Positions 1 to 56,849 of a DNA stretch of 56,849 bases are shown here, piece by piece. This DNA comes from a virus. Taxonomy: Duplodnaviria > Caudoviricetes. The stretch is from positions 1 to 56,849 of IMG/VR virus record IMGVR_UViG_3300019871_000001; one strand, 5' to 3'. The notes below the pieces were generated by a model. The model was not told the origin of the DNA and did not search any database. It worked only from the letters and a program-made list of their open reading frames with translations. Within the stretch, counting starts at the first letter, position 1. Each line of letters opens with the position of its first letter. A program made the translations under genes and the position numbers.

Positions 1-70
1 AGCGGCATCGAGTTTCGGTACGGGATAAAAAGTTTTTTTGAGTTTCGAGGAACGCATTTAGTATAAGAGC

Positions 71-205
71 ATGAATCATATTCCATGTAGGTTGCAAATC
101 CACCTCAACTGTCAGAAGGTTGGTTTGGTGGTTGTCGTTGTCAAGGGTTATGGAACCCACGCCTGTCCGCCATGTAAGCGACGTTACCTTGAACGAAAGA
201 AATAG
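71..205 (+). CDS. small Cys-containing hypothetical protein (44 aa)
   Basis: ATG at 71 to TAG at 203-205; MNHIPCRLQIHLNC...HACPPCKRR; below the ORF-track cutoff. Confidence 0.4.
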   Translation: MNHIPCRLQIHLNCQKVGLVVVVVKGYGTHACPPCKRRYLERKK

Positions 206-280
206 CCGTACACTGTACGGGATTTCACTCAATCTCATGTAGCATGACTCTGTGAGACAGGCTCTCAACTAGGAGGAATC

Positions 281-724
281 ATGCCGGGTCCGGTACCCAA
301 GCGCGAGGATGAGCGCATTCGACGTAACTCTGACGTCGTTCCTACAGAAAAGATCGAGGCGTTCGGTGATGTCATCGTTCCACCTCTAGATCTCCCTTTC
401 GAGCCACATCCAATGGTCATTGATTTTTACGACTCGTTGGTTCTATCGGCGTACTCTAAGTATTACGAGCCAAGTGACTGGCAACATGCACGTTTGACGT
501 GTTTCATCATGCATACCATCGTCACAGCTACTAAGCCTTCATCAGAAATGTACAAGGCGTTGCAGACTGCTATGAGTAATATGCTCGTTACTGAGGGTGA
601 TCGTCGCCGTCTTCGTATCGAGATTGCCCGCGAGGCTGAGAAGCCTCAGGATGATGAGATGGCGAAGGTTGTTGACATGTTCAGGGAGCGTATGGCATCT
701 GCTGAAGCCGCAAAGGCTCAGTAA
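281..724 (+). CDS. terminase small subunit (L5 gp5-like)
   Basis: GPVPKREDERIRRN, YYEPSDWQ and TEGDRRRLRIE resemble L5 gp5; AGGAGG RBS; lies upstream of the large terminase. Confidence 0.8.
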   Translation: MPGPVPKREDERIRRNSDVVPTEKIEAFGDVIVPPLDLPFEPHPMVIDFYDSLVLSAYSKYYEPSDWQHARLTCFIMHTIVTATKPSSEMYKALQTAMSNMLVTEGDRRRLRIEIAREAEKPQDDEMAKVVDMFRERMASAEAAKAQ

Positions 725-725
725 C

Positions 726-1007
726 ATGGTGTGGTCTAGCAGTGACAGAGGGTCACGCCTCCCTAAGACGTGGTTTTCGCATATCAGGCCAGACATCCTG
801 AAGCGCGACCCCTCATGCAAACTACAGTACCCCATGTGCACCCGTGTGTCAACTCAAGTCGACCACATTAAACATGGGGACGATCACTCATATCAAAATT
901 TGCAGGGTGTTTGCGCGCCTTGCCACGCTCACAAGTCGGCTAAAGAAGGTCGACAGACTCAACTGACCAGGCGTCAGCGACGTTTACTTCCCCCGGAGAG
1001 ACAGTAA
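726..1007 (+). CDS. terminase-associated HNH endonuclease
   Basis: RDPSC...VDHI...NLQGVCAPCHAHKS HNH motif; likely start ATG 726, between terS and terL. Confidence 0.85.
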   Translation: MVWSSSDRGSRLPKTWFSHIRPDILKRDPSCKLQYPMCTRVSTQVDHIKHGDDHSYQNLQGVCAPCHAHKSAKEGRQTQLTRRQRRLLPPERQ

Positions 1008-1008
1008 C

Positions 1009-2634
1009 GTGACAATCACAGACGACCGCGTCCATGCATTGGGCGACGCTCTAACACAGAGCACACTTCCCCTTGGACTACCCGAACACTCGTTGGGGTG
1101 GTTCATTTTGGCGTGGTCGTTTCGTTACCTATCTCAGCCTGATGGACCTGACGCTGGTGAAAGTTTTATGTTCACTGACGAACAGGTCCGTCTTATTTTG
1201 TGGTGGTATGCGGTAGATGAGAAGGGGCGCTTCCTATTCAACAGTGGTGTTGTTAGGAGGATGAAGGGGTGGGGCAAGGACCCTTTCGCCGCCGCACTTT
1301 GCCTTATCGAACTTTGCGCACCCACAGCATTCTCTCATTTCGACGCGGCAGGGATGCCTGTGGGTAAGCCACAACCCGCGCCATGGATTCAGGTCGCAGC
1401 CGTATCGCGTGATCAGACACGAAACACTTTCACGTTGTTCCCTACAATGTGTTCTCGCTTGTTGGTTGAGACGTACGGTCTCGACATCAACAAGGAAATC
1501 ATCCATAAGAAGGGTGGAGGGCGCATTGAAGCTGTGACATCCTCACCGAAGTCTCTTGAGGGCGGTCGTTCTCACTTCGTAGTGATGAATGAGACGCAGT
1601 TTTGGTTGGAGAACAACAATGGTCATGAGATGGCTGGTGCGATTCAGGGTAACGTTGCTAAGGGCCGTGGTGGCAGTTTTCGTAGGTTGAGTATTTGCAA
1701 CGCGCATCGTCCTGGTGAAGAGAGCATTGCTGAACAGGATTACGAGGCGTTCGAGAAGATTGTTGGTGGGGAGTCGAACTTCACGAAGTTCTTCTACGAT
1801 GCACTTGAGGCACCCGCAGATACGGACTTTAACATTGCGGAGTCATTGCGTCACGGTGTGTCAGTGGCCCGTGGGGATAGTACATGGCTTGATGTCGATC
1901 GTTTGGTGGAGGAGATTCGTGACCCTCGTACAATTCGTAGCGAGGCGCGTCGTAAGTACCTCAACCAAATCGTCGCCGCAGAAGATGCATGGCTGACACC
2001 GTGGGAGTGGGATGCTATCGAGGACAAGTATTTGTCGTTGCGTAAGGGCGATATGATCACCCTTGGGTTCGATGGGTCTCGTGGGCAGGACCACACGGCA
2101 CTTTGCGCATGTCGTGTGGAAGATGGAAGCATCTTTTTGTTGAATGCGTGGAACCCTAAGTCGTACCCTAGCGGTAAGATTCCTACTGTGGAAGTTGATA
2201 AGGCCGTTAGGATGGCGTTTGCTACATTCGATGTAGTGTCATTCCGTGCGGATGTGAAGGAATTTGAGTCGTACATTGACAAGTGGAGTGCTGATTTTAG
2301 GAAGCAATTGGTTGTGAAGGCATCCCCAGGTAATTTGATTGCATACGATATGCGATCGAAGGGTAAGCGTGACTTCCTTATTGATTGTGAGCACTTTGAG
2401 AACGCTGTGTTGGATGGCTTGATTCGTCACGATGGCAATAGGGTGTTGAGGCAGCACGTGCTGAATGCGCGTCGTCGCCCTAGTGATACGTACGACATGA
2501 TCGGTATCGGTAAGGAGTCGAAGGATTCCGCGCGTAAGATCGATGCCGCCGTCACAGCAGTCCTTGCGTTCGGTGCGAGGCAAGAATACTTGATGACTAA
2601 GCACAATCGCAAGAAGACTTTGGAGATTTTGTAA
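1009..2634 (+). CDS. terminase large subunit
   Basis: Walker A-like RRMKGWGKDP, VMNETQ Walker B, LGFDGS nuclease motif, KIDAAV. Confidence 0.95.
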   Translation: MTITDDRVHALGDALTQSTLPLGLPEHSLGWFILAWSFRYLSQPDGPDAGESFMFTDEQVRLILWWYAVDEKGRFLFNSGVVRRMKGWGKDPFAAALCLIELCAPTAFSHFDAAGMPVGKPQPAPWIQVAAVSRDQTRNTFTLFPTMCSRLLVETYGLDINKEIIHKKGGGRIEAVTSSPKSLEGGRSHFVVMNETQFWLENNNGHEMAGAIQGNVAKGRGGSFRRLSICNAHRPGEESIAEQDYEAFEKIVGGESNFTKFFYDALEAPADTDFNIAESLRHGVSVARGDSTWLDVDRLVEEIRDPRTIRSEARRKYLNQIVAAEDAWLTPWEWDAIEDKYLSLRKGDMITLGFDGSRGQDHTALCACRVEDGSIFLLNAWNPKSYPSGKIPTVEVDKAVRMAFATFDVVSFRADVKEFESYIDKWSADFRKQLVVKASPGNLIAYDMRSKGKRDFLIDCEHFENAVLDGLIRHDGNRVLRQHVLNARRRPSDTYDMIGIGKESKDSARKIDAAVTAVLAFGARQEYLMTKHNRKKTLEIL

Positions 2635-4100
2635 TGGCAACTATCGCTGAGATCATTGAAGATGCTCGCGACAACCTTGGGCGTGATCGCAATCGCTTGA
2701 TTGAGGATTCTGCGTATTACGAGGCTGAGGTTATGTTGGAGCGCAAGGGCCACGTAATCCCTGTTGAGTTCAGGGATATGCGTGCTGCTATCGGGTGGTC
2801 GCGCCTGTACCTTGATTCGTTGGTTGAGCGCATCCAAATCGATGGTTTTAGGAACCCTAACACCACTGAGGCTGACCCACGTCTTCAGCAGTGGTGGAAG
2901 GCTAACGATCTCGATCAGGAAGCGCCCGTTTCATTTTTGGAGACATTCATCCATGGCCGTGCGTTCATTAGTGTGAGCGCCCCCACAGATGAAGACATCC
3001 TACTTGGGCATCCCGCAGACGCCCCGATGATTCGTGTTGAGAGTCCTCAGCACATGTGGGTTGATATCGATAAGAGGACGAAGCGCGTCAATAGCGCTGT
3101 GCGTTTCTATCACAACCCTAACACGTTCGAGGACCAGAGCGACGACCAGCAGTATACCGTATACCTTCCTGACCGCACTGAGTACATGAAGGATGGCAGG
3201 AATGGTACGTACGTTCGTGTAGAAGAGCCTACTGTTCACAACTTGGGCATTGTACCTATCGTTCCCTCACTAAATCGTGAGCGTGTCAGTGACAGGTCTG
3301 GACGTAGCGAGATTATGCCTGAGTTGCGCTCGGCACAGGACATTGCTACACGTATTGTGTTGAACATGCAGACAGCCGCAGATTTGATGGCTGTTCCTCA
3401 GCGTCTGTTGTTCGGTGTTGAGAAGGAAGCAATCATCCAGAACCAGGATGCTAACGCACAGTACAAGGCGTACATGGCGGGGATTTTGGCGTTCGGCGAT
3501 GAGAACGCTAGTGCTACACAGTTCAGCGCCGCAGAGCTTTCAAACTACACTGGTGTGTTGCAGGAGATCAGTAAGATCGTTGCATCGTACACAGGCTTGC
3601 CACCACAGTACCTCTCATTCTCATCTCAGGTCCCTGCGAGTGCTGAAGCGATTCGTAGCGCCGAGTCACGCTTGGTTAAGAAGTGTGAGTTGAAGGGTTC
3701 GATGTTTGGGAACGTTTGGGAGCGTGTCATGAAGCTGGGCGCTTTGGTGATGGATGGTGCAGTTGATGAGTCGTTGGCACGTATTGAAGCAATCATCTCT
3801 GACCCTTCCACTCCTACATACGCCGCTAAGGCCGATGCTGCCATGAAGTTGACAGGCGGTAAGGCAATCATCCCTGTGGAGCAGGCCCGTATTGACATGG
3901 GTTACACTCCTGAGCAGAGGGAGAACATGCGCTTGATGGATGTTGAGGAGAACGCGGAGTACGCAGCCGCTCTACTTGGCACTCCAAGTTCACGTTTCCC
4001 ACTTACCACAACTACAGCCATTAAGGCTGTTGACCCTACAATTCAAGCACCCACCAATAACACAGGTGGGGGATTTAACAACGATGGAGGCGCGCAGTAA
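2634..4100 (+). CDS. portal protein
   Basis: 488 aa after terL; WWKANDLD, GRSEIMPEL, PASAEAIRSAESRLVKKCE typical of L5 gp14-like portals. Confidence 0.93.
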   Translation: MATIAEIIEDARDNLGRDRNRLIEDSAYYEAEVMLERKGHVIPVEFRDMRAAIGWSRLYLDSLVERIQIDGFRNPNTTEADPRLQQWWKANDLDQEAPVSFLETFIHGRAFISVSAPTDEDILLGHPADAPMIRVESPQHMWVDIDKRTKRVNSAVRFYHNPNTFEDQSDDQQYTVYLPDRTEYMKDGRNGTYVRVEEPTVHNLGIVPIVPSLNRERVSDRSGRSEIMPELRSAQDIATRIVLNMQTAADLMAVPQRLLFGVEKEAIIQNQDANAQYKAYMAGILAFGDENASATQFSAAELSNYTGVLQEISKIVASYTGLPPQYLSFSSQVPASAEAIRSAESRLVKKCELKGSMFGNVWERVMKLGALVMDGAVDESLARIEAIISDPSTPTYAAKADAAMKLTGGKAIIPVEQARIDMGYTPEQRENMRLMDVEENAEYAAALLGTPSSRFPLTTTTAIKAVDPTIQAPTNNTGGGFNNDGGAQ

Positions 4101-4276
4101 TGACCGAGCAGCTTGATTTGTTTGAAGTATATGATGACAATCGTGCACACGAACTTAGTAAGGATTGTTGGTGTGCTCCTGAGGTTGTTGGTGTTGTAGT
4201 GGGAGACATTGAGGACTTTGACCTTGGGGAGGCGTGCAGCATCGACGCACAGGAAGAGTGCGAATCATGCCAGTAA
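4100..4276 (+). CDS. small acidic hypothetical protein (58 aa)
   Basis: ATG overlaps portal TAA; HELSKDCWCAPEV motif. Confidence 0.5.
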   Translation: MTEQLDLFEVYDDNRAHELSKDCWCAPEVVGVVVGDIEDFDLGEACSIDAQEECESCQ

Positions 4277-4542
4277 AGTATTTCATCGATCGTGTCTTCC
4301 CTCGCGGTTTGGTGCAGTGGAGTGGTAGTAATTTCGAGGAAATTCGTGGGTTTGTGTACTACGAGATCAACATCATCATCGAAGATGACGGTTCGCTAAC
4401 GTTGCAGCGTGGAGCGCAAATGCCCTCTACATGTATGGTAGGTTGGTGGGTTGACTCTGGTGGTACTGTGGTGAGTGGTGTGACGGACAAGCAAGAGGTT
4501 CCATCGGCCTCTGTAGACCTGTTGACAACGCCGACCCCGTAA
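4267..4542 (+). CDS. hypothetical protein, similar to N-terminus of 5184..5720
   Basis: VQWSGSN...DGSL...WW pattern shared with the 5184 ORF. Confidence 0.6.
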   Translation: MPVKYFIDRVFPRGLVQWSGSNFEEIRGFVYYEINIIIEDDGSLTLQRGAQMPSTCMVGWWVDSGGTVVSGVTDKQEVPSASVDLLTTPTP

Positions 4543-4550
4543 TGTAGAGT
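4522..4550 (+). promoter_or_regulatory. sigmaA-type promoter for tRNA array 1
   Basis: TTGACA-17nt-TAGAGT just before tRNA-Trp. Confidence 0.7.
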
Positions 4551-4556
4551 ATGGGT

Positions 4557-4631
4557 ATGTCCTTGGTGTAATGGGAGCATAGCGGTCTCCAAAACCGTTA
4601 GGTGTGGGTTCGAATCCCGCAGGGCGTGCCA
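4557..4631 (+). tRNA. trnW: tRNA-Trp(CCA)
   Basis: Cloverleaf; anticodon arm GCGGT-CTCCAAA-ACCGT, T-loop TTCGAAT, encoded CCA. Confidence 0.92.
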
Positions 4632-4633
4632 AC

Positions 4634-4663
4634 TTGACAACTACATCCGACATGTGGTACACT
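4634..4663 (+). promoter_or_regulatory. second sigmaA-type promoter in tRNA array 1
   Basis: TTGACA-18nt-TACACT. Confidence 0.65.
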
Positions 4664-4728
4664 CCGTATGTCGAGTTTGAAGGTCTGTAAGGGCGTACAT
4701 GTTCGTCCTGTAAAACTAACATGTTGGT

Positions 4729-4800
4729 GGTCCCATAGTATAATGGTGAGTACGCTAGGTTCTCAACCTATGGGTCGGGGTTCAATTCCCCGTGGGACTG
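4729..4800 (+). tRNA. trnE: tRNA-Glu(CTC)
   Basis: Acceptor GGTCCCA/TGGGACT; loop TTCTCAA; T-arm CGGGG-TTCAATT-CCCCG. Confidence 0.88.
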
Positions 4801-4917
4801 CATTTCGCGCTTTAAAGCACCCCAACAAAGCGCGTGGTTGTTTCGCCGTTTCACAGCTGGAAGAGATGGCGTGGTTTTGCTAGGGTTCGCCATATACATC
4901 GAATGGAATGGCGCGGT

Positions 4918-4989
4918 GCTCTCATCGTATAACGGTGATTACGTGGCCTTGTCAAGGCTAATATCGGAGTTCAACTCTCCGTGGGAGCG
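4918..4989 (+). tRNA. trnD: tRNA-Asp(GTC)
   Basis: Acceptor GCTCTCA/TGGGAGC; arm TGGCC-TTGTCAA-GGCTA. Confidence 0.88.
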
Positions 4990-4993
4990 CTCA

Positions 4994-5056
4994 CTGTACA
5001 CGGCCGTCCCGTCGCATTCGTGCGGAAGTTCGCTACCTCAGGTCGGTCGTGTACAG
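4994..5056 (+). ncRNA. candidate structured small RNA between tRNA-Asp and tRNA-Met
   Basis: 13-bp closing stem CTGTACACGGCCG/CGGTCGTGTACAG enclosing a CGCA-TTCG-TGCG hairpin. Confidence 0.5.
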
Positions 5057-5062
5057 CGTTGA

Positions 5063-5134
5063 TGCGCTATGGTGTAAAGGTAACATGCAGGTCTCATAAG
5101 CCTGAAGCTCTCAGTTCGATTCTGAGTGGCGCTA
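5063..5134 (+). tRNA. trnM: tRNA-Met(CAT)
   Basis: Arm CAGGT-CTCATAA-GCCTG; T-arm CTCAG-TTCGATT-CTGAG; 1:72 mismatch. Confidence 0.88.
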
Positions 5135-5183
5135 CTTGCTTGGGTGCGTACGTACCTGAGAGAACAAAATATAGGAGCGAGAC

Positions 5184-5720
5184 GTGGCAACGTTCACACA
5201 GCGTCCATCAACATTTTACGCAGTGCAGTGGGATGGAACCAACATTGTTGACTTCCAGAACACATTTCCTTGGATGACTTTTATTGCTAATGTTGATGGT
5301 ACGTTGGATACGGGATCGTTTCATCTCCCGTTGACGTGGTGGATGTATGCTGCTGGCAATGTTGCTAGTGATGTCACGTTCCAGAGCATGTTCCAAAGCC
5401 TCGCAGGCGGGGAAGGGTATGCTTTTGCTTCACAGCTTGACATTCCTGAGCGCAGGGTGAAGAATGTTCCTCTCCCAGCGTTTGGGTTGTTGAACCTAAA
5501 GCAAACTCTTACATGCACGTTTGACACTCCAATGCCAAGCGCTGCGTATGAGGTTGCGATTTGCTTCGAAGGTAACGCTTCGTTGGTAGGGGCCCTAAAT
5601 CCACCTATGGTGATTGCAGGGTCGAAGACTTCCACAGGTTTTCAGTTTGCTGTGTCGTCTCTCGTGATTTTGGCGTTCGGGTCGATTAATGCGCGCTGCT
5701 CTGTGGTGGAAACTCCATAA
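5184..5720 (+). CDS. hypothetical protein, possibly a virion accessory
   Basis: GTG start after AGGAG; AVQWDGTN N-domain; beta-rich C-domain (TFDTPMP..YEV..STGF). Confidence 0.65.
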   Translation: MATFTQRPSTFYAVQWDGTNIVDFQNTFPWMTFIANVDGTLDTGSFHLPLTWWMYAAGNVASDVTFQSMFQSLAGGEGYAFASQLDIPERRVKNVPLPAFGLLNLKQTLTCTFDTPMPSAAYEVAICFEGNASLVGALNPPMVIAGSKTSTGFQFAVSSLVILAFGSINARCSVVETP

Positions 5721-5730
5721 CTAAATCTAT

Positions 5731-5802
5731 TGGCGTGTGGTGTAACGGTAACACGAGACCCTGTTAAGGTCCAAGCTCTAGGTTCGAATCCTGGCATGTC
5801 AG
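5731..5802 (+). tRNA. trnN: tRNA-Asn(GTT)
   Basis: Acceptor TGGCGTG/CATGTCA; loop CTGTTAA; T-loop TTCGAAT. Confidence 0.88.
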
Positions 5803-5803
5803 C

Positions 5804-5878
5804 GTTGTGCGTAGCTCAATGGTAGAGCACTGGACTGTGACTCCGGTGATGAGGGTTCGATTCCCTTCGTGCACCCCA
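5804..5878 (+). tRNA. trnH: tRNA-His(GTG)
   Basis: Loop CTGTGAC; G-1:C73; encoded CCA. Confidence 0.9.
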
Positions 5879-5953
5879 CGCGTATGAGCTAGTCTGGTTG
5901 ACTAAGGGAACCTGATAAGTTCCTTGCGCAAGGTTCGATCCCTTGATACGCGA
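5879..5953 (+). tRNA. trnI: tRNA-Ile(GAT)
   Basis: Acceptor CGCGTAT/ATACGCG; arm GGAAC-CTGATAA-GTTCC. Confidence 0.88.
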
Positions 5954-6020
5954 CTGGTGACAATAGCGCGCAACGATAGGCCAGTAAAAGAGCCGACAAT
6001 AGCGGGTGACGATAGCCTGC

Positions 6021-6091
6021 GCTTGGTTAGTATAATGGAAGTGCATCTGGCCTACACCCAGATGGCGGGGGTTCGATTCCCTCACCGAGCA
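6021..6091 (+). tRNA. trnV: tRNA-Val(TAC)
   Basis: Acceptor GCTTGGT/ACCGAGC; arm TCTGG-CCTACAC-CCAGA (C33 instead of U33). Confidence 0.85.
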
Positions 6092-6092
6092 C

Positions 6093-6317
6093 ATGGATAA
6101 CCAACACAAGAAGATCGACGGCTACCGTGATTTCGATCAGGAGACCGTTGACGCAATTAATTACATCAAGTCACTAGAGCGCGATGTTGCGTCTTATTGG
6201 AACATCGTTGGCAATGGTGACGTCGATAAGCGTGAACTGGCATTGGCTAAGACACACTTTGAAGATGCATTCATGCACTTCGTTAAGGCTGTTGCTAAGC
6301 CTGTGACGCCATGGTAA
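6093..6317 (+). CDS. acb2: Acb2-family cyclic-oligonucleotide sponge (anti-CBASS)
   Basis: MDNQHKKIDGYRDFDQETVDAIN..IK...RELALAKTHFEDAFMHFVKAVAKP matches the Acb2 pattern I recall (MDNQHKKIKGYRDL...RWLAIGKT...AIAQP). Confidence 0.85.
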   Translation: MDNQHKKIDGYRDFDQETVDAINYIKSLERDVASYWNIVGNGDVDKRELALAKTHFEDAFMHFVKAVAKPVTPW

Positions 6318-6327
6318 GATGTTTTAT

Positions 6328-6400
6328 GGGGATTTAGCTCATCAGGTAGAGCACTTGCCTTGCAAGCAAGAGGCGTCGGGTTCGAGTCCCGAATTCTCCA
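6328..6400 (+). tRNA. trnA: tRNA-Ala(TGC)
   Basis: GGGGATT start; arm CTTGC-CTTGCAA-GCAAG; T-loop TTCGAGT. Confidence 0.92.
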
Positions 6401-6410
6401 CGTTACACAA

Positions 6411-6484
6411 CAGGCTGTAGCTCAGTTTGGTAGAGTAGTCGCTTTGGAAGCGAGCGGTCGGAGGTTCAAATCCTCCCAGCCTGA
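6411..6484 (+). tRNA. trnP: tRNA-Pro(TGG)
   Basis: Acceptor CAGGCTG/CAGCCTG; loop TTTGGAA; T-loop TTCAAAT. Confidence 0.92.
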
Positions 6485-6498
6485 CTTTAGGAACACAA

Positions 6499-7326
6499 AT
6501 GGATGTAAACGAATACGCAAGGCGTAAGCAAACGATCCTCAATCGCATGATTGCGGGTCTTGTTTACGTCTTTCGTCAGTTTCTCACCCCTTTCTTGACG
6601 CGTCGATCGTGGTTTGATTTCATGCGTGTTATGTACCGCGTGATCAAGCAATACCGTGATGAAGCTACAGAGTTGGCACGTGAGTTTTATGATGACAATC
6701 GTGCCGAGCAACTCCCCGATGAGCCGCGCCATGACATCTTCAAGGACGATCATTACCCTGAAGAGTGGTTGCGTGAGACCATGGAGCCAGTGTACCAGAA
6801 TCTTCAGAAGACTGGCAATATTGAGGGTGCTGTACAGGATACGACGAATCGTGCGGTGAAGGTTGTTGAGGATAGCGCTAGGCGCACTATCCTACGTGGC
6901 CTTGACACCGACACCTCTCAGCCCATTCGCGGCTTTGCGCGTTTTGATCCTCGCCCTCCTACATGCGCGTTCTGCACAATGATGATTTCGCGTGGTCCTG
7001 TGTACGCACACGACACCGCAGGGTTCTCAGGTTCGAAGGAATCTGCCGCATCGTTGTGGCGCGACAATGACACCGATGCGATGAATGAGTTGATGAATCG
7101 CTGGCACCCAGGTTGTACATGCATCGCCGTTCCTGTGTACAAACTCTCAGGATACCCCACAGAGCGTCAGGAAGAAGAGGCACTGAAGATTTACATTGCG
7201 GCACGTAAGCGAGCGCAACGTAAGGGCGATGTTTCCTTTAAGGCAATTTTGAAGGAAATGCGTAAGGACCTTTACAACCCTTCCACAGAGGAAGATGAGA
7301 CAACTCTTACACGAAGTGTTGCTTAA
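6499..7326 (+). CDS. capsid maturation protease / MuF-like protein (L5 gp15-like)
   Basis: CAFCTMMISRGPVY and WHPGCTCIAVPV motifs; lies before the scaffold. Confidence 0.8.
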   Translation: MDVNEYARRKQTILNRMIAGLVYVFRQFLTPFLTRRSWFDFMRVMYRVIKQYRDEATELAREFYDDNRAEQLPDEPRHDIFKDDHYPEEWLRETMEPVYQNLQKTGNIEGAVQDTTNRAVKVVEDSARRTILRGLDTDTSQPIRGFARFDPRPPTCAFCTMMISRGPVYAHDTAGFSGSKESAASLWRDNDTDAMNELMNRWHPGCTCIAVPVYKLSGYPTERQEEEALKIYIAARKRAQRKGDVSFKAILKEMRKDLYNPSTEEDETTLTRSVA

Positions 7327-7384
7327 TGTAGCATGGGTGTGACACAGGCGAGTCTGGTACTTGCTCATTACCCAGGAGGTAACA

Positions 7385-7924
7385 ATGGCTGACAACACTA
7401 ATGCTTCTGACGCTACGGCTACAGGGGATGGTGATAAGGCCAGTGGAAGCGCAGCAACGACAGACGCAGCGGAAGCTACGAAGGTTGCTGAGTTGCCAAA
7501 GTGGGCACAGGATGAATTGTCTCGTGCTCGAAATGATGCGGCGTCATATCGCGCCCGCCTAAAGGACGCTAAGTCTGAGGTGGAGGCAGATGTGCGCAAG
7601 GGATTCGAAGACAAGCTACTCGCTGCTCAGAATGAAAAGACTGAGTTGCAAAACAAGCTTACGGATTCGCAGCTTTTCGGTCTTAAGATCGACGCGGCTC
7701 TTGCAGTTGGTGTTCCTGGCGATCACCTGAAGGCGTTTGCAGATCGCCTACGCGGAGATACGTTCGACGATATTAAGAAGGACGCTGAGACGATTAAGCA
7801 GACGTTCGGTGTTGGCGCTACAGGGCGTGCAACTGACCGTACGGCTGGACTCGGAAATGACAAGCCTTCTACTCCTGACGACGCTCTTGGTGGTTTCATT
7901 GGCCAGAAGCTTGGTTGGAAGTAA
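7385..7924 (+). CDS. scaffolding protein
   Basis: GGAGG RBS; LPKWAQDELSRARNDAASYR coiled coil; precedes the major capsid gene. Confidence 0.85.
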   Translation: MADNTNASDATATGDGDKASGSAATTDAAEATKVAELPKWAQDELSRARNDAASYRARLKDAKSEVEADVRKGFEDKLLAAQNEKTELQNKLTDSQLFGLKIDAALAVGVPGDHLKAFADRLRGDTFDDIKKDAETIKQTFGVGATGRATDRTAGLGNDKPSTPDDALGGFIGQKLGWK

Positions 7925-7944
7925 GTACAGAATAGGACTTTTAA

Positions 7945-9009
7945 ATGGCTTACCAGAATGAGGTATCGCCGAACCGCGATGACCGCCACCAGGGACGCCT
8001 TGCGTATCTCACAGATGATTTGCTTCCTAAGGAAGTAACTGGTCTGTTGTGGGAGCAGGCACAGGAAGCTTCGCTAGTTCTTCGTCTTGGTCGTCAGGTA
8101 CCCGTGGGTTACGGCGAGACTGTTATCCCAATGTCGAGCGTTGAGCCTGAGGTTGGTCAGGTTGGTGTGGGTACACGCCCACAGGACCGTGAGGGTTACC
8201 GTAAGCCTGTGAGTGGTATCGCGTGGGAGAGCCAGTCTTTCGCACCGATCAAGCTTGCTACCATCGTAACGGCGTCTGAGGAGTTCGCTCGCGCCAACAT
8301 CAATGGTATGTGGAGCAACATCACTTCACAGCTTGCACGCGCCATCGGCCGTGGTATCGACCTTGCTGTCTTCCAGGGTAAGCGCCCTGACAACGGTGAC
8401 CCGCTTCTTGGCATCACCAACAACGGTTACGTGAACCTTGCGCCTAACCCTATCAACTACCCTACAACTCCTGACTCTCTGGACGTTGACCTTACGAACG
8501 CTTGGGCTACCCTTGTAAACCGAGGATACAACCCTAACGCTTGGGCAATCGACCAGCGCTTCGTACCGCCTGTCCTTACCGCTCGTGACGCTCAGGGTAA
8601 CTTGATCTTCACTGGTGGACTTAACTTGGCTCAGAACTCCTTGGGTAACCTTGCGGGTCTTCCAGTTGAGCAGGGTCGCGCAGTAAGCGGAACTGTTGGT
8701 ATGGGAACTGACACTGGAACGCGTGCCGTTCTTGGTGACTGGTCTCGTTTGGTTTATGGTTACGCTGACCAGGTTCGCATTAAGGTCACCGACACTGGTG
8801 TAATTACCAGCGCCGATGGCACGCAGGTTAACCTTTGGCAGACTAACCAGGTCGCTATCTTGATCGAGACTACGTTCGGGTGGTTGGTTGACCCTAACGC
8901 TTTCGTTCGCCTTACCGACACTGCTGGAATCGTTCCTGGTACTACTACTCCTGCTGGCGAGAGCGCAGCGGATGCAGTTCCTACCGAGTTCCCTGGTCCG
9001 GCTAGCTAA
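7945..9009 (+). CDS. major capsid protein (HK97 fold)
   Basis: PIKLATIVTASEEFAR, GDWSRLVYGYADQ, NLWQTNQVAILIE resemble L5 gp17. Confidence 0.93.
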   Translation: MAYQNEVSPNRDDRHQGRLAYLTDDLLPKEVTGLLWEQAQEASLVLRLGRQVPVGYGETVIPMSSVEPEVGQVGVGTRPQDREGYRKPVSGIAWESQSFAPIKLATIVTASEEFARANINGMWSNITSQLARAIGRGIDLAVFQGKRPDNGDPLLGITNNGYVNLAPNPINYPTTPDSLDVDLTNAWATLVNRGYNPNAWAIDQRFVPPVLTARDAQGNLIFTGGLNLAQNSLGNLAGLPVEQGRAVSGTVGMGTDTGTRAVLGDWSRLVYGYADQVRIKVTDTGVITSADGTQVNLWQTNQVAILIETTFGWLVDPNAFVRLTDTAGIVPGTTTPAGESAADAVPTEFPGPAS

Positions 9010-9021
9010 TCTCCCGTGAAC

Positions 9022-9058
9022 GGGGAGGGTGTTCCCGTTTGGGGCCGCCCTCCCCTTT
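9022..9058 (+). terminator. hairpin/terminator after capsid gene
   Basis: GGGGAGGGTG...CGCCCTCCCC followed by TTT. Confidence 0.6.
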
Positions 9059-9084
9059 CGCATTTTCAGAGCATGGAAGGTGCT

Positions 9085-9474
9085 ATGAAATCCTGCCATA
9101 TTTACCAGTGTGAAGTAAAGCATTACGGTCGCGGGTTTTGTCGACGACACTACAGTTCTTTGTTTCGTGGCGGTGTCTTTGGAAACTACGTTAGGCCAGA
9201 ACCTAAGCCACCACGTGTGTCACAGTGGAAACACGATAAGTACGGCTACGTAAAAACTTCCATTGGAAATAAGACAGTATCACAGCACCGACTAGTAATG
9301 GAAATCATGCTTGATCGTCCTTTGCTTTCTGGTGAAGAAGTGCACCACAAGAACGGTGTTCGCGACGATAACCGGCCGGAAAATCTAGAGTTGTGGGTCG
9401 TCAGTCAACCCAAGGGCCAGCGTCCTGAAGACCTAGTAGAATGGGCAGAAGAAATTCTCAGGCGGTACAAATGA
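9085..9474 (+). CDS. HNH homing endonuclease
   Basis: QHRLVME...EVHHKNGVRDDNRPENLEL; N-terminal C..C/CRRHY Zn motif. Confidence 0.9.
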   Translation: MKSCHIYQCEVKHYGRGFCRRHYSSLFRGGVFGNYVRPEPKPPRVSQWKHDKYGYVKTSIGNKTVSQHRLVMEIMLDRPLLSGEEVHHKNGVRDDNRPENLELWVVSQPKGQRPEDLVEWAEEILRRYK

Positions 9475-10478
9475 AGGTTTTGTTTTTCTGTCATTTTTGG
9501 CCACCCTTCCACTTTGCTGGCTCAGAGGTTATGGGTCAGAACATCTTCAGGCATCTGCGCGAGGCAGGACATGAAACTGTCGTTGTCGCAACACATGAAT
9601 TTGACGCCCCTCTTGAGTGGGATTTTGAAGGTACTCGATGTGTTCGCACGGACACGGGACTTACAGCTTTTGAGTTGACAAGGCGTGAGGCACCTGATGT
9701 CATTTTGACGCATCACGGTGAGACCGCACCAGCACGTTCGTATGCTGAGTATCTTGATGTGCCCTTGGTCCAGGTGATCCACAATAACATGTCTTACAGC
9801 GATGTCAACCTTGGCTATGGCGCTGACTACGTTGTTTATAACACTGACTATCTACAGGCGCATTACAGGCGTTTTGGATATGACAGCTGTGTCCTCCACC
9901 CCCCTGTGTTCGCCGCTGACCACCACACCGTATCAGGTGATAAGGTGACGTTGGTAAATTTGAATGTGGACAAGGGCAGCGGCATTTTTTACGCTTTGGC
10001 CGACCGCATGCCGGATGTTGAGTTCATGGGCGTTGAGGGCGGACATGGCGGGCAAATCTTTGAGGCGCGCAGCAATGTAGTCTTTCAACGACAAACTACA
10101 AACATGCGTGACGATGTGTGGAGTAAGACTCGAATTGTTTTGATGCCGAGCATTTACGAGAGTTATGGCATGGTGGGTGTTGAGGCTATGGCGTCAGGCA
10201 TCCCTGTTATTGCCACCCCGACCTTTGGCTTGAAGGAGTCCTTGGGTTATGCGGGAACCTTCGTTGGTCGAGACGATCTTGATGCGTGGGAACGCAGCAT
10301 CCGCCACTTGTTGAACGAAGCGAATTACGCAGAGAAGTCAAGCCAAGCGTTGCGTCGTAGCGCTGAACTCGATCCTAATCGAGAACTGGCAAACGTAACC
10401 CTTGAACTTGAAAGGCTGGTGGAACAGTGGCCTACGCTACCCCGGCAGACGTCGCGGCCCGTATCGGTCGTGAGCTAA
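9471..10478 (+). CDS. GT-B (GT4-like) glycosyltransferase
   Basis: AGSE, GHET, KG, MPSIYESYGMVGVEAMASGIPVI (EX7E motif). Confidence 0.9.
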   Translation: MKVLFFCHFWPPFHFAGSEVMGQNIFRHLREAGHETVVVATHEFDAPLEWDFEGTRCVRTDTGLTAFELTRREAPDVILTHHGETAPARSYAEYLDVPLVQVIHNNMSYSDVNLGYGADYVVYNTDYLQAHYRRFGYDSCVLHPPVFAADHHTVSGDKVTLVNLNVDKGSGIFYALADRMPDVEFMGVEGGHGGQIFEARSNVVFQRQTTNMRDDVWSKTRIVLMPSIYESYGMVGVEAMASGIPVIATPTFGLKESLGYAGTFVGRDDLDAWERSIRHLLNEANYAEKSSQALRRSAELDPNRELANVTLELERLVEQWPTLPRQTSRPVSVVS

Positions 10479-10873
10479 CACCCGAAGAGACAATTCAGGT
10501 CGGCGAACTCCTTGAGGACGTTGAGGCGCTTATCAAGTTGCGCATCCCTGATCTTGACGCCAAGGTTGCTGATGGGACTATCCCTGAGCGCATTGTTGTC
10601 ATGGTGGAAGTGAATGCAGTAGTTCGTGTTCTACGCAACCCTGAGGCGTATGTCTCCGAGACTGACGGAAACTACAGTTACACACGCGCTACGAACGGTG
10701 CCACAGGCTATCTTGACCTCCTACCTATTGAGTGGGATTGGTTGTTTGGTGGAAATGGGATGTTTCAGATTATCCCGATCTCCCCTTATGGTGAAAGTGT
10801 CGAGGGCGCTAGGCAGCCCAACGCCCATTATTGGTGCCCTCCATCGTGGGGATTCACAGTTAGGGTGCCTTAA
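10427..10873 (+). CDS. head-to-tail adaptor (L5 gp19-like)
   Basis: MAYATPADVAARIGREL; RNPEAYVSETDGNYSY. Confidence 0.88.
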   Translation: MAYATPADVAARIGRELTPEETIQVGELLEDVEALIKLRIPDLDAKVADGTIPERIVVMVEVNAVVRVLRNPEAYVSETDGNYSYTRATNGATGYLDLLPIEWDWLFGGNGMFQIIPISPYGESVEGARQPNAHYWCPPSWGFTVRVP

Positions 10874-11232
10874 TGTCTCTCCTTGACGTAGGACGTGAAA
10901 CCGTAACGGTGTATCACGATGAAATTGTTACATCTCCTGATGGTAACATCATGCATCGCGCCTCCGCTACCGATGTTGACGTGATTGACAATTGTGCAGT
11001 TCAGGTAGCAGCACAGAGTGGAACGTCAGCTAGGCGCGCGGAGCAGGACGAAGAGGGCTACAACACCGAAGAGGTGTATCGTTTCCGCCCACCACGTTCC
11101 TACACTCGGCGTATTGGGTTCAACGCTGAGGCATTGTGGCGAGGCGAGCGCTGGCAAATCATCGGTAAGCCTAAGGAATTTAATGGTTCCGACAACACTT
11201 ACCACACAGACTACACATTGAGGAGGACGTGA
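10873..11232 (+). CDS. head-to-tail stopper (L5 gp20-like)
   Basis: MSLLD, GTSARRAEQDEEG; synteny. Confidence 0.82.
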   Translation: MSLLDVGRETVTVYHDEIVTSPDGNIMHRASATDVDVIDNCAVQVAAQSGTSARRAEQDEEGYNTEEVYRFRPPRSYTRRIGFNAEALWRGERWQIIGKPKEFNGSDNTYHTDYTLRRT

Positions 11233-11549
11233 TGAGCGTCGAAATTCTCAATGAAAAGAATATGAACAAGAAGATTTCTCACCTTCCTGGTGTTGTGCAG
11301 AGTGTTCGTGGTGTTGCTGGTGAACTTGCGGGCATCGCTAACGGGCGTCTCGCTCCTCATCGACGCACGGGTCAGGCTCACATTGAAGTGTCGCATGGTA
11401 AGGTTGATGCTTACGTATCCCTTGTCGATCCTGCTGCGCTGAGCATTGAGTTTGGTCATTACTACGGCCGCCAGGAACTTGGGACACGCCGAACATTCGT
11501 TCGTGGGTTGCATTTGTTCATTGATTGGTACCATGAGGGGATCTTGTAA
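11229..11549 (+). CDS. neck/connector protein (L5 gp21-like)
   Basis: VSLVDPAALSIEFGH motif; synteny. Confidence 0.75.
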   Translation: MMSVEILNEKNMNKKISHLPGVVQSVRGVAGELAGIANGRLAPHRRTGQAHIEVSHGKVDAYVSLVDPAALSIEFGHYYGRQELGTRRTFVRGLHLFIDWYHEGIL

Positions 11550-11962
11550 TGCCAGTTACAGAGATTCCTCGCGTACAGGAAATCATCATCCCATTGTTGC
11601 GTGCAGCATTCCCTACGGTACAGGTCGTCTCTTGGGTTCCCGAGATCACTGACCGTCAGTACCCAATCTTGAATGTGCGCCGCGCGGGAGGATATCCTGT
11701 TGATCCTAGACTTCTTGATCGCGGGACGGTCGAGTTGACCTCTTACGGGGATGTGAACCTGGAAGAGACTGAGCAACTTCTGAAGCGCACGCAAATTGCG
11801 CTATGGGATGCCGTACAGAATCAAACCGTAGTTCCTGGTGTTGGTTATCTGCACTCGTACAGGCAAACCTTCGGACCAACACAATTTGATAGCCCATATG
11901 ATAACACATGGCGCGTTCAGAGTCTGGTTCAGTTTGGGTTTAGGCCCCTACCAGCACCTTAA
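11549..11962 (+). CDS. tail terminator
   Basis: PRVQEIIIPLLR...GYLHS...GPTQFDSPYDNTWRVQ (L5 gp22-like). Confidence 0.82.
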   Translation: MPVTEIPRVQEIIIPLLRAAFPTVQVVSWVPEITDRQYPILNVRRAGGYPVDPRLLDRGTVELTSYGDVNLEETEQLLKRTQIALWDAVQNQTVVPGVGYLHSYRQTFGPTQFDSPYDNTWRVQSLVQFGFRPLPAP

Positions 11963-11976
11963 AGGAGAATTAACAA

Positions 11977-12561
11977 ATGCCACATATTGATGAAGCTGTA
12001 CTAACACCGGGAACAGGATTCATTTTCGTTGCCGCGCCTGGTACGGCACGCCCTTCTGAGGCTCTCATCGAGAGCTACACCGCCATGGATGACACTCACT
12101 TCCCTGGCTATTCGTCTATTGGCCACACGTCCCGCGACGACCTTCCACAGTTCGGTTTTGATGGTGGAGACACCGCCGTTCAGGGAACTTGGAGCAACGC
12201 TAACTTCCGTGAGGTTGTTACCGAGGCACCTAGTGACTTCGTGACCTTCAATGCCTTGCAGTTCGATGAGCAGGTGTTGGGGTTGTATTACTCTCAGGTT
12301 GATGCTATCAATAACGATGGTATCCTTGAGGTAACGAATGCACCAACATCTACTATCAACAAGGCGCTCTTGGTTATTGTGGTTGATGGGCCGCGACGTG
12401 TCGCTTTCCACGCAGCCTCAACATCCATCCGTCGTGAAGACGCCATCCAGTTTGCTACGGATGCGTTCGCCGCGTTCCCATTGCGTGCTACGTTCCTTAA
12501 GCTTGCTGCGAACCCTATCTATTCTTGGGTTGGCGTAAGTGGAGTGCCGCTAGCCAGCTAA
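11977..12561 (+). CDS. major tail (tube) protein
   Basis: GHTSRDDLPQFGFDGGDT..GTW; L5 gp23-like. Confidence 0.92.
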   Translation: MPHIDEAVLTPGTGFIFVAAPGTARPSEALIESYTAMDDTHFPGYSSIGHTSRDDLPQFGFDGGDTAVQGTWSNANFREVVTEAPSDFVTFNALQFDEQVLGLYYSQVDAINNDGILEVTNAPTSTINKALLVIVVDGPRRVAFHAASTSIRREDAIQFATDAFAAFPLRATFLKLAANPIYSWVGVSGVPLAS

Positions 12562-12580
12562 GCAAAAAGTTGTATGTAGT

Positions 12581-12617
12581 ATGCCAATAGAGGCCCTTAC
12601 GGGGTTTCTATTGGCAT
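12581..12617 (+). terminator. hairpin after major tail gene
   Basis: ATGCCAATAGAGGCCC/GGGTTTCTATTGGCAT inverted repeat. Confidence 0.65.
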
Positions 12618-12635
12618 ATTTCATTTGGAGGGATT

Positions 12636-13007
12636 GTGGCTACAAAGAGTAAGGTGTTCTCACTAGACACCTATGAGAAGGACGCTGACAAGGATTACGC
12701 AGCATATCAGATTCGTGTCGATGCTGACACTGTCGTGACGCTGAAGAACCCTCTGCGTATCAAGGACGCACAGCGCGAACGCCTGTTCGAACTTCTACCT
12801 CAACTAACGTTTGAAAACGACACTCCCACATCAGAGGATGTGAAGCGCATCGCCCCATTGATGATTGAGATTCTTGAATCTGTGGGCGACGACAACGTTG
12901 GTAAGTTGATCGAGCGCGTGGCGGGAGATCTCAGCGTCACCATGGCAATCTTCCAGGATTATTTCAAGGAGATTGGCTTGGGGGAAGCATCACTCTCGGA
13001 AGACTAA
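12636..13007 (+). CDS. tail assembly chaperone (short form)
   Basis: Between tail tube and tape measure; ends with slippery site at IGLGEA. Confidence 0.85.
   Translation: MATKSKVFSLDTYEKDADKDYAAYQIRVDADTVVTLKNPLRIKDAQRERLFELLPQLTFENDTPTSEDVKRIAPLMIEILESVGDDNVGKLIERVAGDLSVTMAIFQDYFKEIGLGEASLSED
12980..12986 (+). other. programmed -1 frameshift site GGGGGAA
   Basis: The -1 frame is open from 12980 into ORF 13028..13387. Confidence 0.85.
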
Positions 13008-13027
13008 TTCACGATCATCCTGAGGAG

Positions 13028-13387
13028 ATGTTCGCTGATTTTCGAGAGTATTACAACATTAGGTTGTCGGATGTGTTGCGCTTTGACGGCAGTCTTCCTG
13101 TATGGGAGGCTGTCGTTCTTGCGAAGCAACTTCCGCATTCCTCTCGCACAATGGCCTGCCTTCAGGGCGGGATTGAGTATTGGGGTTGGACATTTGATCG
13201 TCACGTAATGGTGGCGTTGTTGGACGCTATGACCATTCAGAACTATGCGTTTATCTCTGCTCATACAGAGACAAAGATTCCTAAGCCTCGCCCCGTGGAA
13301 CGTCCTGGGGATGAAGAGCGTAGGCGTGTAGAAGCACAGAACAACCCGTTTGCTCAGATGGTTAATCATCAGCTTAAGAAGCTTTAG
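13028..13387 (+). CDS. tail assembly chaperone, frameshift extension
   Basis: ADFREYYNIRLSD...LPHSSR...GWTFDR...PKPRPVERP (L5 gp25-like). Confidence 0.82.
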   Translation: MFADFREYYNIRLSDVLRFDGSLPVWEAVVLAKQLPHSSRTMACLQGGIEYWGWTFDRHVMVALLDAMTIQNYAFISAHTETKIPKPRPVERPGDEERRRVEAQNNPFAQMVNHQLKKL

Positions 13388-13399
13388 TTAGGAGGCGAC

Positions 13400-15733
13400 A
13401 TGGCGGGACCAGGCGGTACAGAGGTAGGTCGTGTCTCAGTCAAGGTCGTCCCTGATGTAGACGGCTTTCGTGAGAAGGTTAAGAAGGAACTTGAAGAAGT
13501 CGACAAGATGTCGGCTGAAGTTGAGGTAGAAATTGACCTCACCAAGTTCAAGGCGCAAATTGATGAGATCAAGGCGCTCCTTAAGTCTATCGGTGATGAG
13601 ACTGTAAAGGTCAACATCGATCAGTCGGGCGCTGCTGGTGGCTTGGGCAAGCTTGGCGATGACCTGAAGAAGTCTGCCAAGGAGGCTGAGGGTCTTGGCA
13701 AGAAGATGAAGGATGTTGTCGATGGCGATGACGAAAAGCGTCTCGGCAAGTTTGCACGTCTAACGCAGAACTTTGGACAGTTTTTGGGTCAGGCGGCAAA
13801 TGCTGCATCGAACCTAGCAGGTCAGGTTGGTTCCGCGCTTATGGGCGCTTTGCAGTCTGCTGGTAGTTCGTTGACATCGTTGATTCTGTCGATGGTGTTG
13901 TGGATTCCTTTGCTTAGCGCTGCTGCTGGTGGCATCCTGTTCCTTGGTGGTGCTATTGCTGCTGGGTTGGGTGGATTGCCTGTTGCTTTGACAGCGCTTG
14001 GCGCGCCCATTGCTGCTGTGATTTTGGGTTTTGATGGTATTAAGAAGGCCGCTGCCCAGCTTGGTCCTGAGGTTGATAAGCTAAAGGCCCGACTTAGCAA
14101 CACGTTTGCTAAGGAACTTACTCCTGTCTTCGCGCAGTTGAAGCAACTATTCCCTGTCATTTCTGATGGGCTGAATGGTGCTGCCAAGGGCGTATCAGCG
14201 TTGGTTGGTGAGCTTGTGAAGGTTGTCACAAGCACAAAGAATGTGGAGAACCTTAAGAACGCCTTCCAGGGCGTACAGGACTTCCTAAAGGCTATCACTC
14301 CTGGCGTTGGTAAGTTCATTGATTCACTATTGCAGATCGCTGGTGTCACGAAGTTCTACAAGATCTTCGGTGATACTATTAGTGATGTCTTGATTAAGTT
14401 CAAGGGTTTCTTTGATCAGAGTTTGGCAGATGGAAGTCTTGAGAAGGGGTTGGGGAACCTTCAGAAGACACTTGTCAGTGTTACAGGTATGTTCTCCGCG
14501 TTGTTGCGTAATGCCTTGAAGTTCTTCAATGGTGCTGCACCAGGAATGAACAAGTTCTTCGATCAACTGTCTTCATTCTTCTTGAAGATTGATTGGGAGC
14601 GCCTTGGTAAGGCGTTTGGAGATGTCTTTGACTTGCTGGGTAAGGCAATCTCTGAGATTCCTCCACAGACAATCGAGGACATCACTAAGGCATTTGAGGG
14701 CTTGGCTAGCAGCATTGGCGCGCTGGTTAGCGGTAAGAGTTTTGATGTAATCATCTCTGCATTTACAGCGTTCATTAAGATTGTGCGCTTCGCTATCGAT
14801 GCGTTGAACTTTTTCCTTGAGGCGTTCGCCGCTGTGGGAGATTTCTTCAGCTCAATTCCAGATAAGTTGAGTGCTGTTGGAGACGCGTTTGGCACGTTCT
14901 TTGATGCGCTTGGAACTATCATCTCTACTAAGTTCCAGGGCATCATTGATTTCTTCTCCTCAATTCCTGACAGGATCAAGAGCGCAATTGGGGATGTTGT
15001 CACTCCTCTAATTGCTAAGGGTAAGGAGATGATCGACGGACTAGCGCTGGGAATCTCTAATGCGTTCTTCAATGTTCAGGCGTTCTTCATTGCCATTCCT
15101 GGTAAGATCAGCGGATTCTTTGCTGGTGTCGGTGGGTGGTTGAGGGACAAGGGTACACAGCTTATTAACGGTTTGCGTGATGGCATTGTCAGTGCCTTCA
15201 ACGCAGTGGTGGGATTCTTCCAGAGTATCCCTTCTCGTGTGGCAGGGTTCTTCTCAGGCGCAGGGTCGTGGTTGTTGCGTGCTGGTGCCTCCATCATTGA
15301 TGGTTTGGTTCGTGGTATTTCGAGCGCGTTCGGTCGTGTGACAAGTATCCTTGGTAAGTTGACGGCTTTGATTCCTTCGTGGAAGGGACCATATTCTAAG
15401 GATAAGGTTCTTTTGACGAAGAATGGTAAGATCATTATGCAGAGTTTGCAGGATGGTTTGAGCGCAGGGTTCACTCCCGTTCAGCAGATGTTGGATGGTA
15501 TGACCGACAACATTGCTTCGACGTTCGATAGTGGGGCGTTGGCGGCGAGCATGCGCGTATCGGGCGCTGACATTGCAGCAGTTGGAACATCGCAGTTGAA
15601 CGTGGCTGGTAACGTGACGGGAGTTAGTGCCGAGATCGTTGAGGCTATGACAGGCTGGACCGTTGAGATTGATGCTAACGGAATCGCACGCCTTGTTAAT
15701 AAGGCTAACAATGTAAGGGCAAGGCGAGGATAA
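13400..15733 (+). CDS. tape measure protein
   Basis: 777 aa; EVGRVSVKVVPD N-terminus; Ala/Gly-rich amphipathic repeats. Confidence 0.92.
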   Translation: MAGPGGTEVGRVSVKVVPDVDGFREKVKKELEEVDKMSAEVEVEIDLTKFKAQIDEIKALLKSIGDETVKVNIDQSGAAGGLGKLGDDLKKSAKEAEGLGKKMKDVVDGDDEKRLGKFARLTQNFGQFLGQAANAASNLAGQVGSALMGALQSAGSSLTSLILSMVLWIPLLSAAAGGILFLGGAIAAGLGGLPVALTALGAPIAAVILGFDGIKKAAAQLGPEVDKLKARLSNTFAKELTPVFAQLKQLFPVISDGLNGAAKGVSALVGELVKVVTSTKNVENLKNAFQGVQDFLKAITPGVGKFIDSLLQIAGVTKFYKIFGDTISDVLIKFKGFFDQSLADGSLEKGLGNLQKTLVSVTGMFSALLRNALKFFNGAAPGMNKFFDQLSSFFLKIDWERLGKAFGDVFDLLGKAISEIPPQTIEDITKAFEGLASSIGALVSGKSFDVIISAFTAFIKIVRFAIDALNFFLEAFAAVGDFFSSIPDKLSAVGDAFGTFFDALGTIISTKFQGIIDFFSSIPDRIKSAIGDVVTPLIAKGKEMIDGLALGISNAFFNVQAFFIAIPGKISGFFAGVGGWLRDKGTQLINGLRDGIVSAFNAVVGFFQSIPSRVAGFFSGAGSWLLRAGASIIDGLVRGISSAFGRVTSILGKLTALIPSWKGPYSKDKVLLTKNGKIIMQSLQDGLSAGFTPVQQMLDGMTDNIASTFDSGALAASMRVSGADIAAVGTSQLNVAGNVTGVSAEIVEAMTGWTVEIDANGIARLVNKANNVRARRG

Positions 15734-16593
15734 TGGCTTGGGATCCGGCTACATGGTATATCGGGTGGTTGGGTGAGATGCGTGCTCTCCCAACCCCTGA
15801 GGTAGGTTTGTCGAACGTCGAAGAGCGCTTCGGTGGCGTTCATCAGGGGTTGAATGGCGCTAGGACTATGGACACGTTGGGTACGCGCTTGCGTTACGAC
15901 ATGTCTTTCCGTTATTACAACAATGATGACCTAGCGTTTCTCCGCGCCCTATACACACAAATGATTCCAGGGCCTCATTACCTGATCAATCCTATGCACA
16001 AGAATCTGCTATCGCTTCAGGCTAGTGCTGGCTACTCACACACTCTTAACGATCTTGGTTTGTCTTTCCGTAAGGAGGTGAACCGTGAGTACGCAAACGA
16101 TTACCCTACAGGTTTGGACATCACAGGTTCGCGCTCGGTTAAGGCCACCACGCAGTCCGTTACGTCTGGGTACGTCAGGTTTGATGGTGAGACGAAGTTT
16201 GCTCCTTGGCAGGCTGGTCAAACAATGACGTTCTCCGTTTACATGAAGGCTGATGTAGCTTACACAGCGAACTTTGTTGGCGATACTGTGGACAAGAACG
16301 GAACTACTGCTGCGTCTGCCGGGACATTTGCTAAGAACATTACTACATCGTGGGCACGATATAGTATGACAGTGACACAGGCTGGTGTTCAGGCGGGGCT
16401 TCGTCCGGCAATCATTTTCCCTACAGGAACAAACCTTAACCTTTATTTTGCGGCGCCGCAGTTGGAGATGGGTGCATCACCTACAACGTTCAAGTTTGGG
16501 GGTGGCGTGTCTAAGATTTTCATTGATCAGATGACATCAACGTCACCACGTTTCCCATTGAACGAGGTTGACATGACACTTTTGGAGGCGTAA
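15733..16593 (+). CDS. minor tail protein (distal-tail-like with carbohydrate-binding insert)
   Basis: Follows TMP; TFSVYMKA...WARYSMT...APQLEMGASPT. Confidence 0.7.
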   Translation: MAWDPATWYIGWLGEMRALPTPEVGLSNVEERFGGVHQGLNGARTMDTLGTRLRYDMSFRYYNNDDLAFLRALYTQMIPGPHYLINPMHKNLLSLQASAGYSHTLNDLGLSFRKEVNREYANDYPTGLDITGSRSVKATTQSVTSGYVRFDGETKFAPWQAGQTMTFSVYMKADVAYTANFVGDTVDKNGTTAASAGTFAKNITTSWARYSMTVTQAGVQAGLRPAIIFPTGTNLNLYFAAPQLEMGASPTTFKFGGGVSKIFIDQMTSTSPRFPLNEVDMTLLEA

Positions 16594-16596
16594 GGA

Positions 16597-19077
16597 ATGC
16601 AGACTCAGGGAGGGGTGGCGGCCGAAACCGTCATCACATCATCGAACCGTCATTTCCGTGCGCGTCTTCAGTTCGATTGGGACAACAACGGGCTGTTTGC
16701 ACATTACCTCTCGGATTTGTCACGCCTCGCTACAACTATCTCTACAGACCGCGCGCTTAAGGGTTCGGCCCCCGAAGACGTAATGATCATTGAGGGCAGT
16801 AGTGCTGCTGAACTGAAGGTTGTTGTCGCCGGTTATGATAACACGGCGGCGCTTCCTTTCACTGCTGTGTTCTCTCCATACAACGGTTTGTCACCATTGT
16901 ATGCAAAGCAGCAGATCGGCATTGAGGTCAAGTATGACATTGGTGTTGACACAGCGCTAGGCACTGTGTGGTACCCTCAGTTCATCGGTAATATCACATC
17001 CATCACCCCCGATCGCGGTAGTGGTGAGGTGGAGATTGTTGCGTTGGATCGTGTGGAGAAGTTGCGTAAGCCTGTAATCCTTGCGCCTTGGGCTGTCTCT
17101 GATTATTACAATGGGTTGGGGCGCACGGAAGCACAAAAGGCTGACACTCAGGTTTTCATTCAGAACTGTTTGCAGAACTGTGATGTCAGCGCTACGCGTC
17201 GCCGTCCAACCTATCGCTCCGAGTTGTTTGTTCCTGATGATGCTCTTGATGGCGTCGGTATCTTTGTTCCTGGCGCTGGTGGGATGAACCCTAGTGTTGG
17301 GTGGATTGATAACGCGGGCGCTCAGACATACCCTACAAATGATGTGCCCAAGTATCAGTTGAGCGCTCAACCACACCCTCTATCACCTGACCAGGCTCAG
17401 AAGGTATTTGCGTTCAGCGCAATGGGAGCTAACAGTGATGGCGACTACTTGAAGTATTGGGTTGCTAACCGCGACTTGACGCGTGTTACGGGCGCTCATT
17501 TCATGGCGTTCACAATGTCAACAGCGGCAGGGTTCCCTAACTCCAACTGGCATGTCACAGCACCACTGACAACGATGTACGAATACCGCGCGGGTAACGG
17601 CATTGTTCTTAGCATTCAGTTGCAGAACAATGAGGTTTGGGTGCGCGTAGTTAACTCTAACAATGGCGGAGTTTACGACTCCTCTCACACAACAATCCCA
17701 TCTGGCCAGGAGAGTGTGGAGATTGTTGGTGTTGTTGGCATTTACACAGACGCTACAAACACGCGCGGCTACATCCGTGCGGGCTCCAATCAGAATGTGT
17801 TTGGGGCGTTCGGTCCTGCCATCGATCCTTCTTCATATCCTTTCGATCAGTTGCAGGGTTTGTTGATCACGCGCCACCGTGTAGCTACGTTTGATGTTGC
17901 TTATGCTTTCCGTAACTTTGGCATGCCGACACAGCCGACTGAAGATAGCATGTGGAGGCAGGCAAAGTATGCTGCTGTATTGGATCAGGGCGCTAATTCC
18001 ATCTCATTCAACCCTGGCGTTAATGGTAAGGACGCGTGGGATGTAATCACGGATCTTGCAGCCGCAGAATTTGGTAGCGTGTTTTGGGATGAGAATGGTG
18101 TGTTCAGGTTCTGGAACTACAACACCGTTAAGAACAAGCAGAACACAATTGTGCGTACGATTGGGTTGAAGGACCTTGAGGGTCTTGAGATCAGTAACAC
18201 CTTGGATAGTGTCCGTAACATCTACTCAGTTCAGGCTGACAGGATGTCCACGGTTCAGACTAAGGTGTTCGAGGCGAGTGCTTACGATCAGTTTATCATT
18301 CCTGCATACACCGTTCGTGACTTCATCATTTACGATGACAGCATGCAGTACGTGGAACCATATCGTTTCCAGAGGTACACAGCTTGCACCACAGGCCCCG
18401 CTGCCCCTCCAACATTTCCTGCATGGAACGATCAGTGGTCGCACCATGGTTACGTGATGCAGTTGGATTATACCCCTGTTGGTCAGGGATGGCATGAGCC
18501 TAACTACAACAATGTAGTCTTGGACATCTACTGTTTCTTCAATAATGACGGGCAGATGGTTGTTCGCATTACGAACCCTTGGGGCGAGACTGCGCGCCTC
18601 GCGGTAGCGAATGGCGATGGTGCCACTGCTAGGGCTGAGAACAAGGGTGCGCTACGTATTGATGGTACGAAGATCCTTAAGGGTGACACGACCACCTTCC
18701 GTACGGCTGATAATGATAGCGTTCGTAAGTACGGCCCTCGTAACTATGAGGCGACGGGCGACTGGTATCAGCAGAGCTATAACGATGAAGGACTGCTAAA
18801 CGTCCTCATTCCACGCACATCTAAGCCCATCCCAACAACACAGGACATCACGATGGCCGGTGACCCGCGCATTCAGCTTGCCGACACCATGGCATTGATT
18901 GATCCTGATGGGTTTGGTGAAGAGATGCGTGTTCAGGTGTTCGGTATCAATCGAACGCTAACGTCAGATGGCGGATTGACAGATACTTTGAGTGTCGAGA
19001 TGCTACGTCCTGCTGCGCTTGGTATTTGGGATTCATCTCAGTACGGGCGTTGGGACCAGAGTTTGATTTGGAACTGA
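16597..19077 (+). CDS. minor tail / baseplate hub protein
   Basis: 826 aa; AEFGSVFWDENGVFRF, GDPRIQLAD hub-like motifs. Confidence 0.75.
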   Translation: MQTQGGVAAETVITSSNRHFRARLQFDWDNNGLFAHYLSDLSRLATTISTDRALKGSAPEDVMIIEGSSAAELKVVVAGYDNTAALPFTAVFSPYNGLSPLYAKQQIGIEVKYDIGVDTALGTVWYPQFIGNITSITPDRGSGEVEIVALDRVEKLRKPVILAPWAVSDYYNGLGRTEAQKADTQVFIQNCLQNCDVSATRRRPTYRSELFVPDDALDGVGIFVPGAGGMNPSVGWIDNAGAQTYPTNDVPKYQLSAQPHPLSPDQAQKVFAFSAMGANSDGDYLKYWVANRDLTRVTGAHFMAFTMSTAAGFPNSNWHVTAPLTTMYEYRAGNGIVLSIQLQNNEVWVRVVNSNNGGVYDSSHTTIPSGQESVEIVGVVGIYTDATNTRGYIRAGSNQNVFGAFGPAIDPSSYPFDQLQGLLITRHRVATFDVAYAFRNFGMPTQPTEDSMWRQAKYAAVLDQGANSISFNPGVNGKDAWDVITDLAAAEFGSVFWDENGVFRFWNYNTVKNKQNTIVRTIGLKDLEGLEISNTLDSVRNIYSVQADRMSTVQTKVFEASAYDQFIIPAYTVRDFIIYDDSMQYVEPYRFQRYTACTTGPAAPPTFPAWNDQWSHHGYVMQLDYTPVGQGWHEPNYNNVVLDIYCFFNNDGQMVVRITNPWGETARLAVANGDGATARAENKGALRIDGTKILKGDTTTFRTADNDSVRKYGPRNYEATGDWYQQSYNDEGLLNVLIPRTSKPIPTTQDITMAGDPRIQLADTMALIDPDGFGEEMRVQVFGINRTLTSDGGLTDTLSVEMLRPAALGIWDSSQYGRWDQSLIWN

Positions 19078-19084
19078 GGATAAT

Positions 19085-19627
19085 ATGGCTATTGTAGCTA
19101 TGGCGAATGCTGTCGCTGGTAACATTGCCGTGGCAGCAGAGTACAACAAGGTTGTTGCAAACATTGTTGACCTTGATACGCGCGTTCAGGCTCTTGAGGC
19201 AGGAACGTCTAGTATGCTGGGTGCTAAGGCCCGCCAGGTAACACCAACAGGTGTGAATGGTATTGGTGCAACTGAGACGTTCATCTCCCAGATTACATTT
19301 ACTGCGTCCGCAGGTAGGCGTTATCGTGTTCTGTGGGATGGTCAGTTGGTGTACAGCAACTCCGATTACTTCAACTTGGTGGGGCGCTGGGCAACAGGTG
19401 CTACTGTCACAGCGGCGGGAACACAGTTCTATTTCCGTAACGTCAGTGGTGGCACGCCAGGAAACTGGGAAGGTCCACGCACTATCATCGCCGAAATCAC
19501 TGGTATGCCAGCGGGTCAGGTTACTGTGGGATTTTCGTTGAAGCGTTCGAGCGGAACTGGAACTGTTGATGCACGTGCTGATGCTAACGATCAGAGGCGC
19601 ATGTATATCGACGACATCGGAGTGTAA
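19085..19627 (+). CDS. minor tail protein
   Basis: End of tail module; beta-rich C-domain. Confidence 0.6.
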   Translation: MAIVAMANAVAGNIAVAAEYNKVVANIVDLDTRVQALEAGTSSMLGAKARQVTPTGVNGIGATETFISQITFTASAGRRYRVLWDGQLVYSNSDYFNLVGRWATGATVTAAGTQFYFRNVSGGTPGNWEGPRTIIAEITGMPAGQVTVGFSLKRSSGTGTVDARADANDQRRMYIDDIGV

Positions 19628-19647
19628 CCCCTAACGGAGGAATTGCT

Positions 19648-19977
19648 GTGAATTTCACAGACATCCTCGCGGCACTTCCAACGCTAGGACCCATTGGTTT
19701 GGTGCTGTTGATCCTTGCCTATGTCGGTAGGCAATGGTTGAGCAGCGATTCCAGGTACAAGGCAGAGTTGGAGCGTCTCGACACCGCACATCAAGCGGAG
19801 TTGGAGCGCATCAGCGCGTCGCATGAAGAGCAATTGAAGGGTCTTCGCTTTGACATCACTGAACTGAGGCGTGAAATCGGTGAGCTTCGTGTTGAGCTTA
19901 ATGCCGAGCGTCGGGCACGCATGGAAGCACAAGAGGAAGCACATCAAATTCGACTTCAGTCGGGGACTGATAAGTAA
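19648..19977 (+). CDS. membrane protein with coiled coil (lysis cassette)
   Basis: N-terminal TM then heptad repeats; upstream of lysin. Confidence 0.6.
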   Translation: MNFTDILAALPTLGPIGLVLLILAYVGRQWLSSDSRYKAELERLDTAHQAELERISASHEEQLKGLRFDITELRREIGELRVELNAERRARMEAQEEAHQIRLQSGTDK

Positions 19978-20591
19978 TGACAACAACAGAACCACTCCAC
20001 CGTACAAAGAGGGCCATCTATGTAGTGTTGCTATGCGTAGCACTTGTTTGTTCAGCGTTCGCTCTTTACAATCAGTATGCAAGCGATAGCACGTCGAAGT
20101 CTCTCGGCGATCAAGTAACACAGGCTTGTCAGCAGAATCGTGTCTTGGCGATGGCACAAGGATTGAACTGTGATCAGGCTAAGGACGCCTCCCAGGGTAA
20201 CCCTGTGATCAAGGGAGAAAAGGGAGATAAGGGCGATCGTGGAGACATGGGATACGCTGGGCAGGATGGCATGTCGATTACTGGACCTGTAGGACCCTCA
20301 GGAGCGCCTGGAGCTAAGGGCGAGAAGGGTGATACCGGAACAACGGGTGCCACAGGCGTTAAGGGAGATCCTGGCGTTGCGGGGGAGAAGGGCGAAAAGG
20401 GAGAAAAGGGAGAAAAGGGAGACACAGGGGCGCAAGGCGATAAGGGCGATGTGGGAGATCGTGGTAGTGATGGGGAGCCCGCGCCTCGCATTGAATCAAC
20501 AAAGTTTGTTCCTGACCCATGCCGATTTCGTATCACACTTACCGATGGGTCATTTTATGACGCACCAGTACCGGAGGACCAATGTATGTAA
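19977..20591 (+). CDS. membrane-anchored collagen-like (Gly-X-Y) protein
   Basis: N-terminal TM; long GEKGDK-type triplet repeats. Confidence 0.8.
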   Translation: MTTTEPLHRTKRAIYVVLLCVALVCSAFALYNQYASDSTSKSLGDQVTQACQQNRVLAMAQGLNCDQAKDASQGNPVIKGEKGDKGDRGDMGYAGQDGMSITGPVGPSGAPGAKGEKGDTGTTGATGVKGDPGVAGEKGEKGEKGEKGDTGAQGDKGDVGDRGSDGEPAPRIESTKFVPDPCRFRITLTDGSFYDAPVPEDQCM

Positions 20592-21466
20592 ATGATCTTG
20601 CAAGCATGTTGCGTGCAGGAGGAATGAATGTTGTTGAAGTTGGTGGATGGCAGAGTCGTAATCATGGTTCTCTGAAGACCGTGTCATCTATCATCTGTCA
20701 TCACACTGCTGGAGCAGCGACAGGTAATTTTCCATCATTGAATGTCGTAACGTATGGTCGATCTGACCTGCCCGGTCCACTATGTAATTTGGGCTTGGGA
20801 CGTGACGGTACTGTATTTGTTGTGTCTAATGGCACTGCGTGGCATGCGGGCGCGACAATCAACGACAACATTTACGGCAATTACAATTCGTTGGGTATTG
20901 AGGCTGAGAACACAGGTACAGGACAGGCGTGGCCTGAGGTTCAGGTTAATGCGTACGCGAAGCTGTGCGCCTTGTTGTGCAAGCACTACGGCGTATCGGT
21001 GGATCGTGTAAAGGGTCACAAGGAAATTTGTTCCCCTGCTGGGCGCAAGGTTGACCCTGCCAATCTTCCCGGAGACATGAATGGTTTGCGCGCTCGCGTA
21101 ACCGGATACATTTCAGGTGGAGACACAGGAACCCCACCTGCAACGACAAAGGATGGTTTGGAACTTATGGAGCGCATTACAGTTAAGGCAAGCGCGGACA
21201 CTATAAGCATTCGTGTGCGCCTTCCAGGTGGGCCGAACGCTAAGATCATTGTGCGCCCGCCTGTAGAGGGTGGTGCTAACCCTGTGTGGTTGGGTAATGT
21301 CTATGCGTGGGGCAGCGACAAGTCTGGTGTTGGGGGTAACCCTAAGAATATCGTTGGTTACAATCCTAAGATTGCGTACTCACGTAACGTTCCATTGGCT
21401 GAGGCTGTGTGGGCTGACGTCGAATACTCGTGCTACGAAGACTTCATCATTGAGGTGATTGGATAA
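20582..21466 (+). CDS. endolysin, N-acetylmuramoyl-L-alanine amidase
   Basis: ICHHTAG, AWHAG, LGIEAEN, KGHKE, RKVDP amidase_2 motifs. Confidence 0.92.
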   Translation: MYVNDLASMLRAGGMNVVEVGGWQSRNHGSLKTVSSIICHHTAGAATGNFPSLNVVTYGRSDLPGPLCNLGLGRDGTVFVVSNGTAWHAGATINDNIYGNYNSLGIEAENTGTGQAWPEVQVNAYAKLCALLCKHYGVSVDRVKGHKEICSPAGRKVDPANLPGDMNGLRARVTGYISGGDTGTPPATTKDGLELMERITVKASADTISIRVRLPGGPNAKIIVRPPVEGGANPVWLGNVYAWGSDKSGVGGNPKNIVGYNPKIAYSRNVPLAEAVWADVEYSCYEDFIIEVIG

Positions 21467-21468
21467 TT

Positions 21469-21726
21469 ATGTGGACTGCTAAGTTCTGGAAGGAAGCGAC
21501 GGAGCGCGCCATCAAGACGGCCGCACAGTTTGCCCTTGTGTTCCTCGGAGCAGATGGGGGTGGACTTCTCACGTTGAATTGGAATGTGGCCGGTATTGCT
21601 ATTGCTGGTGGAGCGCTCGCTTCATACATCACTAGTATCATCAGCGCCGCTACGCCTTCAGGGGAAATCACTCCGAACTTCCGTAGTGGTAAGACTACAG
21701 ATGGCAACCCTGACACGGACGCCTAA
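21469..21726 (+). CDS. holin (r1t-like)
   Basis: FWKEATERAIKTAAQ plus two hydrophobic segments; after lysin. Confidence 0.85.
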   Translation: MWTAKFWKEATERAIKTAAQFALVFLGADGGGLLTLNWNVAGIAIAGGALASYITSIISAATPSGEITPNFRSGKTTDGNPDTDA

Positions 21727-21736
21727 AAATTGATAT

Positions 21737-21777
21737 GGAAAAGCCCCACACATCATCGTGATGTGTGGGGCTTTTCC
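21737..21777. terminator. bidirectional terminator between convergent arms
   Basis: GGAAAAGCCCCACACATCA-TCG-TGATGTGTGGGGCTTTTCC. Confidence 0.9.
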
Positions 21778-21940
21778 TATGCGTCCTTGACACCCATCTC
21801 TAGAAACGCAAACGCTGTCTTGAACTCTCGCCTGGCAAGTTCCACGAAGTCTTCGTCGACATCAGGAGCACCACGTAGTGATCCTACCACGAGATAGACA
21901 CGCGCGCGGAGACGTTCGATGTCCTTGTCATACTGATGAC

Positions 21941-22147
21941 TCACACATCCTCCTCTGCTTCATCATCTTCATCGTCGGTGTTGATGGCGTTAGCAATGGC
22001 CTCACATGCTCCTGCCAGCCCCATCAACAACACAAATACAATCCCACCAATTAGCAATGCCATCATCGTTGCGCCGAGAGCGACGAATACATAACCCACG
22101 CTCCCTAGAACGATAATCAAGGCTAGGCATCCTCGCATCTCGATCAC
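21941..22147 (-). CDS. small membrane protein
   Basis: Two TMs with acidic tail. Confidence 0.6.
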   Translation of the reverse strand: MIEMRGCLALIIVLGSVGYVFVALGATMMALLIGGIVFVLLMGLAGACEAIANAINTDDEDDEAEEDV

Positions 22148-22250
22148 TTCCCTTCGCTATTTAACCCACATGTCCTCATCAATGATGTTACTTTCTAACT
22201 CCAACAGGTTTTGAATCGCTTGCTCTGCGTCAAATTCTTCATCGTACAAC

Positions 22251-22808
22251 TCACAACCCCAATTCGTTGATCAACTTCTGCGCCGCATTGCTGAGATCTT
22301 GCCGTGTACCGTTGTTGAACACAACACGATCAACTGCGATATCTCCCACTGAAACATCAGAAGTGTGTGCATTAACAGGGCCAAAACCATCGCGCACAAT
22401 CCTCACCATAACACCACCATACGCCTTAACCAACGTTGCCTCATTGGCGTATCGCACACCTGTGATGGCTGTGTGCACCCCGTCCTCTTCGTTGGCGATG
22501 ATGGTGCGCTCAGCAACACGCAACCACACGTCCTGCCCTAGGATGTTACGACAAGCTTCCGTGCCCAGTACTTGAAGATATTCGCGAACGCCCTTGTGAT
22601 TCTTCGCTTCAGTGTACCCTTCCCTATTCACCACGTCAACGTAACTGTACCAATCACGTTGGTCATCTGACAGAATAGGATTCAGCACCATTGCCATCTT
22701 ATGCAAGGGGTCGGAGAATGCCATGGTTCGTGTGCGGGAGCGCAAGGCAAGGGATTTGGCGAACTCATCCTTCCCTGCCTGTGCGTAGCCTGTAAGCCCA
22801 ATGATCAT
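22251..22808 (-). CDS. deoxynucleoside monophosphate kinase
   Basis: MIIGLTGYAQAGKD P-loop; REYLQVLGTE; VRYANE. Confidence 0.88.
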   Translation of the reverse strand: MIIGLTGYAQAGKDEFAKSLALRSRTRTMAFSDPLHKMAMVLNPILSDDQRDWYSYVDVVNREGYTEAKNHKGVREYLQVLGTEACRNILGQDVWLRVAERTIIANEEDGVHTAITGVRYANEATLVKAYGGVMVRIVRDGFGPVNAHTSDVSVGDIAVDRVVFNNGTRQDLSNAAQKLINELGL

Positions 22809-22809
22809 G

Positions 22810-23001
22810 TTAGTCCTTAAACGCAGCGACAACGGCAATGATCATGAGAAGTACAAGGAACAACGCAAACCCAATCCACAGCGGAGAAAACACCCACCAC
22901 CACGACCACGCAATGACATTCGTCAGCTTCAGGATCACGAACGCTAGTGTAGTAAGACTGAGGATACCGACGCCACCACTGTTGTTAGAAGAGTCACTCA
23001 C
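22810..23001 (-). CDS. small membrane protein
   Basis: LKLTNVIAWSWWWVFSPLW, a common phage membrane motif. Confidence 0.7.
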   Translation of the reverse strand: MSDSSNNSGGVGILSLTTLAFVILKLTNVIAWSWWWVFSPLWIGFALFLVLLMIIAVVAAFKD

Positions 23002-23143
23002 TTTTCTGCCTCCTTTTTCTTCTCGTTCTTTTTCTTGAGCTCCTTGATCACCTTGTCATAAACAGGTGTCGGCTCCTTCTTCATTGATGGTAGCACTCCA
23101 CTCACCTTCTTGTCAACTGCTTCTGTAAACCACTTACTCGCCA

Positions 23144-23491
23144 TCATTCATCCCAACGTTTGGTGTTCTTGTTGCGCCCCGCCGCATCGTACAATTCGTA
23201 GTCGGAACCGCCTACCTGTGACTTAGAGTGCCCGATGCACAGTTTATTACCCTTACACTTCCCACGCTTGCAAGGATCGTTACGCGTCACCTTCCCCTTA
23301 ACCTTCGCAACAACACGACTCTTCGTCTCAATTTTAACTTGGCGCTTAACGATCTTAGGTTCGACAGTCCCCTTGCGCGATGCCGCCTTCTTCATGTTCC
23401 TATGCGCAGTATCGCATTTACTCTTCGTGTCAAACCACACAACGTTACTACCTGTGCGCACACCGTACTGTGTTTCAGTCTTACCAAACAT
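23144..23491 (-). CDS. basic hypothetical protein
   Basis: ORF track; Lys-rich with Cys cluster. Confidence 0.6.
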   Translation of the reverse strand: MFGKTETQYGVRTGSNVVWFDTKSKCDTAHRNMKKAASRKGTVEPKIVKRQVKIETKSRVVAKVKGKVTRNDPCKRGKCKGNKLCIGHSKSQVGGSDYELYDAAGRNKNTKRWDE

Positions 23492-23673
23492 TACAGGCGC
23501 TCCTCTCGAAGTTCAGCTTCCCTAATTGAAGGGTCAGCAGCCATCTTAGCACGTGTAGACTTAGCCTTTGCCAATGACGTACCAGAAGGCAAGCGCTTAA
23601 CTCTCCAATCTCTATCATTGTGCTTCTTGTATGCGATCCTGAAGATCCGTGTAGGTTTTCCAGCCATGCGGCA

Positions 23674-23702
23674 ACACTAGCCCATCATCGTGAGGTTGTC
23701 AA
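23674..23702 (-). promoter_or_regulatory. sigmaA-type promoter
   Basis: TTGACA-17nt-TAGTGT on minus strand, after the hairpin closing tRNA array 2. Confidence 0.65.
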
Positions 23703-23756
23703 CCCCCAAATGAAACAACCCCTCGCACAGTCGGTTAGACCATACGAGGGGAAGCG

Positions 23757-23830
23757 AGCCACTGACAGGAATCGAACCCGCGTACTCCATCTTACAAGGA
23801 TGGCGCTCAGCCAACATGAGCAACAGAGGC
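23757..23830 (-). tRNA. trnT: tRNA-Thr(TGT)
   Basis: Arm CCATC-CTTGTAA-GATGG; T-loop TTCGATT. Confidence 0.9.
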
Positions 23831-23917
23831 ATACCGACTTTATGGCAGTCGTCGCCACCCAAATCCATGGGCGTCCCGTTCATGCTAAGGATTTTACGGG
23901 CAACTATGTTTTTAACG

Positions 23918-23989
23918 TGGGCCCACACAGCATCGAACTGTGATCTTCCGGGTAAGAGCCGGAGGTTTTACCAATTATACTATAGGCCC
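23918..23989 (-). tRNA. trnK: tRNA-Lys(CTT)
   Basis: Acceptor GGGCCTA/TGGGCCC; arm TCCGG-CTCTTAC-CCGGA. Confidence 0.88.
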
Positions 23990-23993
23990 AATG

Positions 23994-24353
23994 TCACCTG
24001 TAACGCTTTTGATACTCTCTCTTTAGTACAGCGCACCTATCACAGTAGCAGTTCTTCTTACCACTGATACCCTCGCCGTGATCCACGCTCTGTTCGGTTC
24101 CTGATTTCTTAGCGTGGCATGACTTGCATCGTAGCACACACTTCTCAAGTTCCGCAACTACCTTACTGCGCTTATGAGTAATGCATTTTCCTACGTCGAA
24201 AGATTTAGTTGTTCGATCAACATGGTCAAATTCTAGCTGAGATACGGTACCACAGTCTACACACTTCCCGCCAAGCATGTCTACGTATTCTGCGCGTAGC
24301 CTGTGGTACCGCTTACTCATGTATGCTTTCATGTACTCGTTTGAATTGCTCAT
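23994..24353 (-). CDS. HNH endonuclease inside tRNA array 2
   Basis: GGKCVDCG...LEFDHVD...KCVLRCKSCHAKK. Confidence 0.88.
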   Translation of the reverse strand: MSNSNEYMKAYMSKRYHRLRAEYVDMLGGKCVDCGTVSQLEFDHVDRTTKSFDVGKCITHKRSKVVAELEKCVLRCKSCHAKKSGTEQSVDHGEGISGKKNCYCDRCAVLKREYQKRYR

Positions 24354-24417
24354 GAAAGCATACTACATTAAGAGTTCTAACTACGAAGTTAAGCGCCTCA
24401 CGTATGAAGCGCCGAGT

Positions 24418-24654
24418 TTAGTATCCGAACAACTCTTCCATGCGTGCGGAAATTTGAACTTCGTGCCTAACATCTTCCGAATCTACATAGTAGATGTGAA
24501 CTTCATGCACGTCATACGAGCAAGTTTCACATCCGCCCGTGTTGTATGACTCTTCGTAGTAAGATGTGACACGCACCACATCTTCAATCTCATGTTCCTC
24601 ACGCAAGAACTCCGCTAGGAACTCATGGAAGCGATCCTTCCACGTCTCTGCCAT
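24418..24654 (-). CDS. acidic hypothetical protein
   Basis: ORF track; GGCETCSYD motif. Confidence 0.65.
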   Translation of the reverse strand: MAETWKDRFHEFLAEFLREEHEIEDVVRVTSYYEESYNTGGCETCSYDVHEVHIYYVDSEDVRHEVQISARMEELFGY

Positions 24655-24675
24655 CTTGTCAACCCCTTCCTTGAG

Positions 24676-24746
24676 AAAGTTGCCCCGGAGTTGAACCGGG
24701 CTAAGTAGATTTGCAGTCTACCACATAACCGCTCTGACAGCAACTC
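24676..24746 (-). tRNA. trnC: tRNA-Cys(GCA)
   Basis: Arm GTAGA-CTGCAAA-TCTAC; U73 discriminator. Confidence 0.88.
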
Positions 24747-24750
24747 ACGG

Positions 24751-24835
24751 CGGGGACAGGAGGATTCGAACCTCCGTCGCTGTTACACGATTCACTTTAG
24801 CAAAGTGATGCTATCGGCCGCTCAGCCATATCCCC
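24751..24835 (-). tRNA. trnS: tRNA-Ser(GCT)
   Basis: Arm TCACT-TTGCTAA-AGTGA; long variable arm; G73. Confidence 0.9.
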
Positions 24836-24841
24836 ATACTA

Positions 24842-25183
24842 TTATTTAACAACCCACTTACCATTCGCGTCTTTCACTTCCGTGCGAATGTTACGTGGAT
24901 CGTTGATTGAACGTTCAACTTCTGCACTTAGCAAATCGTCTCGTCCAACACGCTTCTTAATGTACAGTTGAAACTCAGGACTGTCAACCATACGCCTGAA
25001 CGCAAGCTTCTTGTTTTGCAACTGCGAACGCTCGTCTCTAGCTTCACCACGCGCCCCGCTCTCGTGGTGAATTACACGAACGCCCGTATCACGTTTGTTC
25101 TGATTCTGTCCACCCTTGCCGCCTGAGCGGAATGTTTGGACTTCACAATCATCAATCTTGACTGAGAACGCTAGCTCGCTCAC
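24842..25183 (-). CDS. GGQ-domain peptidyl-tRNA hydrolase / release-factor-like ribosome rescue protein
   Basis: TFRSGGKGGQNQNKRDTGVRVIH...ERSQLQNKKLA (RF-1 catalytic domain only). Confidence 0.9.
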   Translation of the reverse strand: MSELAFSVKIDDCEVQTFRSGGKGGQNQNKRDTGVRVIHHESGARGEARDERSQLQNKKLAFRRMVDSPEFQLYIKKRVGRDDLLSAEVERSINDPRNIRTEVKDANGKWVVK

Positions 25184-25254
25184 GGGCTGTCTCCCAATCT
25201 AATTCGTTGGCGTCTTCTACAATGACCAATAGATAATCTTCAATGTTTTTCATG

Positions 25255-25335
25255 CGGAACCCTGAGGAATCGAACCCCACGCTTGACGCGCCCTACGGTT
25301 TTCAAGACCGCTTGCCTCCATAGGCGGAAGACTCC
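25255..25335 (-). tRNA. trnS: tRNA-Ser(TGA)
   Basis: Arm GCGGT-CTTGAAA-ACCGT; long variable arm. Confidence 0.85.
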
Positions 25336-25339
25336 ATAC

Positions 25340-25419
25340 TGCACATAGTGGTAGGATTCGAACCTACGAATCGGTACCCTCCTCGGGCCCGTCGTGTGCC
25401 TCTCGACTCACATAGTGCA
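25340..25419 (-). ncRNA. tRNA-like RNA with non-canonical acceptor and anticodon arms
   Basis: Perfect T-arm GTAGG-TTCGAAT-CCTAC and D-like arm, but extended bulged acceptor and no U33 anticodon loop. Confidence 0.6.
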
Positions 25420-25422
25420 TTG

Positions 25423-25494
25423 CTCTCCCGTCTGGATTCGAACCAAAATCAGGCAGGTTCAGAGCCTGCTATCTTACCATTAGAACACAGGAGA
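25423..25494 (-). tRNA. trnQ: tRNA-Gln(CTG)
   Basis: Arm GCAGG-CTCTGAA-CCTGC; acceptor TCTCCTG/CGGGAGA. Confidence 0.9.
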
Positions 25495-25630
25495 TTAACG
25501 CGGTCCACGACTCCGCACGGCAATCGTATGTATGCTTACCACATCATGCTGAACGTGGCCACAGTGCCGAGTGTTACTTGCGCGTAACTTTCGTGTATAA
25601 TATTGCGTCATGCAGCCCCGGCGGTGCACA

Positions 25631-25708
25631 TGGTACCACTGAGAGGATTCGAACCTCCGACGCCTAGCTTCGTAGGCTAGCGCTCTATCCAGACTGAGCT
25701 ACAGCGGC
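25631..25708 (-). tRNA. trnR: tRNA-Arg(ACG)
   Basis: Arm CTAGC-CTACGAA-GCTAG; encoded CCA. Confidence 0.93.
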
Positions 25709-25715
25709 ATGTGAT

Positions 25716-25850
25716 TTACTTCTTGATCTTCTTCAGCTTCGCCTTGGCGTGTACTCCACACAACCATAGCGTCTTCTTACCTGTAATAACAAGCTGTGTA
25801 GTAGCAATGTTACCACAGAAATTCGTGTCACACTTCTTATCTGACAACAT
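25716..25850 (-). CDS. small basic Cys/His protein (44 aa)
   Basis: GAGGAGG RBS; MLSDKKCDTNFC...LCGVHAK. Confidence 0.5.
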   Translation of the reverse strand: MLSDKKCDTNFCGNIATTQLVITGKKTLWLCGVHAKAKLKKIKK

Positions 25851-25877
25851 TCCTCCTCTTGTTATTAAATTGTTACG

Positions 25878-25949
25878 TACCCTAGGCAGGATTCGAACCT
25901 GCGACCAAACGCTTAGGAGGCGCTAACTCTTCCGCTGAGCTACAAGGGT
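25878..25949 (-). tRNA. trnR: tRNA-Arg(CCT)
   Basis: Arm AGCGC-CTCCTAA-GCGTT; T-loop TTCGAAT. Confidence 0.9.
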
Positions 25950-26003
25950 ATGTATCGCTCCCACAGCATATGCCCACGAAGGGCGCAATGTACAGCGATA
26001 ACG

Positions 26004-26076
26004 TGCGGTATGAGGGACTCGAACCCTCACATTCAGTTTGGAAGACTGACATGCTAGCCATTAACATCAATACCAC
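26004..26076 (-). tRNA. trnG: tRNA-Gly(TCC)
   Basis: Arm TCAGT-CTTCCAA-ACTGA. Confidence 0.9.
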
Positions 26077-26119
26077 ATGTGCAGAGCCTCACCACCATAT
26101 AGGACCAGAGGATGCAACG

Positions 26120-26199
26120 TCTCAGCACTAGGAATTGAACCTAGTCGCCCAAAGGCTACGGTGTTACAGACCGCTGGGCAGCCATCGCCCACTACTGAG
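26120..26199 (-). tRNA. trnY: tRNA-Tyr(GTA)
   Basis: Arm GCGGT-CTGTAAC-ACCGT; long variable arm. Confidence 0.85.
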
Positions 26200-26209
26200 T
26201 TGTAAAACG

Positions 26210-26281
26210 TCTTCAAAGACGGGATCGAACCGCCGCATCTGGTACTTCACACCAGCGCTCTACCAACTGAGCTATTTGAAG
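26210..26281 (-). tRNA. trnF: tRNA-Phe(GAA)
   Basis: Acceptor CTTCAAA/TTTGAAG; arm CTGGT-GTGAAGT-ACCAG (unusual G32/G37/U38). Confidence 0.85.
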
Positions 26282-26337
26282 TTACGACAGTTTTGTTTTG
26301 GCGTGACACCCATTGAAGCGTTTCCTAGGACACTTTC

Positions 26338-26367
26338 AATCTAGCACACCGTTCAGGCGTCTGTCAA
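26338..26367 (-). promoter_or_regulatory. internal sigmaA-type promoter of tRNA array 2
   Basis: TTGACA-18nt-TAGATT. Confidence 0.65.
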
Positions 26368-26374
26368 CTGAGCG

Positions 26375-26459
26375 TACACAAGGTGGGACTCGAACCCACA
26401 CCCACTTCCGTGGACCGCATTTTGAGTGCGGCGCGTCTGCCAATTCCAGCCACTCGTGC
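26375..26459 (-). tRNA. trnL: tRNA-Leu(CAA)
   Basis: Arm CCGCA-CTCAAAA-TGCGG; long variable arm. Confidence 0.9.
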
Positions 26460-26507
26460 ATAACACCTTTAGCTGTGCACATTTGTGGTGACAGCGCTTC
26501 GGTGTAG

Positions 26508-26580
26508 TGAGCCCCGGGAGATTCGAACTCCCACTGTACAGGGTCTAAGCCTGTTTCCTCTGCCGTTGGGATAGAGGCCC
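26508..26580 (-). tRNA. trnL: tRNA-Leu(TAG), short variable arm
   Basis: Arm ACAGG-CTTAGAC-CCTGT; A73. Confidence 0.85.
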
Positions 26581-26622
26581 ATGTGCCGCGATATTGACGG
26601 TACCGTCGCGGCCAGCGGTAGT

Positions 26623-26699
26623 TTAGCAGTGAGGTACCCCGAGATACGTCCACCAACGACCGACTTGTTAAGGTCAGCCCCCGATGTCCTCACTACTAA
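26623..26699 (-). ncRNA. candidate structured leader RNA of tRNA array 2
   Basis: 12-bp stem TTAGTAGTGAGG/CCTCACTGCTAA with internal hairpins, starting just after the promoter. Confidence 0.45.
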
Positions 26700-26700
26700 G

Positions 26701-26729
26701 ACTCTACATGTTGTTCCTCAGGGTGTCAA
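26701..26729 (-). promoter_or_regulatory. sigmaA-type promoter heading tRNA array 2
   Basis: TTGACA-17nt-TAGAGT. Confidence 0.7.
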
Positions 26730-26739
26730 CCCCCAAGTT

Positions 26740-27099
26740 CTAGAACTCTTCGTTGTCCTTAGCGTCACGTGACGCCTTAGCACCGACCAACTTAGCCTCG
26801 TACAGGAAGTACCTCTTGCCTGCTGCCTTGCCCTTGAAATCGATCTTGACACGATCGCCTTCCTTGGCACCCTCTTCCTTCACCAACAACAGAAGAGCGT
26901 CACGCAGCAACTTACGGAAACCTGTGACAACGACAGTAGCACCATCAACGTCAAGTGTCAACTGTGGGTGAACCTTCTCGTCCTCATCCTTGTGACTGCC
27001 AATGTCGACAATGACACCTTCGACACTCTCAGGCTCGGTAGGGTTCCAGTAGTTCGGTCCATCGTTCTCAGGCGTCTCGAAATCGTCCCAATTACCCAT
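26740..27099 (-). CDS. putative ssDNA-binding (OB-fold) protein
   Basis: WNP...VEGVIVD, GDRVKIDFKG, acidic C-terminus ending EEF. Confidence 0.55.
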   Translation of the reverse strand: MGNWDDFETPENDGPNYWNPTEPESVEGVIVDIGSHKDEDEKVHPQLTLDVDGATVVVTGFRKLLRDALLLLVKEEGAKEGDRVKIDFKGKAAGKRYFLYEAKLVGAKASRDAKDNEEF

Positions 27100-27173
27100 G
27101 TTACATCCTTCACTTTCGCTTGACTTACTCACACATCGTACCATATAATGCTACATTTGTCAATTCCCCTGTA

Positions 27174-27980
27174 TCAAAACCACCTCCTAAACGTCAACCC
27201 ATCCTCGACCAATCCCTCTTCAATAACCCTCTTCTCACGTAGCTTCACATGCTGATACGTTCGAAGCATCGCTCTAAAATCAACCCACAGATCATTATCA
27301 AACCTGAGTTCGAACAGTTGCCATCCTTCTGGCCGCACCCAAAACACCCTGCTGCGTTCGAACGTCTCGTTAGCAGCAACATCGCCGTTGGGCAGGTACA
27401 TCTTCTCAGCCATAGCGTATGCCATGTTCTGTAGCCCTACGGAAGCGCGCGGCCCATTCTTGTTTGTCTTCGCATCGACCATGCACAACTCACCATCGAT
27501 CAACCACGCATTATCGTAAGTTCCCGCGTAGCCATACTTATCCGAGAAAACCATCGTCTCGTTATGCAACGGCTTAACGTCAAACTGTTCGTTCAGTTCT
27601 TCCCAAGCACGCGTCATCCACAACTTAGGGTGCTGACCTTCCCACCCCTCAACTTCTTCACCTACATTAGCATCAACATCATTGTTGAGAATGCCTTCAA
27701 GCACCGCATGTGCCTGTGTCCCAACTTCACGCGCTACCCTCCAATCATCCAAATAGACACTATCGTTCTTGACGCGCGCCATGTACTGCGCTTTCGTCAA
27801 CTCCGCCATGTCCTTACGATTGTCGGCAAGGTATGTGGCCTGCAACTTCAACTTAGCCTTGTTGATGCCTTCCTTATTCACTACATTCAGGATCGATGTA
27901 ACCCCTGCGTAGCGCTCTCCCTTGTCCTTGTCGATGTACCAACGATCGTAGTTATCGTCGTACTCCCTCTGCAATGTCAT
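27174..27980 (-). CDS. Cas4/RecB-like PD-(D/E)XK exonuclease
   Basis: GVTSIL, GTQAH, GYAGTYD...VDAKT, LQNMAY. Confidence 0.8.
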   Translation of the reverse strand: MTLQREYDDNYDRWYIDKDKGERYAGVTSILNVVNKEGINKAKLKLQATYLADNRKDMAELTKAQYMARVKNDSVYLDDWRVAREVGTQAHAVLEGILNNDVDANVGEEVEGWEGQHPKLWMTRAWEELNEQFDVKPLHNETMVFSDKYGYAGTYDNAWLIDGELCMVDAKTNKNGPRASVGLQNMAYAMAEKMYLPNGDVAANETFERSRVFWVRPEGWQLFELRFDNDLWVDFRAMLRTYQHVKLREKRVIEEGLVEDGLTFRRWF

Positions 27981-27981
27981 G

Positions 27982-28470
27982 CTACTCCTTGTACATATAT
28001 GACCACAGTGTGTAACATGCCACGTGCTCTTGTGTCACACGGTTCCCCTTGCTACTGTTGCATGAGGGGTGCGCCACGCTCACGTTGTGCGGTACATCAC
28101 CTGGGTTGCTTTCGATGCCGAACTCTGCTAAGATCGTAGAGTCAGCTTGGAGAGGAAGGATGTGATCGATGTGAAAGTCTTGAGGATCTACCTCACCACC
28201 GCACAGCACACAAATTCCACAGTCACGTGTGTAAATATCTTGTGCAGCGTACGCTACATGGGGTAGGTTGAGTTTGGCAGCGCGACGTTTTCGATTGCGA
28301 ATGCCATAACTTACTTTCCCGCGTGGTGTGCGGTGCCAAGACCTAAAATGTATGCGAGCGCAGGGCAAACATCGTGCCCCTCTCCCATCCTTACTACGCT
28401 TTTCCTTCTCGAACTGCGTTAGCGGTAACGTTTCGTGGCAAATACTGCATGACTTCTTCTCCAACATCAT
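27982..28470 (-). CDS. HNH endonuclease
   Basis: RDCGICVLCG...HIDHILPL...NVSVAHPSCNSSKGN; N-terminal CxxC. Confidence 0.85.
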   Translation of the reverse strand: MMLEKKSCSICHETLPLTQFEKEKRSKDGRGARCLPCARIHFRSWHRTPRGKVSYGIRNRKRRAAKLNLPHVAYAAQDIYTRDCGICVLCGGEVDPQDFHIDHILPLQADSTILAEFGIESNPGDVPHNVSVAHPSCNSSKGNRVTQEHVACYTLWSYMYKE

Positions 28471-28588
28471 AATACGACCCCCCATCATCACGCTTGGGGT
28501 TCCCGTACGCTGTACGTAAAGCATCTAACGTAACAATATTCTCTGTTGGTGTTGTCACCGCAATGAGTTCTTTCAAATACAATTTCAT
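28394..28588 (-). CDS. hypothetical protein
   Basis: GGAGGA RBS; overlaps the HNH 5' end. Confidence 0.5.
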   Translation of the reverse strand: MKLYLKELIAVTTPTENIVTLDALRTAYGNPKRDDGGSYYDVGEEVMQYLPRNVTANAVREGKA

Positions 28589-28610
28589 ATGTCCTCCTTC
28601 TTGTTGTTGT

Positions 28611-28771
28611 ATCATATCACGAAAGGATCATGATGTCAAATACGAAGGTTTGTTTGCTGTGTTTGAAGCGCAAGGATGTTAAACGTTTCCGTCTTGGGGA
28701 GAGTGTTTGTAAGGTATGTATGCGTGGCCTTGAGCGTAAGAATTGACATGTTGATCACGCTGTGTTATGAT
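28611..28771. promoter_or_regulatory. divergent sigmaA-type promoter pair
   Basis: Minus: TTGACA(28639-28634)-17nt-TATGAT; plus: TTGACA(28743)-17nt-TATGAT(28766). Confidence 0.8.
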
Positions 28772-28859
28772 GCCCAGGCAGATGTAGAGTAAACATACGT
28801 CCTCACGTCTTGACGACGTCGCAACGTATCCCATGGGATACAAGGAGGCATAACTTACA

Positions 28860-31220
28860 GTGACTGATCGTACACTTACAATCACAAAGATGCTTGAGCA
28901 GGGTTACGTCCTGTTCCCTTTGGCAAAGAACTCAAAGCGTCCCGTTGAAAATACCACGGGGCATTTGTCCTGGTCACAGCTTGATTCCAAGGACTACATG
29001 GCGGAGCTTTGCTCAACAGAATACAACGTTGGCATTGTTACGGGCGCTAAGTCTGACATCATCGTAATCGATATCGATCCTAATCATGGGGGGAGTAAGG
29101 AAAGTGTTGAAGCGATTGCACAAGAGGCTATCGAGACGCGGGAACATCGCACACGATCAGGTGGTACTCACCTCCTATTCAGGTACCCTGACGGTGTCGA
29201 TCACATCGGGAACAGTGTTGGAAAGCTTGCCCCTGGAATCGATGTGCGCGCTGATGGAGGATATATCGTCGCGCCAACATCCCGAATCGACGATTCAGAT
29301 TACGTTGTCAGCGTTGATCGAGCCATCGCCGAACTTCCTCCTCGACTACTAAGTCACCTACTCCCTATCGACCGTATCGTCCCTGAATCACACTACCAAT
29401 ACCCCGAAGACCAGTGGGACGATGTAGTGCGTTGGCACAAGCTGAACGTGCGTGAGGCATCGGAGGCTCAGGATGGGGAACGTGACGACACCGCCTATCG
29501 CCTCCTTGTACGTTCCTTCCAATTGGTGCATTGCGTTCCCGACTCTGTGTTGTCACAGGATGGGGTTGTTAGGGATTTCGTCGCCAAGTTGCCGTACACC
29601 CTTAAGGGTTTGGCGGGGAAGGTCGAGCGCGCATGGTTGTTTGCAGAGGTAACCCCACGCCCTCACCCTCAAGCATTGGTGACTCCACATACCGTATCAA
29701 AGAACATCGAAGGACCACCTGTGCTAACACTCGACACATACACCCCAAACGCCCTACTAAACCCTGCCCAATTCAACGACGCTGGCAACGCTGATCGTCT
29801 TGTAGAGTATTACAGTGATAGGTTGCGTTACGTTGAAGGATTGGGTTGGTTGATTTGGGATGGGAAGGTGTGGCGTCCAGAACAAGAGTCGAGTGCGTCA
29901 GTTGTTGAGATGATTAGTGTGGCGCACGCCTTCTTCTGGGAAGATTACAATGAGAAGGTGAAGAACGAAGAGACGGGGGCGAAGGCACTTTATGCTCACG
30001 CTCAGTATTCGTTGAGTTACAAGGGCATCATGAGCGCTATGCAACTCCTTAAGAATCGTCACACCGTACGCTTGAACGTTGATGATTTGGATGCACACAA
30101 TGAGTTGTTGTGCGTGAGGAATGGTGTGGTGAACTTGCGCACTGGGATGCTACAGCCACACAACCCAGCGTTGCACATGACACGCTTGGTCGATATTGAG
30201 TACGACATCATGGCTGAAGCTCCGCGTTGGAGCAAGTTCATTGATGAAGTAATGCCTGAGATGCCAGACATGCCATCGTTCTTGCAGCGCTTGGTGGGGT
30301 ATGGGATTACAGGTGAAGTGTCTGAGCACGCCATGGCAATTCACTACGGTAAGGGAAGTAACGGTAAGTCCATCTTCCTGGACACTCTACGCTCCCTCTT
30401 CAACAGCATCAGCACTGTGACAGATTGGTCGTCATTCGAGCGTAAGACTAATGGTGCTGGTGGAGCACGTCCCGACCTTGTACGCCTACGCGGTGCACGC
30501 TTGGTAACAGTGAATGAGGCTGACGCTAGGGCAAGCATTGATGAGGCACAGATTAAGAGGATGGCGTCGGGAGATGTGATCACTGCGCGTGCCCTACATC
30601 AGAACGACATTGAGTTCTACCCTAATTTCCTATTGCAAATGGCTACGAACGCTAAGCCTGACATTCGTGGTGCTGATGAAGGGATTTGGCGACGCGTAAA
30701 GCTCATCCCGTGGACACGATTCTTCGCTCCTGATGAACGTGATCACACATTGAGTGAGACGTTGAAGACTGAGGCACAAGGAATTTTGACGTGGGCTGTA
30801 CGTGGTAGTGTTGAATGGTATGCGTCAGGGTTGCAGGAGCCTGATAGGGTGCGCAACGCTACGCAGGAGTATCGTGAGTCTGCTGATGCGTTGGGTGGGT
30901 TTATTGATGCTGCTGAGCATGGTGGATGGTTGATTGCTGAGGAAAATAAGAAGGTTCCGAGTGCTTGGGCGTACGGTTTGTATAAGAAGTGGGCGTTGAC
31001 ACAGTCTTATGCAGAACGTGACATGTTGTCACAGAAGGCGTTCAAGGCGGCGTTGGAGGAGCGAGGGTTTAACACGAAGCGTACGAATAAGGGCGCTGTG
31101 TACCTTGGGTTGGCAGGAAACTTTGCGTTGCGTGCTGTTAGTGGGCATCAGGCGGAGGGTGGAGTCAGTCCGGACGCCTCCACAGGTACGGGCGAAGCCC
31201 TTGTAAAGGAAATGTTCTAA
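28860..31220 (+). CDS. bifunctional primase-polymerase fused to D5/P4-type SF3 helicase
   Basis: VIDID, TRSGGTHLLF, IDVRADGGYIVAP; GKGSNGKS; ATNAKP, GIWRRV. Confidence 0.93.
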   Translation: MTDRTLTITKMLEQGYVLFPLAKNSKRPVENTTGHLSWSQLDSKDYMAELCSTEYNVGIVTGAKSDIIVIDIDPNHGGSKESVEAIAQEAIETREHRTRSGGTHLLFRYPDGVDHIGNSVGKLAPGIDVRADGGYIVAPTSRIDDSDYVVSVDRAIAELPPRLLSHLLPIDRIVPESHYQYPEDQWDDVVRWHKLNVREASEAQDGERDDTAYRLLVRSFQLVHCVPDSVLSQDGVVRDFVAKLPYTLKGLAGKVERAWLFAEVTPRPHPQALVTPHTVSKNIEGPPVLTLDTYTPNALLNPAQFNDAGNADRLVEYYSDRLRYVEGLGWLIWDGKVWRPEQESSASVVEMISVAHAFFWEDYNEKVKNEETGAKALYAHAQYSLSYKGIMSAMQLLKNRHTVRLNVDDLDAHNELLCVRNGVVNLRTGMLQPHNPALHMTRLVDIEYDIMAEAPRWSKFIDEVMPEMPDMPSFLQRLVGYGITGEVSEHAMAIHYGKGSNGKSIFLDTLRSLFNSISTVTDWSSFERKTNGAGGARPDLVRLRGARLVTVNEADARASIDEAQIKRMASGDVITARALHQNDIEFYPNFLLQMATNAKPDIRGADEGIWRRVKLIPWTRFFAPDERDHTLSETLKTEAQGILTWAVRGSVEWYASGLQEPDRVRNATQEYRESADALGGFIDAAEHGGWLIAEENKKVPSAWAYGLYKKWALTQSYAERDMLSQKAFKAALEERGFNTKRTNKGAVYLGLAGNFALRAVSGHQAEGGVSPDASTGTGEALVKEMF

Positions 31221-31232
31221 CTAACTGAGAGT

Positions 31233-31269
31233 AGGGGAGTGTCACTCTATGTGATGCTCCCCTTTCTTG
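31233..31269 (+). terminator. intrinsic terminator after primase
   Basis: GGGGAGTGTCAC/GTGATGCTCCCC followed by TTTCTTG. Confidence 0.75.
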
Positions 31270-31276
31270 TGCCTTG

Positions 31277-31456
31277 ATTAGTGATGTAGTATAGTGGTGG
31301 TGTAGTTACACCGTAACCTACACTTTCCCAGCGTAAGACCCATTTAGTGATGGGTGACGGTAGTGTAGGTCGATTTTTTGTGTATATAGGAGCGCCAGGG
31401 TTTTTTCCTAAAGAATACTTTTCAAAACAGGTCGTTTCCCGTCACCCGTCACCTTT
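31277..31456. repeat. ~180-bp direct repeat copy 1, origin-like
   Basis: 96-bp core (31294-31389) identical to 52015-52110; GGGTGACGG/CCGTCACCC inverted repeat flanking an AT-rich tract. Confidence 0.9.
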
Positions 31457-31473
31457 TAGATTAGGAGTTAACT

Positions 31474-32046
31474 ATGAGTGAACTTGAGTACCTGTACGTA
31501 ATTGAATTTGAAAATGGAACAGTCAAGATTGGAAGGACAGAAGACAAGGCATCCAGGATTAGTGATCATCGAACCACAGGATCGTCGCTAGGTGTTCCTG
31601 TGGTTCGTACATGGATCAGTGATGCTCATGAGGCATCTACTGAAACAGAGCGAGCCCTATTGGAGCGTCTACCTTCTCCTGCGTACGGCAGGGAGTGGTT
31701 TAGGGACGTGTCTTTCAACGAAGTGGTAGCGTTTGCTGAGGATGTTGTTCAACTGACCACAGACACAGAGCTATACCACAAGAGGCTGGTTGAAGCTGTT
31801 CGCTTGATTGAAGGACATACCGGCCGAAAGATTAACCTACGTGTAGCACTACCCCTTGAGGTAACTCACTACTTCACATTAAACGATGCGTCATACATCA
31901 TGTCTTCAACGGCGTTTGATCATTACATTCAACGTGGTGGTCAGTTGACACGCAAGAATTTTCTTCTGGCGCTCGAACAGGCAGGGATTTTTAGGCGAAG
32001 GTTTAATGATGGTGCTCGCCTTTACGGGATTGCCCTTAAGCACTAA
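31474..32046 (+). CDS. GIY-YIG/T5orf172-domain protein
   Basis: YLYVIE...VKIGRT...RI...ETERALL...GREWF. Confidence 0.8.
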   Translation: MSELEYLYVIEFENGTVKIGRTEDKASRISDHRTTGSSLGVPVVRTWISDAHEASTETERALLERLPSPAYGREWFRDVSFNEVVAFAEDVVQLTTDTELYHKRLVEAVRLIEGHTGRKINLRVALPLEVTHYFTLNDASYIMSSTAFDHYIQRGGQLTRKNFLLALEQAGIFRRRFNDGARLYGIALKH

Positions 32047-32103
32047 ACATGCTATACTCTTGACATGTGACATTGCGCCTAAAGATGCGCACACAACGAA
32101 GAG

Positions 32104-34008
32104 ATGAGTAGCATGATTACACTTGCAGGAAAGGTTACCGAGCAGCGCGTAGAGGTACGTGTGATCGAGAACGATGAGGATTTAGATGAATGCATTGAGT
32201 GGATGAAGGAGCGTCAGGCATACGAACTATGCTTCGACACTGAAACCACAGGGCTCGACCAATTCGACCCGACGTTCCGTATCCGTAGTGTTCAGGTAGG
32301 CAATGCTACGCGAGCATACGTGTTGGTGATGAGGAGCGTCAGGGATCATCGTGCCGTGCGCATCTTACGCCTCCTACGTGATCTGGGATTCTCAGCACAC
32401 AACATGCCCTTCGATGCCGTAGCGTGCCACGTAACAGGGCTCTTCGAATTCAGTGAGTGGGAGGAGAAGTATCACGACACACGTATCCTCTCCCACTTGA
32501 TCGACCCACGTTCAAAGATGGATGGGGGCGTCGGGCACGCCTTGAAGGAACTTTCCACACGTCACATCGACCCTAATGCTGCTGATGGGCAGACAGCGTT
32601 GAAGGAAGAATTTAAGAAGATCGGGTGCACCATCGCTACAGGGTGGGCTAAGATCTCCACAGACAATCGCGTGTGGTTGTTTTACGCGGGGTTTGATACG
32701 ATTTTGGGCGCACGGTATCATGATCACGCGCGTGGTGTGGTGAATAGGGAGGGCTATGGGCGCTTGGCTAGGTTTGAGCATGAGGTGCAGCGTGTTACGA
32801 CACGCATGAAGATCCGTGGGTTTAGGGTTGATGTTGAGTTTACAAAGCTGTTGATGCAGCGTTTGCAGGTGCGCTTTGATGAGGGCACGTTGAAGGTTCA
32901 GGCGTTGGGGGTGGAGAACATGAACTCCCCGAAGCAAGTCGCTACGAATTTGTTGTCACGCGGGTGGCGACCACAGGAGACTACGAAGTCAGGGGCACCC
33001 AAGACTGACAAGGCAGTGATGGAGAAGTTGATTGAGGATGTTAACACTCCTGTTGATGTGAAGATTTTGCTTGAGGCTATCATTGATGCTAAGCGCGCCC
33101 GTAAATGGAGGGCCGCCTATGCAGAAGCGATGCTCAATGCGCGCGACTTCCGTGACCACGTCCACCCTGACATCAACTCACTACAGGCACGTACAGCACG
33201 CATGTCCATCTCCAACCCACCTCTCCAACAACTCCCCTCACGTGGGGATGACGCATGGATCATTCGCAGGCAAGTCATTGCAGATGAGGGCATGGTAATT
33301 GGAAGCGCCGACTACGACCAGGTTGAGTTTAGGGTGTTGGCAGGGCTTGCGGGCATTTCACAGATGAAATATGCTATTGCAAATGGGATTGACCTTCACG
33401 ATTACACTGCTCAACTTGTGTACGGCGAGGAGTTCACGAACGCGCAACGCAGCATGGGCAAGGGCATTGGGTTTGGGAAGGTGTTTGGTGGTGGGGCAGC
33501 TACGCTGAGCAGGCAGACGGGAGCACCCATTGACCAGGTTAAGGCGGCCATTAAGGCGTATGAAGAGGCATACTTCGAACTCCCAGCGTTCGCTAAATCC
33601 CTACAGCGTGAGCAAAGGCAGCGTGGTGGGTTCATCATCAATCACCATGGGCGTTACCTCCCACTTGATACGGGCAGGGAGTATGCAGCGGTGAACTACA
33701 GTGTACAGAGCATCGCACGTGACATTTTGGCACAAGCGTTGATTGATTTGAGCGCCGCCGGGTTGGACGATCACCTTTTGTTGCCCGTGCATGATGAGGT
33801 GTTGTGGCAAGCGAAGCGCGAGGATGCCGTTGAAGTGGCACATGAAGTCGGCAGGGTGATGAGTGGCACGTTCATTGACATCCCTATCTCAGCTACGGGT
33901 GAGGTGTACGGTAAGACGTGGGCTGAGGGGTACATCAAGAGGCGCAACGGGAAGGTCTATGCTAAGGGCACGGGTAATGAGATCATAGATTGGGTTGAGG
34001 CGGCATGA
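32104..34008 (+). CDS. family A DNA polymerase with 3'-5' exonuclease
   Basis: FDTETTG, HNMPFD, ARTARMS..PPLQQLP, ADYDQVEFRV, VHDEV. Confidence 0.95.
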   Translation: MSSMITLAGKVTEQRVEVRVIENDEDLDECIEWMKERQAYELCFDTETTGLDQFDPTFRIRSVQVGNATRAYVLVMRSVRDHRAVRILRLLRDLGFSAHNMPFDAVACHVTGLFEFSEWEEKYHDTRILSHLIDPRSKMDGGVGHALKELSTRHIDPNAADGQTALKEEFKKIGCTIATGWAKISTDNRVWLFYAGFDTILGARYHDHARGVVNREGYGRLARFEHEVQRVTTRMKIRGFRVDVEFTKLLMQRLQVRFDEGTLKVQALGVENMNSPKQVATNLLSRGWRPQETTKSGAPKTDKAVMEKLIEDVNTPVDVKILLEAIIDAKRARKWRAAYAEAMLNARDFRDHVHPDINSLQARTARMSISNPPLQQLPSRGDDAWIIRRQVIADEGMVIGSADYDQVEFRVLAGLAGISQMKYAIANGIDLHDYTAQLVYGEEFTNAQRSMGKGIGFGKVFGGGAATLSRQTGAPIDQVKAAIKAYEEAYFELPAFAKSLQREQRQRGGFIINHHGRYLPLDTGREYAAVNYSVQSIARDILAQALIDLSAAGLDDHLLLPVHDEVLWQAKREDAVEVAHEVGRVMSGTFIDIPISATGEVYGKTWAEGYIKRRNGKVYAKGTGNEIIDWVEAA

Positions 34009-34881
34009 TCATGAGTGAGGAGCACGATGTGGCACAGTTCATTATTACGCAGCGTGTTCCTGTCTCACTCACAGTGATGCCCCAGTGGATGTGGGATCAG
34101 CCCCTCTCTGACGACGATTTGATTTTCCTGTTGACACAGCACCTGTTGAGTAGTACGGTGGTGATGAAGAGGGCGCAAAGTGCAGTGGAGGAGCACAAGC
34201 GCACTAGATCCTATGTGAAGAAGGAGAGGTTAGGGTATGTTTGAGTACTACGAACTCATCGATGGCTTGGGTCAAGACTACTACCGTCTTGACAGTGATG
34301 GTAATATAGAACGGTGGGACAGTGAGAAGCACGCGTGGTTTGATAGCAAATTGCAGCAAGTTGATCTTGACGCCTTCTCCTCTTCCCCCTACACTCTAAG
34401 TTTCACAGAGGTTACAGAGGATGATGTTCGATGACTGAAGAAGAGTGCGGTACGTGCCCTGCCTGCGACATGTCTTTTGTCGGTCCCGATATCCCTCAGC
34501 AACACCTCCTTGATGGGTATTACGGAGAGTGGAATTCTGGTGACGCTCCGCAGTACTACTCGCTCATCGTTGGGGTTGAGGTTCCAGAGGTCTACGACGG
34601 GGTTAGTTATTGGATGTGCCCTTTTTGTGGCGCACGGTGGCATAGGTTCCCCGATGAGTATGCGTATCGTAGGCGTCGCCGCAGTGTTGAACAGTATTGG
34701 CGTGTCATTGATGCAGAGGATGATGTGCGGTGACACAGGAAGAGTTTGAGAAGCGCGTGGAAGTGTTGACATCGGAGTGCTTGGTGTTGTATGGTGATGG
34801 ACAGGACATGCGAGAGATGTTGTGGTACATGGCTGACGGGGTGGCTATGTTCATGATCGAAAAGTTGAAGGAGGATTTGCC

Positions 34882-35676
34882 ATGACGTTCATTGTGATTG
34901 GTAGCACAGCGGCACGCTATCACTTGGGAGCGGAGTGGCGTGAACCTAAGGACCTAGATATCTTCATGTCCGATCCCATCATTGAACCTGACAGCAAGGT
35001 AGATCAATATTGGGATGACGCAATGTATAACATTTGGCATGAGGATGAGGCACGCCACGCAACGCTTGATGAATTGTATACAATCAAGTTGTCGCACGCA
35101 TATTGGGAATTGAAGAACGGTAGTTGGAATAAGCACATGGCCGATGCTATGCTGTTGAAGCGTGAGGGTGCTGTGCTTATGCCGGACATGCATCGTACAC
35201 TGTATAACATTTGGGAGCGCGACCACGGCAAGAAGACCATTGATCTCAATCAAGACAAGGCGATGTTCTTCGACGATGCTGTGAAGCGCACGTATGATCA
35301 TGACAGCATTCACTACTCTGTGTCATACGACGACGACCCTGTGTACACAACGGTGTTGAAGGACAACAACGAAGTTGCTATTGACATGAACAAGGTCAAG
35401 GCACTACCATTTGAGCGTAAGGTGCAGTTGTACAGGGAAGAGGTGTATGCTACAGCGTTGGAGCGCATCGTGATCCCTAAAAATTACATGTGTTCCCCCA
35501 ACGCTGCCTACTCATGGGCGCTACGGCGCACGATCACACGTCTCACGAAGGGCTGGAGCGCTACGTTCATGGCTGACAACTTCGAGACGTTCCGCAAGCC
35601 AGACGTAAAGTATGTTGACGTTCACAAAAGCAAAGCACACAAGTTGATTAATATTGAGAGGAAGGTTGAGGTATGA
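34882..35676 (+). CDS. nucleotidyltransferase-like phage protein
   Basis: IGSTA...REPKDLD (GS..DxD) N-terminus; YDHDSIH. Confidence 0.55.
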   Translation: MTFIVIGSTAARYHLGAEWREPKDLDIFMSDPIIEPDSKVDQYWDDAMYNIWHEDEARHATLDELYTIKLSHAYWELKNGSWNKHMADAMLLKREGAVLMPDMHRTLYNIWERDHGKKTIDLNQDKAMFFDDAVKRTYDHDSIHYSVSYDDDPVYTTVLKDNNEVAIDMNKVKALPFERKVQLYREEVYATALERIVIPKNYMCSPNAAYSWALRRTITRLTKGWSATFMADNFETFRKPDVKYVDVHKSKAHKLINIERKVEV

Positions 35677-36026
35677 CGCGCACGGATTACACGATCGAGG
35701 AGTTTATTGACGCGCTTGGGCGCACAGTGGTAGGTGTTGAGTACGAAGAGGGAGACTCCGATGGGTATTGGTGGGGTGAGGTCGATTACTCGGACCTTGA
35801 TACCTTCCCGTTTGGTGTTGTTACGATCGTGAGGAATGAGGGTGGAGGTGAGGGAGGCACGGAAAATGTCGAACTAGTTTTGCAGGTAACGCATCCCGAT
35901 ACCACCGAGCGCTATTTTCGAAAGTATGGTTCGTATTTTTCACATGATGGATTTTATTGGGACGGTCCTGTGGAAGAGGTTCGAGCGTATGCTAAGGTCG
36001 TTACAGATTATGCGGTGATTAAGTGA
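35673..36026 (+). CDS. acidic hypothetical protein
   Basis: EGGGEGG...YFRKYGSYFSHDG; resembles the next ORF. Confidence 0.65.
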   Translation: MTRTDYTIEEFIDALGRTVVGVEYEEGDSDGYWWGEVDYSDLDTFPFGVVTIVRNEGGGEGGTENVELVLQVTHPDTTERYFRKYGSYFSHDGFYWDGPVEEVRAYAKVVTDYAVIK

Positions 36027-36364
36027 TGCAGGTTGAGTTGACTGCTAACGTGGCACGTGGTGTGTTGTTGGATTATGCACAGCAGAATGGGGCGTACATC
36101 ACAGATGAGGTGGATGCGTGGGCATGGTGGATGGAGAGGACGCGCAGCATTGACATTCAGGGGGTCACGTTTGAGGTGGTTGACAAGCGTGAGGGCAATG
36201 ACAGTGATGGTGATGAGATGTTCGTCGTGTTCAAGGTCAGTACGGAGTGGGAGGTGGCGAAGTTCTTCAGTTTGAAGGGCACCTACCGATCCTATGGGGA
36301 GACACAGTGGGGCGCTATGGTCGAGGCGCAAGCACGCACGAAGACCATCATCGAGTACTATTGA
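36023..36364 (+). CDS. hypothetical protein, paralog-like to 35673
   Basis: VVFKV...FFSLKGTYRSYG...W...E. Confidence 0.65.
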   Translation: MMQVELTANVARGVLLDYAQQNGAYITDEVDAWAWWMERTRSIDIQGVTFEVVDKREGNDSDGDEMFVVFKVSTEWEVAKFFSLKGTYRSYGETQWGAMVEAQARTKTIIEYY

Positions 36365-36860
36365 GTTGCGCGGGGCATCTTCACACGCGGAGATGCCCCG
36401 TCCGACCCCCCTATTCGCCCCTACGGCTTGCGTAAATAGCGCCGGAGGGTTAGGATACCTAACATGACATTCGACGCCTGAGATTTTGATTGAGAAATGA
36501 GGGTTTATGACCAGCACAAAGCTCACAGTGTGGTACGATAGACTTGACAACGAACGATCTGTGTTCGAACTGAATATTAATGATCGTTCGTTGGTTGAAA
36601 TTTTGCTAGGAGATTTATGGTTCAGTGTGGTTGGTAGTAAGACAGGTAAGGTTTACTTTGCGTGCCCACGTGAACACATTATCAGCGTGAAGGAGCACTG
36701 ACACATGCCACCGAAGGCCGTACGTTTCCGTGTAGAATTCAAGGACACGATCATGAACACGTGGCGTGCCCTTGCCGTAGGGTTGACGCGCAAAGATGCT
36801 GAAACGTTGCGTAAGATTGTTACGTTGTACGACACGCGCATGAAGGAAGAGGACTGACGT

Positions 36861-37481
36861 ATGGATTTTGAACGCGCCAAGCAAGCACAAACGTACATCC
36901 ACCAGCAAACTGCAATTTTGGTGGAGGAGGCGTATCATAACGACAAAGCAATCGAGCGACAGAAGAAAACTATCGAGGGGTTGCAGAAGCAAATCGAGAT
37001 TCTTGCTGAACACCCTACCGAAGTTCAATTCAGGGGCCTGCTTGATAAGATCGATGACCTACAGGCGCAGGTGTACAAGCACCGTGAGTATGGGCGTCTT
37101 AAGGATGCAGCGAAGATGAAGGTTGAGGAGAAGTGGAGGAGCGCTGAGATTCAGGTTGAGCGCTTGTTGCAGGCTACACAGGACGTCGACATCCTTAGGC
37201 ACGAAGTGACACGCCTGAAGGAACTGAACGAAACGCAAGCCATTGCGTACCAAGCCCTTGAACGCACCATCGTCATGAACAAGAGCACGGCAGGGTATAT
37301 CAAGGACCAAATTTACAACCTTGAGACTGAACAGTCGTTGAAGAAGAAGATTCAGGGGTTGGATTTAGCGCTAGAGGATGCCATGCAGTCAGGGGCAGAG
37401 TTTCAGCGCTTGTATTTGGCGGAGGTTCAGAAGACTAAGCGTGTTCTGGATGCAGCGAATGGGGTTCATGACACATGGTGA
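36861..37481 (+). CDS. coiled-coil protein
   Basis: Heptad-rich, 206 aa. Confidence 0.65.
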   Translation: MDFERAKQAQTYIHQQTAILVEEAYHNDKAIERQKKTIEGLQKQIEILAEHPTEVQFRGLLDKIDDLQAQVYKHREYGRLKDAAKMKVEEKWRSAEIQVERLLQATQDVDILRHEVTRLKELNETQAIAYQALERTIVMNKSTAGYIKDQIYNLETEQSLKKKIQGLDLALEDAMQSGAEFQRLYLAEVQKTKRVLDAANGVHDTW

Positions 37482-37885
37482 CACGCGCATCGTGGGATCA
37501 GTACTTCATGCTGTTAGCGGAGCAGGCAGCGACACGTAGCACATGTTCACGTCTGCATGTCGGCGCTGTTGTTGTGCGTGCACGTCAGGTTGTCAGCACA
37601 GGGTATAATGGTGCGCCTAAGGGTATGGATCATTGTGTGCATACAGTGGACGCCCCATGTGAGATTAGTGTGCACGCTGAGGCGAACGCTTTGCTACACG
37701 ACAAAACCCCAGAGTACGGTGACATTGATAAGGTGATGTATGTCACACACGCTCCATGCTACGGGTGTGCTAAACTCATTTTGAACGCTGACATTGGTGG
37801 CGTGTTTTATGGCGCTGAGTATGGTAGCGGGAGTGGGTTGGTGTTGTTGGAAGAGGGAGGGTTGTACGTTGGGCGAGTGGCGTGA
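37475..37885 (+). CDS. dCMP deaminase
   Basis: RSTC, VGAV, TGYNG, HAEANA, PCYGC. Confidence 0.92.
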   Translation: MVTRASWDQYFMLLAEQAATRSTCSRLHVGAVVVRARQVVSTGYNGAPKGMDHCVHTVDAPCEISVHAEANALLHDKTPEYGDIDKVMYVTHAPCYGCAKLILNADIGGVFYGAEYGSGSGLVLLEEGGLYVGRVA

Positions 37886-38741
37886 TGTTGAGAACGAACG
37901 CTTGGTGCGTGCTGTTGAGCACCCTGTGAAGGCGGTCGCGGCGTTATCATCGTTGGTCGAGACTTTGAATCAGATGATTGATAACGAACAGATCACGGAT
38001 AAATCACAGTTTGTCATCGTTCAGGGTTTGTTGGAAGCAAGGGCCTTGATGAAGAACATGCGACATGATATTATTAGGACGTACGGAGTGATCAACAATG
38101 ATGAGAGTGAAGGAGTTTAACATGCAGCGACAGATTTGGCGCATCGTTGACGCGCAGGGCAACACCGTTAAGAACATCGGCCGTGGGAAGGGCCTGTACT
38201 TTACGGAGCAGGACGCTAAGGGCACCGCGACACAGTTCAATAACACACAGGTGCTTGAGCACGGCAAGGTTGTACAGCTTGAGGGCGCCCCGTTCCGTGC
38301 TGAGTTCAGCGGGAACATCGAGTACTGATATGAGCGATGTTCCTGTTGAGATGGGAGAGGTGTGGCGTATTGTCGATGCGAACGGAGATGTTTCATTTAT
38401 CAATCGCTACTATAATCGCGTGCAGCCGTTCTACGGCACTGAGGTGGCAGCGAAGCGTGCGCTACAGCATTTCAAAAAGGGTTCGCGCATTCAAAAGGGG
38501 TACGTTGAGTGGAGGGAAGTTTGATGGAGAAGCGTAGCATTGAAGAAACGTACGATGACTTCGCTGAGGGCGCGGAGTTTGTGACAGCGGAGGGTTATGT
38601 TGACCCTGAGGACATCGAGGATCAAGAGTTGTCACGCCTCTATGAATATGTGGTTGCTGCGTACAGTAACTACATGAACACTATCGGTGAGTTCACCTCA
38701 GTGTTGGATCAGAAGTACGCTGAAACTAAGTAATGAATTTG

Positions 38742-38780
38742 AAGGGGACGTGTGTCATGTGATGCGCGTCCCCTTCCCTT
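38742..38780 (+). terminator. hairpin/terminator
   Basis: AAGGGGACGTGTGTCA/TGATGCGCGTCCCCTT. Confidence 0.6.
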
Positions 38781-39228
38781 TATGGTAGGGATGTGTTACG
38801 ATGAAACTATACAGGATCAAGGACGCACGCGGCAACGTCATTCGTAGTCGAGAATCCAATGGGTATTATGACGAGAAAATTAGTGCCGAGCGCGCGGTGA
38901 AGCAACTGAAGAATCGTTTTGATTCCTATCCGCCACATGTTATTGAGGAGACGGAGGTGAGTTGGGGTGTCAGTGATTGATGCTTTCAATTTGTTCATGT
39001 ATGGTACGATCACGATGTTGGCGTGGAATGCATGGGCACCGTTTGTTACGTTTTACAATAGGGTGGTGATTGAACTTGAGCATCTTGCGCGAGCGCGAGG
39101 CTGAGGTTAAGGAAGTTATATACAGCATGTTGTTGAGCGCACCACAGAGCAGTCCTAATTATGCAACACAGGTGCTGTATGGTATGCTTGAGGAATACAT
39201 CAAAGAGGACGATTAAGGAGGACGTAGG

Positions 39229-40335
39229 GTGAAGTTGCACGAACTGTTTGACATGGATTTGTTTTATGAGATGCGTCAGGCAGGGTTTGTCAAGGCACAA
39301 CGACACCCTACGTTCCCTGACGTTCTCGTGATTCTCAACTACACCGCAAAGGCACAACAGAACTATCATTGGAATGACGTTACGGAACAATGTCGTGGCC
39401 TGATTTACAACCCCATGACACTTGACGTTGTAGCCCTCCCGTTCCGTAAGTTCTACAACTACAACGAAGCACAGGCACCTACAATCGCAGGTGATGAAGA
39501 GATCACAGCATTCGATAAGATGGATGGCTCGTTGGGTATCGTTTACATGGCACCTGATGAGGTGTTACGTGTCGCTACGCGGGGTAGTTTCACGAGTGAC
39601 CAGGCGCTTTGGGCGACGCAATGGTTGTGGGACAACATTGGGAAGACATGGCAGGAGGCGCACGGGAATGGATATGAGTGGCGTCCTTACATGACGGACA
39701 TGTTTGAGATCATTTACCCTGACAATCGTATTGTTGTAGGGTATGGAGGCTACGAAGGTTTGGTTTATATTGGGTCACGAAGTATTGAGTCCGGACAGTT
39801 CGCTCTCGATGAGGGAGCTTGGGAAGGACGTAAAGCAGAACGACTTTATGAGGGGAAGTTCAGCGGCCTGTTCAACCTGCCCGATCGTGCTAACGCTGAA
39901 GGCTTCGTGGTCGTCACAGATGATGAGCGCAGGGTCAAGGTGAAGTATGATGAGTACGTGAGGATGCACCGTATCGTGTCGCACCTATCGGAGAAGTATG
40001 TGTGGGAATACTTAGGTGGCCCTTCGCCTTTACGGGCAGACGAACTGGCGCGTGACATCCCTGAGGAACACGCTGAGTGGGTGCGCGACGTGTCCAATGA
40101 TTTGTTTGGGAAGTACATGACGCACGCTATGTACATCAACGAAGTTACGCAGCGCATTGCGAAGATGACAACGCGTAAGGAGAAGGCCATCAGCATTAAG
40201 GATGAGCCTAATTGGGTTCGAGCATCTATCTTCGCTAACCTTGACAAGAAGGACTACGTTGGGATAGTGTGGAAGAGCATCAAGCCAACGTCGAATGATG
40301 ATGAAGAGGGAGATGTTCATGGCGAAGTTGATTAA
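39229..40335 (+). CDS. RNA ligase, T4 Rnl1-like
   Basis: CRGLI, PFRKFYN, KMDGSLG, ATRGSF, FEIIYP, EGFVV, RVKVK. Confidence 0.9.
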   Translation: MKLHELFDMDLFYEMRQAGFVKAQRHPTFPDVLVILNYTAKAQQNYHWNDVTEQCRGLIYNPMTLDVVALPFRKFYNYNEAQAPTIAGDEEITAFDKMDGSLGIVYMAPDEVLRVATRGSFTSDQALWATQWLWDNIGKTWQEAHGNGYEWRPYMTDMFEIIYPDNRIVVGYGGYEGLVYIGSRSIESGQFALDEGAWEGRKAERLYEGKFSGLFNLPDRANAEGFVVVTDDERRVKVKYDEYVRMHRIVSHLSEKYVWEYLGGPSPLRADELARDIPEEHAEWVRDVSNDLFGKYMTHAMYINEVTQRIAKMTTRKEKAISIKDEPNWVRASIFANLDKKDYVGIVWKSIKPTSNDDEEGDVHGEVD

Positions 40336-40773
40336 ATCACGCTTCGGGGTTCATACGTTTTACAACACCGGGAAAGACCGTACGGTGTGGTATGGTACGC
40401 CTGAGGCACAGGACGCAGCCCACAAACGTGAGCAAGCGTTGATTGGGAAGAAGCCCAGCGACGTGAAGTACGCTAAGAAAATTCGACGTTCTTAAGGAGA
40501 GTGCAATGACGACTGACGAATTGGTGCAGAATGTAATCGATCAGTTCCTTGCGAATGATGGTATGCTTGGTGCCATTGATGAGTTTGTGCGCATCGTAGC
40601 CAAGGAAGAGTTTGTGTTTGGCACATTTGTTACGTACAGCGTAGCGTTGAACAATGAAACTTTCGATGTTCGATACGTCCGAGTTCGTTGGGACGAAGAG
40701 CGCGATGAGTTTCTGGCGGCAGTAGAGGTGTTCCCTGTTACTGTGGTGAAGACTGAGTATAGGGAGAAGTGAT

Positions 40774-41070
40774 ATGCCTATGTGGAGGAAGCGGCCTGTA
40801 GTAATTGAGGCGCGGCAGTGGTTGCGTGGTCCTGCTGAAGCGTCACGTATCATCAATTGGGTGTTGGCTAATGGAGGTACGGCACGTTACATTGATTACG
40901 ATGAGAATGGGCAGCAGGAATTTGAGTTCATCGAAATTGATACGTTGGAGGGTAGCATCAATGCGTCCCCTGGTGACTTCATCATCAAGGGCGTGAAGGA
41001 CGAATTTTATCCCTGCAAACCTGACATCTTTCACCTGACATACGAGTTCTACGACGTAGTAGGAGGTTGA
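40774..41070 (+). CDS. PGDYG-like phage protein (possible nucleotide-signal sponge)
   Basis: RKRPVVIEARQW...TLEG...PGDFIIKGVKDEFYPCKPDIF. Confidence 0.6.
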   Translation: MPMWRKRPVVIEARQWLRGPAEASRIINWVLANGGTARYIDYDENGQQEFEFIEIDTLEGSINASPGDFIIKGVKDEFYPCKPDIFHLTYEFYDVVGG

Positions 41071-41309
41071 TGTGGCTAAGCGCTCACAAACTGAACCGAT
41101 GTATATCACCGTAAGTGCGGAGTCGTTGTTCACGTTGGTTCAGGACCTGAAACGTGCACGCGAGAAGCGTCTAGGGCATTATTACTATGACGTATCGTTC
41201 TCTATCCTTTCAGAGGATGACGATGTGGTTGTGGTATTGTCAGGTGATTGGGTTGACGCGCTTAGCGAGAGGGTTGAGCGCGACGCGTTGCATAGGAGGT
41301 ACAGGCGTA

Positions 41310-42269
41310 GTGGGTAACTTAGTAATCTTTAGGGGACTTCCTGCTTCCGGGAAGAATTACATGGCGGAACGTATGGCGGAGCAGCATGGTGGGCGCATCG
41401 TTGATAGGGACATGGTGCGCCACATGCTCTACCAAACCTACTGGAACCCTGAGCGCATCGATGAGAAGGTGGTGACGGAGACGCAAAGCCTGTTGATTGA
41501 TGCGGGGTTGCGTTACGGGGAGAACGTGTACGTCCCTGACATGAACCTACGCAATCAGTATGTGACAAGGTTGATTGCACAGGCGAAGGCACTTAACAGC
41601 ACGTGGGCAATCGTAGATCTCACTGATGTTGATCTTGATGTGTGCTTGGCGCGTAACGAAGGGCTTGCACGTCGATTGAAGGGTAAGACAGTTGAGCGTG
41701 ATGTCATTCGTGGTTTGTATGAGCGTTACATCAAGGGGCGCGCCCACCCCCTTCCCGTTACATTGTCAGAGAGTAAGCGTAACGGCACGAAGCGTGAAGT
41801 GTACGTGCCTGACGTCACAAAACCTGACGCTATCATCGTTGACATTGATGGTACTGTGGCACGTATGAAGGATCGTGGTCCTTTTGATGAGCACTTGGTG
41901 TCGCAGGATGAATTGATTGAGCCTGTTGCTGAGATGGTGAAGAGCGCTATGAATTCGGATGTTGTAGTATTGTTCATGTCAGGACGCACGGACGCGTGCT
42001 TTGATGCTACCGCCAGTTGGTTGACTGAGAAGATGCCTTGGCTTAATGATTACGATGACGTTTTCATGGCATGTAAGTGGGACTTGCACATGCGACGTAG
42101 CGTCGAAGATCGAGGGCGTCCCGACGATGATGTGAAGTATGATTTGTTCATGCGCGAGGTTGCGCCACACTATAATGTGCTGTACACTATCGATGACAGG
42201 GATAAGGTAGTGAAGATGTGGAGGGAAGTGGGGTTGACATGCGCACAGGTAGCTTATGGGGACTTCTGA
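41310..42269 (+). CDS. polynucleotide kinase / 3'-phosphatase (T4 PseT-like)
   Basis: GLPASGK P-loop, DRDMVR; HAD DIDGT, SGR, DDR. Confidence 0.92.
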   Translation: MGNLVIFRGLPASGKNYMAERMAEQHGGRIVDRDMVRHMLYQTYWNPERIDEKVVTETQSLLIDAGLRYGENVYVPDMNLRNQYVTRLIAQAKALNSTWAIVDLTDVDLDVCLARNEGLARRLKGKTVERDVIRGLYERYIKGRAHPLPVTLSESKRNGTKREVYVPDVTKPDAIIVDIDGTVARMKDRGPFDEHLVSQDELIEPVAEMVKSAMNSDVVVLFMSGRTDACFDATASWLTEKMPWLNDYDDVFMACKWDLHMRRSVEDRGRPDDDVKYDLFMREVAPHYNVLYTIDDRDKVVKMWREVGLTCAQVAYGDF

Positions 42270-42548
42270 TCACTGCAACTTTAGGGTTGACAGCATGTGG
42301 TCCTGCAACTAATGTCACAGGTGAGACACATTCACCTTTACCTGAACCTGTATGTTGTCCGCTTGATGATGGACATGGTGAGAAGCTTGATCAACCTTTC
42401 GAATTTCCTGCTGTTAATGTGTTTTGTTCGCATGGATTTAGGGTGTTCCAGACGTACGTAGCAAAGGGGACAAGCAGCAACTCAGGTACGGCAGTATCAA
42501 TTACTGCGCAACCTGACGTTATGTGCCCGAAATACTAAAGGAGGCAAT

Positions 42549-42941
42549 ATGAAAAAGATTTTCGCAGGAGTTGCAGCTGCAATTGTGATTGGGGTCACAC
42601 TCACGGGGTGTACGAGCGCCGCAGACATGGCCAATGAAAACCTCAGCAAGGCAGCGGATAACTTTGAGGTGCCACGTCGTATCGTTGGCATCAATGGCAT
42701 CACCGACAAAGTACTCTTCAGTGTTGAAGGCTTTTGTTCCCTCACGAATGATGGAGCAAAGCTTGACGTTCTGTGCAAGGTGAGCAATGATGGTAGTGTT
42801 GAGCGCACGACGCTTGGGCTTAGTGACAACGTGACCTATGTGTCGACGCAGATGGGCGGTAAGAAGGTGGACATGTTCCGTCCACGCATCATCTTCCGCC
42901 CTGAAACCATCATCCCGAACTTCGAACTGAGCACGAGCTAA
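42549..42941 (+). CDS. lipoprotein
   Basis: Signal peptide with LTGC lipobox; NLSKAADNFEVPRRIV family. Confidence 0.75.
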   Translation: MKKIFAGVAAAIVIGVTLTGCTSAADMANENLSKAADNFEVPRRIVGINGITDKVLFSVEGFCSLTNDGAKLDVLCKVSNDGSVERTTLGLSDNVTYVSTQMGGKKVDMFRPRIIFRPETIIPNFELSTS

Positions 42942-43118
42942 GGGGAATGTGATGCGTGAAGATCGTTACATGGTGGAGCAGCTCTTCAAAAACCACCTTC
43001 TTGAGTGGGAGTGGCAGATTGTATACACTAGCGAAAATTACGTTGACGCGCTAGGTGAGTGGCAGCGTGCGTCACAGTTTGGCAGGAAAGTGCGCCTGAC
43101 AGACACGCAAAGTAAGGG

Positions 43119-43147
43119 TTGACATCGTGGGGTGTTCGTTGTACTGT
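43119..43147 (+). promoter_or_regulatory. sigmaA-type promoter
   Basis: TTGACA-17nt-TACTGT. Confidence 0.6.
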
Positions 43148-43411
43148 GAAGGGACAGAGCAACGAACACCCCATACTTAGTTTGAGGAGGCGCAATGTCA
43201 GAGGTAAAAGCGACACAGATCAACGGCACAGCATTTGTCACACTCGATTCACTACGTGAAATTTATTTCGAGGAGTCACGTAAATCGGCAGGATATGACA
43301 CTGAACTGTTGGGCGCTATCATCGAAACCGTAGATGAGATTGCTCAGGAACAAGCGTGGGGTAAGAAGGTACGTCGCGCCTGGAATCGTTGGTAAAGAGA
43401 GGAGCAACGAT

Positions 43412-44083
43412 ATGACGTTTGAGTTTCGTAACTATGGTAAGATCCCGCGCTGGGTTAATGAACATGTGTGGGTGTCGGAAAAGATTGACGGAAGTAACAG
43501 CTGTGTTGTAATTGAGAAGCTTACCACGGCAGAGGTTACGTATTTTTGGGGCATTCAAGCTCCCGACGCGGTGAAGTTCTTGTATTTTAAGGACGAAGCA
43601 TACGTAGTGCGTGCTCAGTCACGTAACAAGTTCATCACGCCCGGTAAGGGCAAGGATAACTTTGGCTTTGCACAGTACGTGCTTGACAATGCTGATGCGT
43701 TGGTGAGTGTGCTTGGTGTGGGCTACCACTATGGGGAATACTATGGTAGTGGCATTCAGTCAGGGTATGGGTTGCTGACCGGGGAGAAGCACTTCGCCTT
43801 GTTCCCGACGCATCGCGTCTCTCGACTCAGCGACAATTTCGAACAGATCATGAGCATTCCTGGGCTTGAGATCGCCCCTGAGCTGTACGAAGGTCCGTTC
43901 GGTGAGGGTAATTGCATTGAGGACTGCCTGAACCTCTTGCGTGAGAATGGGAGCTTCGCACACTCCGCGCGAGGGTTTGCGCGACCCGAGGGTGTTGTGG
44001 TACAGTTCAAGTTGTCAGGTGCGCGGTACAAGGCTTTTGTAGTGGAGGATGGACCTAAGACTTTGAAGGAAGGGCGTGTATAA
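43412..44083 (+). CDS. RNA ligase, Rnl2-like adenylyltransferase domain
   Basis: SEKIDGSN, QSR, GEYYGSGIQ, PEGVVV. Confidence 0.8.
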   Translation: MTFEFRNYGKIPRWVNEHVWVSEKIDGSNSCVVIEKLTTAEVTYFWGIQAPDAVKFLYFKDEAYVVRAQSRNKFITPGKGKDNFGFAQYVLDNADALVSVLGVGYHYGEYYGSGIQSGYGLLTGEKHFALFPTHRVSRLSDNFEQIMSIPGLEIAPELYEGPFGEGNCIEDCLNLLRENGSFAHSARGFARPEGVVVQFKLSGARYKAFVVEDGPKTLKEGRV

Positions 44084-44388
44084 TGGCGAATGAGGATGAG
44101 CTTTTTGATAGCGTGAATGATGTGTTGACAGGTAACATTTGGGAAACGGCACTTGCTGCTGTCTTGGCGGAACGCAAGGATTTTAGGGTGTTCGTGCCGC
44201 ACATTGCAAGTGCTACAGTTCTTCAGGGTGATTTGCGCGTGCGCGTGACGAATGTTGAGGGCGGAATGGTGCTGGAGATCGAGTACCCTGACGGCGAGAG
44301 CGCTCTGGAGAAGATTGATAAGATTAAGGAAGCGACAGGCGTTGATTTGCGTGCTAACATCAAGTGGCGCACGGAGTAAAGATAATTG

Positions 44389-44433
44389 AGAGGGGTGCCC
44401 CAAAGGTGAAAAACACTTTTGGGGCATTCCTCT
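44389..44433. terminator. long hairpin
   Basis: AGAGGGGTGCCCCAAAGGTG/CACTTTTGGGGCATTCCTCT. Confidence 0.6.
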
Positions 44434-44957
44434 AAAAATTTCGCTGAGGGTTTGAAAGGGGATTTTCGTGAAGAACGTGCAGCACACGCGCGGCAACATT
44501 CAACGTGTTGGTGGGAGGGTGCAACAGGGCGCGAGTAAAGACACAAAAGCGCAATTGAAATGGTGGGAGGCGTATGCGGCATTTCTCAAGGAAATTCACG
44601 ATGACCCACGTGTCTATTGCAAATGTAAAGGTCCGCTATGGTGAAGCGCAGCGTCCCCGAACCACGTAACGTGCACGCAACATCGTGTAAAGTATGGAGG
44701 AACAATGATAGGTGTGATTGTGGAGGATGGAGGAAAACGAAGAATGAGCGACTTCGACCCAAAAAATGATTACATGATCTCAGAGAACCCTGAGGCGCGC
44801 ATGATGGCGATGTTACTTGGGATTGTGCTGAGTAAGACGGGCCCCATGTTTGTTAGCATTGAGGACGTGATGCTCTACAAGAGCGCCGAATTGATCCCTG
44901 ATGTGCAGCAGCAAGAGGACACACATGGATTTGTGTTTAGATTGGTGGAGCGCCCTG

Positions 44958-45485
44958 ATGCCAGTTAGCCATCACGAAGGAAAATCTTTCATTTGCGACC
45001 GTCTTATACGAGACAACCCCATTGACATTCTCGACGTAGGGCCGGGGGAAGGCATATATAGCATCTTGATGCGTCCTGAGTTGGATTATGGGGCGTATTG
45101 GGAGTGTGTTGAGGTGTGGGAGCCGTACGTCAAGAAATTTGACTTAGAGAGCAAATATGACAGTGTTATCGTTGATGACGTACGCAACCTAACGCCTTGG
45201 CAATTTATGCGCGATGTTGTCATTTTTGGTGATGTCATCGAACACTTGCCGCGTGATGAGGGTGTAGAGGTGCTTGAGCGCGCTAAGGAACGCGCGGAAA
45301 TTGTGATCGTATCAATTCCTATTGTTCACATGCCACAGGGCGCGTATCAAGGCAACCCGCATGAGGCGCACTTGGCGCATTATACGTTTGAAGAGATGTA
45401 TGATATTATGTCGCCGTGTGAGACGTTCCGTGGGGATGTGTTGGGTGTGTTTTATTGGAAGCGTGAGGTGGAGTATGACGTTTGA
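44958..45485 (+). CDS. class I SAM-dependent methyltransferase
   Basis: ILDVGPGEG; DVVIFGDVIEHL. Confidence 0.85.
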   Translation: MPVSHHEGKSFICDRLIRDNPIDILDVGPGEGIYSILMRPELDYGAYWECVEVWEPYVKKFDLESKYDSVIVDDVRNLTPWQFMRDVVIFGDVIEHLPRDEGVEVLERAKERAEIVIVSIPIVHMPQGAYQGNPHEAHLAHYTFEEMYDIMSPCETFRGDVLGVFYWKREVEYDV

Positions 45486-45557
45486 CGAGAAGGATATTAA
45501 GAAGAGTGTTAAGAAGGCTCTAAAAAAGGTGCAGAAGAAGGAAAAGAAGGAGGGTAA

Positions 45558-45863
45558 GTGAAATTTAAAAACAAATCACATTCTGTACTGCCTTCAGCAC
45601 CAGAACCAGCAATGCGCTTCATGAGTAAAGAAATAGACATCCCTCCTTGGTCGGGAAATCCTTGTGTGAAATGTGAATGTGAAGACATCGAAATCTTATA
45701 CTGCACGTCTTCATCAGGAAATGAACACTGGACCTATATAGATGACCACCCCACCAAAGTTGTTACTTTCTACGATGAACATTTACGTTTGAAATGCAAC
45801 CAGTGTAAATATTCGTGGAGGGAGAGGTGTAAGGATGCTGAAGCTCCTGTTCACGATGCTTGA
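45558..45863 (+). CDS. Zn-ribbon hypothetical protein
   Basis: CVKC ... CNQC. Confidence 0.55.
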   Translation: MKFKNKSHSVLPSAPEPAMRFMSKEIDIPPWSGNPCVKCECEDIEILYCTSSSGNEHWTYIDDHPTKVVTFYDEHLRLKCNQCKYSWRERCKDAEAPVHDA

Positions 45864-47443
45864 CACTGTGGCACGCTGGTGGTATTATTCGAAGATGCAA
45901 CGTCACAAGGTTAAGGAGATGCGTGAACTCGAAAAAGCGAATAAAGCGCACTCTCGACTTGAGACGGTCGAACGCAAGCGGGACGCATAGGGATCGTAGG
46001 ACACGACGCCTTCGATCGCGACAGGCACGCAGGGAGCAACAAATACGCGACAACGAACGTGAGGAGTGACAATAATGAAGCACACTCATAACTATAAGTT
46101 CGTGAAGTACATTGGTGGGAAATGTCGACATTGCAAGTTGCATATTCAGGCGCAATACAAATGTAACGACAAAACGTGCAACACCGTCATTAAGCGCAAT
46201 CACAAATGCTTGGGGAAGGGTGCTAGAGATGGGTACTAGGATTAATGTTGGTACGGGACCGCATGAGCACGTGTGGGCGTCACACAGAAGGAAGAAGAAG
46301 TGCAAGACGTGCGGTCAGTTTCAGGAAATTGTGTTGAAGTGTATTATGATCGGATGTCCAAGTAAGAAGACAGAGAATTACCCGTGTAATTGTAAGTAGG
46401 AATTGAGGCGTGATGAAGGCAACTTGTGGATCATGTGACAATGAATGGCCTGGCGAAACTGCTAGGGCTCATTGTTCAGTGTGCCACCACACATTTTCAA
46501 ATGCAAAGCTCTTTGATGCGCATAGGTGGGCGCGCGGAAGAGGACATGGTTGCCTTCATCCAACACGCATTGAGTTGACATTGAAAGACGGTACGTGGTA
46601 CTCTAAGGAGGACGATGATGGCTAGGATTACTTGCATTGAGGGACATGATCTCCCACGACCATTCTTGGGGGACACGACATGCCCTGAGTGTGTGAAGAA
46701 AAGGGAGAAAAAGGGCACTTGGAAGACACGAAGCACGAATCACCGCACAGCCACTAAGAAATTCTTGGAGAAAAAGAACAAGAAAGAGGGTAAGTAAGTG
46801 AGTAAGAAGCGCGAGTTGACGGATGAGCAGAAGATGCTCATGTTCAAGTTTCTCATGTCGTTGAACGTTGTGCGTAATGGGAAGATTTATGTGGGTACGG
46901 TGTCACATAAGGAGAAGATGCGACGACGCGCTAAGGGCAAAGTTGCGAAGGCTACTCGAAAGGGGAATCGTTGATGGCACAGATCGATGGTGAGGACGCT
47001 AAGGTGAAGCGCACGTACAAAGTCAACGGGCATGACGTTTCGTTTGGCATCGCTGTGTTCGCCGCTGTTGTAGGGCTCCTCATCCTTGCGGTGTCAAGTG
47101 CATTCTTTGGGTTGGTGGTGGCGGGGGTGTTCACGATCTTCGGTGCCCCGACCGTGACGATGATTGGTGTGTGGATTGGGAGTAGCATTGCGTTCTTCCT
47201 TGATGCGTTGTATCGTGGGGTGAGTAGTGGAGAGTAAGGCGTGGTTTTTGGCACAGATTGCTGAGGTAGGGCAGCAAGCGGGGAGCGATTATCATGATGG
47301 TGAGCATGTCGAGGGGTGGTTTGGGTTTGACGTCAACGAACGTGATGGTAAGGTGTTCCTTGTCGCGCATTATGCGCCCGCACTTGATGAGGGCGTAGGG
47401 GAAACTCAGGTTAGGGAGTGGGAATTGAAGGCGAGGGGGAAGT

Positions 47444-48115
47444 ATGAGTATTGAGATTGTAGGGTATACACAGATCGATGAACTTGCTATTGCGTGGTAT
47501 ATGCGCTCAGAATATGACACTTCTTCTGCGGAGACGCTGGTGGAGTTTGCGGGGCGTGCTTGTTATCAGTCGTTCAACAAGCCTAACGAAGCCACGCGCT
47601 CGAACAAAGATTACTTGGCAAATATCCTTGATCAGGGGCATGAGAGCGTCTTGGAGCACGCTAGTGTGTCGTTCTACGTGACAGGGTTCTCGCGCAACAT
47701 GCTCCTTGAACTTGAGAGGCACCGACACCTATCGTTCTCTGTTATCTCGACACGTTTCGTTGACGCCACTAAAATGCAGGTGGTGATTCCCCCGGCGCTA
47801 CGTGTTGGAGACAAGACGCTTGAAGAGCTCCCGCCTGAGACTGTGGACACGTACAATAGTATTGTGGAGCATCTACTTAATCAGGGCAAGACGCGCAAGG
47901 AAGCACGTGAAGCAGCACGTTACCTACTCCCGGGTAACTTGGAGACGAAGTTTGTACTGACGGGTAACTTACGAGCGTATCGTGATGTGTTGAAGAAGCG
48001 TTGGTCACAGCACGCAGACGCTGAGATTCGCTTGCTTGCAGCTGAGATTCTTGCTAAGCTACGTGAACACGCACCGAACGTCTTCCAAGATTTCCCTACG
48101 GTGCCCTTTACGTAA
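47444..48115 (+). CDS. thyX: flavin-dependent thymidylate synthase
   Basis: GRACYQS, GHESVLEH, RHRHLSFSVISTR, REAARYLLP, HADAEIR. Confidence 0.95.
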   Translation: MSIEIVGYTQIDELAIAWYMRSEYDTSSAETLVEFAGRACYQSFNKPNEATRSNKDYLANILDQGHESVLEHASVSFYVTGFSRNMLLELERHRHLSFSVISTRFVDATKMQVVIPPALRVGDKTLEELPPETVDTYNSIVEHLLNQGKTRKEAREAARYLLPGNLETKFVLTGNLRAYRDVLKKRWSQHADAEIRLLAAEILAKLREHAPNVFQDFPTVPFT

Positions 48116-48872
48116 GGAGTGACACATGACAATGCCAAACGGCCCGATGGGAGCTCTTTTAAGCTTTAAAAGCGATATTCCTTCGTGTATGGCATATCGT
48201 AACATGCTCGTGAATTCGGATGAGTACGAGTGGATGGGTAAAGAAGCGTTTGATGAGATGCTGAATTACAATGAACCTCAGAGGGAAGCAGATGGTTTTT
48301 GTAATTGCCGCCCACCGTACAATGGTGCAGTATGGAGTCAAGTCATGGCGCTTCCCGAAAGTAAGGTTAAGCCTCTTGCAAAGAATCGCTTTATCGACAC
48401 GCTAGAGGACTTTCAGGAAGAGATTGAGGCAGAGCGTCAGGATAACGTGCGACGTGGTCGGGCACCGATGGATGTTATGTAGTTTGCCTTCTGAATAAGG
48501 AGGTGATACACTTGAGTGGCAAAAAAGGGCGAACAGGAAAGAAGCGCACTTCTACAGCCCCGAAAAGGGGAGGTAAGAAGGATGGTAGGCGCACAGCGAA
48601 TGGGCGCAAGAAGCGTAAGAAGTAACATGTAACGTAGAGTAAGGAGAGTGTGACATGCAGGTTCCTACGATTCGTGAAGTTTACACTGTCGATGAATTTG
48701 TCAAGGGCAAGATGAGGAAGTACGAAGTTGTGGACCTATTTGACTTTGACCTCCCCAACCCTGTATACTCTGCTTACACCGAACGTGAAGCTGAAGATTT
48801 CATCCTCGGATGGTTGGATGGCTGATTAAACTTCCCGGCGATGTCTCCCGCATCGTAACATGAAACGGGAGG

Positions 48873-48915
48873 AGAACCCCACACCAAAGCGGGCGCTGAG
48901 GTGTGGGGTTCTTTG
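48873..48915 (+). terminator. intrinsic terminator
   Basis: AGAACCCCACACC/GGTGTGGGGTTCT followed by TT. Confidence 0.65.
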
Positions 48916-48946
48916 TGTCTTGACCTGGGATATGTAGCGTCCTGAC

Positions 48947-49366
48947 ATGGAAGGTTACGATTTGATTCTAGACGTGTACGTGGCTGGTGAGCCTGTACCA
49001 CAAGGCTCTTTGGCGCAGGGCGCTGGGGGCAGGATGTATTGGGCGAACAGTAAGCGCCTACGTCCATGGCGTAAGGCTATGACTGACGCGTGTCAGGCGT
49101 TCATGCCGCGCAATTGGGGCGATGGGTATGATGATGCGGTGCGCGTTGAGTTGACGTTCTATCATACACGCGGCGCGAGCGTTAAGCGACGATACAAGGT
49201 CACGGCTGGTGATAGTGATAAATTGGCGCGTGCTGCCCTCGACTCCCTTACAGATGCAAAGCTTTACACAGATGACTCACGTGTGGTAGAATTGATGGTA
49301 AGCAAGCATTACGCAGATGATCATGAACCTGGTGTTATCATCCGCGCATGGACACTACCACACTAA
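48947..49366 (+). CDS. rusA: RusA-like Holliday junction resolvase
   Basis: GEPVPQGS; DSDKLARAALDSLT...DDSRVV. Confidence 0.9.
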   Translation: MEGYDLILDVYVAGEPVPQGSLAQGAGGRMYWANSKRLRPWRKAMTDACQAFMPRNWGDGYDDAVRVELTFYHTRGASVKRRYKVTAGDSDKLARAALDSLTDAKLYTDDSRVVELMVSKHYADDHEPGVIIRAWTLPH

Positions 49367-49438
49367 GGAGTCGTATCATGAAGAATGTGACATGCGATAG
49401 CGATTGTAAAGAATGCATTTTCGCATGTCACATGGACC

Positions 49439-50077
49439 ATGAGAACGACGACGATGAAGATACAAAGGAGAGTGATCAAGTTGAGCGACCCATCGTGGAT
49501 TGTGGAGAAAACCGCTGAGGCTTATGCAGAGGTCTTGGATGAGGAATGGGATGCACTCTCTCCCGAAAGGCAAATGAAGTTTCGCATCTTGGCATACAAC
49601 GTTCTAGACAATCACATGCGCAACAAAATCAATGGGATGAAGCTCAGCATTAGTGTTGTTGAGGATGTTCTGTGTGCGCCTAGCACACCCAAGCGTTGGT
49701 TGCCTGGCGTGCAGGAGGCTAAGAATGCGTTGTTCTTCGCGTTGGAGATTGAAGGCGATGCGTTGGAGGTGCGCGTAAACATCCCTGAGAGCGTCCCTAA
49801 CGGCCTAGAATCCCACGACCCATACTCGACCCTCGAAGCGGGGGATTTGGACCCCTATGAAGCGATGGGGGACAAGAGTGAGAGGTGTGGGAAGGTGCAT
49901 GGTGAAGGGTGGAGCTGTACACGCCCCGTACACCCTGAGCATTTTCAGTGTTGGGACGCAGAACCCGCAGAGTTCTATCGTGACTGTGAGGGCGAAATCC
50001 TCGTAACGTGGACCAGTGAAGATGAATTGACGTCTGTACACCCAGCAGTGTTGGAGTATGACGGTCCACAAGAATAA
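49439..50077 (+). CDS. hypothetical protein
   Basis: ORF track; C-terminal C..CTRP.H..H cluster. Confidence 0.6.
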   Translation: MRTTTMKIQRRVIKLSDPSWIVEKTAEAYAEVLDEEWDALSPERQMKFRILAYNVLDNHMRNKINGMKLSISVVEDVLCAPSTPKRWLPGVQEAKNALFFALEIEGDALEVRVNIPESVPNGLESHDPYSTLEAGDLDPYEAMGDKSERCGKVHGEGWSCTRPVHPEHFQCWDAEPAEFYRDCEGEILVTWTSEDELTSVHPAVLEYDGPQE

Positions 50078-50160
50078 TACTGCGTGGCATTGCAAAACCC
50101 CTCACCATGTGATACGGTGAGGGGTTTGCTATTTCTCAGGTATTATGGTATGATGTACGG

Positions 50161-50862
50161 ATGACTGAAGAAATGACGATGGAGGAGCGCATTGCCTTCG
50201 GTAAGGCTCTCATCTCCACTAAGCACCCTGAACTATACACCTATTTGGCGAGGCGCGCAAGGGCATGGAGGACTGATGATAGTAGGATTGAGGACATCAT
50301 CAGTGGGACCATTGAAAGGTTGTTGATTGAGAACACCGTGAAGCCTTTCGACAACGCTCGTACGTTGTGGGGACGCGCCACAAATATTGCCAAGGAAGAG
50401 ATTGCCCAAAGCTTCGCCTCACGCTTGCCTCTAAGCGGGGTTAAGTTTCAGGCGCACCGCACAGCCACACTCGCACTACAGGCCGCTGGTGGCGATCCTA
50501 AGGCTGCGTATCACATGCAAACGGGAACGTCGCGCGTAGGACGTGAACTCCTATTTGCTGTGGCACATGGTCCATCCCTCTACTCCCCTGAGTACATGCA
50601 AGACCTGAACCCTCTAGACGATGAGAATTTGAGCGTCTTGTCGTCACAAGATGAGGATAACATTCGTATCGCCATTGCATCGCTGAGTGAAAAAGAGCAG
50701 ACTGTGGTGAGGAATCGTATGTGGTTGAGGATGACGAATAAGCAGTGTGCTGAAGAGATGCAGGTGAGTGTGGAGAACGTTAGGAAGACGTGGGCATCTG
50801 CGCTCAAGAAATTGCGCCCTGTCCTCCAAACCTCTTTGTCTGACAAGTATTCCGACATGTAG
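50161..50862 (+). CDS. sigma-factor-like protein (region 4 HTH)
   Basis: IASLSEKEQTVV...TNKQCAEEMQVSVENVRKTWASALKKLR. Confidence 0.75.
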   Translation: MTEEMTMEERIAFGKALISTKHPELYTYLARRARAWRTDDSRIEDIISGTIERLLIENTVKPFDNARTLWGRATNIAKEEIAQSFASRLPLSGVKFQAHRTATLALQAAGGDPKAAYHMQTGTSRVGRELLFAVAHGPSLYSPEYMQDLNPLDDENLSVLSSQDEDNIRIAIASLSEKEQTVVRNRMWLRMTNKQCAEEMQVSVENVRKTWASALKKLRPVLQTSLSDKYSDM

Positions 50863-50972
50863 CATGTGCACGAGAACACACGACAGGCGTTAATCCTCTC
50901 AACGCTGTCAAGCCTCTCATAGTGCGCCCTACATTCGTTGAGTTGTACTCGCGTCATGTACGCGCGACGCAC

Positions 50973-51021
50973 AAAAGCCCCATGTTACAGGTCCCCTTCC
51001 ACCTGTAACATGGGGCTTTTT
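50973..51021. terminator. bidirectional terminator at convergence
   Basis: AAAAGCCCCATGTTACAGGT/ACCTGTAACATGGGGCTTTT. Confidence 0.9.
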
Positions 51022-51341
51022 CATGCCCTTTTACACACATCACTCGACAAACTTCGCCAAGTCTTTCAGAGTATCAGCGAATGCAATTGCATCTGCACGT
51101 GAAAGTTCAATGACAGTAACATCATCACCTTCACGCATCAAAAGCACCAACCCCTTGATAAGAACCTCAGCGTCCAAATAATCCGTCGTAATGTACTTGT
51201 CATACACTACAATACGTCGTTTACCATACGCCACACTCATTTCTTACCCCCACGCTTCTTCACCACAGTACCCTTCTCCTGTGCCTTGTCAATCTTCTTA
51301 TCGCTCTTCTTCACCTTACGCGGGATTTTCTCAATCATACA

Positions 51342-51650
51342 TCACACTCCATACTCTTCGTAGGCTTCCATCAACTTATCATTAGCGTCTTCCAAGGCGT
51401 GCTTAACCTTGATTTTATCATCGATCATACTAGCATTCCAAAACCCTAGCCCTAGTATACCAGGAAGTGTGATGACATGCAACACAAAGAATTGAGGATC
51501 AAATAAAATCCCTGTAATAACACAAGTGGCCTCTACCAAAAACCACACCACCCATACAAAGGCAATGAACCATGTCTCAGCACGAAACCCCTCAAGATTT
51601 CGTGTAGCCACCTTAACGTCTTGCTGTGCGTCGCGCACTAGATAGTGCAT
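51342..51650 (-). CDS. membrane protein
   Basis: Two TMs; similar layout to the upstream ORF. Confidence 0.6.
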   Translation of the reverse strand: MHYLVRDAQQDVKVATRNLEGFRAETWFIAFVWVVWFLVEATCVITGILFDPQFFVLHVITLPGILGLGFWNASMIDDKIKVKHALEDANDKLMEAYEEYGV

Positions 51651-51979
51651 TACAGTGCCTCCCTCTGCATCTGCGCAGCAATCAAAGCATCCTGCGCGCT
51701 CAGCATCGTTTCCTTAGCGTTACGCACCGTGTGCTTTTGCGTACTCAACGTATCCGCATTCCTAACCCCACACCACAACTGTACGAACGCACAGAAACAC
51801 TGAAACAGCACAACCCACGATGCAGGGAAGACCACGGCACACGTCACGCAGAAGAAGAACATGACGATGTTGAGTGTGAGCATAGCACGCACAAGGCGCT
51901 GAAAGTTACGCTCTGAACGGTAGTATGACTCGGCGAATGCTGCGTCACGTGCAAGTTCTGTTACACTTTCGTTATACAT
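51650..51979 (-). CDS. membrane protein
   Basis: Start MYNESV after GAGAGGTTTGA; two TMs. Confidence 0.6.
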   Translation of the reverse strand: MYNESVTELARDAAFAESYYRSERNFQRLVRAMLTLNIVMFFFCVTCAVVFPASWVVLFQCFCAFVQLWCGVRNADTLSTQKHTVRNAKETMLSAQDALIAAQMQREAL

Positions 51980-51997
51980 ATCAAACCTCTCTAAGGA

Positions 51998-52178
51998 ATT
52001 AGTGATGTAGCAGGGTGGTGGTGTAGTTACACCGTAACCTACACTTTCCCAGCGTAAGACCCATTTAGTGATGGGTGACGGTAGTGTAGGTCGATTTTTT
52101 GTGTATATAGAGAATTCTATGAAAATTCCCAAAGAATACTTTCTAAAACACCCCCCGGAACCGTCACCCGTCACCTTT
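51998..52178. repeat. ~180-bp direct repeat copy 2, origin-like
   Basis: Matches 31277-31456. Confidence 0.9.
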
Positions 52179-52474
52179 CACGATTCAGAAGCGTTAGGGA
52201 CGCGTGAGGATGGCAATGCACGGTTCCACCACCATCACGCCCATGAGGGCGCATAGCGTAAACCACGCTACGGTCAAACCTCTCATTTTCCACGTCACAG
52301 TCTCAAACCTCTCATGCATTGTAGCAATGAACTTACGACATGTACAACGATGATGAGAGCGCCAAGCATCGCCATAATCATGGCAACGGAACTCCCGAAA
52401 TTGCAGCGCACACCAGCATCACGAAAAACCACACTACTGAAAACACGATCATGATGAGTCCTACACGCGTCAGG

Positions 52475-52942
52475 TCAGACATCATACGCCACCAACTCCC
52501 CTTCCAAATACCCCACCTGATCACTATCGACGTAATTCACCCACGTAGGAAGGTGCATCTCCAAATACTCCTCTCGGGGCGTATCGGCGACGCCAACAAT
52601 ATTATTCACCGTATGCACACGACGCATCTTCAAAACCCCATCAGGCAAAAGGTAGCACTCGGCTACAGGGACGCGCACCTCCACCCCATCCACCATATCC
52701 TGATAAATACTAGCTTCAAGCTCATTCTGCTCCAACCCCCACCGTGGATTACACCACCCATCGCTGCGTGGGACTTTATACACCCACTCCTCCCCAATAT
52801 AAGCCCTACGCGTCCCGCCCGTGTTACACGGCCAATCAAGGTAGTCGTGCTCATCGCTGACAATGCTCACGATGTGCCCATGCTCATACCTCTTGATTGC
52901 AGGGTGCATCGGGGCGCTGTGTGTGCGCTTGCGTGATCCCAT
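52475..52942 (-). CDS. protein-kinase-like-fold small protein
   Basis: GGTRRAY...VYKVP...NELE...DQVGYLEGELVAYD. Confidence 0.4.
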   Translation of the reverse strand: MGSRKRTHSAPMHPAIKRYEHGHIVSIVSDEHDYLDWPCNTGGTRRAYIGEEWVYKVPRSDGWCNPRWGLEQNELEASIYQDMVDGVEVRVPVAECYLLPDGVLKMRRVHTVNNIVGVADTPREEYLEMHLPTWVNYVDSDQVGYLEGELVAYDV

Positions 52943-53015
52943 CTCCTCAATCCTTTCTCACAATGAGGGTGTTACACATTGCGTGTAATGTGTAACACCC
53001 TCATACCTTTCTGTA

Positions 53016-53423
53016 TCAGGCAGCTACGCGCACGGAGACACGCTTGCCCTTGTTGTGATCATCGATGCTTGCGTGAGTGTACGTACCCTTGGCACGCGAA
53101 AGGGCAAAGGCAGCAGCCTCAAAACTCTTGTACCCTACGATCGTGTCATTCAGCACGAGAGAGAAGCGCTTGCCATGCGTCGCCAACAGTTCGACTTCCC
53201 ACGCCGCAATGGGGTACGTAACACCCTCAACGCTCTCAACATTCGGGGGCGTCAGGTCGTTCCACGCGGTGATCATGCGCACCTTCTGCGCATCCACGCC
53301 CTTGCGCTTGCTCTTTTCACCCTTGAGTTCAAGCGTACCATCAGCATTGAGTGCGCTCACGGTGTACTCAACCTTACCATTGCCAATAGCAACAACGTCA
53401 CCCTCAACAAAGTTGTGCGACAT
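53016..53423 (-). CDS. hypothetical early protein
   Basis: ORF with GAAAGGTTTGA RBS motif; SH3-like N-terminus. Confidence 0.6.
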   Translation of the reverse strand: MSHNFVEGDVVAIGNGKVEYTVSALNADGTLELKGEKSKRKGVDAQKVRMITAWNDLTPPNVESVEGVTYPIAAWEVELLATHGKRFSLVLNDTIVGYKSFEAAAFALSRAKGTYTHASIDDHNKGKRVSVRVAA

Positions 53424-54157
53424 GATGTCAAACCTTTCGTATTGCCACTCAAAGCTTTTGAATGGTCACACCACGTATGAACGCTTCTTCCGGCAGTTCA
53501 TACGCAGTGAAATCATTCAATCACTCACTGTAAGCAAGCCTAGCACTCACCACGTTTCGCGTCAAGCCCTTCACCGTGACATGTGTGGGAGCGCCCGCCC
53601 CAAATTTCGACACCACGTGCACATCACCCTCATCATCCCTCACATACCACTCGTTGAGTCCCAAAAAGATCTCACCGATGGGGATGTACTGCGTGTTCTT
53701 CGTTGCGTTCATCCTGCGGTGTGACGTACGTGCACTCATGCCCTCAACCTTTCGTTTTTTGCCTTACAACGTTCACAAATCGCTACGTCCCCTAAGGTGG
53801 TGTGTTTCTCAAGTGTAGTGGCTTCGTTCTCGCAAAGCAACCACCACTTGCAAACCCCCTCCCTTAAGTGCTTGGGAAGTTGTGCGTTCTTCATGTCAAT
53901 AACCTATCCTGTGGGCGCAAGGGTGTCAAGACATTCCCCAAATAAATTCCTACACCTCTCACCTCAAATCTGAGAGCCTCAACCCCATCCCCGGTATCCT
54001 AACCCTCGTGCCCTGTGTGAGGCGCTTAGAGAGCATCTCAGGGCCCCTTTTGCACCCCTCACGCCCTCAAGGCGTACGGAAGACACGAAAAAGCCCCACA
54101 CCGTGAGGCATGGGGCTCAATCGCTCATATGTTCTATTGTCACAAACCGCCCTTACA

Positions 54158-54610
54158 TCACCAATTCGTGCTGAACAACCATCCACCTTCCTCAACAATG
54201 TCCCCACCAATCACAAGGTCACGGGCGTATGCCTCATAGTCAAAGTAACACACCAACACGTCAGGAACACCCTCAAGGGCCCCTGTCTCCTCCACATACT
54301 GCACAGCATACTCAAGGGGCGTCTGTCCCCCAATGAAGGCGCTTTCGTACGCCTCAAGCAACTCCTTCACCTCACACGTGTCATTGGCCTCAAACCCTGA
54401 CACACCAATGAAAGCCTCAACGCTCCCCACGTTGTCATCGTTGAGATACTCAAGGTTTTCAAACACCTCTAGAGCCTCAATCAATTCCGCACTGAGTTCT
54501 TGCACTTCTTCCGCGACCCTCTCCGGGTTGTGCGACACCGAAGTGAGCGTGCTTGTGACGGCGATGGCGTAGCCAAGGGTGAAGTTGTCACGAATTTCTT
54601 TGAGCGTCAT
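54158..54610 (-). CDS. ardA: ArdA-like antirestriction (DNA mimic) protein
   Basis: Highly acidic; VPDVLVCYFDYEAYARDLVIGGD. Confidence 0.8.
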   Translation of the reverse strand: MTLKEIRDNFTLGYAIAVTSTLTSVSHNPERVAEEVQELSAELIEALEVFENLEYLNDDNVGSVEAFIGVSGFEANDTCEVKELLEAYESAFIGGQTPLEYAVQYVEETGALEGVPDVLVCYFDYEAYARDLVIGGDIVEEGGWLFSTNW

Positions 54611-54707
54611 GCCAAACCTCTTTCATTGCGTTGTGTCCCTAGAGCGTAAGGGATCAAAGCAACCTATGTCAAGCCTCTTAAGACGTGACACAGATCACTC
54701 AAACCTC

Positions 54708-55094
54708 TCAAACATAAAGCTTGCCATCATCCCCAACATACAAATCTTGCTCACCAAATGTCTTAGACCATGTGGTGAGTTCGGCTCCCAACTCACCCCA
54801 TCCCTTATCCCAAAACCCTGCCCCGTGCCCATTACGTGTCAGTGCAAAGTTGTGGCCAAAGTCTTCCGCCGTCAAACTACCCGCACCATCCATGTCCAAA
54901 GCAATGGTCAAGAACCCATGACAATCGTCCTCAATTTCCTGGCGCGCCACCGGGCTGACGTCCTCTGCGCCAAAGTTCTCATCCATCGGGGTGGGGTTGT
55001 CGCCGATCATGCGGGAGTAATCCTGTCCAACCCAAAGCAGTGTCTCGACATACTGATCAATCATCTCTACCAGGAACGTCTTCATGTAGCTCAT
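54708..55094 (-). CDS. acidic conserved phage early protein
   Basis: GHNFALTRNGHGAGFWD...YVGDDGKLYV. Confidence 0.65.
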   Translation of the reverse strand: MSYMKTFLVEMIDQYVETLLWVGQDYSRMIGDNPTPMDENFGAEDVSPVARQEIEDDCHGFLTIALDMDGAGSLTAEDFGHNFALTRNGHGAGFWDKGWGELGAELTTWSKTFGEQDLYVGDDGKLYV

Positions 55095-55161
55095 CTCAAA
55101 GCCTTTCATTGTGTCCCTCACTGCCTTACAACTACTAATCTACGCTACCCCATGGGGCATG

Positions 55162-55617
55162 TCAAGCGTTCTTACGAACTTTCCTGCGTGTCTTCCAAGT
55201 GGCCAAGCGCCACGTGAGAATGAACGGGATGAGGCACACCAGCACTGCCACAATGACCCCTAGGGTGTACGGAGACACGATGAACAGTGTCACGGCACCA
55301 ACACCCCCAAGGTGCCAAACCAAGCGCTTACACGCCCTCTTAGAGGTCTTGCCCTTGAACCCCTCAACGAGCAACGTCAAGAGGTACACAGCGGTGCGCA
55401 AGGGCGACACACGCGCTTTGCGCTCACGCTTGGGGGTGATGTCCTCAACGGCTTGTGCGGTGGCCTTACGGGCAGCCTCAAGGGCCGTACGGGCGATGTC
55501 ACGCGTGCTGCCAGGGATGGGCTCATTGGCGGGGCGCTTGCCGTGCAAGGCATCGGTGATCATGATGTTCCTCTCAAGCGTTCGTGGTGTTGACACAACC
55601 CTAGTCGGATTGAGCAA
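55162..55617 (-). CDS. membrane-associated early protein
   Basis: C-terminal TMs; probable start MITD. Confidence 0.55.
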   Translation of the reverse strand: MLNPTRVVSTPRTLERNIMITDALHGKRPANEPIPGSTRDIARTALEAARKATAQAVEDITPKRERKARVSPLRTAVYLLTLLVEGFKGKTSKRACKRLVWHLGGVGAVTLFIVSPYTLGVIVAVLVCLIPFILTWRLATWKTRRKVRKNA

Positions 55618-56263
55618 CCCATGTCAATACCTCAAAGGTGTGACACGGATCACTCGACTCAACTAGCGCTTGCGTGCAAGAAGTGCGTCACCGAGCTGTG
55701 TCCACAACGCCACAGCAGCCTCAAAGGTCATTTCGGCCGTGACCTCTATCGTCTCATCACGCCAAGCGTGAGACAACTCAACCACCACGTCTGTGTAGTC
55801 ATCCTGTCCAACGCGTGCGGTGGCGTTGCGGACGTTGTCAAGGGTGATGTATTGCTTGCTCATGCGTTTGCCCTTCGCTTGTGTGCCTCAAGCCTAGCCT
55901 AACAGAGCAACCTAGGTCAAGCGATATGACCTAGATCACCCTGATGGGCTACGCAAAGTCTGTGGCCTCAAACAGGTCAAACGCTGCGTTGTATACCTCA
56001 AGCCCATGCTCACGCATCAGCAAGCGAGAGACGCTCACGAAGGTGTCATGATCGTGTGTTGCCGCCTCAAGCAACGCGTCCGCCAAGTACTCAACGAGCG
56101 ACTTCACACGCATGCACTCATGTCCCATGCTGCCCTTCACGTCCTCAAACACCATGCCGCACGTGGTGCACGAGACCTTGACCTCAAGCGTGTCCTTCAT
56201 GACGTTCCCCTTGCGCTCGGTGTTGCTTACCCCTCAAAACACTAATCACCTCAAGCACATGTG

Positions 56264-56581
56264 TCAAGGGGTGTGAGGCACCAATGTCACGTCAGTGGGT
56301 GTGATGAGCGCCACATACCGTGTGCTGCCACACGTAGCGTTGCCATTGACACGGCAGTCCCACCCTGCCTCATCCTCCTCGCCCTGAAACGCCACCTGAG
56401 CGCGGTATGCCTCAAGGGTGAGGGTGTCATACTTCACCTCAAGGGTTTGAGCGGCACAGGCGAACAGAGAGGCCGTCAGGATGCCCCCAAGCGCCAACGA
56501 AGCGATACGTTTGATTGCATTATAACGCATTATAATGCGCCTCCATCCGTCTAGGGAAGGGTGTATCTGGCACCCCTGCAC
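56264..56581 (-). CDS. putative lipoprotein
   Basis: Signal-like segment ending LFAC; EEDEAGWDCRVNGNATCG. Confidence 0.5.
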   Translation of the reverse strand: MQGCQIHPSLDGWRRIIMRYNAIKRIASLALGGILTASLFACAAQTLEVKYDTLTLEAYRAQVAFQGEEDEAGWDCRVNGNATCGSTRYVALITPTDVTLVPHTP

Positions 56582-56849
56582 TACCTACCCCTAGGACACT
56601 ACACACCTCACCCACACCACGCAACCCCTGTGTGCACGTGGGTATGTGAGTGTGTGGGTATGGGTAGGTAGATGAGCACGTGTGTGCGTATAGCACAGTG
56701 AGATGCATATGGGTATACGTACACACAGATGTGTGCTTGCTCGCTTTCGCTTGCGTTCTGTGGGGTTGCGTGCTACGTGAGATTGGGTGGGTGAGAGGGG
56801 TTGACAACGCGCACCCAGGGGGGTATACGCGCGCACGCCCGCACGCTAT

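What the first reader, a model, noticed from the sequence alone, without database searches (positions are those of the whole stretch)
4557..26580. Minimal, non-redundant tRNA set covering all 20 amino acids, split 10+10 between two arrays
Seen: array 1 (4557-6484, +) encodes W,E,D,M,N,H,I,V,A,P. Array 2 (23757-26580, -) encodes T,K,C,S,S,Q,R,R,G,Y,F,L,L. No amino acid is shared and only the six-codon amino acids have two tRNAs, 23 in all. Four-codon boxes use U34 (Val, Ala, Pro, Thr, Ser, Gly, Leu) or A34 (Arg ACG). Purine-ending split boxes all use C34 (Glu CUC, Lys CUU, Gln CUG, Arg CCU, Leu CAA), avoiding the xm5(s2)U34 species. Inference: a ~57-kb siphovirus carries an organelle-like, near self-sufficient decoding kit, perhaps to replace host tRNAs destroyed by defence nucleases or by the phage.
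Basis: partly seen in the sequence, partly recalled or inferred. Interest (0 to 1): 0.85.

Follow-up and report, generated by a model that had tools for sequence, protein, structure and literature searches.

The report
Compact phage with complete tRNA set
A small soil phage of actinobacteria carries exactly one transfer RNA gene for each codon family, covering all 20 amino acids, and writes its late genes almost only in codons those tRNAs can read, so it probably supplies much of its own decoding; large phage tRNA sets are known, but mainly from much larger genomes.

Summary
The window is a complete 56,849-bp virus record. ARAGORN calls the same 23 tRNAs: 10 on + (4557-6485) and 13 on - (23756-26580). 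They have 23 different anticodons and cover all 20 amino acids. Rfam passes 20 of the 23. Tyr, Ser-UGA and Ile are atypical, but relatives conserve a tRNA in each slot.

Five related records keep the arrays. Four keep the same ten tRNAs in array 1 (a fifth adds Glu-UUC), and three keep array 2. A more distant relative splits its set 4+13, so the 10+10 split is inherited gene order.

Codon usage tracks the set: ATA .03, AAA .10, TTA .02, AGA .02, CGG .02, CAA .26, GAA .38. The match is strongest in late genes. Both arrays sit behind consensus host-type promoters.

"Self-sufficient" is too strong. Seven codons are unreadable and 106 of 109 ORFs contain one. CCA is encoded in only 3 of 23 tRNAs. 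There is one Met tRNA of unclear role, and no phage synthetase or TadA was found among the ORFs searched.

RNA-repair genes, a GGQ hydrolase, Acb2 and ArdA are also present.

The host is unknown. The only lead is a high-GC Amycolatopsis prophage.

I rate this a new variant of a known kind. This scan has noted complete phage tRNA sets on other DNA before.

The parts
4522..4550 (+). Promoter-like site TTGACA-17-TAGAGT. It ends 6 nt before tRNA-Trp.
   Evidence: A site in the same position occurs in G001, G004 and G005.
4557..4631 (+). tRNA-Trp (CCA), with CCA encoded
   Evidence: ARAGORN; Rfam 54.1 bits; 3' end
4634..4663 (+). Second promoter-like site, TTGACA-18-TACACT, with TG before the -10
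4729..4801 (+). tRNA-Glu (CUC)
   Evidence: Rfam 63.7 bits
4918..4990 (+). tRNA-Asp (GUC)
   Evidence: Rfam 54.7 bits
5063..5135 (+). tRNA-Met (CAU), the only CAU tRNA. It has a U1xU72 mismatch, U11:A24, and 2 of the 3 G-C pairs typical of initiators. Whether it is an initiator or an elongator is unresolved.
   Evidence: Rfam 57.8 bits
5184..5720 (+). 178-aa ORF inserted between tRNA-Met and tRNA-Asn. It is not found in the five related records, and in L001 Met and Asn lie 14 nt apart.
   Evidence: No Pfam, PHROG or NCBIfam hit. Absent in relatives. Weak lectin / tail-fibre-tip lead only.
5731..5803 (+). tRNA-Asn (GUU)
   Evidence: Rfam 56.8 bits
5804..5878 (+). tRNA-His (GUG), with encoded G-1 (5804) facing C73 and with CCA encoded
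   Evidence: Rfam 58 bits
5879..5954 (+). tRNA-Ile (GAU), with a 3-bp D stem and a large D loop
   Evidence: ARAGORN. No Rfam match. Cloverleaf with compensatory changes at 11 of 21 pairs across 6 sequences.
6021..6092 (+). tRNA-Val (UAC), with C33 in place of the usual U33
   Evidence: Rfam 58.7 bits. Anticodon loop CC[TAC]AC in G000, G001 and G002.
6093..6317 (+). Acb2/Tad1-type sponge gene embedded in array 1
   Evidence: Pfam PF24729, 55.4 bits. Not found in the five relatives.
6328..6401 (+). tRNA-Ala (UGC), with G3:U70
   Evidence: Rfam 65.5 bits
6411..6485 (+). tRNA-Pro (UGG)
   Evidence: Rfam 63.8 bits
23719..23751 (-). Terminator-like hairpin (14-bp stem plus a T run) just after tRNA-Thr, the last gene of array 2
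23756..23830 (-). tRNA-Thr (UGU)
   Evidence: Rfam 46.9 bits
23917..23989 (-). tRNA-Lys (CUU)
   Evidence: Rfam 55.7 bits
23994..24353 (-). HNH endonuclease gene inside array 2
   Evidence: phrog_4234, 83.1 bits. Not found in relatives.
24675..24746 (-). tRNA-Cys (GCA)
   Evidence: Rfam 43.8 bits
24749..24835 (-). tRNA-Ser (GCU), with a long variable arm
   Evidence: Rfam 58.3 bits
24842..25183 (-). Stand-alone RF-1 / GGQ-domain gene (113 aa) inside array 2
   Evidence: Pfam PF00472, 61.2 bits; phrog_3122, 150.5 bits. GGQ appears in the search pattern KGGQNQNK. 70% identical copies in G001 and G002.
24959..24987 (-). Internal promoter-like site, TTGACA-17-TACATT
   Evidence: Near-identical sites occur in G001 and G002.
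25254..25335 (-). tRNA-Ser (UGA), with a shortened variable arm
   Evidence: ARAGORN. Only 30.4 bits, to the tRNA-Sec model. Conserved in 4 relatives.
25341..25418 (-). tRNA-like element with a perfect T arm but no U33. Not counted as a tRNA.
   Evidence: ARAGORN only at ps85. The sequence of this slot is not conserved in relatives.
25422..25494 (-). tRNA-Gln (CUG)
   Evidence: Rfam 53.5 bits
25631..25708 (-). tRNA-Arg (ACG), anticodon loop CU-ACG-AA, with CCA encoded
   Evidence: Rfam 61.3 bits
25877..25949 (-). tRNA-Arg (CCU)
   Evidence: Rfam 61.2 bits
26003..26076 (-). tRNA-Gly (UCC)
   Evidence: Rfam 56.4 bits
26119..26199 (-). tRNA-Tyr (GUA), with a long variable arm, A73, and 3 nt between the acceptor and D stems
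   Evidence: ARAGORN. Rfam 25.1 bits, below the cut-off. Relatives hold a GUA tRNA in the same slot.
26209..26281 (-). tRNA-Phe (GAA)
   Evidence: Rfam 61.2 bits
26338..26367 (-). Internal promoter-like site, TTGACA-18-TAGATT
26374..26459 (-). tRNA-Leu (CAA), with a long variable arm
   Evidence: Rfam 42.5 bits
26507..26580 (-). tRNA-Leu (UAG) by anticodon. It is 74 nt with a short variable arm and A73.
   Evidence: Rfam 48.8 bits. Compensatory changes at 11 of 20 pairs.
26701..26729 (-). Promoter-like site TTGACA-17-TAGAGT, 121 nt upstream of array 2. Both hexamers match those of the site before array 1.
39229..40335 (+). T4 Rnl1-type RNA ligase (associated tRNA repair)
   Evidence: PF09511, 45.1 bits; phrog_562, 206 bits
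41187..42269 (+). Polynucleotide kinase-phosphatase (associated tRNA repair)
   Evidence: PF25109, 151.6 bits, plus PF13671; phrog_505, 248.8 bits
43334..44083 (+). Second RNA ligase (PF09414 type)
   Evidence: PF09414, 36.5 bits; phrog_548, 77.3 bits

Best explanation
The two arrays are a phage-private tRNA pool with one decoder per codon box.

Shown from sequence:
- There are 23 conserved, structurally constrained tRNA genes with 23 different anticodons, covering all 20 amino acids.
- Each array sits behind consensus host-type (TTGACA ... TANNNT) promoter-like sites of the class that precedes the non-structural genes. Array 2 ends in a strong terminator.
- Late structural genes are written almost only in codons this pool can read.

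Inferred mechanism:
- Host RNA polymerase transcribes both arrays from early in infection.
- Host RNase P and RNase Z, the host CCA-adding enzyme, host TadA and host synthetases mature and charge the tRNAs.
- The pool builds up and then carries most of the decoding of late mRNAs.
- Those mRNAs use a codon dialect that a high-GC actinomycete host would read poorly: U- and A-ending in four-codon boxes, G-ending only in split purine boxes, and almost no AAA, UUA, AGA, AUA or CGG.

The kit therefore buffers late protein synthesis against a shortage of host tRNA. That shortage could come from codon mismatch, from shut-off, or from tRNA-cleaving defences.

The kit is not autonomous. GAA and CAA codons still need host tRNAs, as may initiation.
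For: 1. The genes are real and conserved. ARAGORN of 23 and Rfam passes 20 of 23. Compensatory changes occur at 11 of 21 pairs in Ile, 10 of 19 in Met, 11 of 20 in Leu-UAG and 6 of 28 in Ser-UGA. Identity elements G3:U70 (Ala) and encoded G-1:C73 (His) are present.

2. Relatives keep the set. G001 (56.5 kb), G002 (47.5 kb), G004 and L001 have the same ten tRNAs in array 1. G001, G002 and G004 have the same array 2. Their proteins are 69-85% identical to the window's.

3. Completeness is not chance: 8 of 200,000 random draws of 23 anticodons covered all 20 amino acids.

4. Codon usage follows the set. Over 14,208 codons: ATA .03, AAA .10, TTA .02, AGA .02, CGG .02, CAA .26, GAA .38, at GC3 .55.
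- Within the same genes, A/(A+G) is .49 in U34 four-codon boxes and .25 in C34 split boxes (p 8e-78).
- C/(C+T) is .55 in G34 boxes and .38 in U34 boxes (p 7e-49).

5. The match is strongest in the late block (6,516 codons). There, unreadable codons make up 3.1%, with AAA 7/268, TTA 2/211, ATA 2/345 and CGG 6/333. C/(C+T) is .54 against .31 (p 7e-45). The presumed early right-end block shows no such contrast (.53 against .49, p .3). The capsid gene has only 2 unreadable codons in 353.

6. Controls. Ten related or tRNA-rich actinophage loci show the same two contrasts at about half the size or less, and CGG/CGN of .17-.35 against .04-.09 in this clade. L005 has a similar GC3 (.50) but 9.8% unreadable codons.

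7. Promoters. TTGACA-N16-18-TANNNT occurs 27 times against 1.64 +/- 1.43 expected, and 25 of the 27 are co-oriented with the local genes. The only + strand copies in the 22-kb late block are the two at array 1. Sites of the same type lie directly before the arrays in G001-G005, except array 1 of G003.

8. Host lead. An Amycolatopsis vastitatis contig carries the homologous tail module (57-71% identity over the matched tail segments) at 68% GC and GC3 .85. In it, 16% of four-box codons end in A or T, against 61% in the window's late genes, and CGG is 54/146.
Against: - The host is not known. The Amycolatopsis link is one tail-module match, so a host whose own tRNA pool imposes this bias is not excluded.
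- G003 lacks Lys, Ile and Arg-CCU tRNAs, yet still has low AAA (.25), ATA (.06) and AGA. Part of the bias is therefore lineage- or host-level.
- Control phages show the same box contrasts in the same direction, with differences up to .12-.14. The clade differs in degree, not in kind.
- U34 decoding does not by itself predict the preference for U-ending codons over A-ending codons in four-codon boxes (.38 against .23).
- GAA is 38% of Glu codons, and 106 of 109 ORFs contain an unreadable codon.
- There are no expression data.
- Gene calls are my own longest-ORF heuristics.
- Amino-acid identities rest on anticodons. Leu-UAG has a short variable arm, and Tyr, Ile and Ser-UGA are atypical.
Confidence: 0.55

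Rival explanations
1. The main selective reason is counter-defence. The host, or the phage's own shut-off, cleaves or depletes host tRNAs, and the phage replaces the whole pool with versions that escape cleavage. On this view it chooses C34 isoacceptors instead of the modified-U34 Lys, Glu and Gln species that anticodon nucleases classically target. It also heals cut tRNAs with Pnkp and Rnl1, and frees stalled ribosomes with the GGQ protein.
For: - A full set includes tRNAs that any host already has in plenty (Trp, Met, and C34 readers of G-ending codons). That fits replacement better than supplementation.
- Pnkp, an Rnl1-type ligase and a second RNA ligase are present here and in G001 and G002.
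- A GGQ gene lies inside array 2. In the phage collection its homologues are mostly in Mycobacterium phages (205 of 235 records). The top-listed ones are tRNA-rich types of roughly 80-160 kb.
- Acb2 and ArdA show investment in counter-defence.
- Unusual anticodon loops occur: C33 in tRNA-Val in three genomes, and G32 in tRNA-Phe. These are the kind of change that van den Berg et al. 2023 propose for nuclease escape (PMC10264068, Results section read).
Against: - No nuclease, host or target is identified.
- tRNA-Ser(UGA), which that paper reports mycobacteriophages avoid, is present and highly conserved here.
- G003 has 17 tRNAs, and no Rnl1, Pnkp or ligase homologue was found in it (95% complete).
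- C34 readers in split boxes are also common in the related tRNA-rich loci L027 and L028. They could simply reflect ancestry in hosts rich in G-ending codons.
- This reading does not explain the U/A-rich four-box dialect.
Confidence: 0.28
2. The tRNAs are ordinary boosters. On this view, codon bias in the phage is set by the host's own tRNA pool and by translational selection on highly expressed late genes. The phage copies simply raise the supply of the most used decoders, and the apparent match to the phage set is a by-product.
For: - The bias is strongest in late, highly expressed genes, as translational selection predicts.
- G003 keeps most of the bias without several of the tRNAs.
- Control phages show the same direction of box contrasts.
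Against: - CGG/CGN is .04-.09 in all six clade genomes, against .17-.35 in ten other actinophage loci and 54/146 in the Amycolatopsis prophage.
- C-ending codons are the least used in four-codon boxes (.17 in late genes), although typical actinobacterial hosts carry G34 tRNAs there (established knowledge, not tested here).
- The nearest cultured phage relatives all infect high-GC Actinobacteria, whose preferences are the opposite.
Confidence: 0.12
3. The arrays are selfish or hitch-hiking mobile tRNA array units, spread by homing endonucleases, with no tuned role in this phage.
For: - HNH endonuclease genes lie in and near the arrays (23994-24353, 27982-28524, 9016-9474).
- Lineage-specific insertions (Acb2, the 178-aa ORF, an HNH gene) show that the arrays are insertion hot spots.
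- tRNA array units are known to move among Mycobacterium chromosomes, plasmids and phages (PMC5966550, abstract seen in the listing).
Against: - Order and content are conserved while proteins have diverged to 69-85% identity.
- There is widespread compensatory change.
- The arrays have conserved promoters of their own.
- Codon usage matches the set.
Confidence: 0.05

Closest known systems
tRNA-rich mycobacteriophages: Cluster C1 (~155 kb, about 33 tRNAs), and siphoviruses and M. abscessus prophages of about 78-83 kb such as Nanosmite and EniyanLRS, which are like the Cluster M phages I recall
   Same: - They are actinobacteriophages with dense tRNA arrays interspersed with small ORFs.
- They share a stand-alone RF-1/GGQ gene, 56-68% identical, next to the tRNAs (loci L027 and L028).
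- They also use C34 readers for Glu, Gln, Lys and Leu, and Arg-ACG.
   Different: - Their genomes are 1.4 to 2.8 times larger.
- In the 20-kb loci I saw, their sets are redundant and incomplete. L027 has 20 tRNAs plus a tmRNA with no Ala, Ser or Tyr. L028 has 21 tRNAs with no Ile, Val or Tyr. Only part of each genome was scanned.
- Van den Berg et al. found no codon-usage difference between covered and uncovered codons in C1 phages (PMC10264068). Here the difference is strong.
- The naming of Cluster M is recalled. The Pope et al. 2014 paper was not available to read.
Phage tRNA gene clusters as surveyed by Morgado and Vicente 2019 (PMC6409571; sections 2.2, 3.1 and 3.2 read)
   Same: - The tRNA density is high: 5.2 per kb in array 1 and 4.6 per kb in array 2, against their threshold of 2 per kb.
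- This looks like a virulent phage: no integrase was seen among the ORFs I searched.
- All 20 isotypes are present, as in 8 of their clusters.
   Different: - Their clusters have 15-37 genes in genomes of 72-617 kb.
- This set is split into arrays of 10 and 13, each below their 15-gene threshold.
- The genomes here are 47.5-56.8 kb.
T4 tRNA repair (Pnkp plus Rnl1 against the PrrC anticodon nuclease). The biology is recalled; the paper read mentions it.
   Same: Pfam and PHROG matches to a polynucleotide kinase-phosphatase and a T4 Rnl1-type ligase sit in the same genome as the phage tRNAs.
   Different: - The matches are at domain level only (Rnl1 45 bits in Pfam, 58.9 bits to TIGR02308 against a cut-off of 242).
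- No cognate nuclease is known.
- Unlike T4, this phage carries no tRNA-Lys(UUU).
Minimal decoding sets of organelles and Mycoplasma (recalled knowledge)
   Same: There is one tRNA per four-codon box with U34, a single tRNA-Met, and about 22-29 tRNAs in all.
   Different: - Those sets read every sense codon, using modified U34 in split boxes and a lysidine tRNA-Ile.
- This set uses C34 and leaves GAA, AAA, CAA, UUA, AGA, AUA and CGG unread.
Low-GC, tRNA-rich phages of high-GC actinomycetes, such as the ~128-kb Streptomyces phages Gilson, Forrest and Jada
   Same: The tRNA-Ala is 86% identical over 76 nt. The reported pattern of low phage GC with many tRNAs is recalled.
   Different: Their genomes are more than twice as long, and no other DNA similarity was found.

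Membership tests
Canonical tRNA (Rfam RF00005) | Covariance-model score at or above 29 bits | tested here: met
   Met for 20 of 23. Not met for Tyr (25.1 bits), for Ser-UGA (no RF00005 hit listed; 30.4 bits to tRNA-Sec) or for Ile (no hit).
Canonical tRNA (Rfam RF00005) | Cloverleaf maintained by compensatory substitutions in relatives | tested here: met
   Pairs with double changes: Ile 11 of 21, Met 10 of 19, Leu-UAG 11 of 20, Ser-UGA 6 of 28. The other 19 tRNAs were not tested this way.
Canonical tRNA (Rfam RF00005) | Made, CCA-tailed and aminoacylated with the amino acid implied by the anticodon | not testable with these tools
   No RNA run holds the region. CCA is encoded in only 3 of 23. 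Leu-UAG lacks the long variable arm.
Virus tRNA gene cluster as defined by Morgado and Vicente 2019 | Density of at least 2 tRNA genes per kb | tested here: met
   10 genes in 1.93 kb and 13 genes in 2.83 kb. Definition read.
Virus tRNA gene cluster as defined by Morgado and Vicente 2019 | At least 15 tRNA genes in one cluster | tested here: not met
   The arrays have 10 and 13 genes and lie 17 kb apart on opposite strands.
Organelle-like or Mycoplasma-like complete minimal decoding set | A single U34 tRNA in each four-codon box | tested here: met
   Val, Ala, Pro, Thr, Ser, Gly and Leu have U34. Arg has A34.
Organelle-like or Mycoplasma-like complete minimal decoding set | Every sense codon readable, with U34 in split purine boxes and a tRNA-Ile for AUA | tested here: not met
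   C34 is used in Glu, Lys, Gln, Leu-UUR and Arg-AGR. There is no second CAU tRNA and no CCG tRNA. Seven codons are unreadable under standard wobble rules.
Organelle-like or Mycoplasma-like complete minimal decoding set | An initiator function is provided | tested here: inconclusive
   There is a single tRNA-Met. The 1:72 position is mismatched in 3 of 5 clade members and is a weak A-U pair in the other 2. But it has U11:A24 and only 2 of the 3 G-C pairs.
T4-type tRNA healing and sealing (Pnkp plus Rnl1) | A kinase-phosphatase and an Rnl1-family ligase are both encoded | tested here: met
   PF25109 at 151.6 bits plus PF13671, and PF09511 at 45.1 bits. phrog_505 and phrog_562. NCBIfam equivalog cut-offs are not reached.
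T4-type tRNA healing and sealing (Pnkp plus Rnl1) | Repairs anticodon-loop breaks made by a host nuclease | not testable with these tools
   Host and nuclease are unknown.
ArfB-like / RF-1 GGQ peptidyl-tRNA hydrolase | GGQ-bearing RF-1 domain | tested here: met
   PF00472 at 61.2 bits against a cut-off of 35. KGGQNQNK appears among the search patterns.
ArfB-like / RF-1 GGQ peptidyl-tRNA hydrolase | Equivalog-level match to ArfB, PrfH or a release factor | tested here: not met
   ArfB 25 bits against a cut-off of 100. PrfH 53 against 167. PrfB 56 against 370.
tRNA adenosine(34) deaminase TadA (considered for ORF 37475-37885) | Best match to TadA rather than to dCMP deaminase | tested here: not met
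   ComEB / dCMP deaminase 100.8 bits against TadA 36.9 bits. The best solved structures are dCMP deaminases at 1.5e-22, against TadA at 1e-5.

The most novel reading that the evidence does not exclude
This clade of 47-57-kb phages may run its late protein synthesis on a private, reduced code. On this reading:
- Five sense codons (AAA, UUA, AGA, AUA, CGG) have been effectively purged from the structural genes.
- Each remaining codon box is served by exactly one phage tRNA.
- The single tRNA-Met, with its weak 1:72 pair, serves both initiation and elongation, as in animal mitochondria.
- Several tRNAs have a rebuilt architecture: a short-armed Leu-UAG, short Tyr forms in relatives, and C33 in Val.

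Late translation would then proceed even when the host tRNA pool is destroyed, needing from the host only tRNA-Glu(UUC) and tRNA-Gln(UUG), or tolerating their loss.
Probability: 0.2. Interest if true: 0.8.

Novelty: new variant of a known kind. Interest (0 to 1): 0.6.

Why it matters
Why phages carry tRNAs has long been debated. The main ideas are codon compensation, replacement of tRNAs lost to host shut-off, and escape from anticodon nucleases.

This clade is a compact and clean test case:
- It has a complete set with no redundancy.
- The genome is small enough to engineer.
- The late genes are visibly tuned to that set.
- Repair and rescue genes sit alongside the tRNAs.
- Natural variants exist that add Glu-UUC or lack several tRNAs.

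If a host can be found, deleting one array or single tRNAs would show directly how far a phage can uncouple its translation from the host tRNA pool. It would also show whether tRNAs with unusual architectures (a short-armed Leu, C33 in Val, a 3-bp D stem in Ile) are charged by host synthetases.

Tried and rejected
- **Phage TadA for the A34 tRNA-Arg.** ORF 37475-37885 hits deaminase families, but it is a dCMP deaminase. Rejected.
- **Amber suppressor in relatives.** ARAGORN calls a 'tRNA-Pyl(CUA)' in G004 and L017 where the window has Arg-CCU. The alignment and an alternative perfect 5-bp stem give CCU with C33. I therefore do not count it as a suppressor or as a loss of Arg-CCU.
- **Covariation of codon use with tRNA gain and loss across the six genomes.**
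  - GAA is .47-.48 in the two genomes with Glu-UUC and .34-.40 in the four without.
  - AAA is highest (.25) in G003, which lacks a Lys tRNA.
  - But G003 is less biased everywhere, so this is suggestive only.
- **Leader-peptide attenuator before the arrays**, a lead from earlier scan notes. Array 1 has no leader. The 121-nt leader of array 2 has an open frame of 37 codons using 14 of the 20 amino acids. That frame runs into the tRNA without a stop, and I saw no terminator there. Not supported.
- **Close cultured relatives.** No phage record matches the arrays beyond single tRNAs. The best TerL and capsid identities are 56% and 51%, to L5-like mycobacteriophages.
- **Host from the endolysin.** The best phage hits (about 50% identity, N-terminal amidase only) are Brevibacterium and Arthrobacter phages. 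The genome scan with the endolysin found nothing.
- **Sequencing runs.** No RNA holder is listed. The only holders of half or more of the words are two runs of one soil-metagenome sample that may be the source. No reads were laid.
- **ORF 5184-5720.** No family hit. The atlas scores are below 0.9, which is a lead only.
- **Pope et al. 2014 (Cluster M).** This paper could not be found in the library. What I say about Cluster M is recalled.
- **Supplementary tables.** Those of PMC6409571 and PMC10264068 were not seen. They may list small genomes with many tRNAs, or target motifs, that bear on the novelty claim.
- **Print search.** None of the listed titles or abstracts describes one.

Full report
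**What the window is.** The window is one whole IMG/VR virus record of 56,849 bp, which CheckV rates as 100% complete. Overall GC is 51%.

It encodes:
- the small and large terminase subunits, portal, protease, scaffold and major capsid protein;
- head-closure and tail-terminator proteins, the major tail protein, tail chaperones and a 777-aa tape measure;
- an amidase endolysin.

This is a siphovirus-type layout. The best cultured relatives are L5-like mycobacteriophages, at only 56% (TerL) and 51% (capsid) identity. No phage record shares DNA with the arrays beyond single tRNAs. I saw no integrase among the ORFs I searched.

**The observation.** Rfam's tRNA model passes 20 of them. The three exceptions are:
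- Tyr, at 25.1 bits, below the cut-off;
- Ser-UGA, which reaches only 30.4 bits, and only to the tRNA-Sec model;
- Ile, with no match at all.

These three are odd rather than dead.
- Ile has a 3-bp D stem that is kept by different base pairs in different relatives. Its cloverleaf has compensatory changes at 11 of 21 pairs.
- Ser-UGA is conserved, with an invariant anticodon arm.
- A GUA-anticodon tRNA occupies the Tyr slot in four relatives. Three of them hold a short 70-73-nt form that appears only at a relaxed threshold.

Other structural points:
- Ala has G3:U70.
- His has an encoded G-1 opposite C73.
- Leu-UAG is a 74-nt tRNA with a short variable arm in all five genomes examined, with 11 of 20 pairs covarying.
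- Val has C33 in three genomes.
- Only Trp, His and Arg-ACG encode CCA.
- One further tRNA-like element lies at 25341-25418 (-). It has a perfect T arm but no U33, and its sequence is not conserved in relatives.

Drawing 23 distinct anticodons at random from a 46-member bacterial repertoire covers all 20 amino acids in 8 of 200,000 trials.

**Relatives.** IMG/VR holds a small clade of related phages.

| Record | Length | Completeness |
|---|---|---|
| G001 | 56.5 kb | 100% |
| G002 | 47.5 kb | 98% |
| G003 | 49.1 kb | 95% |
| G004 | 35.5 kb | partial |
| G005 | 31.8 kb | partial |
| L001 | fragment | - |

Their core proteins are 68-90% identical to the window's.
- G001, G002, G004 and L001 carry the same ten tRNAs in array 1. 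G005 adds Glu-UUC.
- G001, G002 and G004 carry the same array 2.
- G003 has 17 tRNAs split 4+13, with Ala and Asp in array 2.

The 10+10 split is therefore recent shared gene order, not a rule. 'No amino acid shared' needs only that the Ser, Arg and Leu pairs each stay together.

**Codon usage.** I used my own ORF sets: longest ORFs within strand blocks, checked with a second greedy set. The seven codons that the set cannot read are used as follows, each as a share of its amino acid (overall GC3 is .55):

| Codon | ATA | AAA | TTA | AGA | CGG | CAA | GAA |
|---|---|---|---|---|---|---|---|
| Share | .03 | .10 | .02 | .02 | .02 | .26 | .38 |

Two within-gene contrasts show that this is not base composition:
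- A/(A+G) at third positions is .49 in the boxes read by U34 tRNAs and .25 in boxes read by C34 tRNAs.
- C/(C+T) is .55 in boxes read by G34 tRNAs and .38 in boxes read by U34 tRNAs.

The late block is the most extreme:
- unreadable codons are 3.1% of all codons;
- AAA is 7/268, TTA 2/211, ATA 2/345 and CGG 6/333;
- C/(C+T) is .54 against .31.

The leftward right-end block, which carries ArdA and many consensus promoters and is presumably early, shows no C/T contrast. The capsid gene has two unreadable codons in 353, both GAA.

Controls temper this result. Ten other actinophage loci show the same two contrasts in the same direction, at about half the size or less. G003 keeps low AAA, ATA and AGA without the matching tRNAs. 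CGG avoidance (.04-.09 of CGN) is specific to the clade, against .17-.35 elsewhere.

**Expression signals.** TTGACA-N16-18-TANNNT occurs 27 times, against 1.64 expected by chance. Twenty-five of the 27 point the same way as the local genes.

In the 22-kb late block, the only + strand copies are the two at array 1. The first ends 6 nt before tRNA-Trp. Array 2 has one site 121 nt upstream, two internal sites, and a terminator with a 14-bp stem straight after its last tRNA.

Sites of the same type stand just before the arrays in G001-G005. The one exception is array 1 of G003. A protein with sigma-70 region 4 (50161-50862) may drive late transcription. That role is an inference.

**Surroundings.** Array 2 holds a 113-aa GGQ / RF-1 domain gene. 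Its homologues in the phage collection lie in 205 Mycobacterium phages out of 235 records, and the top-listed ones are tRNA-rich types of roughly 80-160 kb.

Elsewhere in the genome there are:
- a polynucleotide kinase-phosphatase, a T4 Rnl1-type ligase and a second RNA ligase, also present in G001 and G002;
- Acb2, inside array 1;
- ArdA;
- ThyX, a dCMP deaminase and a dNMP kinase.

No aminoacyl-tRNA synthetase, CCA-adding enzyme or TadA was seen among the ORFs I searched.

**Host.** The host is unknown. A tail protein has a 63%-identical homologue on a contig of an Amycolatopsis vastitatis assembly, with the neighbouring tail genes in the same order. That contig has 68% GC, GC3 of .85 and no tRNAs. 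In it, only 16% of four-box codons end in A or T, and CGG is 54 of 146 CGN codons. This is one lead.

The cultured relatives all infect high-GC Actinobacteria, which points the same way. Together these suggest a host whose preferences in four-codon boxes are the opposite of the phage's.

**Reading.** The most likely account (0.55) is a phage-private tRNA pool. It would be made early from host-type promoters and matured and charged by host enzymes. The late genes are tuned to it, and it would buffer late translation against a short supply of host tRNAs.

Sequence alone cannot say whether the shortage comes mainly from codon mismatch or from tRNA cleavage and shut-off. The full set of 'unneeded' tRNAs and the repair and rescue genes favour replacement. 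The U/A-rich four-box dialect favours mismatch.

'Organelle-like' and 'self-sufficient' overstate the case: seven codons are unread, and 106 of 109 ORFs contain one.

**Comparison and novelty.** Complete or near-complete tRNA sets are known in large phages. In Morgado and Vicente's survey, clusters of 15-37 genes occur in genomes of 72-617 kb, and eight of them hold all 20 isotypes. [quoted passage not shown]

Earlier notes of this scan describe complete sets on other DNA, including a 65.6-kb phage (not checked by me).

What is unusual here is the combination of:
- genomes of 47-57 kb;
- exactly one tRNA per codon box;
- two promoter-driven arrays, one of them embedded in the head-gene module;
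- late genes purged of five codons.

I class it as a new variant of a known kind.

Noticed in passing
whole window; e.g. 28611-28639 (-), 28743-28771 (+), 55137-55165 (-): There are 27 perfect TTGACA-N16-18-TANNNT sites against 1.64 expected by chance. Of these, 25 are co-oriented with the local genes. They are absent from the late operon except at tRNA array 1. This suggests a dense set of host-type early and middle promoters.
   Followed up: partly
4550-4557 (+); same arrangement in G001, G004, G005: The -10 element ends 6-7 nt before the first base of tRNA-Trp in four genomes. The first tRNA may therefore be transcribed with no 5' leader.
   Followed up: partly
25341-25418 (-): A tRNA-like element with a perfect T arm and no U33 fills a tRNA-sized slot between Ser-UGA and Gln. 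Relatives hold unrelated hairpin-forming sequence in that slot.
   Followed up: partly
L020:11852-11923 (G001 31717-31788) and the matching stretch of G002: Relatives carry an extra tRNA-like gene between Phe and Tyr. In G001 it scores 41.7 bits to Rfam tRNA but its anticodon loop has G33. In G002 ARAGORN gives it an 8-nt anticodon loop.
   Followed up: no
6021-6092 (+) and the Val genes of G001 and G002; L016:9907-9982: C33 replaces the near-universal U33 in tRNA-Val(UAC) in three genomes. It probably does so too in the Arg-CCU homologue of G004 and L017, which ARAGORN labels Pyl(CUA).
   Followed up: partly
6093-6317 (+): An Acb2/Tad1-type cyclic-nucleotide sponge gene sits between tRNA-Val and tRNA-Ala. 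Its ATG comes directly after the tRNA. None of the five related records has it.
   Followed up: partly
5184-5720 (+): A 178-aa ORF with no family match is inserted between tRNA-Met and tRNA-Asn. The near-identical fragment L001 lacks it. There is a weak atlas lead to lectin-like tail-fibre tips.
   Followed up: partly
9016-9474 (+), 23994-24353 (-), 27982-28524 (-): There are three HNH / endonuclease VII-type genes. One follows the capsid gene, one lies inside array 2 and one lies beside the exonuclease gene.
   Followed up: no
L104 (Amycolatopsis vastitatis contig), 1679-6047: A 68%-GC contig of an actinomycete assembly carries the same tail-tip module, with matched segments mostly 41-71% identical and the 826-aa tail protein 63% identical. 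It is probably a prophage and is the only host lead.
   Followed up: partly
50161-50862 (+): A 233-aa protein with sigma-70 region 4 is a candidate late transcription factor. G001, G002, G003 and G005 all conserve it.
   Followed up: no
54158-54610 (-): An ArdA-type antirestriction gene lies in the promoter-rich right-end block.
   Followed up: no
22251-22838 (-), 37475-37885 (+), 47444-48115 (+): The genome encodes a dNMP kinase, a dCMP deaminase and ThyX. Together these form a small nucleotide-metabolism set that may relate to the low GC of the phage.
   Followed up: no

What the first reader, a model, noticed from the sequence alone, without database searches (positions are those of the whole stretch)
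4801..26699. tRNA-punctuated arrays appear to carry a cargo of non-tRNA structured RNAs
Seen: many inter-tRNA spacers fold into self-contained closed structures rather than short linkers: 4806-4915, 4994-5056, 5955-6018, 23851-23904, 25340-25419, 25497-25630, 25953-26000, 26464-26505, 26585-26699. Two of them end with the same CGTT trailer that follows six real tRNAs. Inference: tRNA 5'/3' processing would release them as discrete small RNAs, so the arrays may deliver decoy or regulatory RNAs alongside the Acb2 and GGQ proteins, forming an RNA-based counter-defence module.
Basis: inference. Interest (0 to 1): 0.78.

Follow-up and report, generated by a model that had tools for sequence, protein, structure and literature searches.

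The report
Swappable hairpin spacers between phage tRNAs
The stretches between this soil phage's tRNA genes are a mixed, fast-changing set of promoters, small RNA hairpins and one decayed tRNA, not a conserved cargo of decoy RNAs, so the finding is partly real but mostly ordinary.

Summary
The window is a complete 56.8-kb uncultured soil phage with two tRNA operons (10 + 13 tRNAs). 4 of the 9 listed elements fold better than shuffles (z -2.1 to -3.2). 6 of 11 inter-tRNA spacers have paired ends, against 1.5 expected. The other five listed elements do not beat shuffles.

The spacers are not one class. Two hold consensus promoters, one listed element is the operon's 5' leader, one is a direct repeat, one is a decayed tRNA, and one carries a 40-nt module that sits at three different tRNA junctions in three phages. 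No Rfam family matches any of them.

In relatives 88-98% identical, spacers are deleted or replaced flush with the tRNA borders. Some hairpins do keep their pairing through compensatory changes, for example the one before tRNA-Glu.

Best reading: optional, recombining cis elements (promoters, leader and boundary hairpins, tRNA debris) that tRNA processing releases as by-products. A trans-acting decoy role is untested and, for most, argued against by their turnover. This scan has noted similar structured tRNA-array spacers in other viral genomes.

The parts
4522..4550 (+). Promoter-like site (TTGACA-17-TAGAGT) in front of tRNA-Trp, the start of array 1
   Evidence: The pattern TTGACA-N16-18-TAnnnT occurs 27 times in the window against 1.64 expected (0 of 100 shuffles reach this).
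4634..4663 (+). Promoter-like site (TTGACA-18-TACACT) inside the Trp>Glu spacer. Its -10 hexamer lies in the loop of a 10-bp inverted repeat (4648-4657 / 4664-4673).
   Evidence: Kept in L154 with the -10 changed to TATACT.
4697..4724 (+). Conserved 7-bp hairpin ending 4 nt before tRNA-Glu (arms 4697-4703 and 4718-4724)
   Evidence: 9 distinct relatives, 86.1% of cells paired, 5 of 8 pairs changed on both sides, covariation 0.448 against 0.239 in shuffles (0 of 500 reach it). All slid controls score lower.
4806..4834 (+). 8-bp hairpin just after tRNA-Glu (arms 4806-4813 and 4827-4834). It is a cassette shared with the distant G002 but replaced in the near relative L154.
   Evidence: 16 of 16 cells paired, 1 compensatory pair, n=2, not significant.
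4844..4913 (+). Two hairpins with the same arms (CGCCRT/ATGGCG at 4844-4849/4866-4871 and 4888-4893/4908-4913). The arms are kept in L154 while the loops differ.
   Evidence: My reading. The whole 116-nt spacer has z +0.45.
4994..5056 (+). Closed hairpin with a 13-bp closing stem, between tRNA-Asp and tRNA-Met
   Evidence: (z -3.24, 0 of 200). The spacer is identical (72 of 72 nt) in L154. Other relatives carry different sequence at this junction.
5959..6015 (+). Two 21-nt direct repeats (86% identical) in the Ile>Val spacer
   Evidence: The whole spacer is absent in L154 (8 nt instead). z -0.53.
26701..26729 (-). Promoter-like site (TTGACA-17-TAGAGT) of array 2
26581..26699 (-). 5' leader of array 2: a long first hairpin (26699-26623) and a second hairpin (26614-26582)
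   Evidence: z -2.94, 0 of 200. In the X3/X4 relative, 47 inner nt of hairpin 1 are replaced by 5 nt while the closing stem stays. The hairpin 2 sequence recurs before tRNA-Leu in L003.
26460..26506 (-). Closed hairpin between tRNA-Leu(tag) and tRNA-Leu(caa)
   Evidence: z -3.09, 3 of 200. Kept in the X3/X4 relative with one change, in the loop (my mapping). Distant relatives have an 18-nt 5-bp hairpin here.
26338..26367 (-). Promoter-like site (TTGACA-18-TAGATT) inside the Leu(caa)>Phe spacer 26282-26373
   Evidence: The 92-nt spacer is exactly absent in X3/X4 contigs (joint 26281>26374).
25950..26002 (-). Closed 53-nt hairpin between tRNA-Gly and tRNA-Arg(cct)
   Evidence: z -2.08, 8 of 200. 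L004 has a different 53-nt closed hairpin at this junction, L003 a 121-nt one, and L072 only 4 nt.
25495..25630 (-). 136-nt Arg(acg)>Gln spacer with no significant fold, filled by a 44-codon open frame with no relatives
   Evidence: (z +0.35). Kept in X3/X4 with 4 listed changes.
25341..25418 (-). Decayed tRNA or tRNA look-alike: perfect T-arm, bulged terminal stem, no usable anticodon loop
   Evidence: Not called by ARAGORN at default or by Rfam at E<=10. Called as weak tRNA-Pro(agg) only at ARAGORN -ps80. Replaced by 46 other letters in an X3 contig.
23869..23910 (-). 40-nt conserved module (5-bp stem, 16-nt loop) inside the Lys>Thr spacer
   Evidence: 95% identical over 42 nt to L004; 97% to L076 and 92% to L079 over 39 nt, but those copies sit at the Arg>Gln and Gln>Ser junctions. 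Single copy per genome.
23719..23751 (-). Intrinsic-terminator-like hairpin plus T-run after tRNA-Thr, the end of array 2
   Evidence: Equivalent terminators follow tRNA-Thr in relatives.

Best explanation
The two arrays are ordinary polycistronic tRNA operons of an actinophage-like soil virus. Their inter-tRNA spacers are a heterogeneous, optional and rapidly exchanged set of cis-acting pieces. These are sigma-70-type promoters, a 5' leader with a terminal stem-loop, short boundary hairpins that fold on themselves next to tRNA ends, one decayed tRNA, and a small module that moves between junctions. The hairpins most likely keep leader and trailer sequence from pairing with the neighbouring tRNAs and give defined, exonuclease-resistant ends. 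RNase P at the 5' ends, and an RNase E- or RNase Z-type cut before the universal C74 at the 3' ends, then release them as by-products. Recombination between related phages, using the conserved tRNA genes as shared flanks, swaps the spacers as cassettes. Shown: the anatomy, the excess of end-pairing, the covariation of some hairpins, and the presence/absence and replacement in relatives. Inferred: the insulating or stabilising role, the processing enzymes, and the recombination mechanism.
For: (1) Heterogeneity. Promoter consensus lies in two spacers and before both arrays. The leader follows the array-2 promoter. One spacker is a direct repeat. One is a tRNA remnant. (2) Structure. 4 of 12 folded stretches have z<=-2. 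6 of 11 spacers are closed against 1.5 expected, and 18 of 150 control segments are closed. The same excess appears in 40 spacers of clade relatives (12 closed against 5.6; 15 with z<-2) and in 98 spacers of other RF-1-bearing phage loci (27 against 12.9; 23 with z<-2). (3) Selection on pairing rather than sequence. The pre-Glu hairpin has 5 of 8 pairs with double changes (0 of 500 shuffles reach its covariation score). The pre-Phe hairpin of relatives is paired in 39 of 39 cells with 3 double changes (29 of 500). In the X3/X4 relative the leader hairpin keeps its stem while its interior is replaced. (4) Dispensability and turnover. In L154 (neighbour gene 96% aa identical, shared blocks 88-98% nt), 5955-6020 is absent and 4802-4831 is replaced. 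In X3/X4 contigs, 26282-26373 is exactly absent and 25341-25418 is replaced. Several tRNA pairs abut with 0-2 nt, so no spacer is needed for processing. (5) Processing context. All 23 tRNAs are followed by C, 12 by C-N-U and 6 by CGUU. This fits the mycobacterial RNase E preference RN|CNU (PMC10641625, passages read). (6) No known RNA family matches at E<=10.
Against: No RNA data exist, so release, stability and ends are unobserved. Five listed spacers show no significant fold, so 'boundary hairpin' does not explain them. The 40-nt module is conserved in sequence, including its 16-nt loop (92-97% over 39 nt, while the flanking tRNAs matched at 73-86%). That looks more like a specific recognition site or a recent transfer than a generic insulator. 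The perfect T-arm of the tRNA look-alike could mean it is maintained rather than decaying. The covariation tests rest on few sequences (n=2-9), and the shuffle control does not correct for relatedness. The host, and therefore its RNases, is unknown.
Confidence: 0.55

Rival explanations
1. At least some cassettes are trans-acting small RNAs (decoys, sponges or regulators) cut out by tRNA-processing enzymes. The best candidates are the 40-nt module, the tRNA look-alike at 25341-25418, and the 13-bp closed hairpin at 4994-5056.
For: The closed folds lie 1-6 nt from tRNA borders. The module is conserved in sequence, including its loop, across diverged phages and at three junctions. The tRNA look-alike has a perfect T-arm. 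The phage does carry Acb2-type and RF-1-domain genes inside the arrays. From recall only: T4 makes stable non-tRNA RNAs from its tRNA cluster, and an E. coli tRNA spacer acts as an sRNA sponge.
Against: No target or partner was found. The loop's complement occurs nowhere else in the window with up to 3 mismatches. The module is absent from G001 (98% complete) and single-copy in G002. The look-alike is replaced in an X3 contig of a near relative. No Rfam match. Most cassettes are unique to one lineage: blastn-short of the window's 11 spacers against the pool of 149 unique spacers found only the module.
Confidence: 0.2
2. The spacers are largely neutral debris: scars of gene and tRNA insertion or loss, and small palindromic inserts created or moved by DNA-level events. 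Their hairpins have no RNA function.
For: Presence/absence and replacement occur flush with tRNA borders in near relatives. ORFs come and go at the same junctions: the 178-aa ORF is absent in L154, the RF-1 region is replaced in X3/X4, and a small ORF is present in L069 but not in L068. There are tRNA remnants. The module sits at three junctions. Five of nine listed elements are no more stable than shuffles.
Against: Compensatory changes keep pairing in the pre-Glu hairpin and in the pre-Phe hairpin of relatives. End-pairing is enriched over shuffles and over random genomic segments. The module is single-copy per genome, unlike a proliferating mobile element.
Confidence: 0.2
3. Some spacers encode small leaderless peptides rather than RNAs, for example the 44-codon frame that fills 25495-25629.
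For: The frame runs from nt 2 of the spacer to a stop flush with tRNA-Gln. Other array genes start directly after a tRNA: the Acb2-type gene starts 1 nt after the Rfam end of tRNA-Val, and a 33-codon frame starts right after tRNA-Ser(tga). This spacer has no significant RNA fold.
Against: No homologue was found among proteins of 24-77 aa. By my mapping, the 4 listed changes in the X3/X4 relative alter 3 codons, all non-synonymously. An open frame of this length in 136 nt is not unlikely by chance (my rough estimate, about 0.1 per frame).
Confidence: 0.04

Closest known systems
Phage T4 stable RNAs species 1 and 2 (rnaC, rnaD) in the T4 tRNA cluster (recalled, not checked in a paper here; also named by an earlier scan note)
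   Same: Non-tRNA RNA segments co-transcribed with phage tRNAs and freed by tRNA-processing enzymes, with unknown function.
   Different: The T4 species are defined RNAs of about 120-140 nt, shown to accumulate. The elements here are 40-136 nt, differ from each other, are not shown to accumulate, and are gained or lost between near relatives.
Theta ribozymes, HDV-like ribozymes next to phage tRNAs (PMC10879173; abstract and passages read)
   Same: Small structured RNAs directly abutting phage tRNA genes and tied to tRNA end formation.
   Different: No HDV-type or other ribozyme family matched at E<=10. By my reading, the closing stems here start 1-3 nt from the upstream tRNA, which leaves no room for a 5' P1 strand ahead of P2. 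The published descriptor is in a supplement I could not open.
Functional tRNA-operon spacers in E. coli (3'ETS of leuZ acting as an sRNA sponge) and RNase P-matured phage hairpin RNAs such as P1/P7 C4 RNA (both recalled, no paper read)
   Same: Show that spacer or hairpin RNA released by tRNA-type processing can act in trans.
   Different: Those have defined partners and conserved sequence. No partner and little conservation were found here.
tRNA arrays of Cluster M mycobacteriophages (search listing and PMC7953290 passages; the original description PMC3958112 is not held)
   Same: About twenty tRNA genes with an RF-1-domain gene embedded. The RF-1 gene here matches those phages at 70-75% nt over about 150-190 nt.
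   Different: This genome is 57 kb rather than about 80 kb, and only tRNA genes and the RF-1 gene match at DNA level. I could not check what that literature says about spacers.

Membership tests
tRNA (Rfam RF00005), for 25341-25418 | Cloverleaf scoring at or above the family threshold | tested here: not met
   No tRNA-clan match at E<=10 over 25336-25421. Not called by ARAGORN at default. Called as tRNA-Pro(agg) only at -ps80, a setting that also calls sites inside ORFs and antisense to tRNAs.
tRNA (Rfam RF00005), for 25341-25418 | T-arm with GGTTCGAATCC-type loop; 7-nt anticodon loop with U33 | tested here: inconclusive
   By my reading, the T-arm is present and perfectly paired. The candidate anticodon arm has a 5-nt loop in the fold. 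In the ARAGORN -ps80 call, position 33 would be G.
Known structured RNA families, including self-cleaving ribozymes (HDV-like, hammerhead, twister, pistol, hatchet), Y RNA/YrlA, ROOL/GOLLD | Covariance-model match | tested here: not met
   Only tRNA matched at gathering score over the whole window. At E<=10 the only non-tRNA rows in the arrays overlap tRNA genes or are far below threshold (YrlA 23.2 and 18.6 bits against 69).
Theta (minimal HDV-like) ribozyme | Nested double pseudoknot with P1 starting at the cleavage site next to the tRNA, and a catalytic C in J4/2 | not testable with these tools
   The descriptor is in a closed supplement. Only an inspection of the architecture argues against membership.
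T4-type stable RNAs of tRNA clusters | Lies within a tRNA transcription unit | tested here: met
   The spacers lie between same-strand tRNAs, bounded by a promoter at 26729-26701 and a terminator at 23751-23719.
T4-type stable RNAs of tRNA clusters | Accumulates as a discrete stable RNA | not testable with these tools
   No RNA run was available for this virus.
Sigma-70-type promoter (spacers 4632-4728 and 26282-26373) | TTGACA, 16-18 nt, TAnnnT | tested here: met
   27 sites in the window against 1.64 expected; two lie inside spacers and two lie ahead of the arrays. Activity was not tested.
Intrinsic terminator | GC-rich hairpin followed by a T-run | tested here: not met
   No such site lies in any spacer of the window. 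The only site on the transcribed strand that is not a tRNA arm follows tRNA-Thr. In relatives the Gln>Ser spacers do end in TTTT.
Miniature mobile element (MITE-like), for the 40-nt module | Several copies per genome and different insertion sites | tested here: inconclusive
   Three different junctions in three phages, but one copy per genome, none in G001, and none in cultured phages or GTDB genomes. No target duplication was seen.

The most novel reading that the evidence does not exclude
Phage tRNA operons of this clade act as a launch pad for a pool of exchangeable, self-closing RNA cassettes. tRNA genes supply both the recombination flanks that let cassettes move between phages and junctions and the processing sites that release them. 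At least the sequence-conserved 40-nt module and the T-arm-bearing tRNA look-alike would then be trans-acting RNAs, for example decoys for tRNA-directed host enzymes.
Probability: 0.15. Interest if true: 0.7.

Novelty: new variant of a known kind. Interest (0 to 1): 0.35.

Why it matters
If the spacers were trans-acting RNAs, phage tRNA arrays would be a delivery system for small RNAs, which would be a new layer of phage-host conflict. What the evidence shows is more modest but useful. Spacers in these arrays are modular cis elements under selection for self-pairing. They are exchanged between phages with the tRNA genes as fixed anchors. The universal C after the discriminator points to a specific 3'-processing route in an actinobacterial host. 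This gives concrete, cheap tests: express the array, map RNA ends, delete cassettes. It also warns against reading every foldable spacer as an RNA gene.

Tried and rejected
Known RNA families: Rfam at gathering score over the window, and at E<=10 over both arrays, found nothing but tRNA in the spacers.

Cryptic tRNAs: relaxed ARAGORN found only the 25341-25418 look-alike among the spacers.

Shared sequence motif: k-mer enrichment in spacers gave nothing that survives multiple testing. GACRATAGC occurs only in the one spacer.

Hairpins bracketing the -10 hexamer as a general promoter feature: rejected. 4 of 27 promoters have at least 6 bp, against 15.7% of random controls.

Target for the module's loop: no complement elsewhere in the window.

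Module in cultured phages or in 185,579 GTDB genomes: none.

Peptide reading of 25495-25629: no homologue.

Closer relatives of array 2: a scan with the upstream 134-aa protein found none, and a scan with the 178-aa array ORF found none.

Expression: no RNA holder was listed for this stretch, so expression and RNA ends could not be examined. The read-laying run used DNA contigs only.

The Cluster M phage paper (PMC3958112) is not held. Two literature searches for phage tRNA-cluster stable RNAs or spacers found nothing relevant. I therefore do not claim the phenomenon is unpublished.

The similarity between the stem of 4994-5056 and the pre-Phe hairpin of L003 (about 10 of 11 arm bases with one indel) was judged compatible with chance and is not used.

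The two 53-nt Gly>Arg hairpins (window and L004) are out of register, so they are treated as analogous and not as covariation.

Rows kept in the counts although they are not pure spacers: five 144-nt Ser>Ser 'spacers' that hold a small ORF, and two L072 'spacers' that hold uncalled tRNAs.

Full report
WHAT THE WINDOW IS. The window is a whole IMG/VR virus record of 56,849 bp, estimated complete. DNA runs that hold it are labelled soil metagenomes. ARAGORN finds 23 tRNAs in two same-strand arrays: 10 on the + strand (4557-6485) and 13 on the - strand (26580-23756). Rfam confirms 19 at gathering score and 2 more below it. Cultured phages match only at tRNA genes and at the RF-1-domain gene, where Mycobacterium phages match at 70-75% nt. 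Genes embedded in the arrays include an Acb2/Tad1-hairpin protein (6093-6317, 55.4 bits against a cutoff of 27), an RF-1/GGQ domain protein (25183-24842, 61.2 bits against 35) and an HNH endonuclease (24353-23994, PHROG). Array 2 is one operon. It has a promoter-like site at 26729-26701, a 119-nt leader, the tRNAs and ORFs, and a terminator-like hairpin at 23751-23719.

CHECK OF THE OBSERVATION. I folded 12 non-coding stretches on the transcribed strand against 200 dinucleotide shuffles. Of the nine listed elements, four beat the shuffles: 4994-5056 (z -3.24), 25953-26000 (-2.08), 26464-26505 (-3.09) and 26585-26699 (-2.94). Five do not: 4806-4915 (+0.45), 5955-6018 (-0.53), 23851-23904 (-0.90), 25340-25419 (-1.42) and 25497-25630 (+0.35). 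In an independent script with 100 shuffles, 3 of 11 inter-tRNA spacers had z<-2. Six of 11 were 'closed', meaning a helix of at least 4 bp joining the first 6 and last 8 nt, against 1.5 expected (P 0.0014). Among 150 random window segments of matching lengths, 18 were closed and 10 had z<-2 (Fisher P 0.0017 and 0.047; rank test on z, P 0.011). So end-pairing next to tRNAs is more than chance, but it holds for about half the spacers. The same excess is seen in 40 unique spacers of clade relatives (12 closed against 5.6 expected; 15 with z<-2) and in 98 spacers from other phage loci carrying an RF-1-domain gene (27 against 12.9; 23 with z<-2). It is a property of such arrays in general.

ANATOMY, ELEMENT BY ELEMENT.
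This pattern occurs 27 times in the window against 1.64 expected.
- 26585-26699 is the operon leader, not a spacer.
- 5955-6018 is two 21-nt direct repeats.
- 25341-25418 has a perfect T-arm and a bulged terminal stem. It fails Rfam at E<=10 and default ARAGORN, and is called only at -ps80 as tRNA-Pro(agg). It is a decayed tRNA or tRNA look-alike.
- 4802-4917 is composite. It has an 8-bp hairpin right after tRNA-Glu and two hairpins that share the arms CGCCRT/ATGGCG.
- 25495-25630 has no significant fold. It is filled by a 44-codon frame with no relatives.
- 4994-5056, 25950-26002 and 26460-26506 are true closed hairpins.
- No terminator-like site lies in any spacer.
- No Rfam family other than tRNA matches.

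DISTANT RELATIVES. Protein-anchored scans found syntenic arrays in uncultured phages. The RF-1 protein is 69-71% identical and the gene next to array 1 is 49-65% identical. The tRNA order is largely kept, but the spacers are not.
- The Leu>Leu junction holds 47 nt in the window and an 18-nt 5-bp hairpin in relatives.
- The Gly>Arg junction holds 53, 53, 121 or 4 nt, of unrelated sequence.
- The Lys>Thr junction holds 86 nt in the window, 15 nt in most relatives and 136 nt in one.
- The Gln>Ser junction holds a different cassette in the window, L003, L004, L076/L072 and L079.

Blastn-short of the window's 11 spacers against the pool of 149 unique spacers found only one shared piece. That piece is a 40-nt module (23869-23910) that is 92-97% identical over 39 nt to copies in L076 and L079. 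Those copies lie at the Arg(acg)>Gln and Gln>Ser(tga) junctions rather than Lys>Thr, each at a similar offset after the upstream tRNA. The module is single-copy in the window and in G002. It is absent from G001 (98% complete), from cultured phages and from GTDB genomes.

NEAR RELATIVES. L154 has a neighbour gene 96% aa identical and shared nt blocks of 88-98%.
- It keeps the Trp>Glu spacer with 2 changes, one of which turns the -10 hexamer TACACT into TATACT.
- It keeps the Asp>Met hairpin spacer unchanged (72 of 72 nt).
- It lacks 5955-6020 (8 nt instead) and the 178-aa ORF (14 nt instead).
- It has a different cassette with its own promoter in place of 4802-4831.

The hairpin at 4806-4834 is instead shared with the distant G002.

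Contigs of soil runs X3/X4 carry a near relative of array 2, with 13 differing letters over 25419-25951.
- A joint at 26281>26374 removes the 92-nt promoter spacer exactly.
- A joint at 25340>25419 in an X3 contig replaces the tRNA look-alike by 46 other letters.
- A joint at 26633>26681 replaces 47 inner nt of the first leader hairpin by 5 nt while keeping its closing stem.
- A joint at 24745>25249 replaces the RF-1 region by 107 letters.

The changes listed inside retained spacers fall in loops or convert to G-U or A-U pairs in the predicted folds. That is my mapping onto, and it is weak evidence because one of those folds is itself not significant. Several tRNA pairs abut with 0-2 nt, so spacers are not required for maturation.

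SELECTION ON PAIRING. The hairpin ending 4 nt before tRNA-Glu (4697-4703 / 4718-4724) aligns across 9 distinct relatives. 86.1% of cells are paired. 5 of 8 pairs changed on both sides (9 of 500 shuffles reach this). The covariation score is 0.448 against 0.239 (0 of 500), and all slid controls score lower. Two rows (L155 and L166) are partly out of register and count as misses. The post-Glu hairpin has 1 compensatory pair between two sequences, which is not significant. A 13-bp hairpin before tRNA-Phe in relatives is paired in 39 of 39 cells, with 3 double changes (29 of 500). For the window's own closed hairpins I have no informative relatives.

PROCESSING SIGNALS. By my reading, all 23 tRNAs are followed by C after the discriminator, yet only 3 by CCA. 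Twelve are followed by C-N-U and six by CGUU, and two spacers end in CGUU(G/A)A. Mycobacterial RNase E cuts single-stranded RNA at RN|CNU (PMC10641625, passages). The pattern therefore fits a cut directly after the discriminator in an actinobacterial host. An RNase Z route, or retention of the first C of CCA, would fit as well. This is inference.

INTERPRETATION. The evidence fits cis-acting, optional modules best: promoters, a protective leader stem-loop, self-pairing boundary hairpins and tRNA debris, exchanged as cassettes with tRNA genes as anchors. A trans-acting cargo is not excluded for the 40-nt module and the tRNA look-alike. It has no positive support, and it is hard to square with replacement or loss in relatives 88-98% identical. 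A purely neutral reading is contradicted by the covariation and by the excess of end-pairing.

COMPARISON WITH WHAT IS KNOWN. The nearest published kinds are the T4 stable RNAs in its tRNA cluster (recalled) and the theta ribozymes next to phage tRNAs (PMC10879173, passages). Membership in either is unsupported or untestable here. Earlier notes of this scan describe structured spacers in tRNA arrays of other viral genomes, so the general phenomenon has been seen before by this scan. Those notes are leads, not evidence.

LIMITS. The theta descriptor and the Cluster M paper could not be read. The host is unknown.

Noticed in passing
all 23 tRNA 3' ends, e.g. 5803-5806, 6401-6404, 26002-25999: Every tRNA is followed by C after the discriminator, but only Trp, His and Arg(acg) by CCA. 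12 have C-N-T and 6 have CGTT. About two thirds of the tRNAs have T directly before their 5' end.
   Followed up: partly
25253-25152 (-) and 6093-6317 (+): Array ORFs start flush with tRNA ends. A 33-codon frame begins right after tRNA-Ser(tga), and the Acb2-type gene begins 1 nt after the Rfam end of tRNA-Val. This suggests leaderless mRNAs created by tRNA 3' processing.
   Followed up: partly
25629-25495 (-): A 44-codon GTG frame fills the whole Arg(acg)>Gln spacer and stops flush with tRNA-Gln. No homologue was found.
   Followed up: yes
4648-4673 (+): A 10-bp inverted repeat brackets the -10 hexamer of the promoter in the Trp>Glu spacer. This is not a general feature of the window's 27 promoter-like sites.
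   Followed up: yes
24745-25249 (near relative in runs X3/X4): In near-relative contigs the RF-1-domain gene region (503 nt) is replaced by 107 other letters, so the GGQ protein is itself optional.
   Followed up: no
5137-5716 (+): The 178-aa ORF between tRNA-Met and tRNA-Asn has no Pfam or PHROG match and is absent from the near relative L154. More distant relatives carry a shorter ORF with a similar N-terminus at the Asn>Met junction.
   Followed up: partly
L003 2801-3086 and L004 2783-3082: The long Phe>Gly 'spacers' of relatives contain tRNA-like sequences that ARAGORN did not call (a Tyr-like one and another with an odd anticodon arm). L003's 121-nt Gly>Arg spacer contains two T-arm-like hairpins.
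   Followed up: no
relatives L155-L161, L068, L069: last ~40 nt before tRNA-Asp or Glu(ttc): A second conserved hairpin family ends in CATGGTCTT just before the tRNA. Its arms vary in a complementary way (GCGGT/ACCGC, ACGGT/ACCGT, GTGGT/ACCAC, GCTGT/ACAGC), and a -10-like hexamer lies at the 5' arm. The window lacks it.
   Followed up: no
23994-24353 (-): An HNH endonuclease gene lies directly upstream of tRNA-Lys and of the spacer that holds the 40-nt module. No link between them was shown.
   Followed up: no
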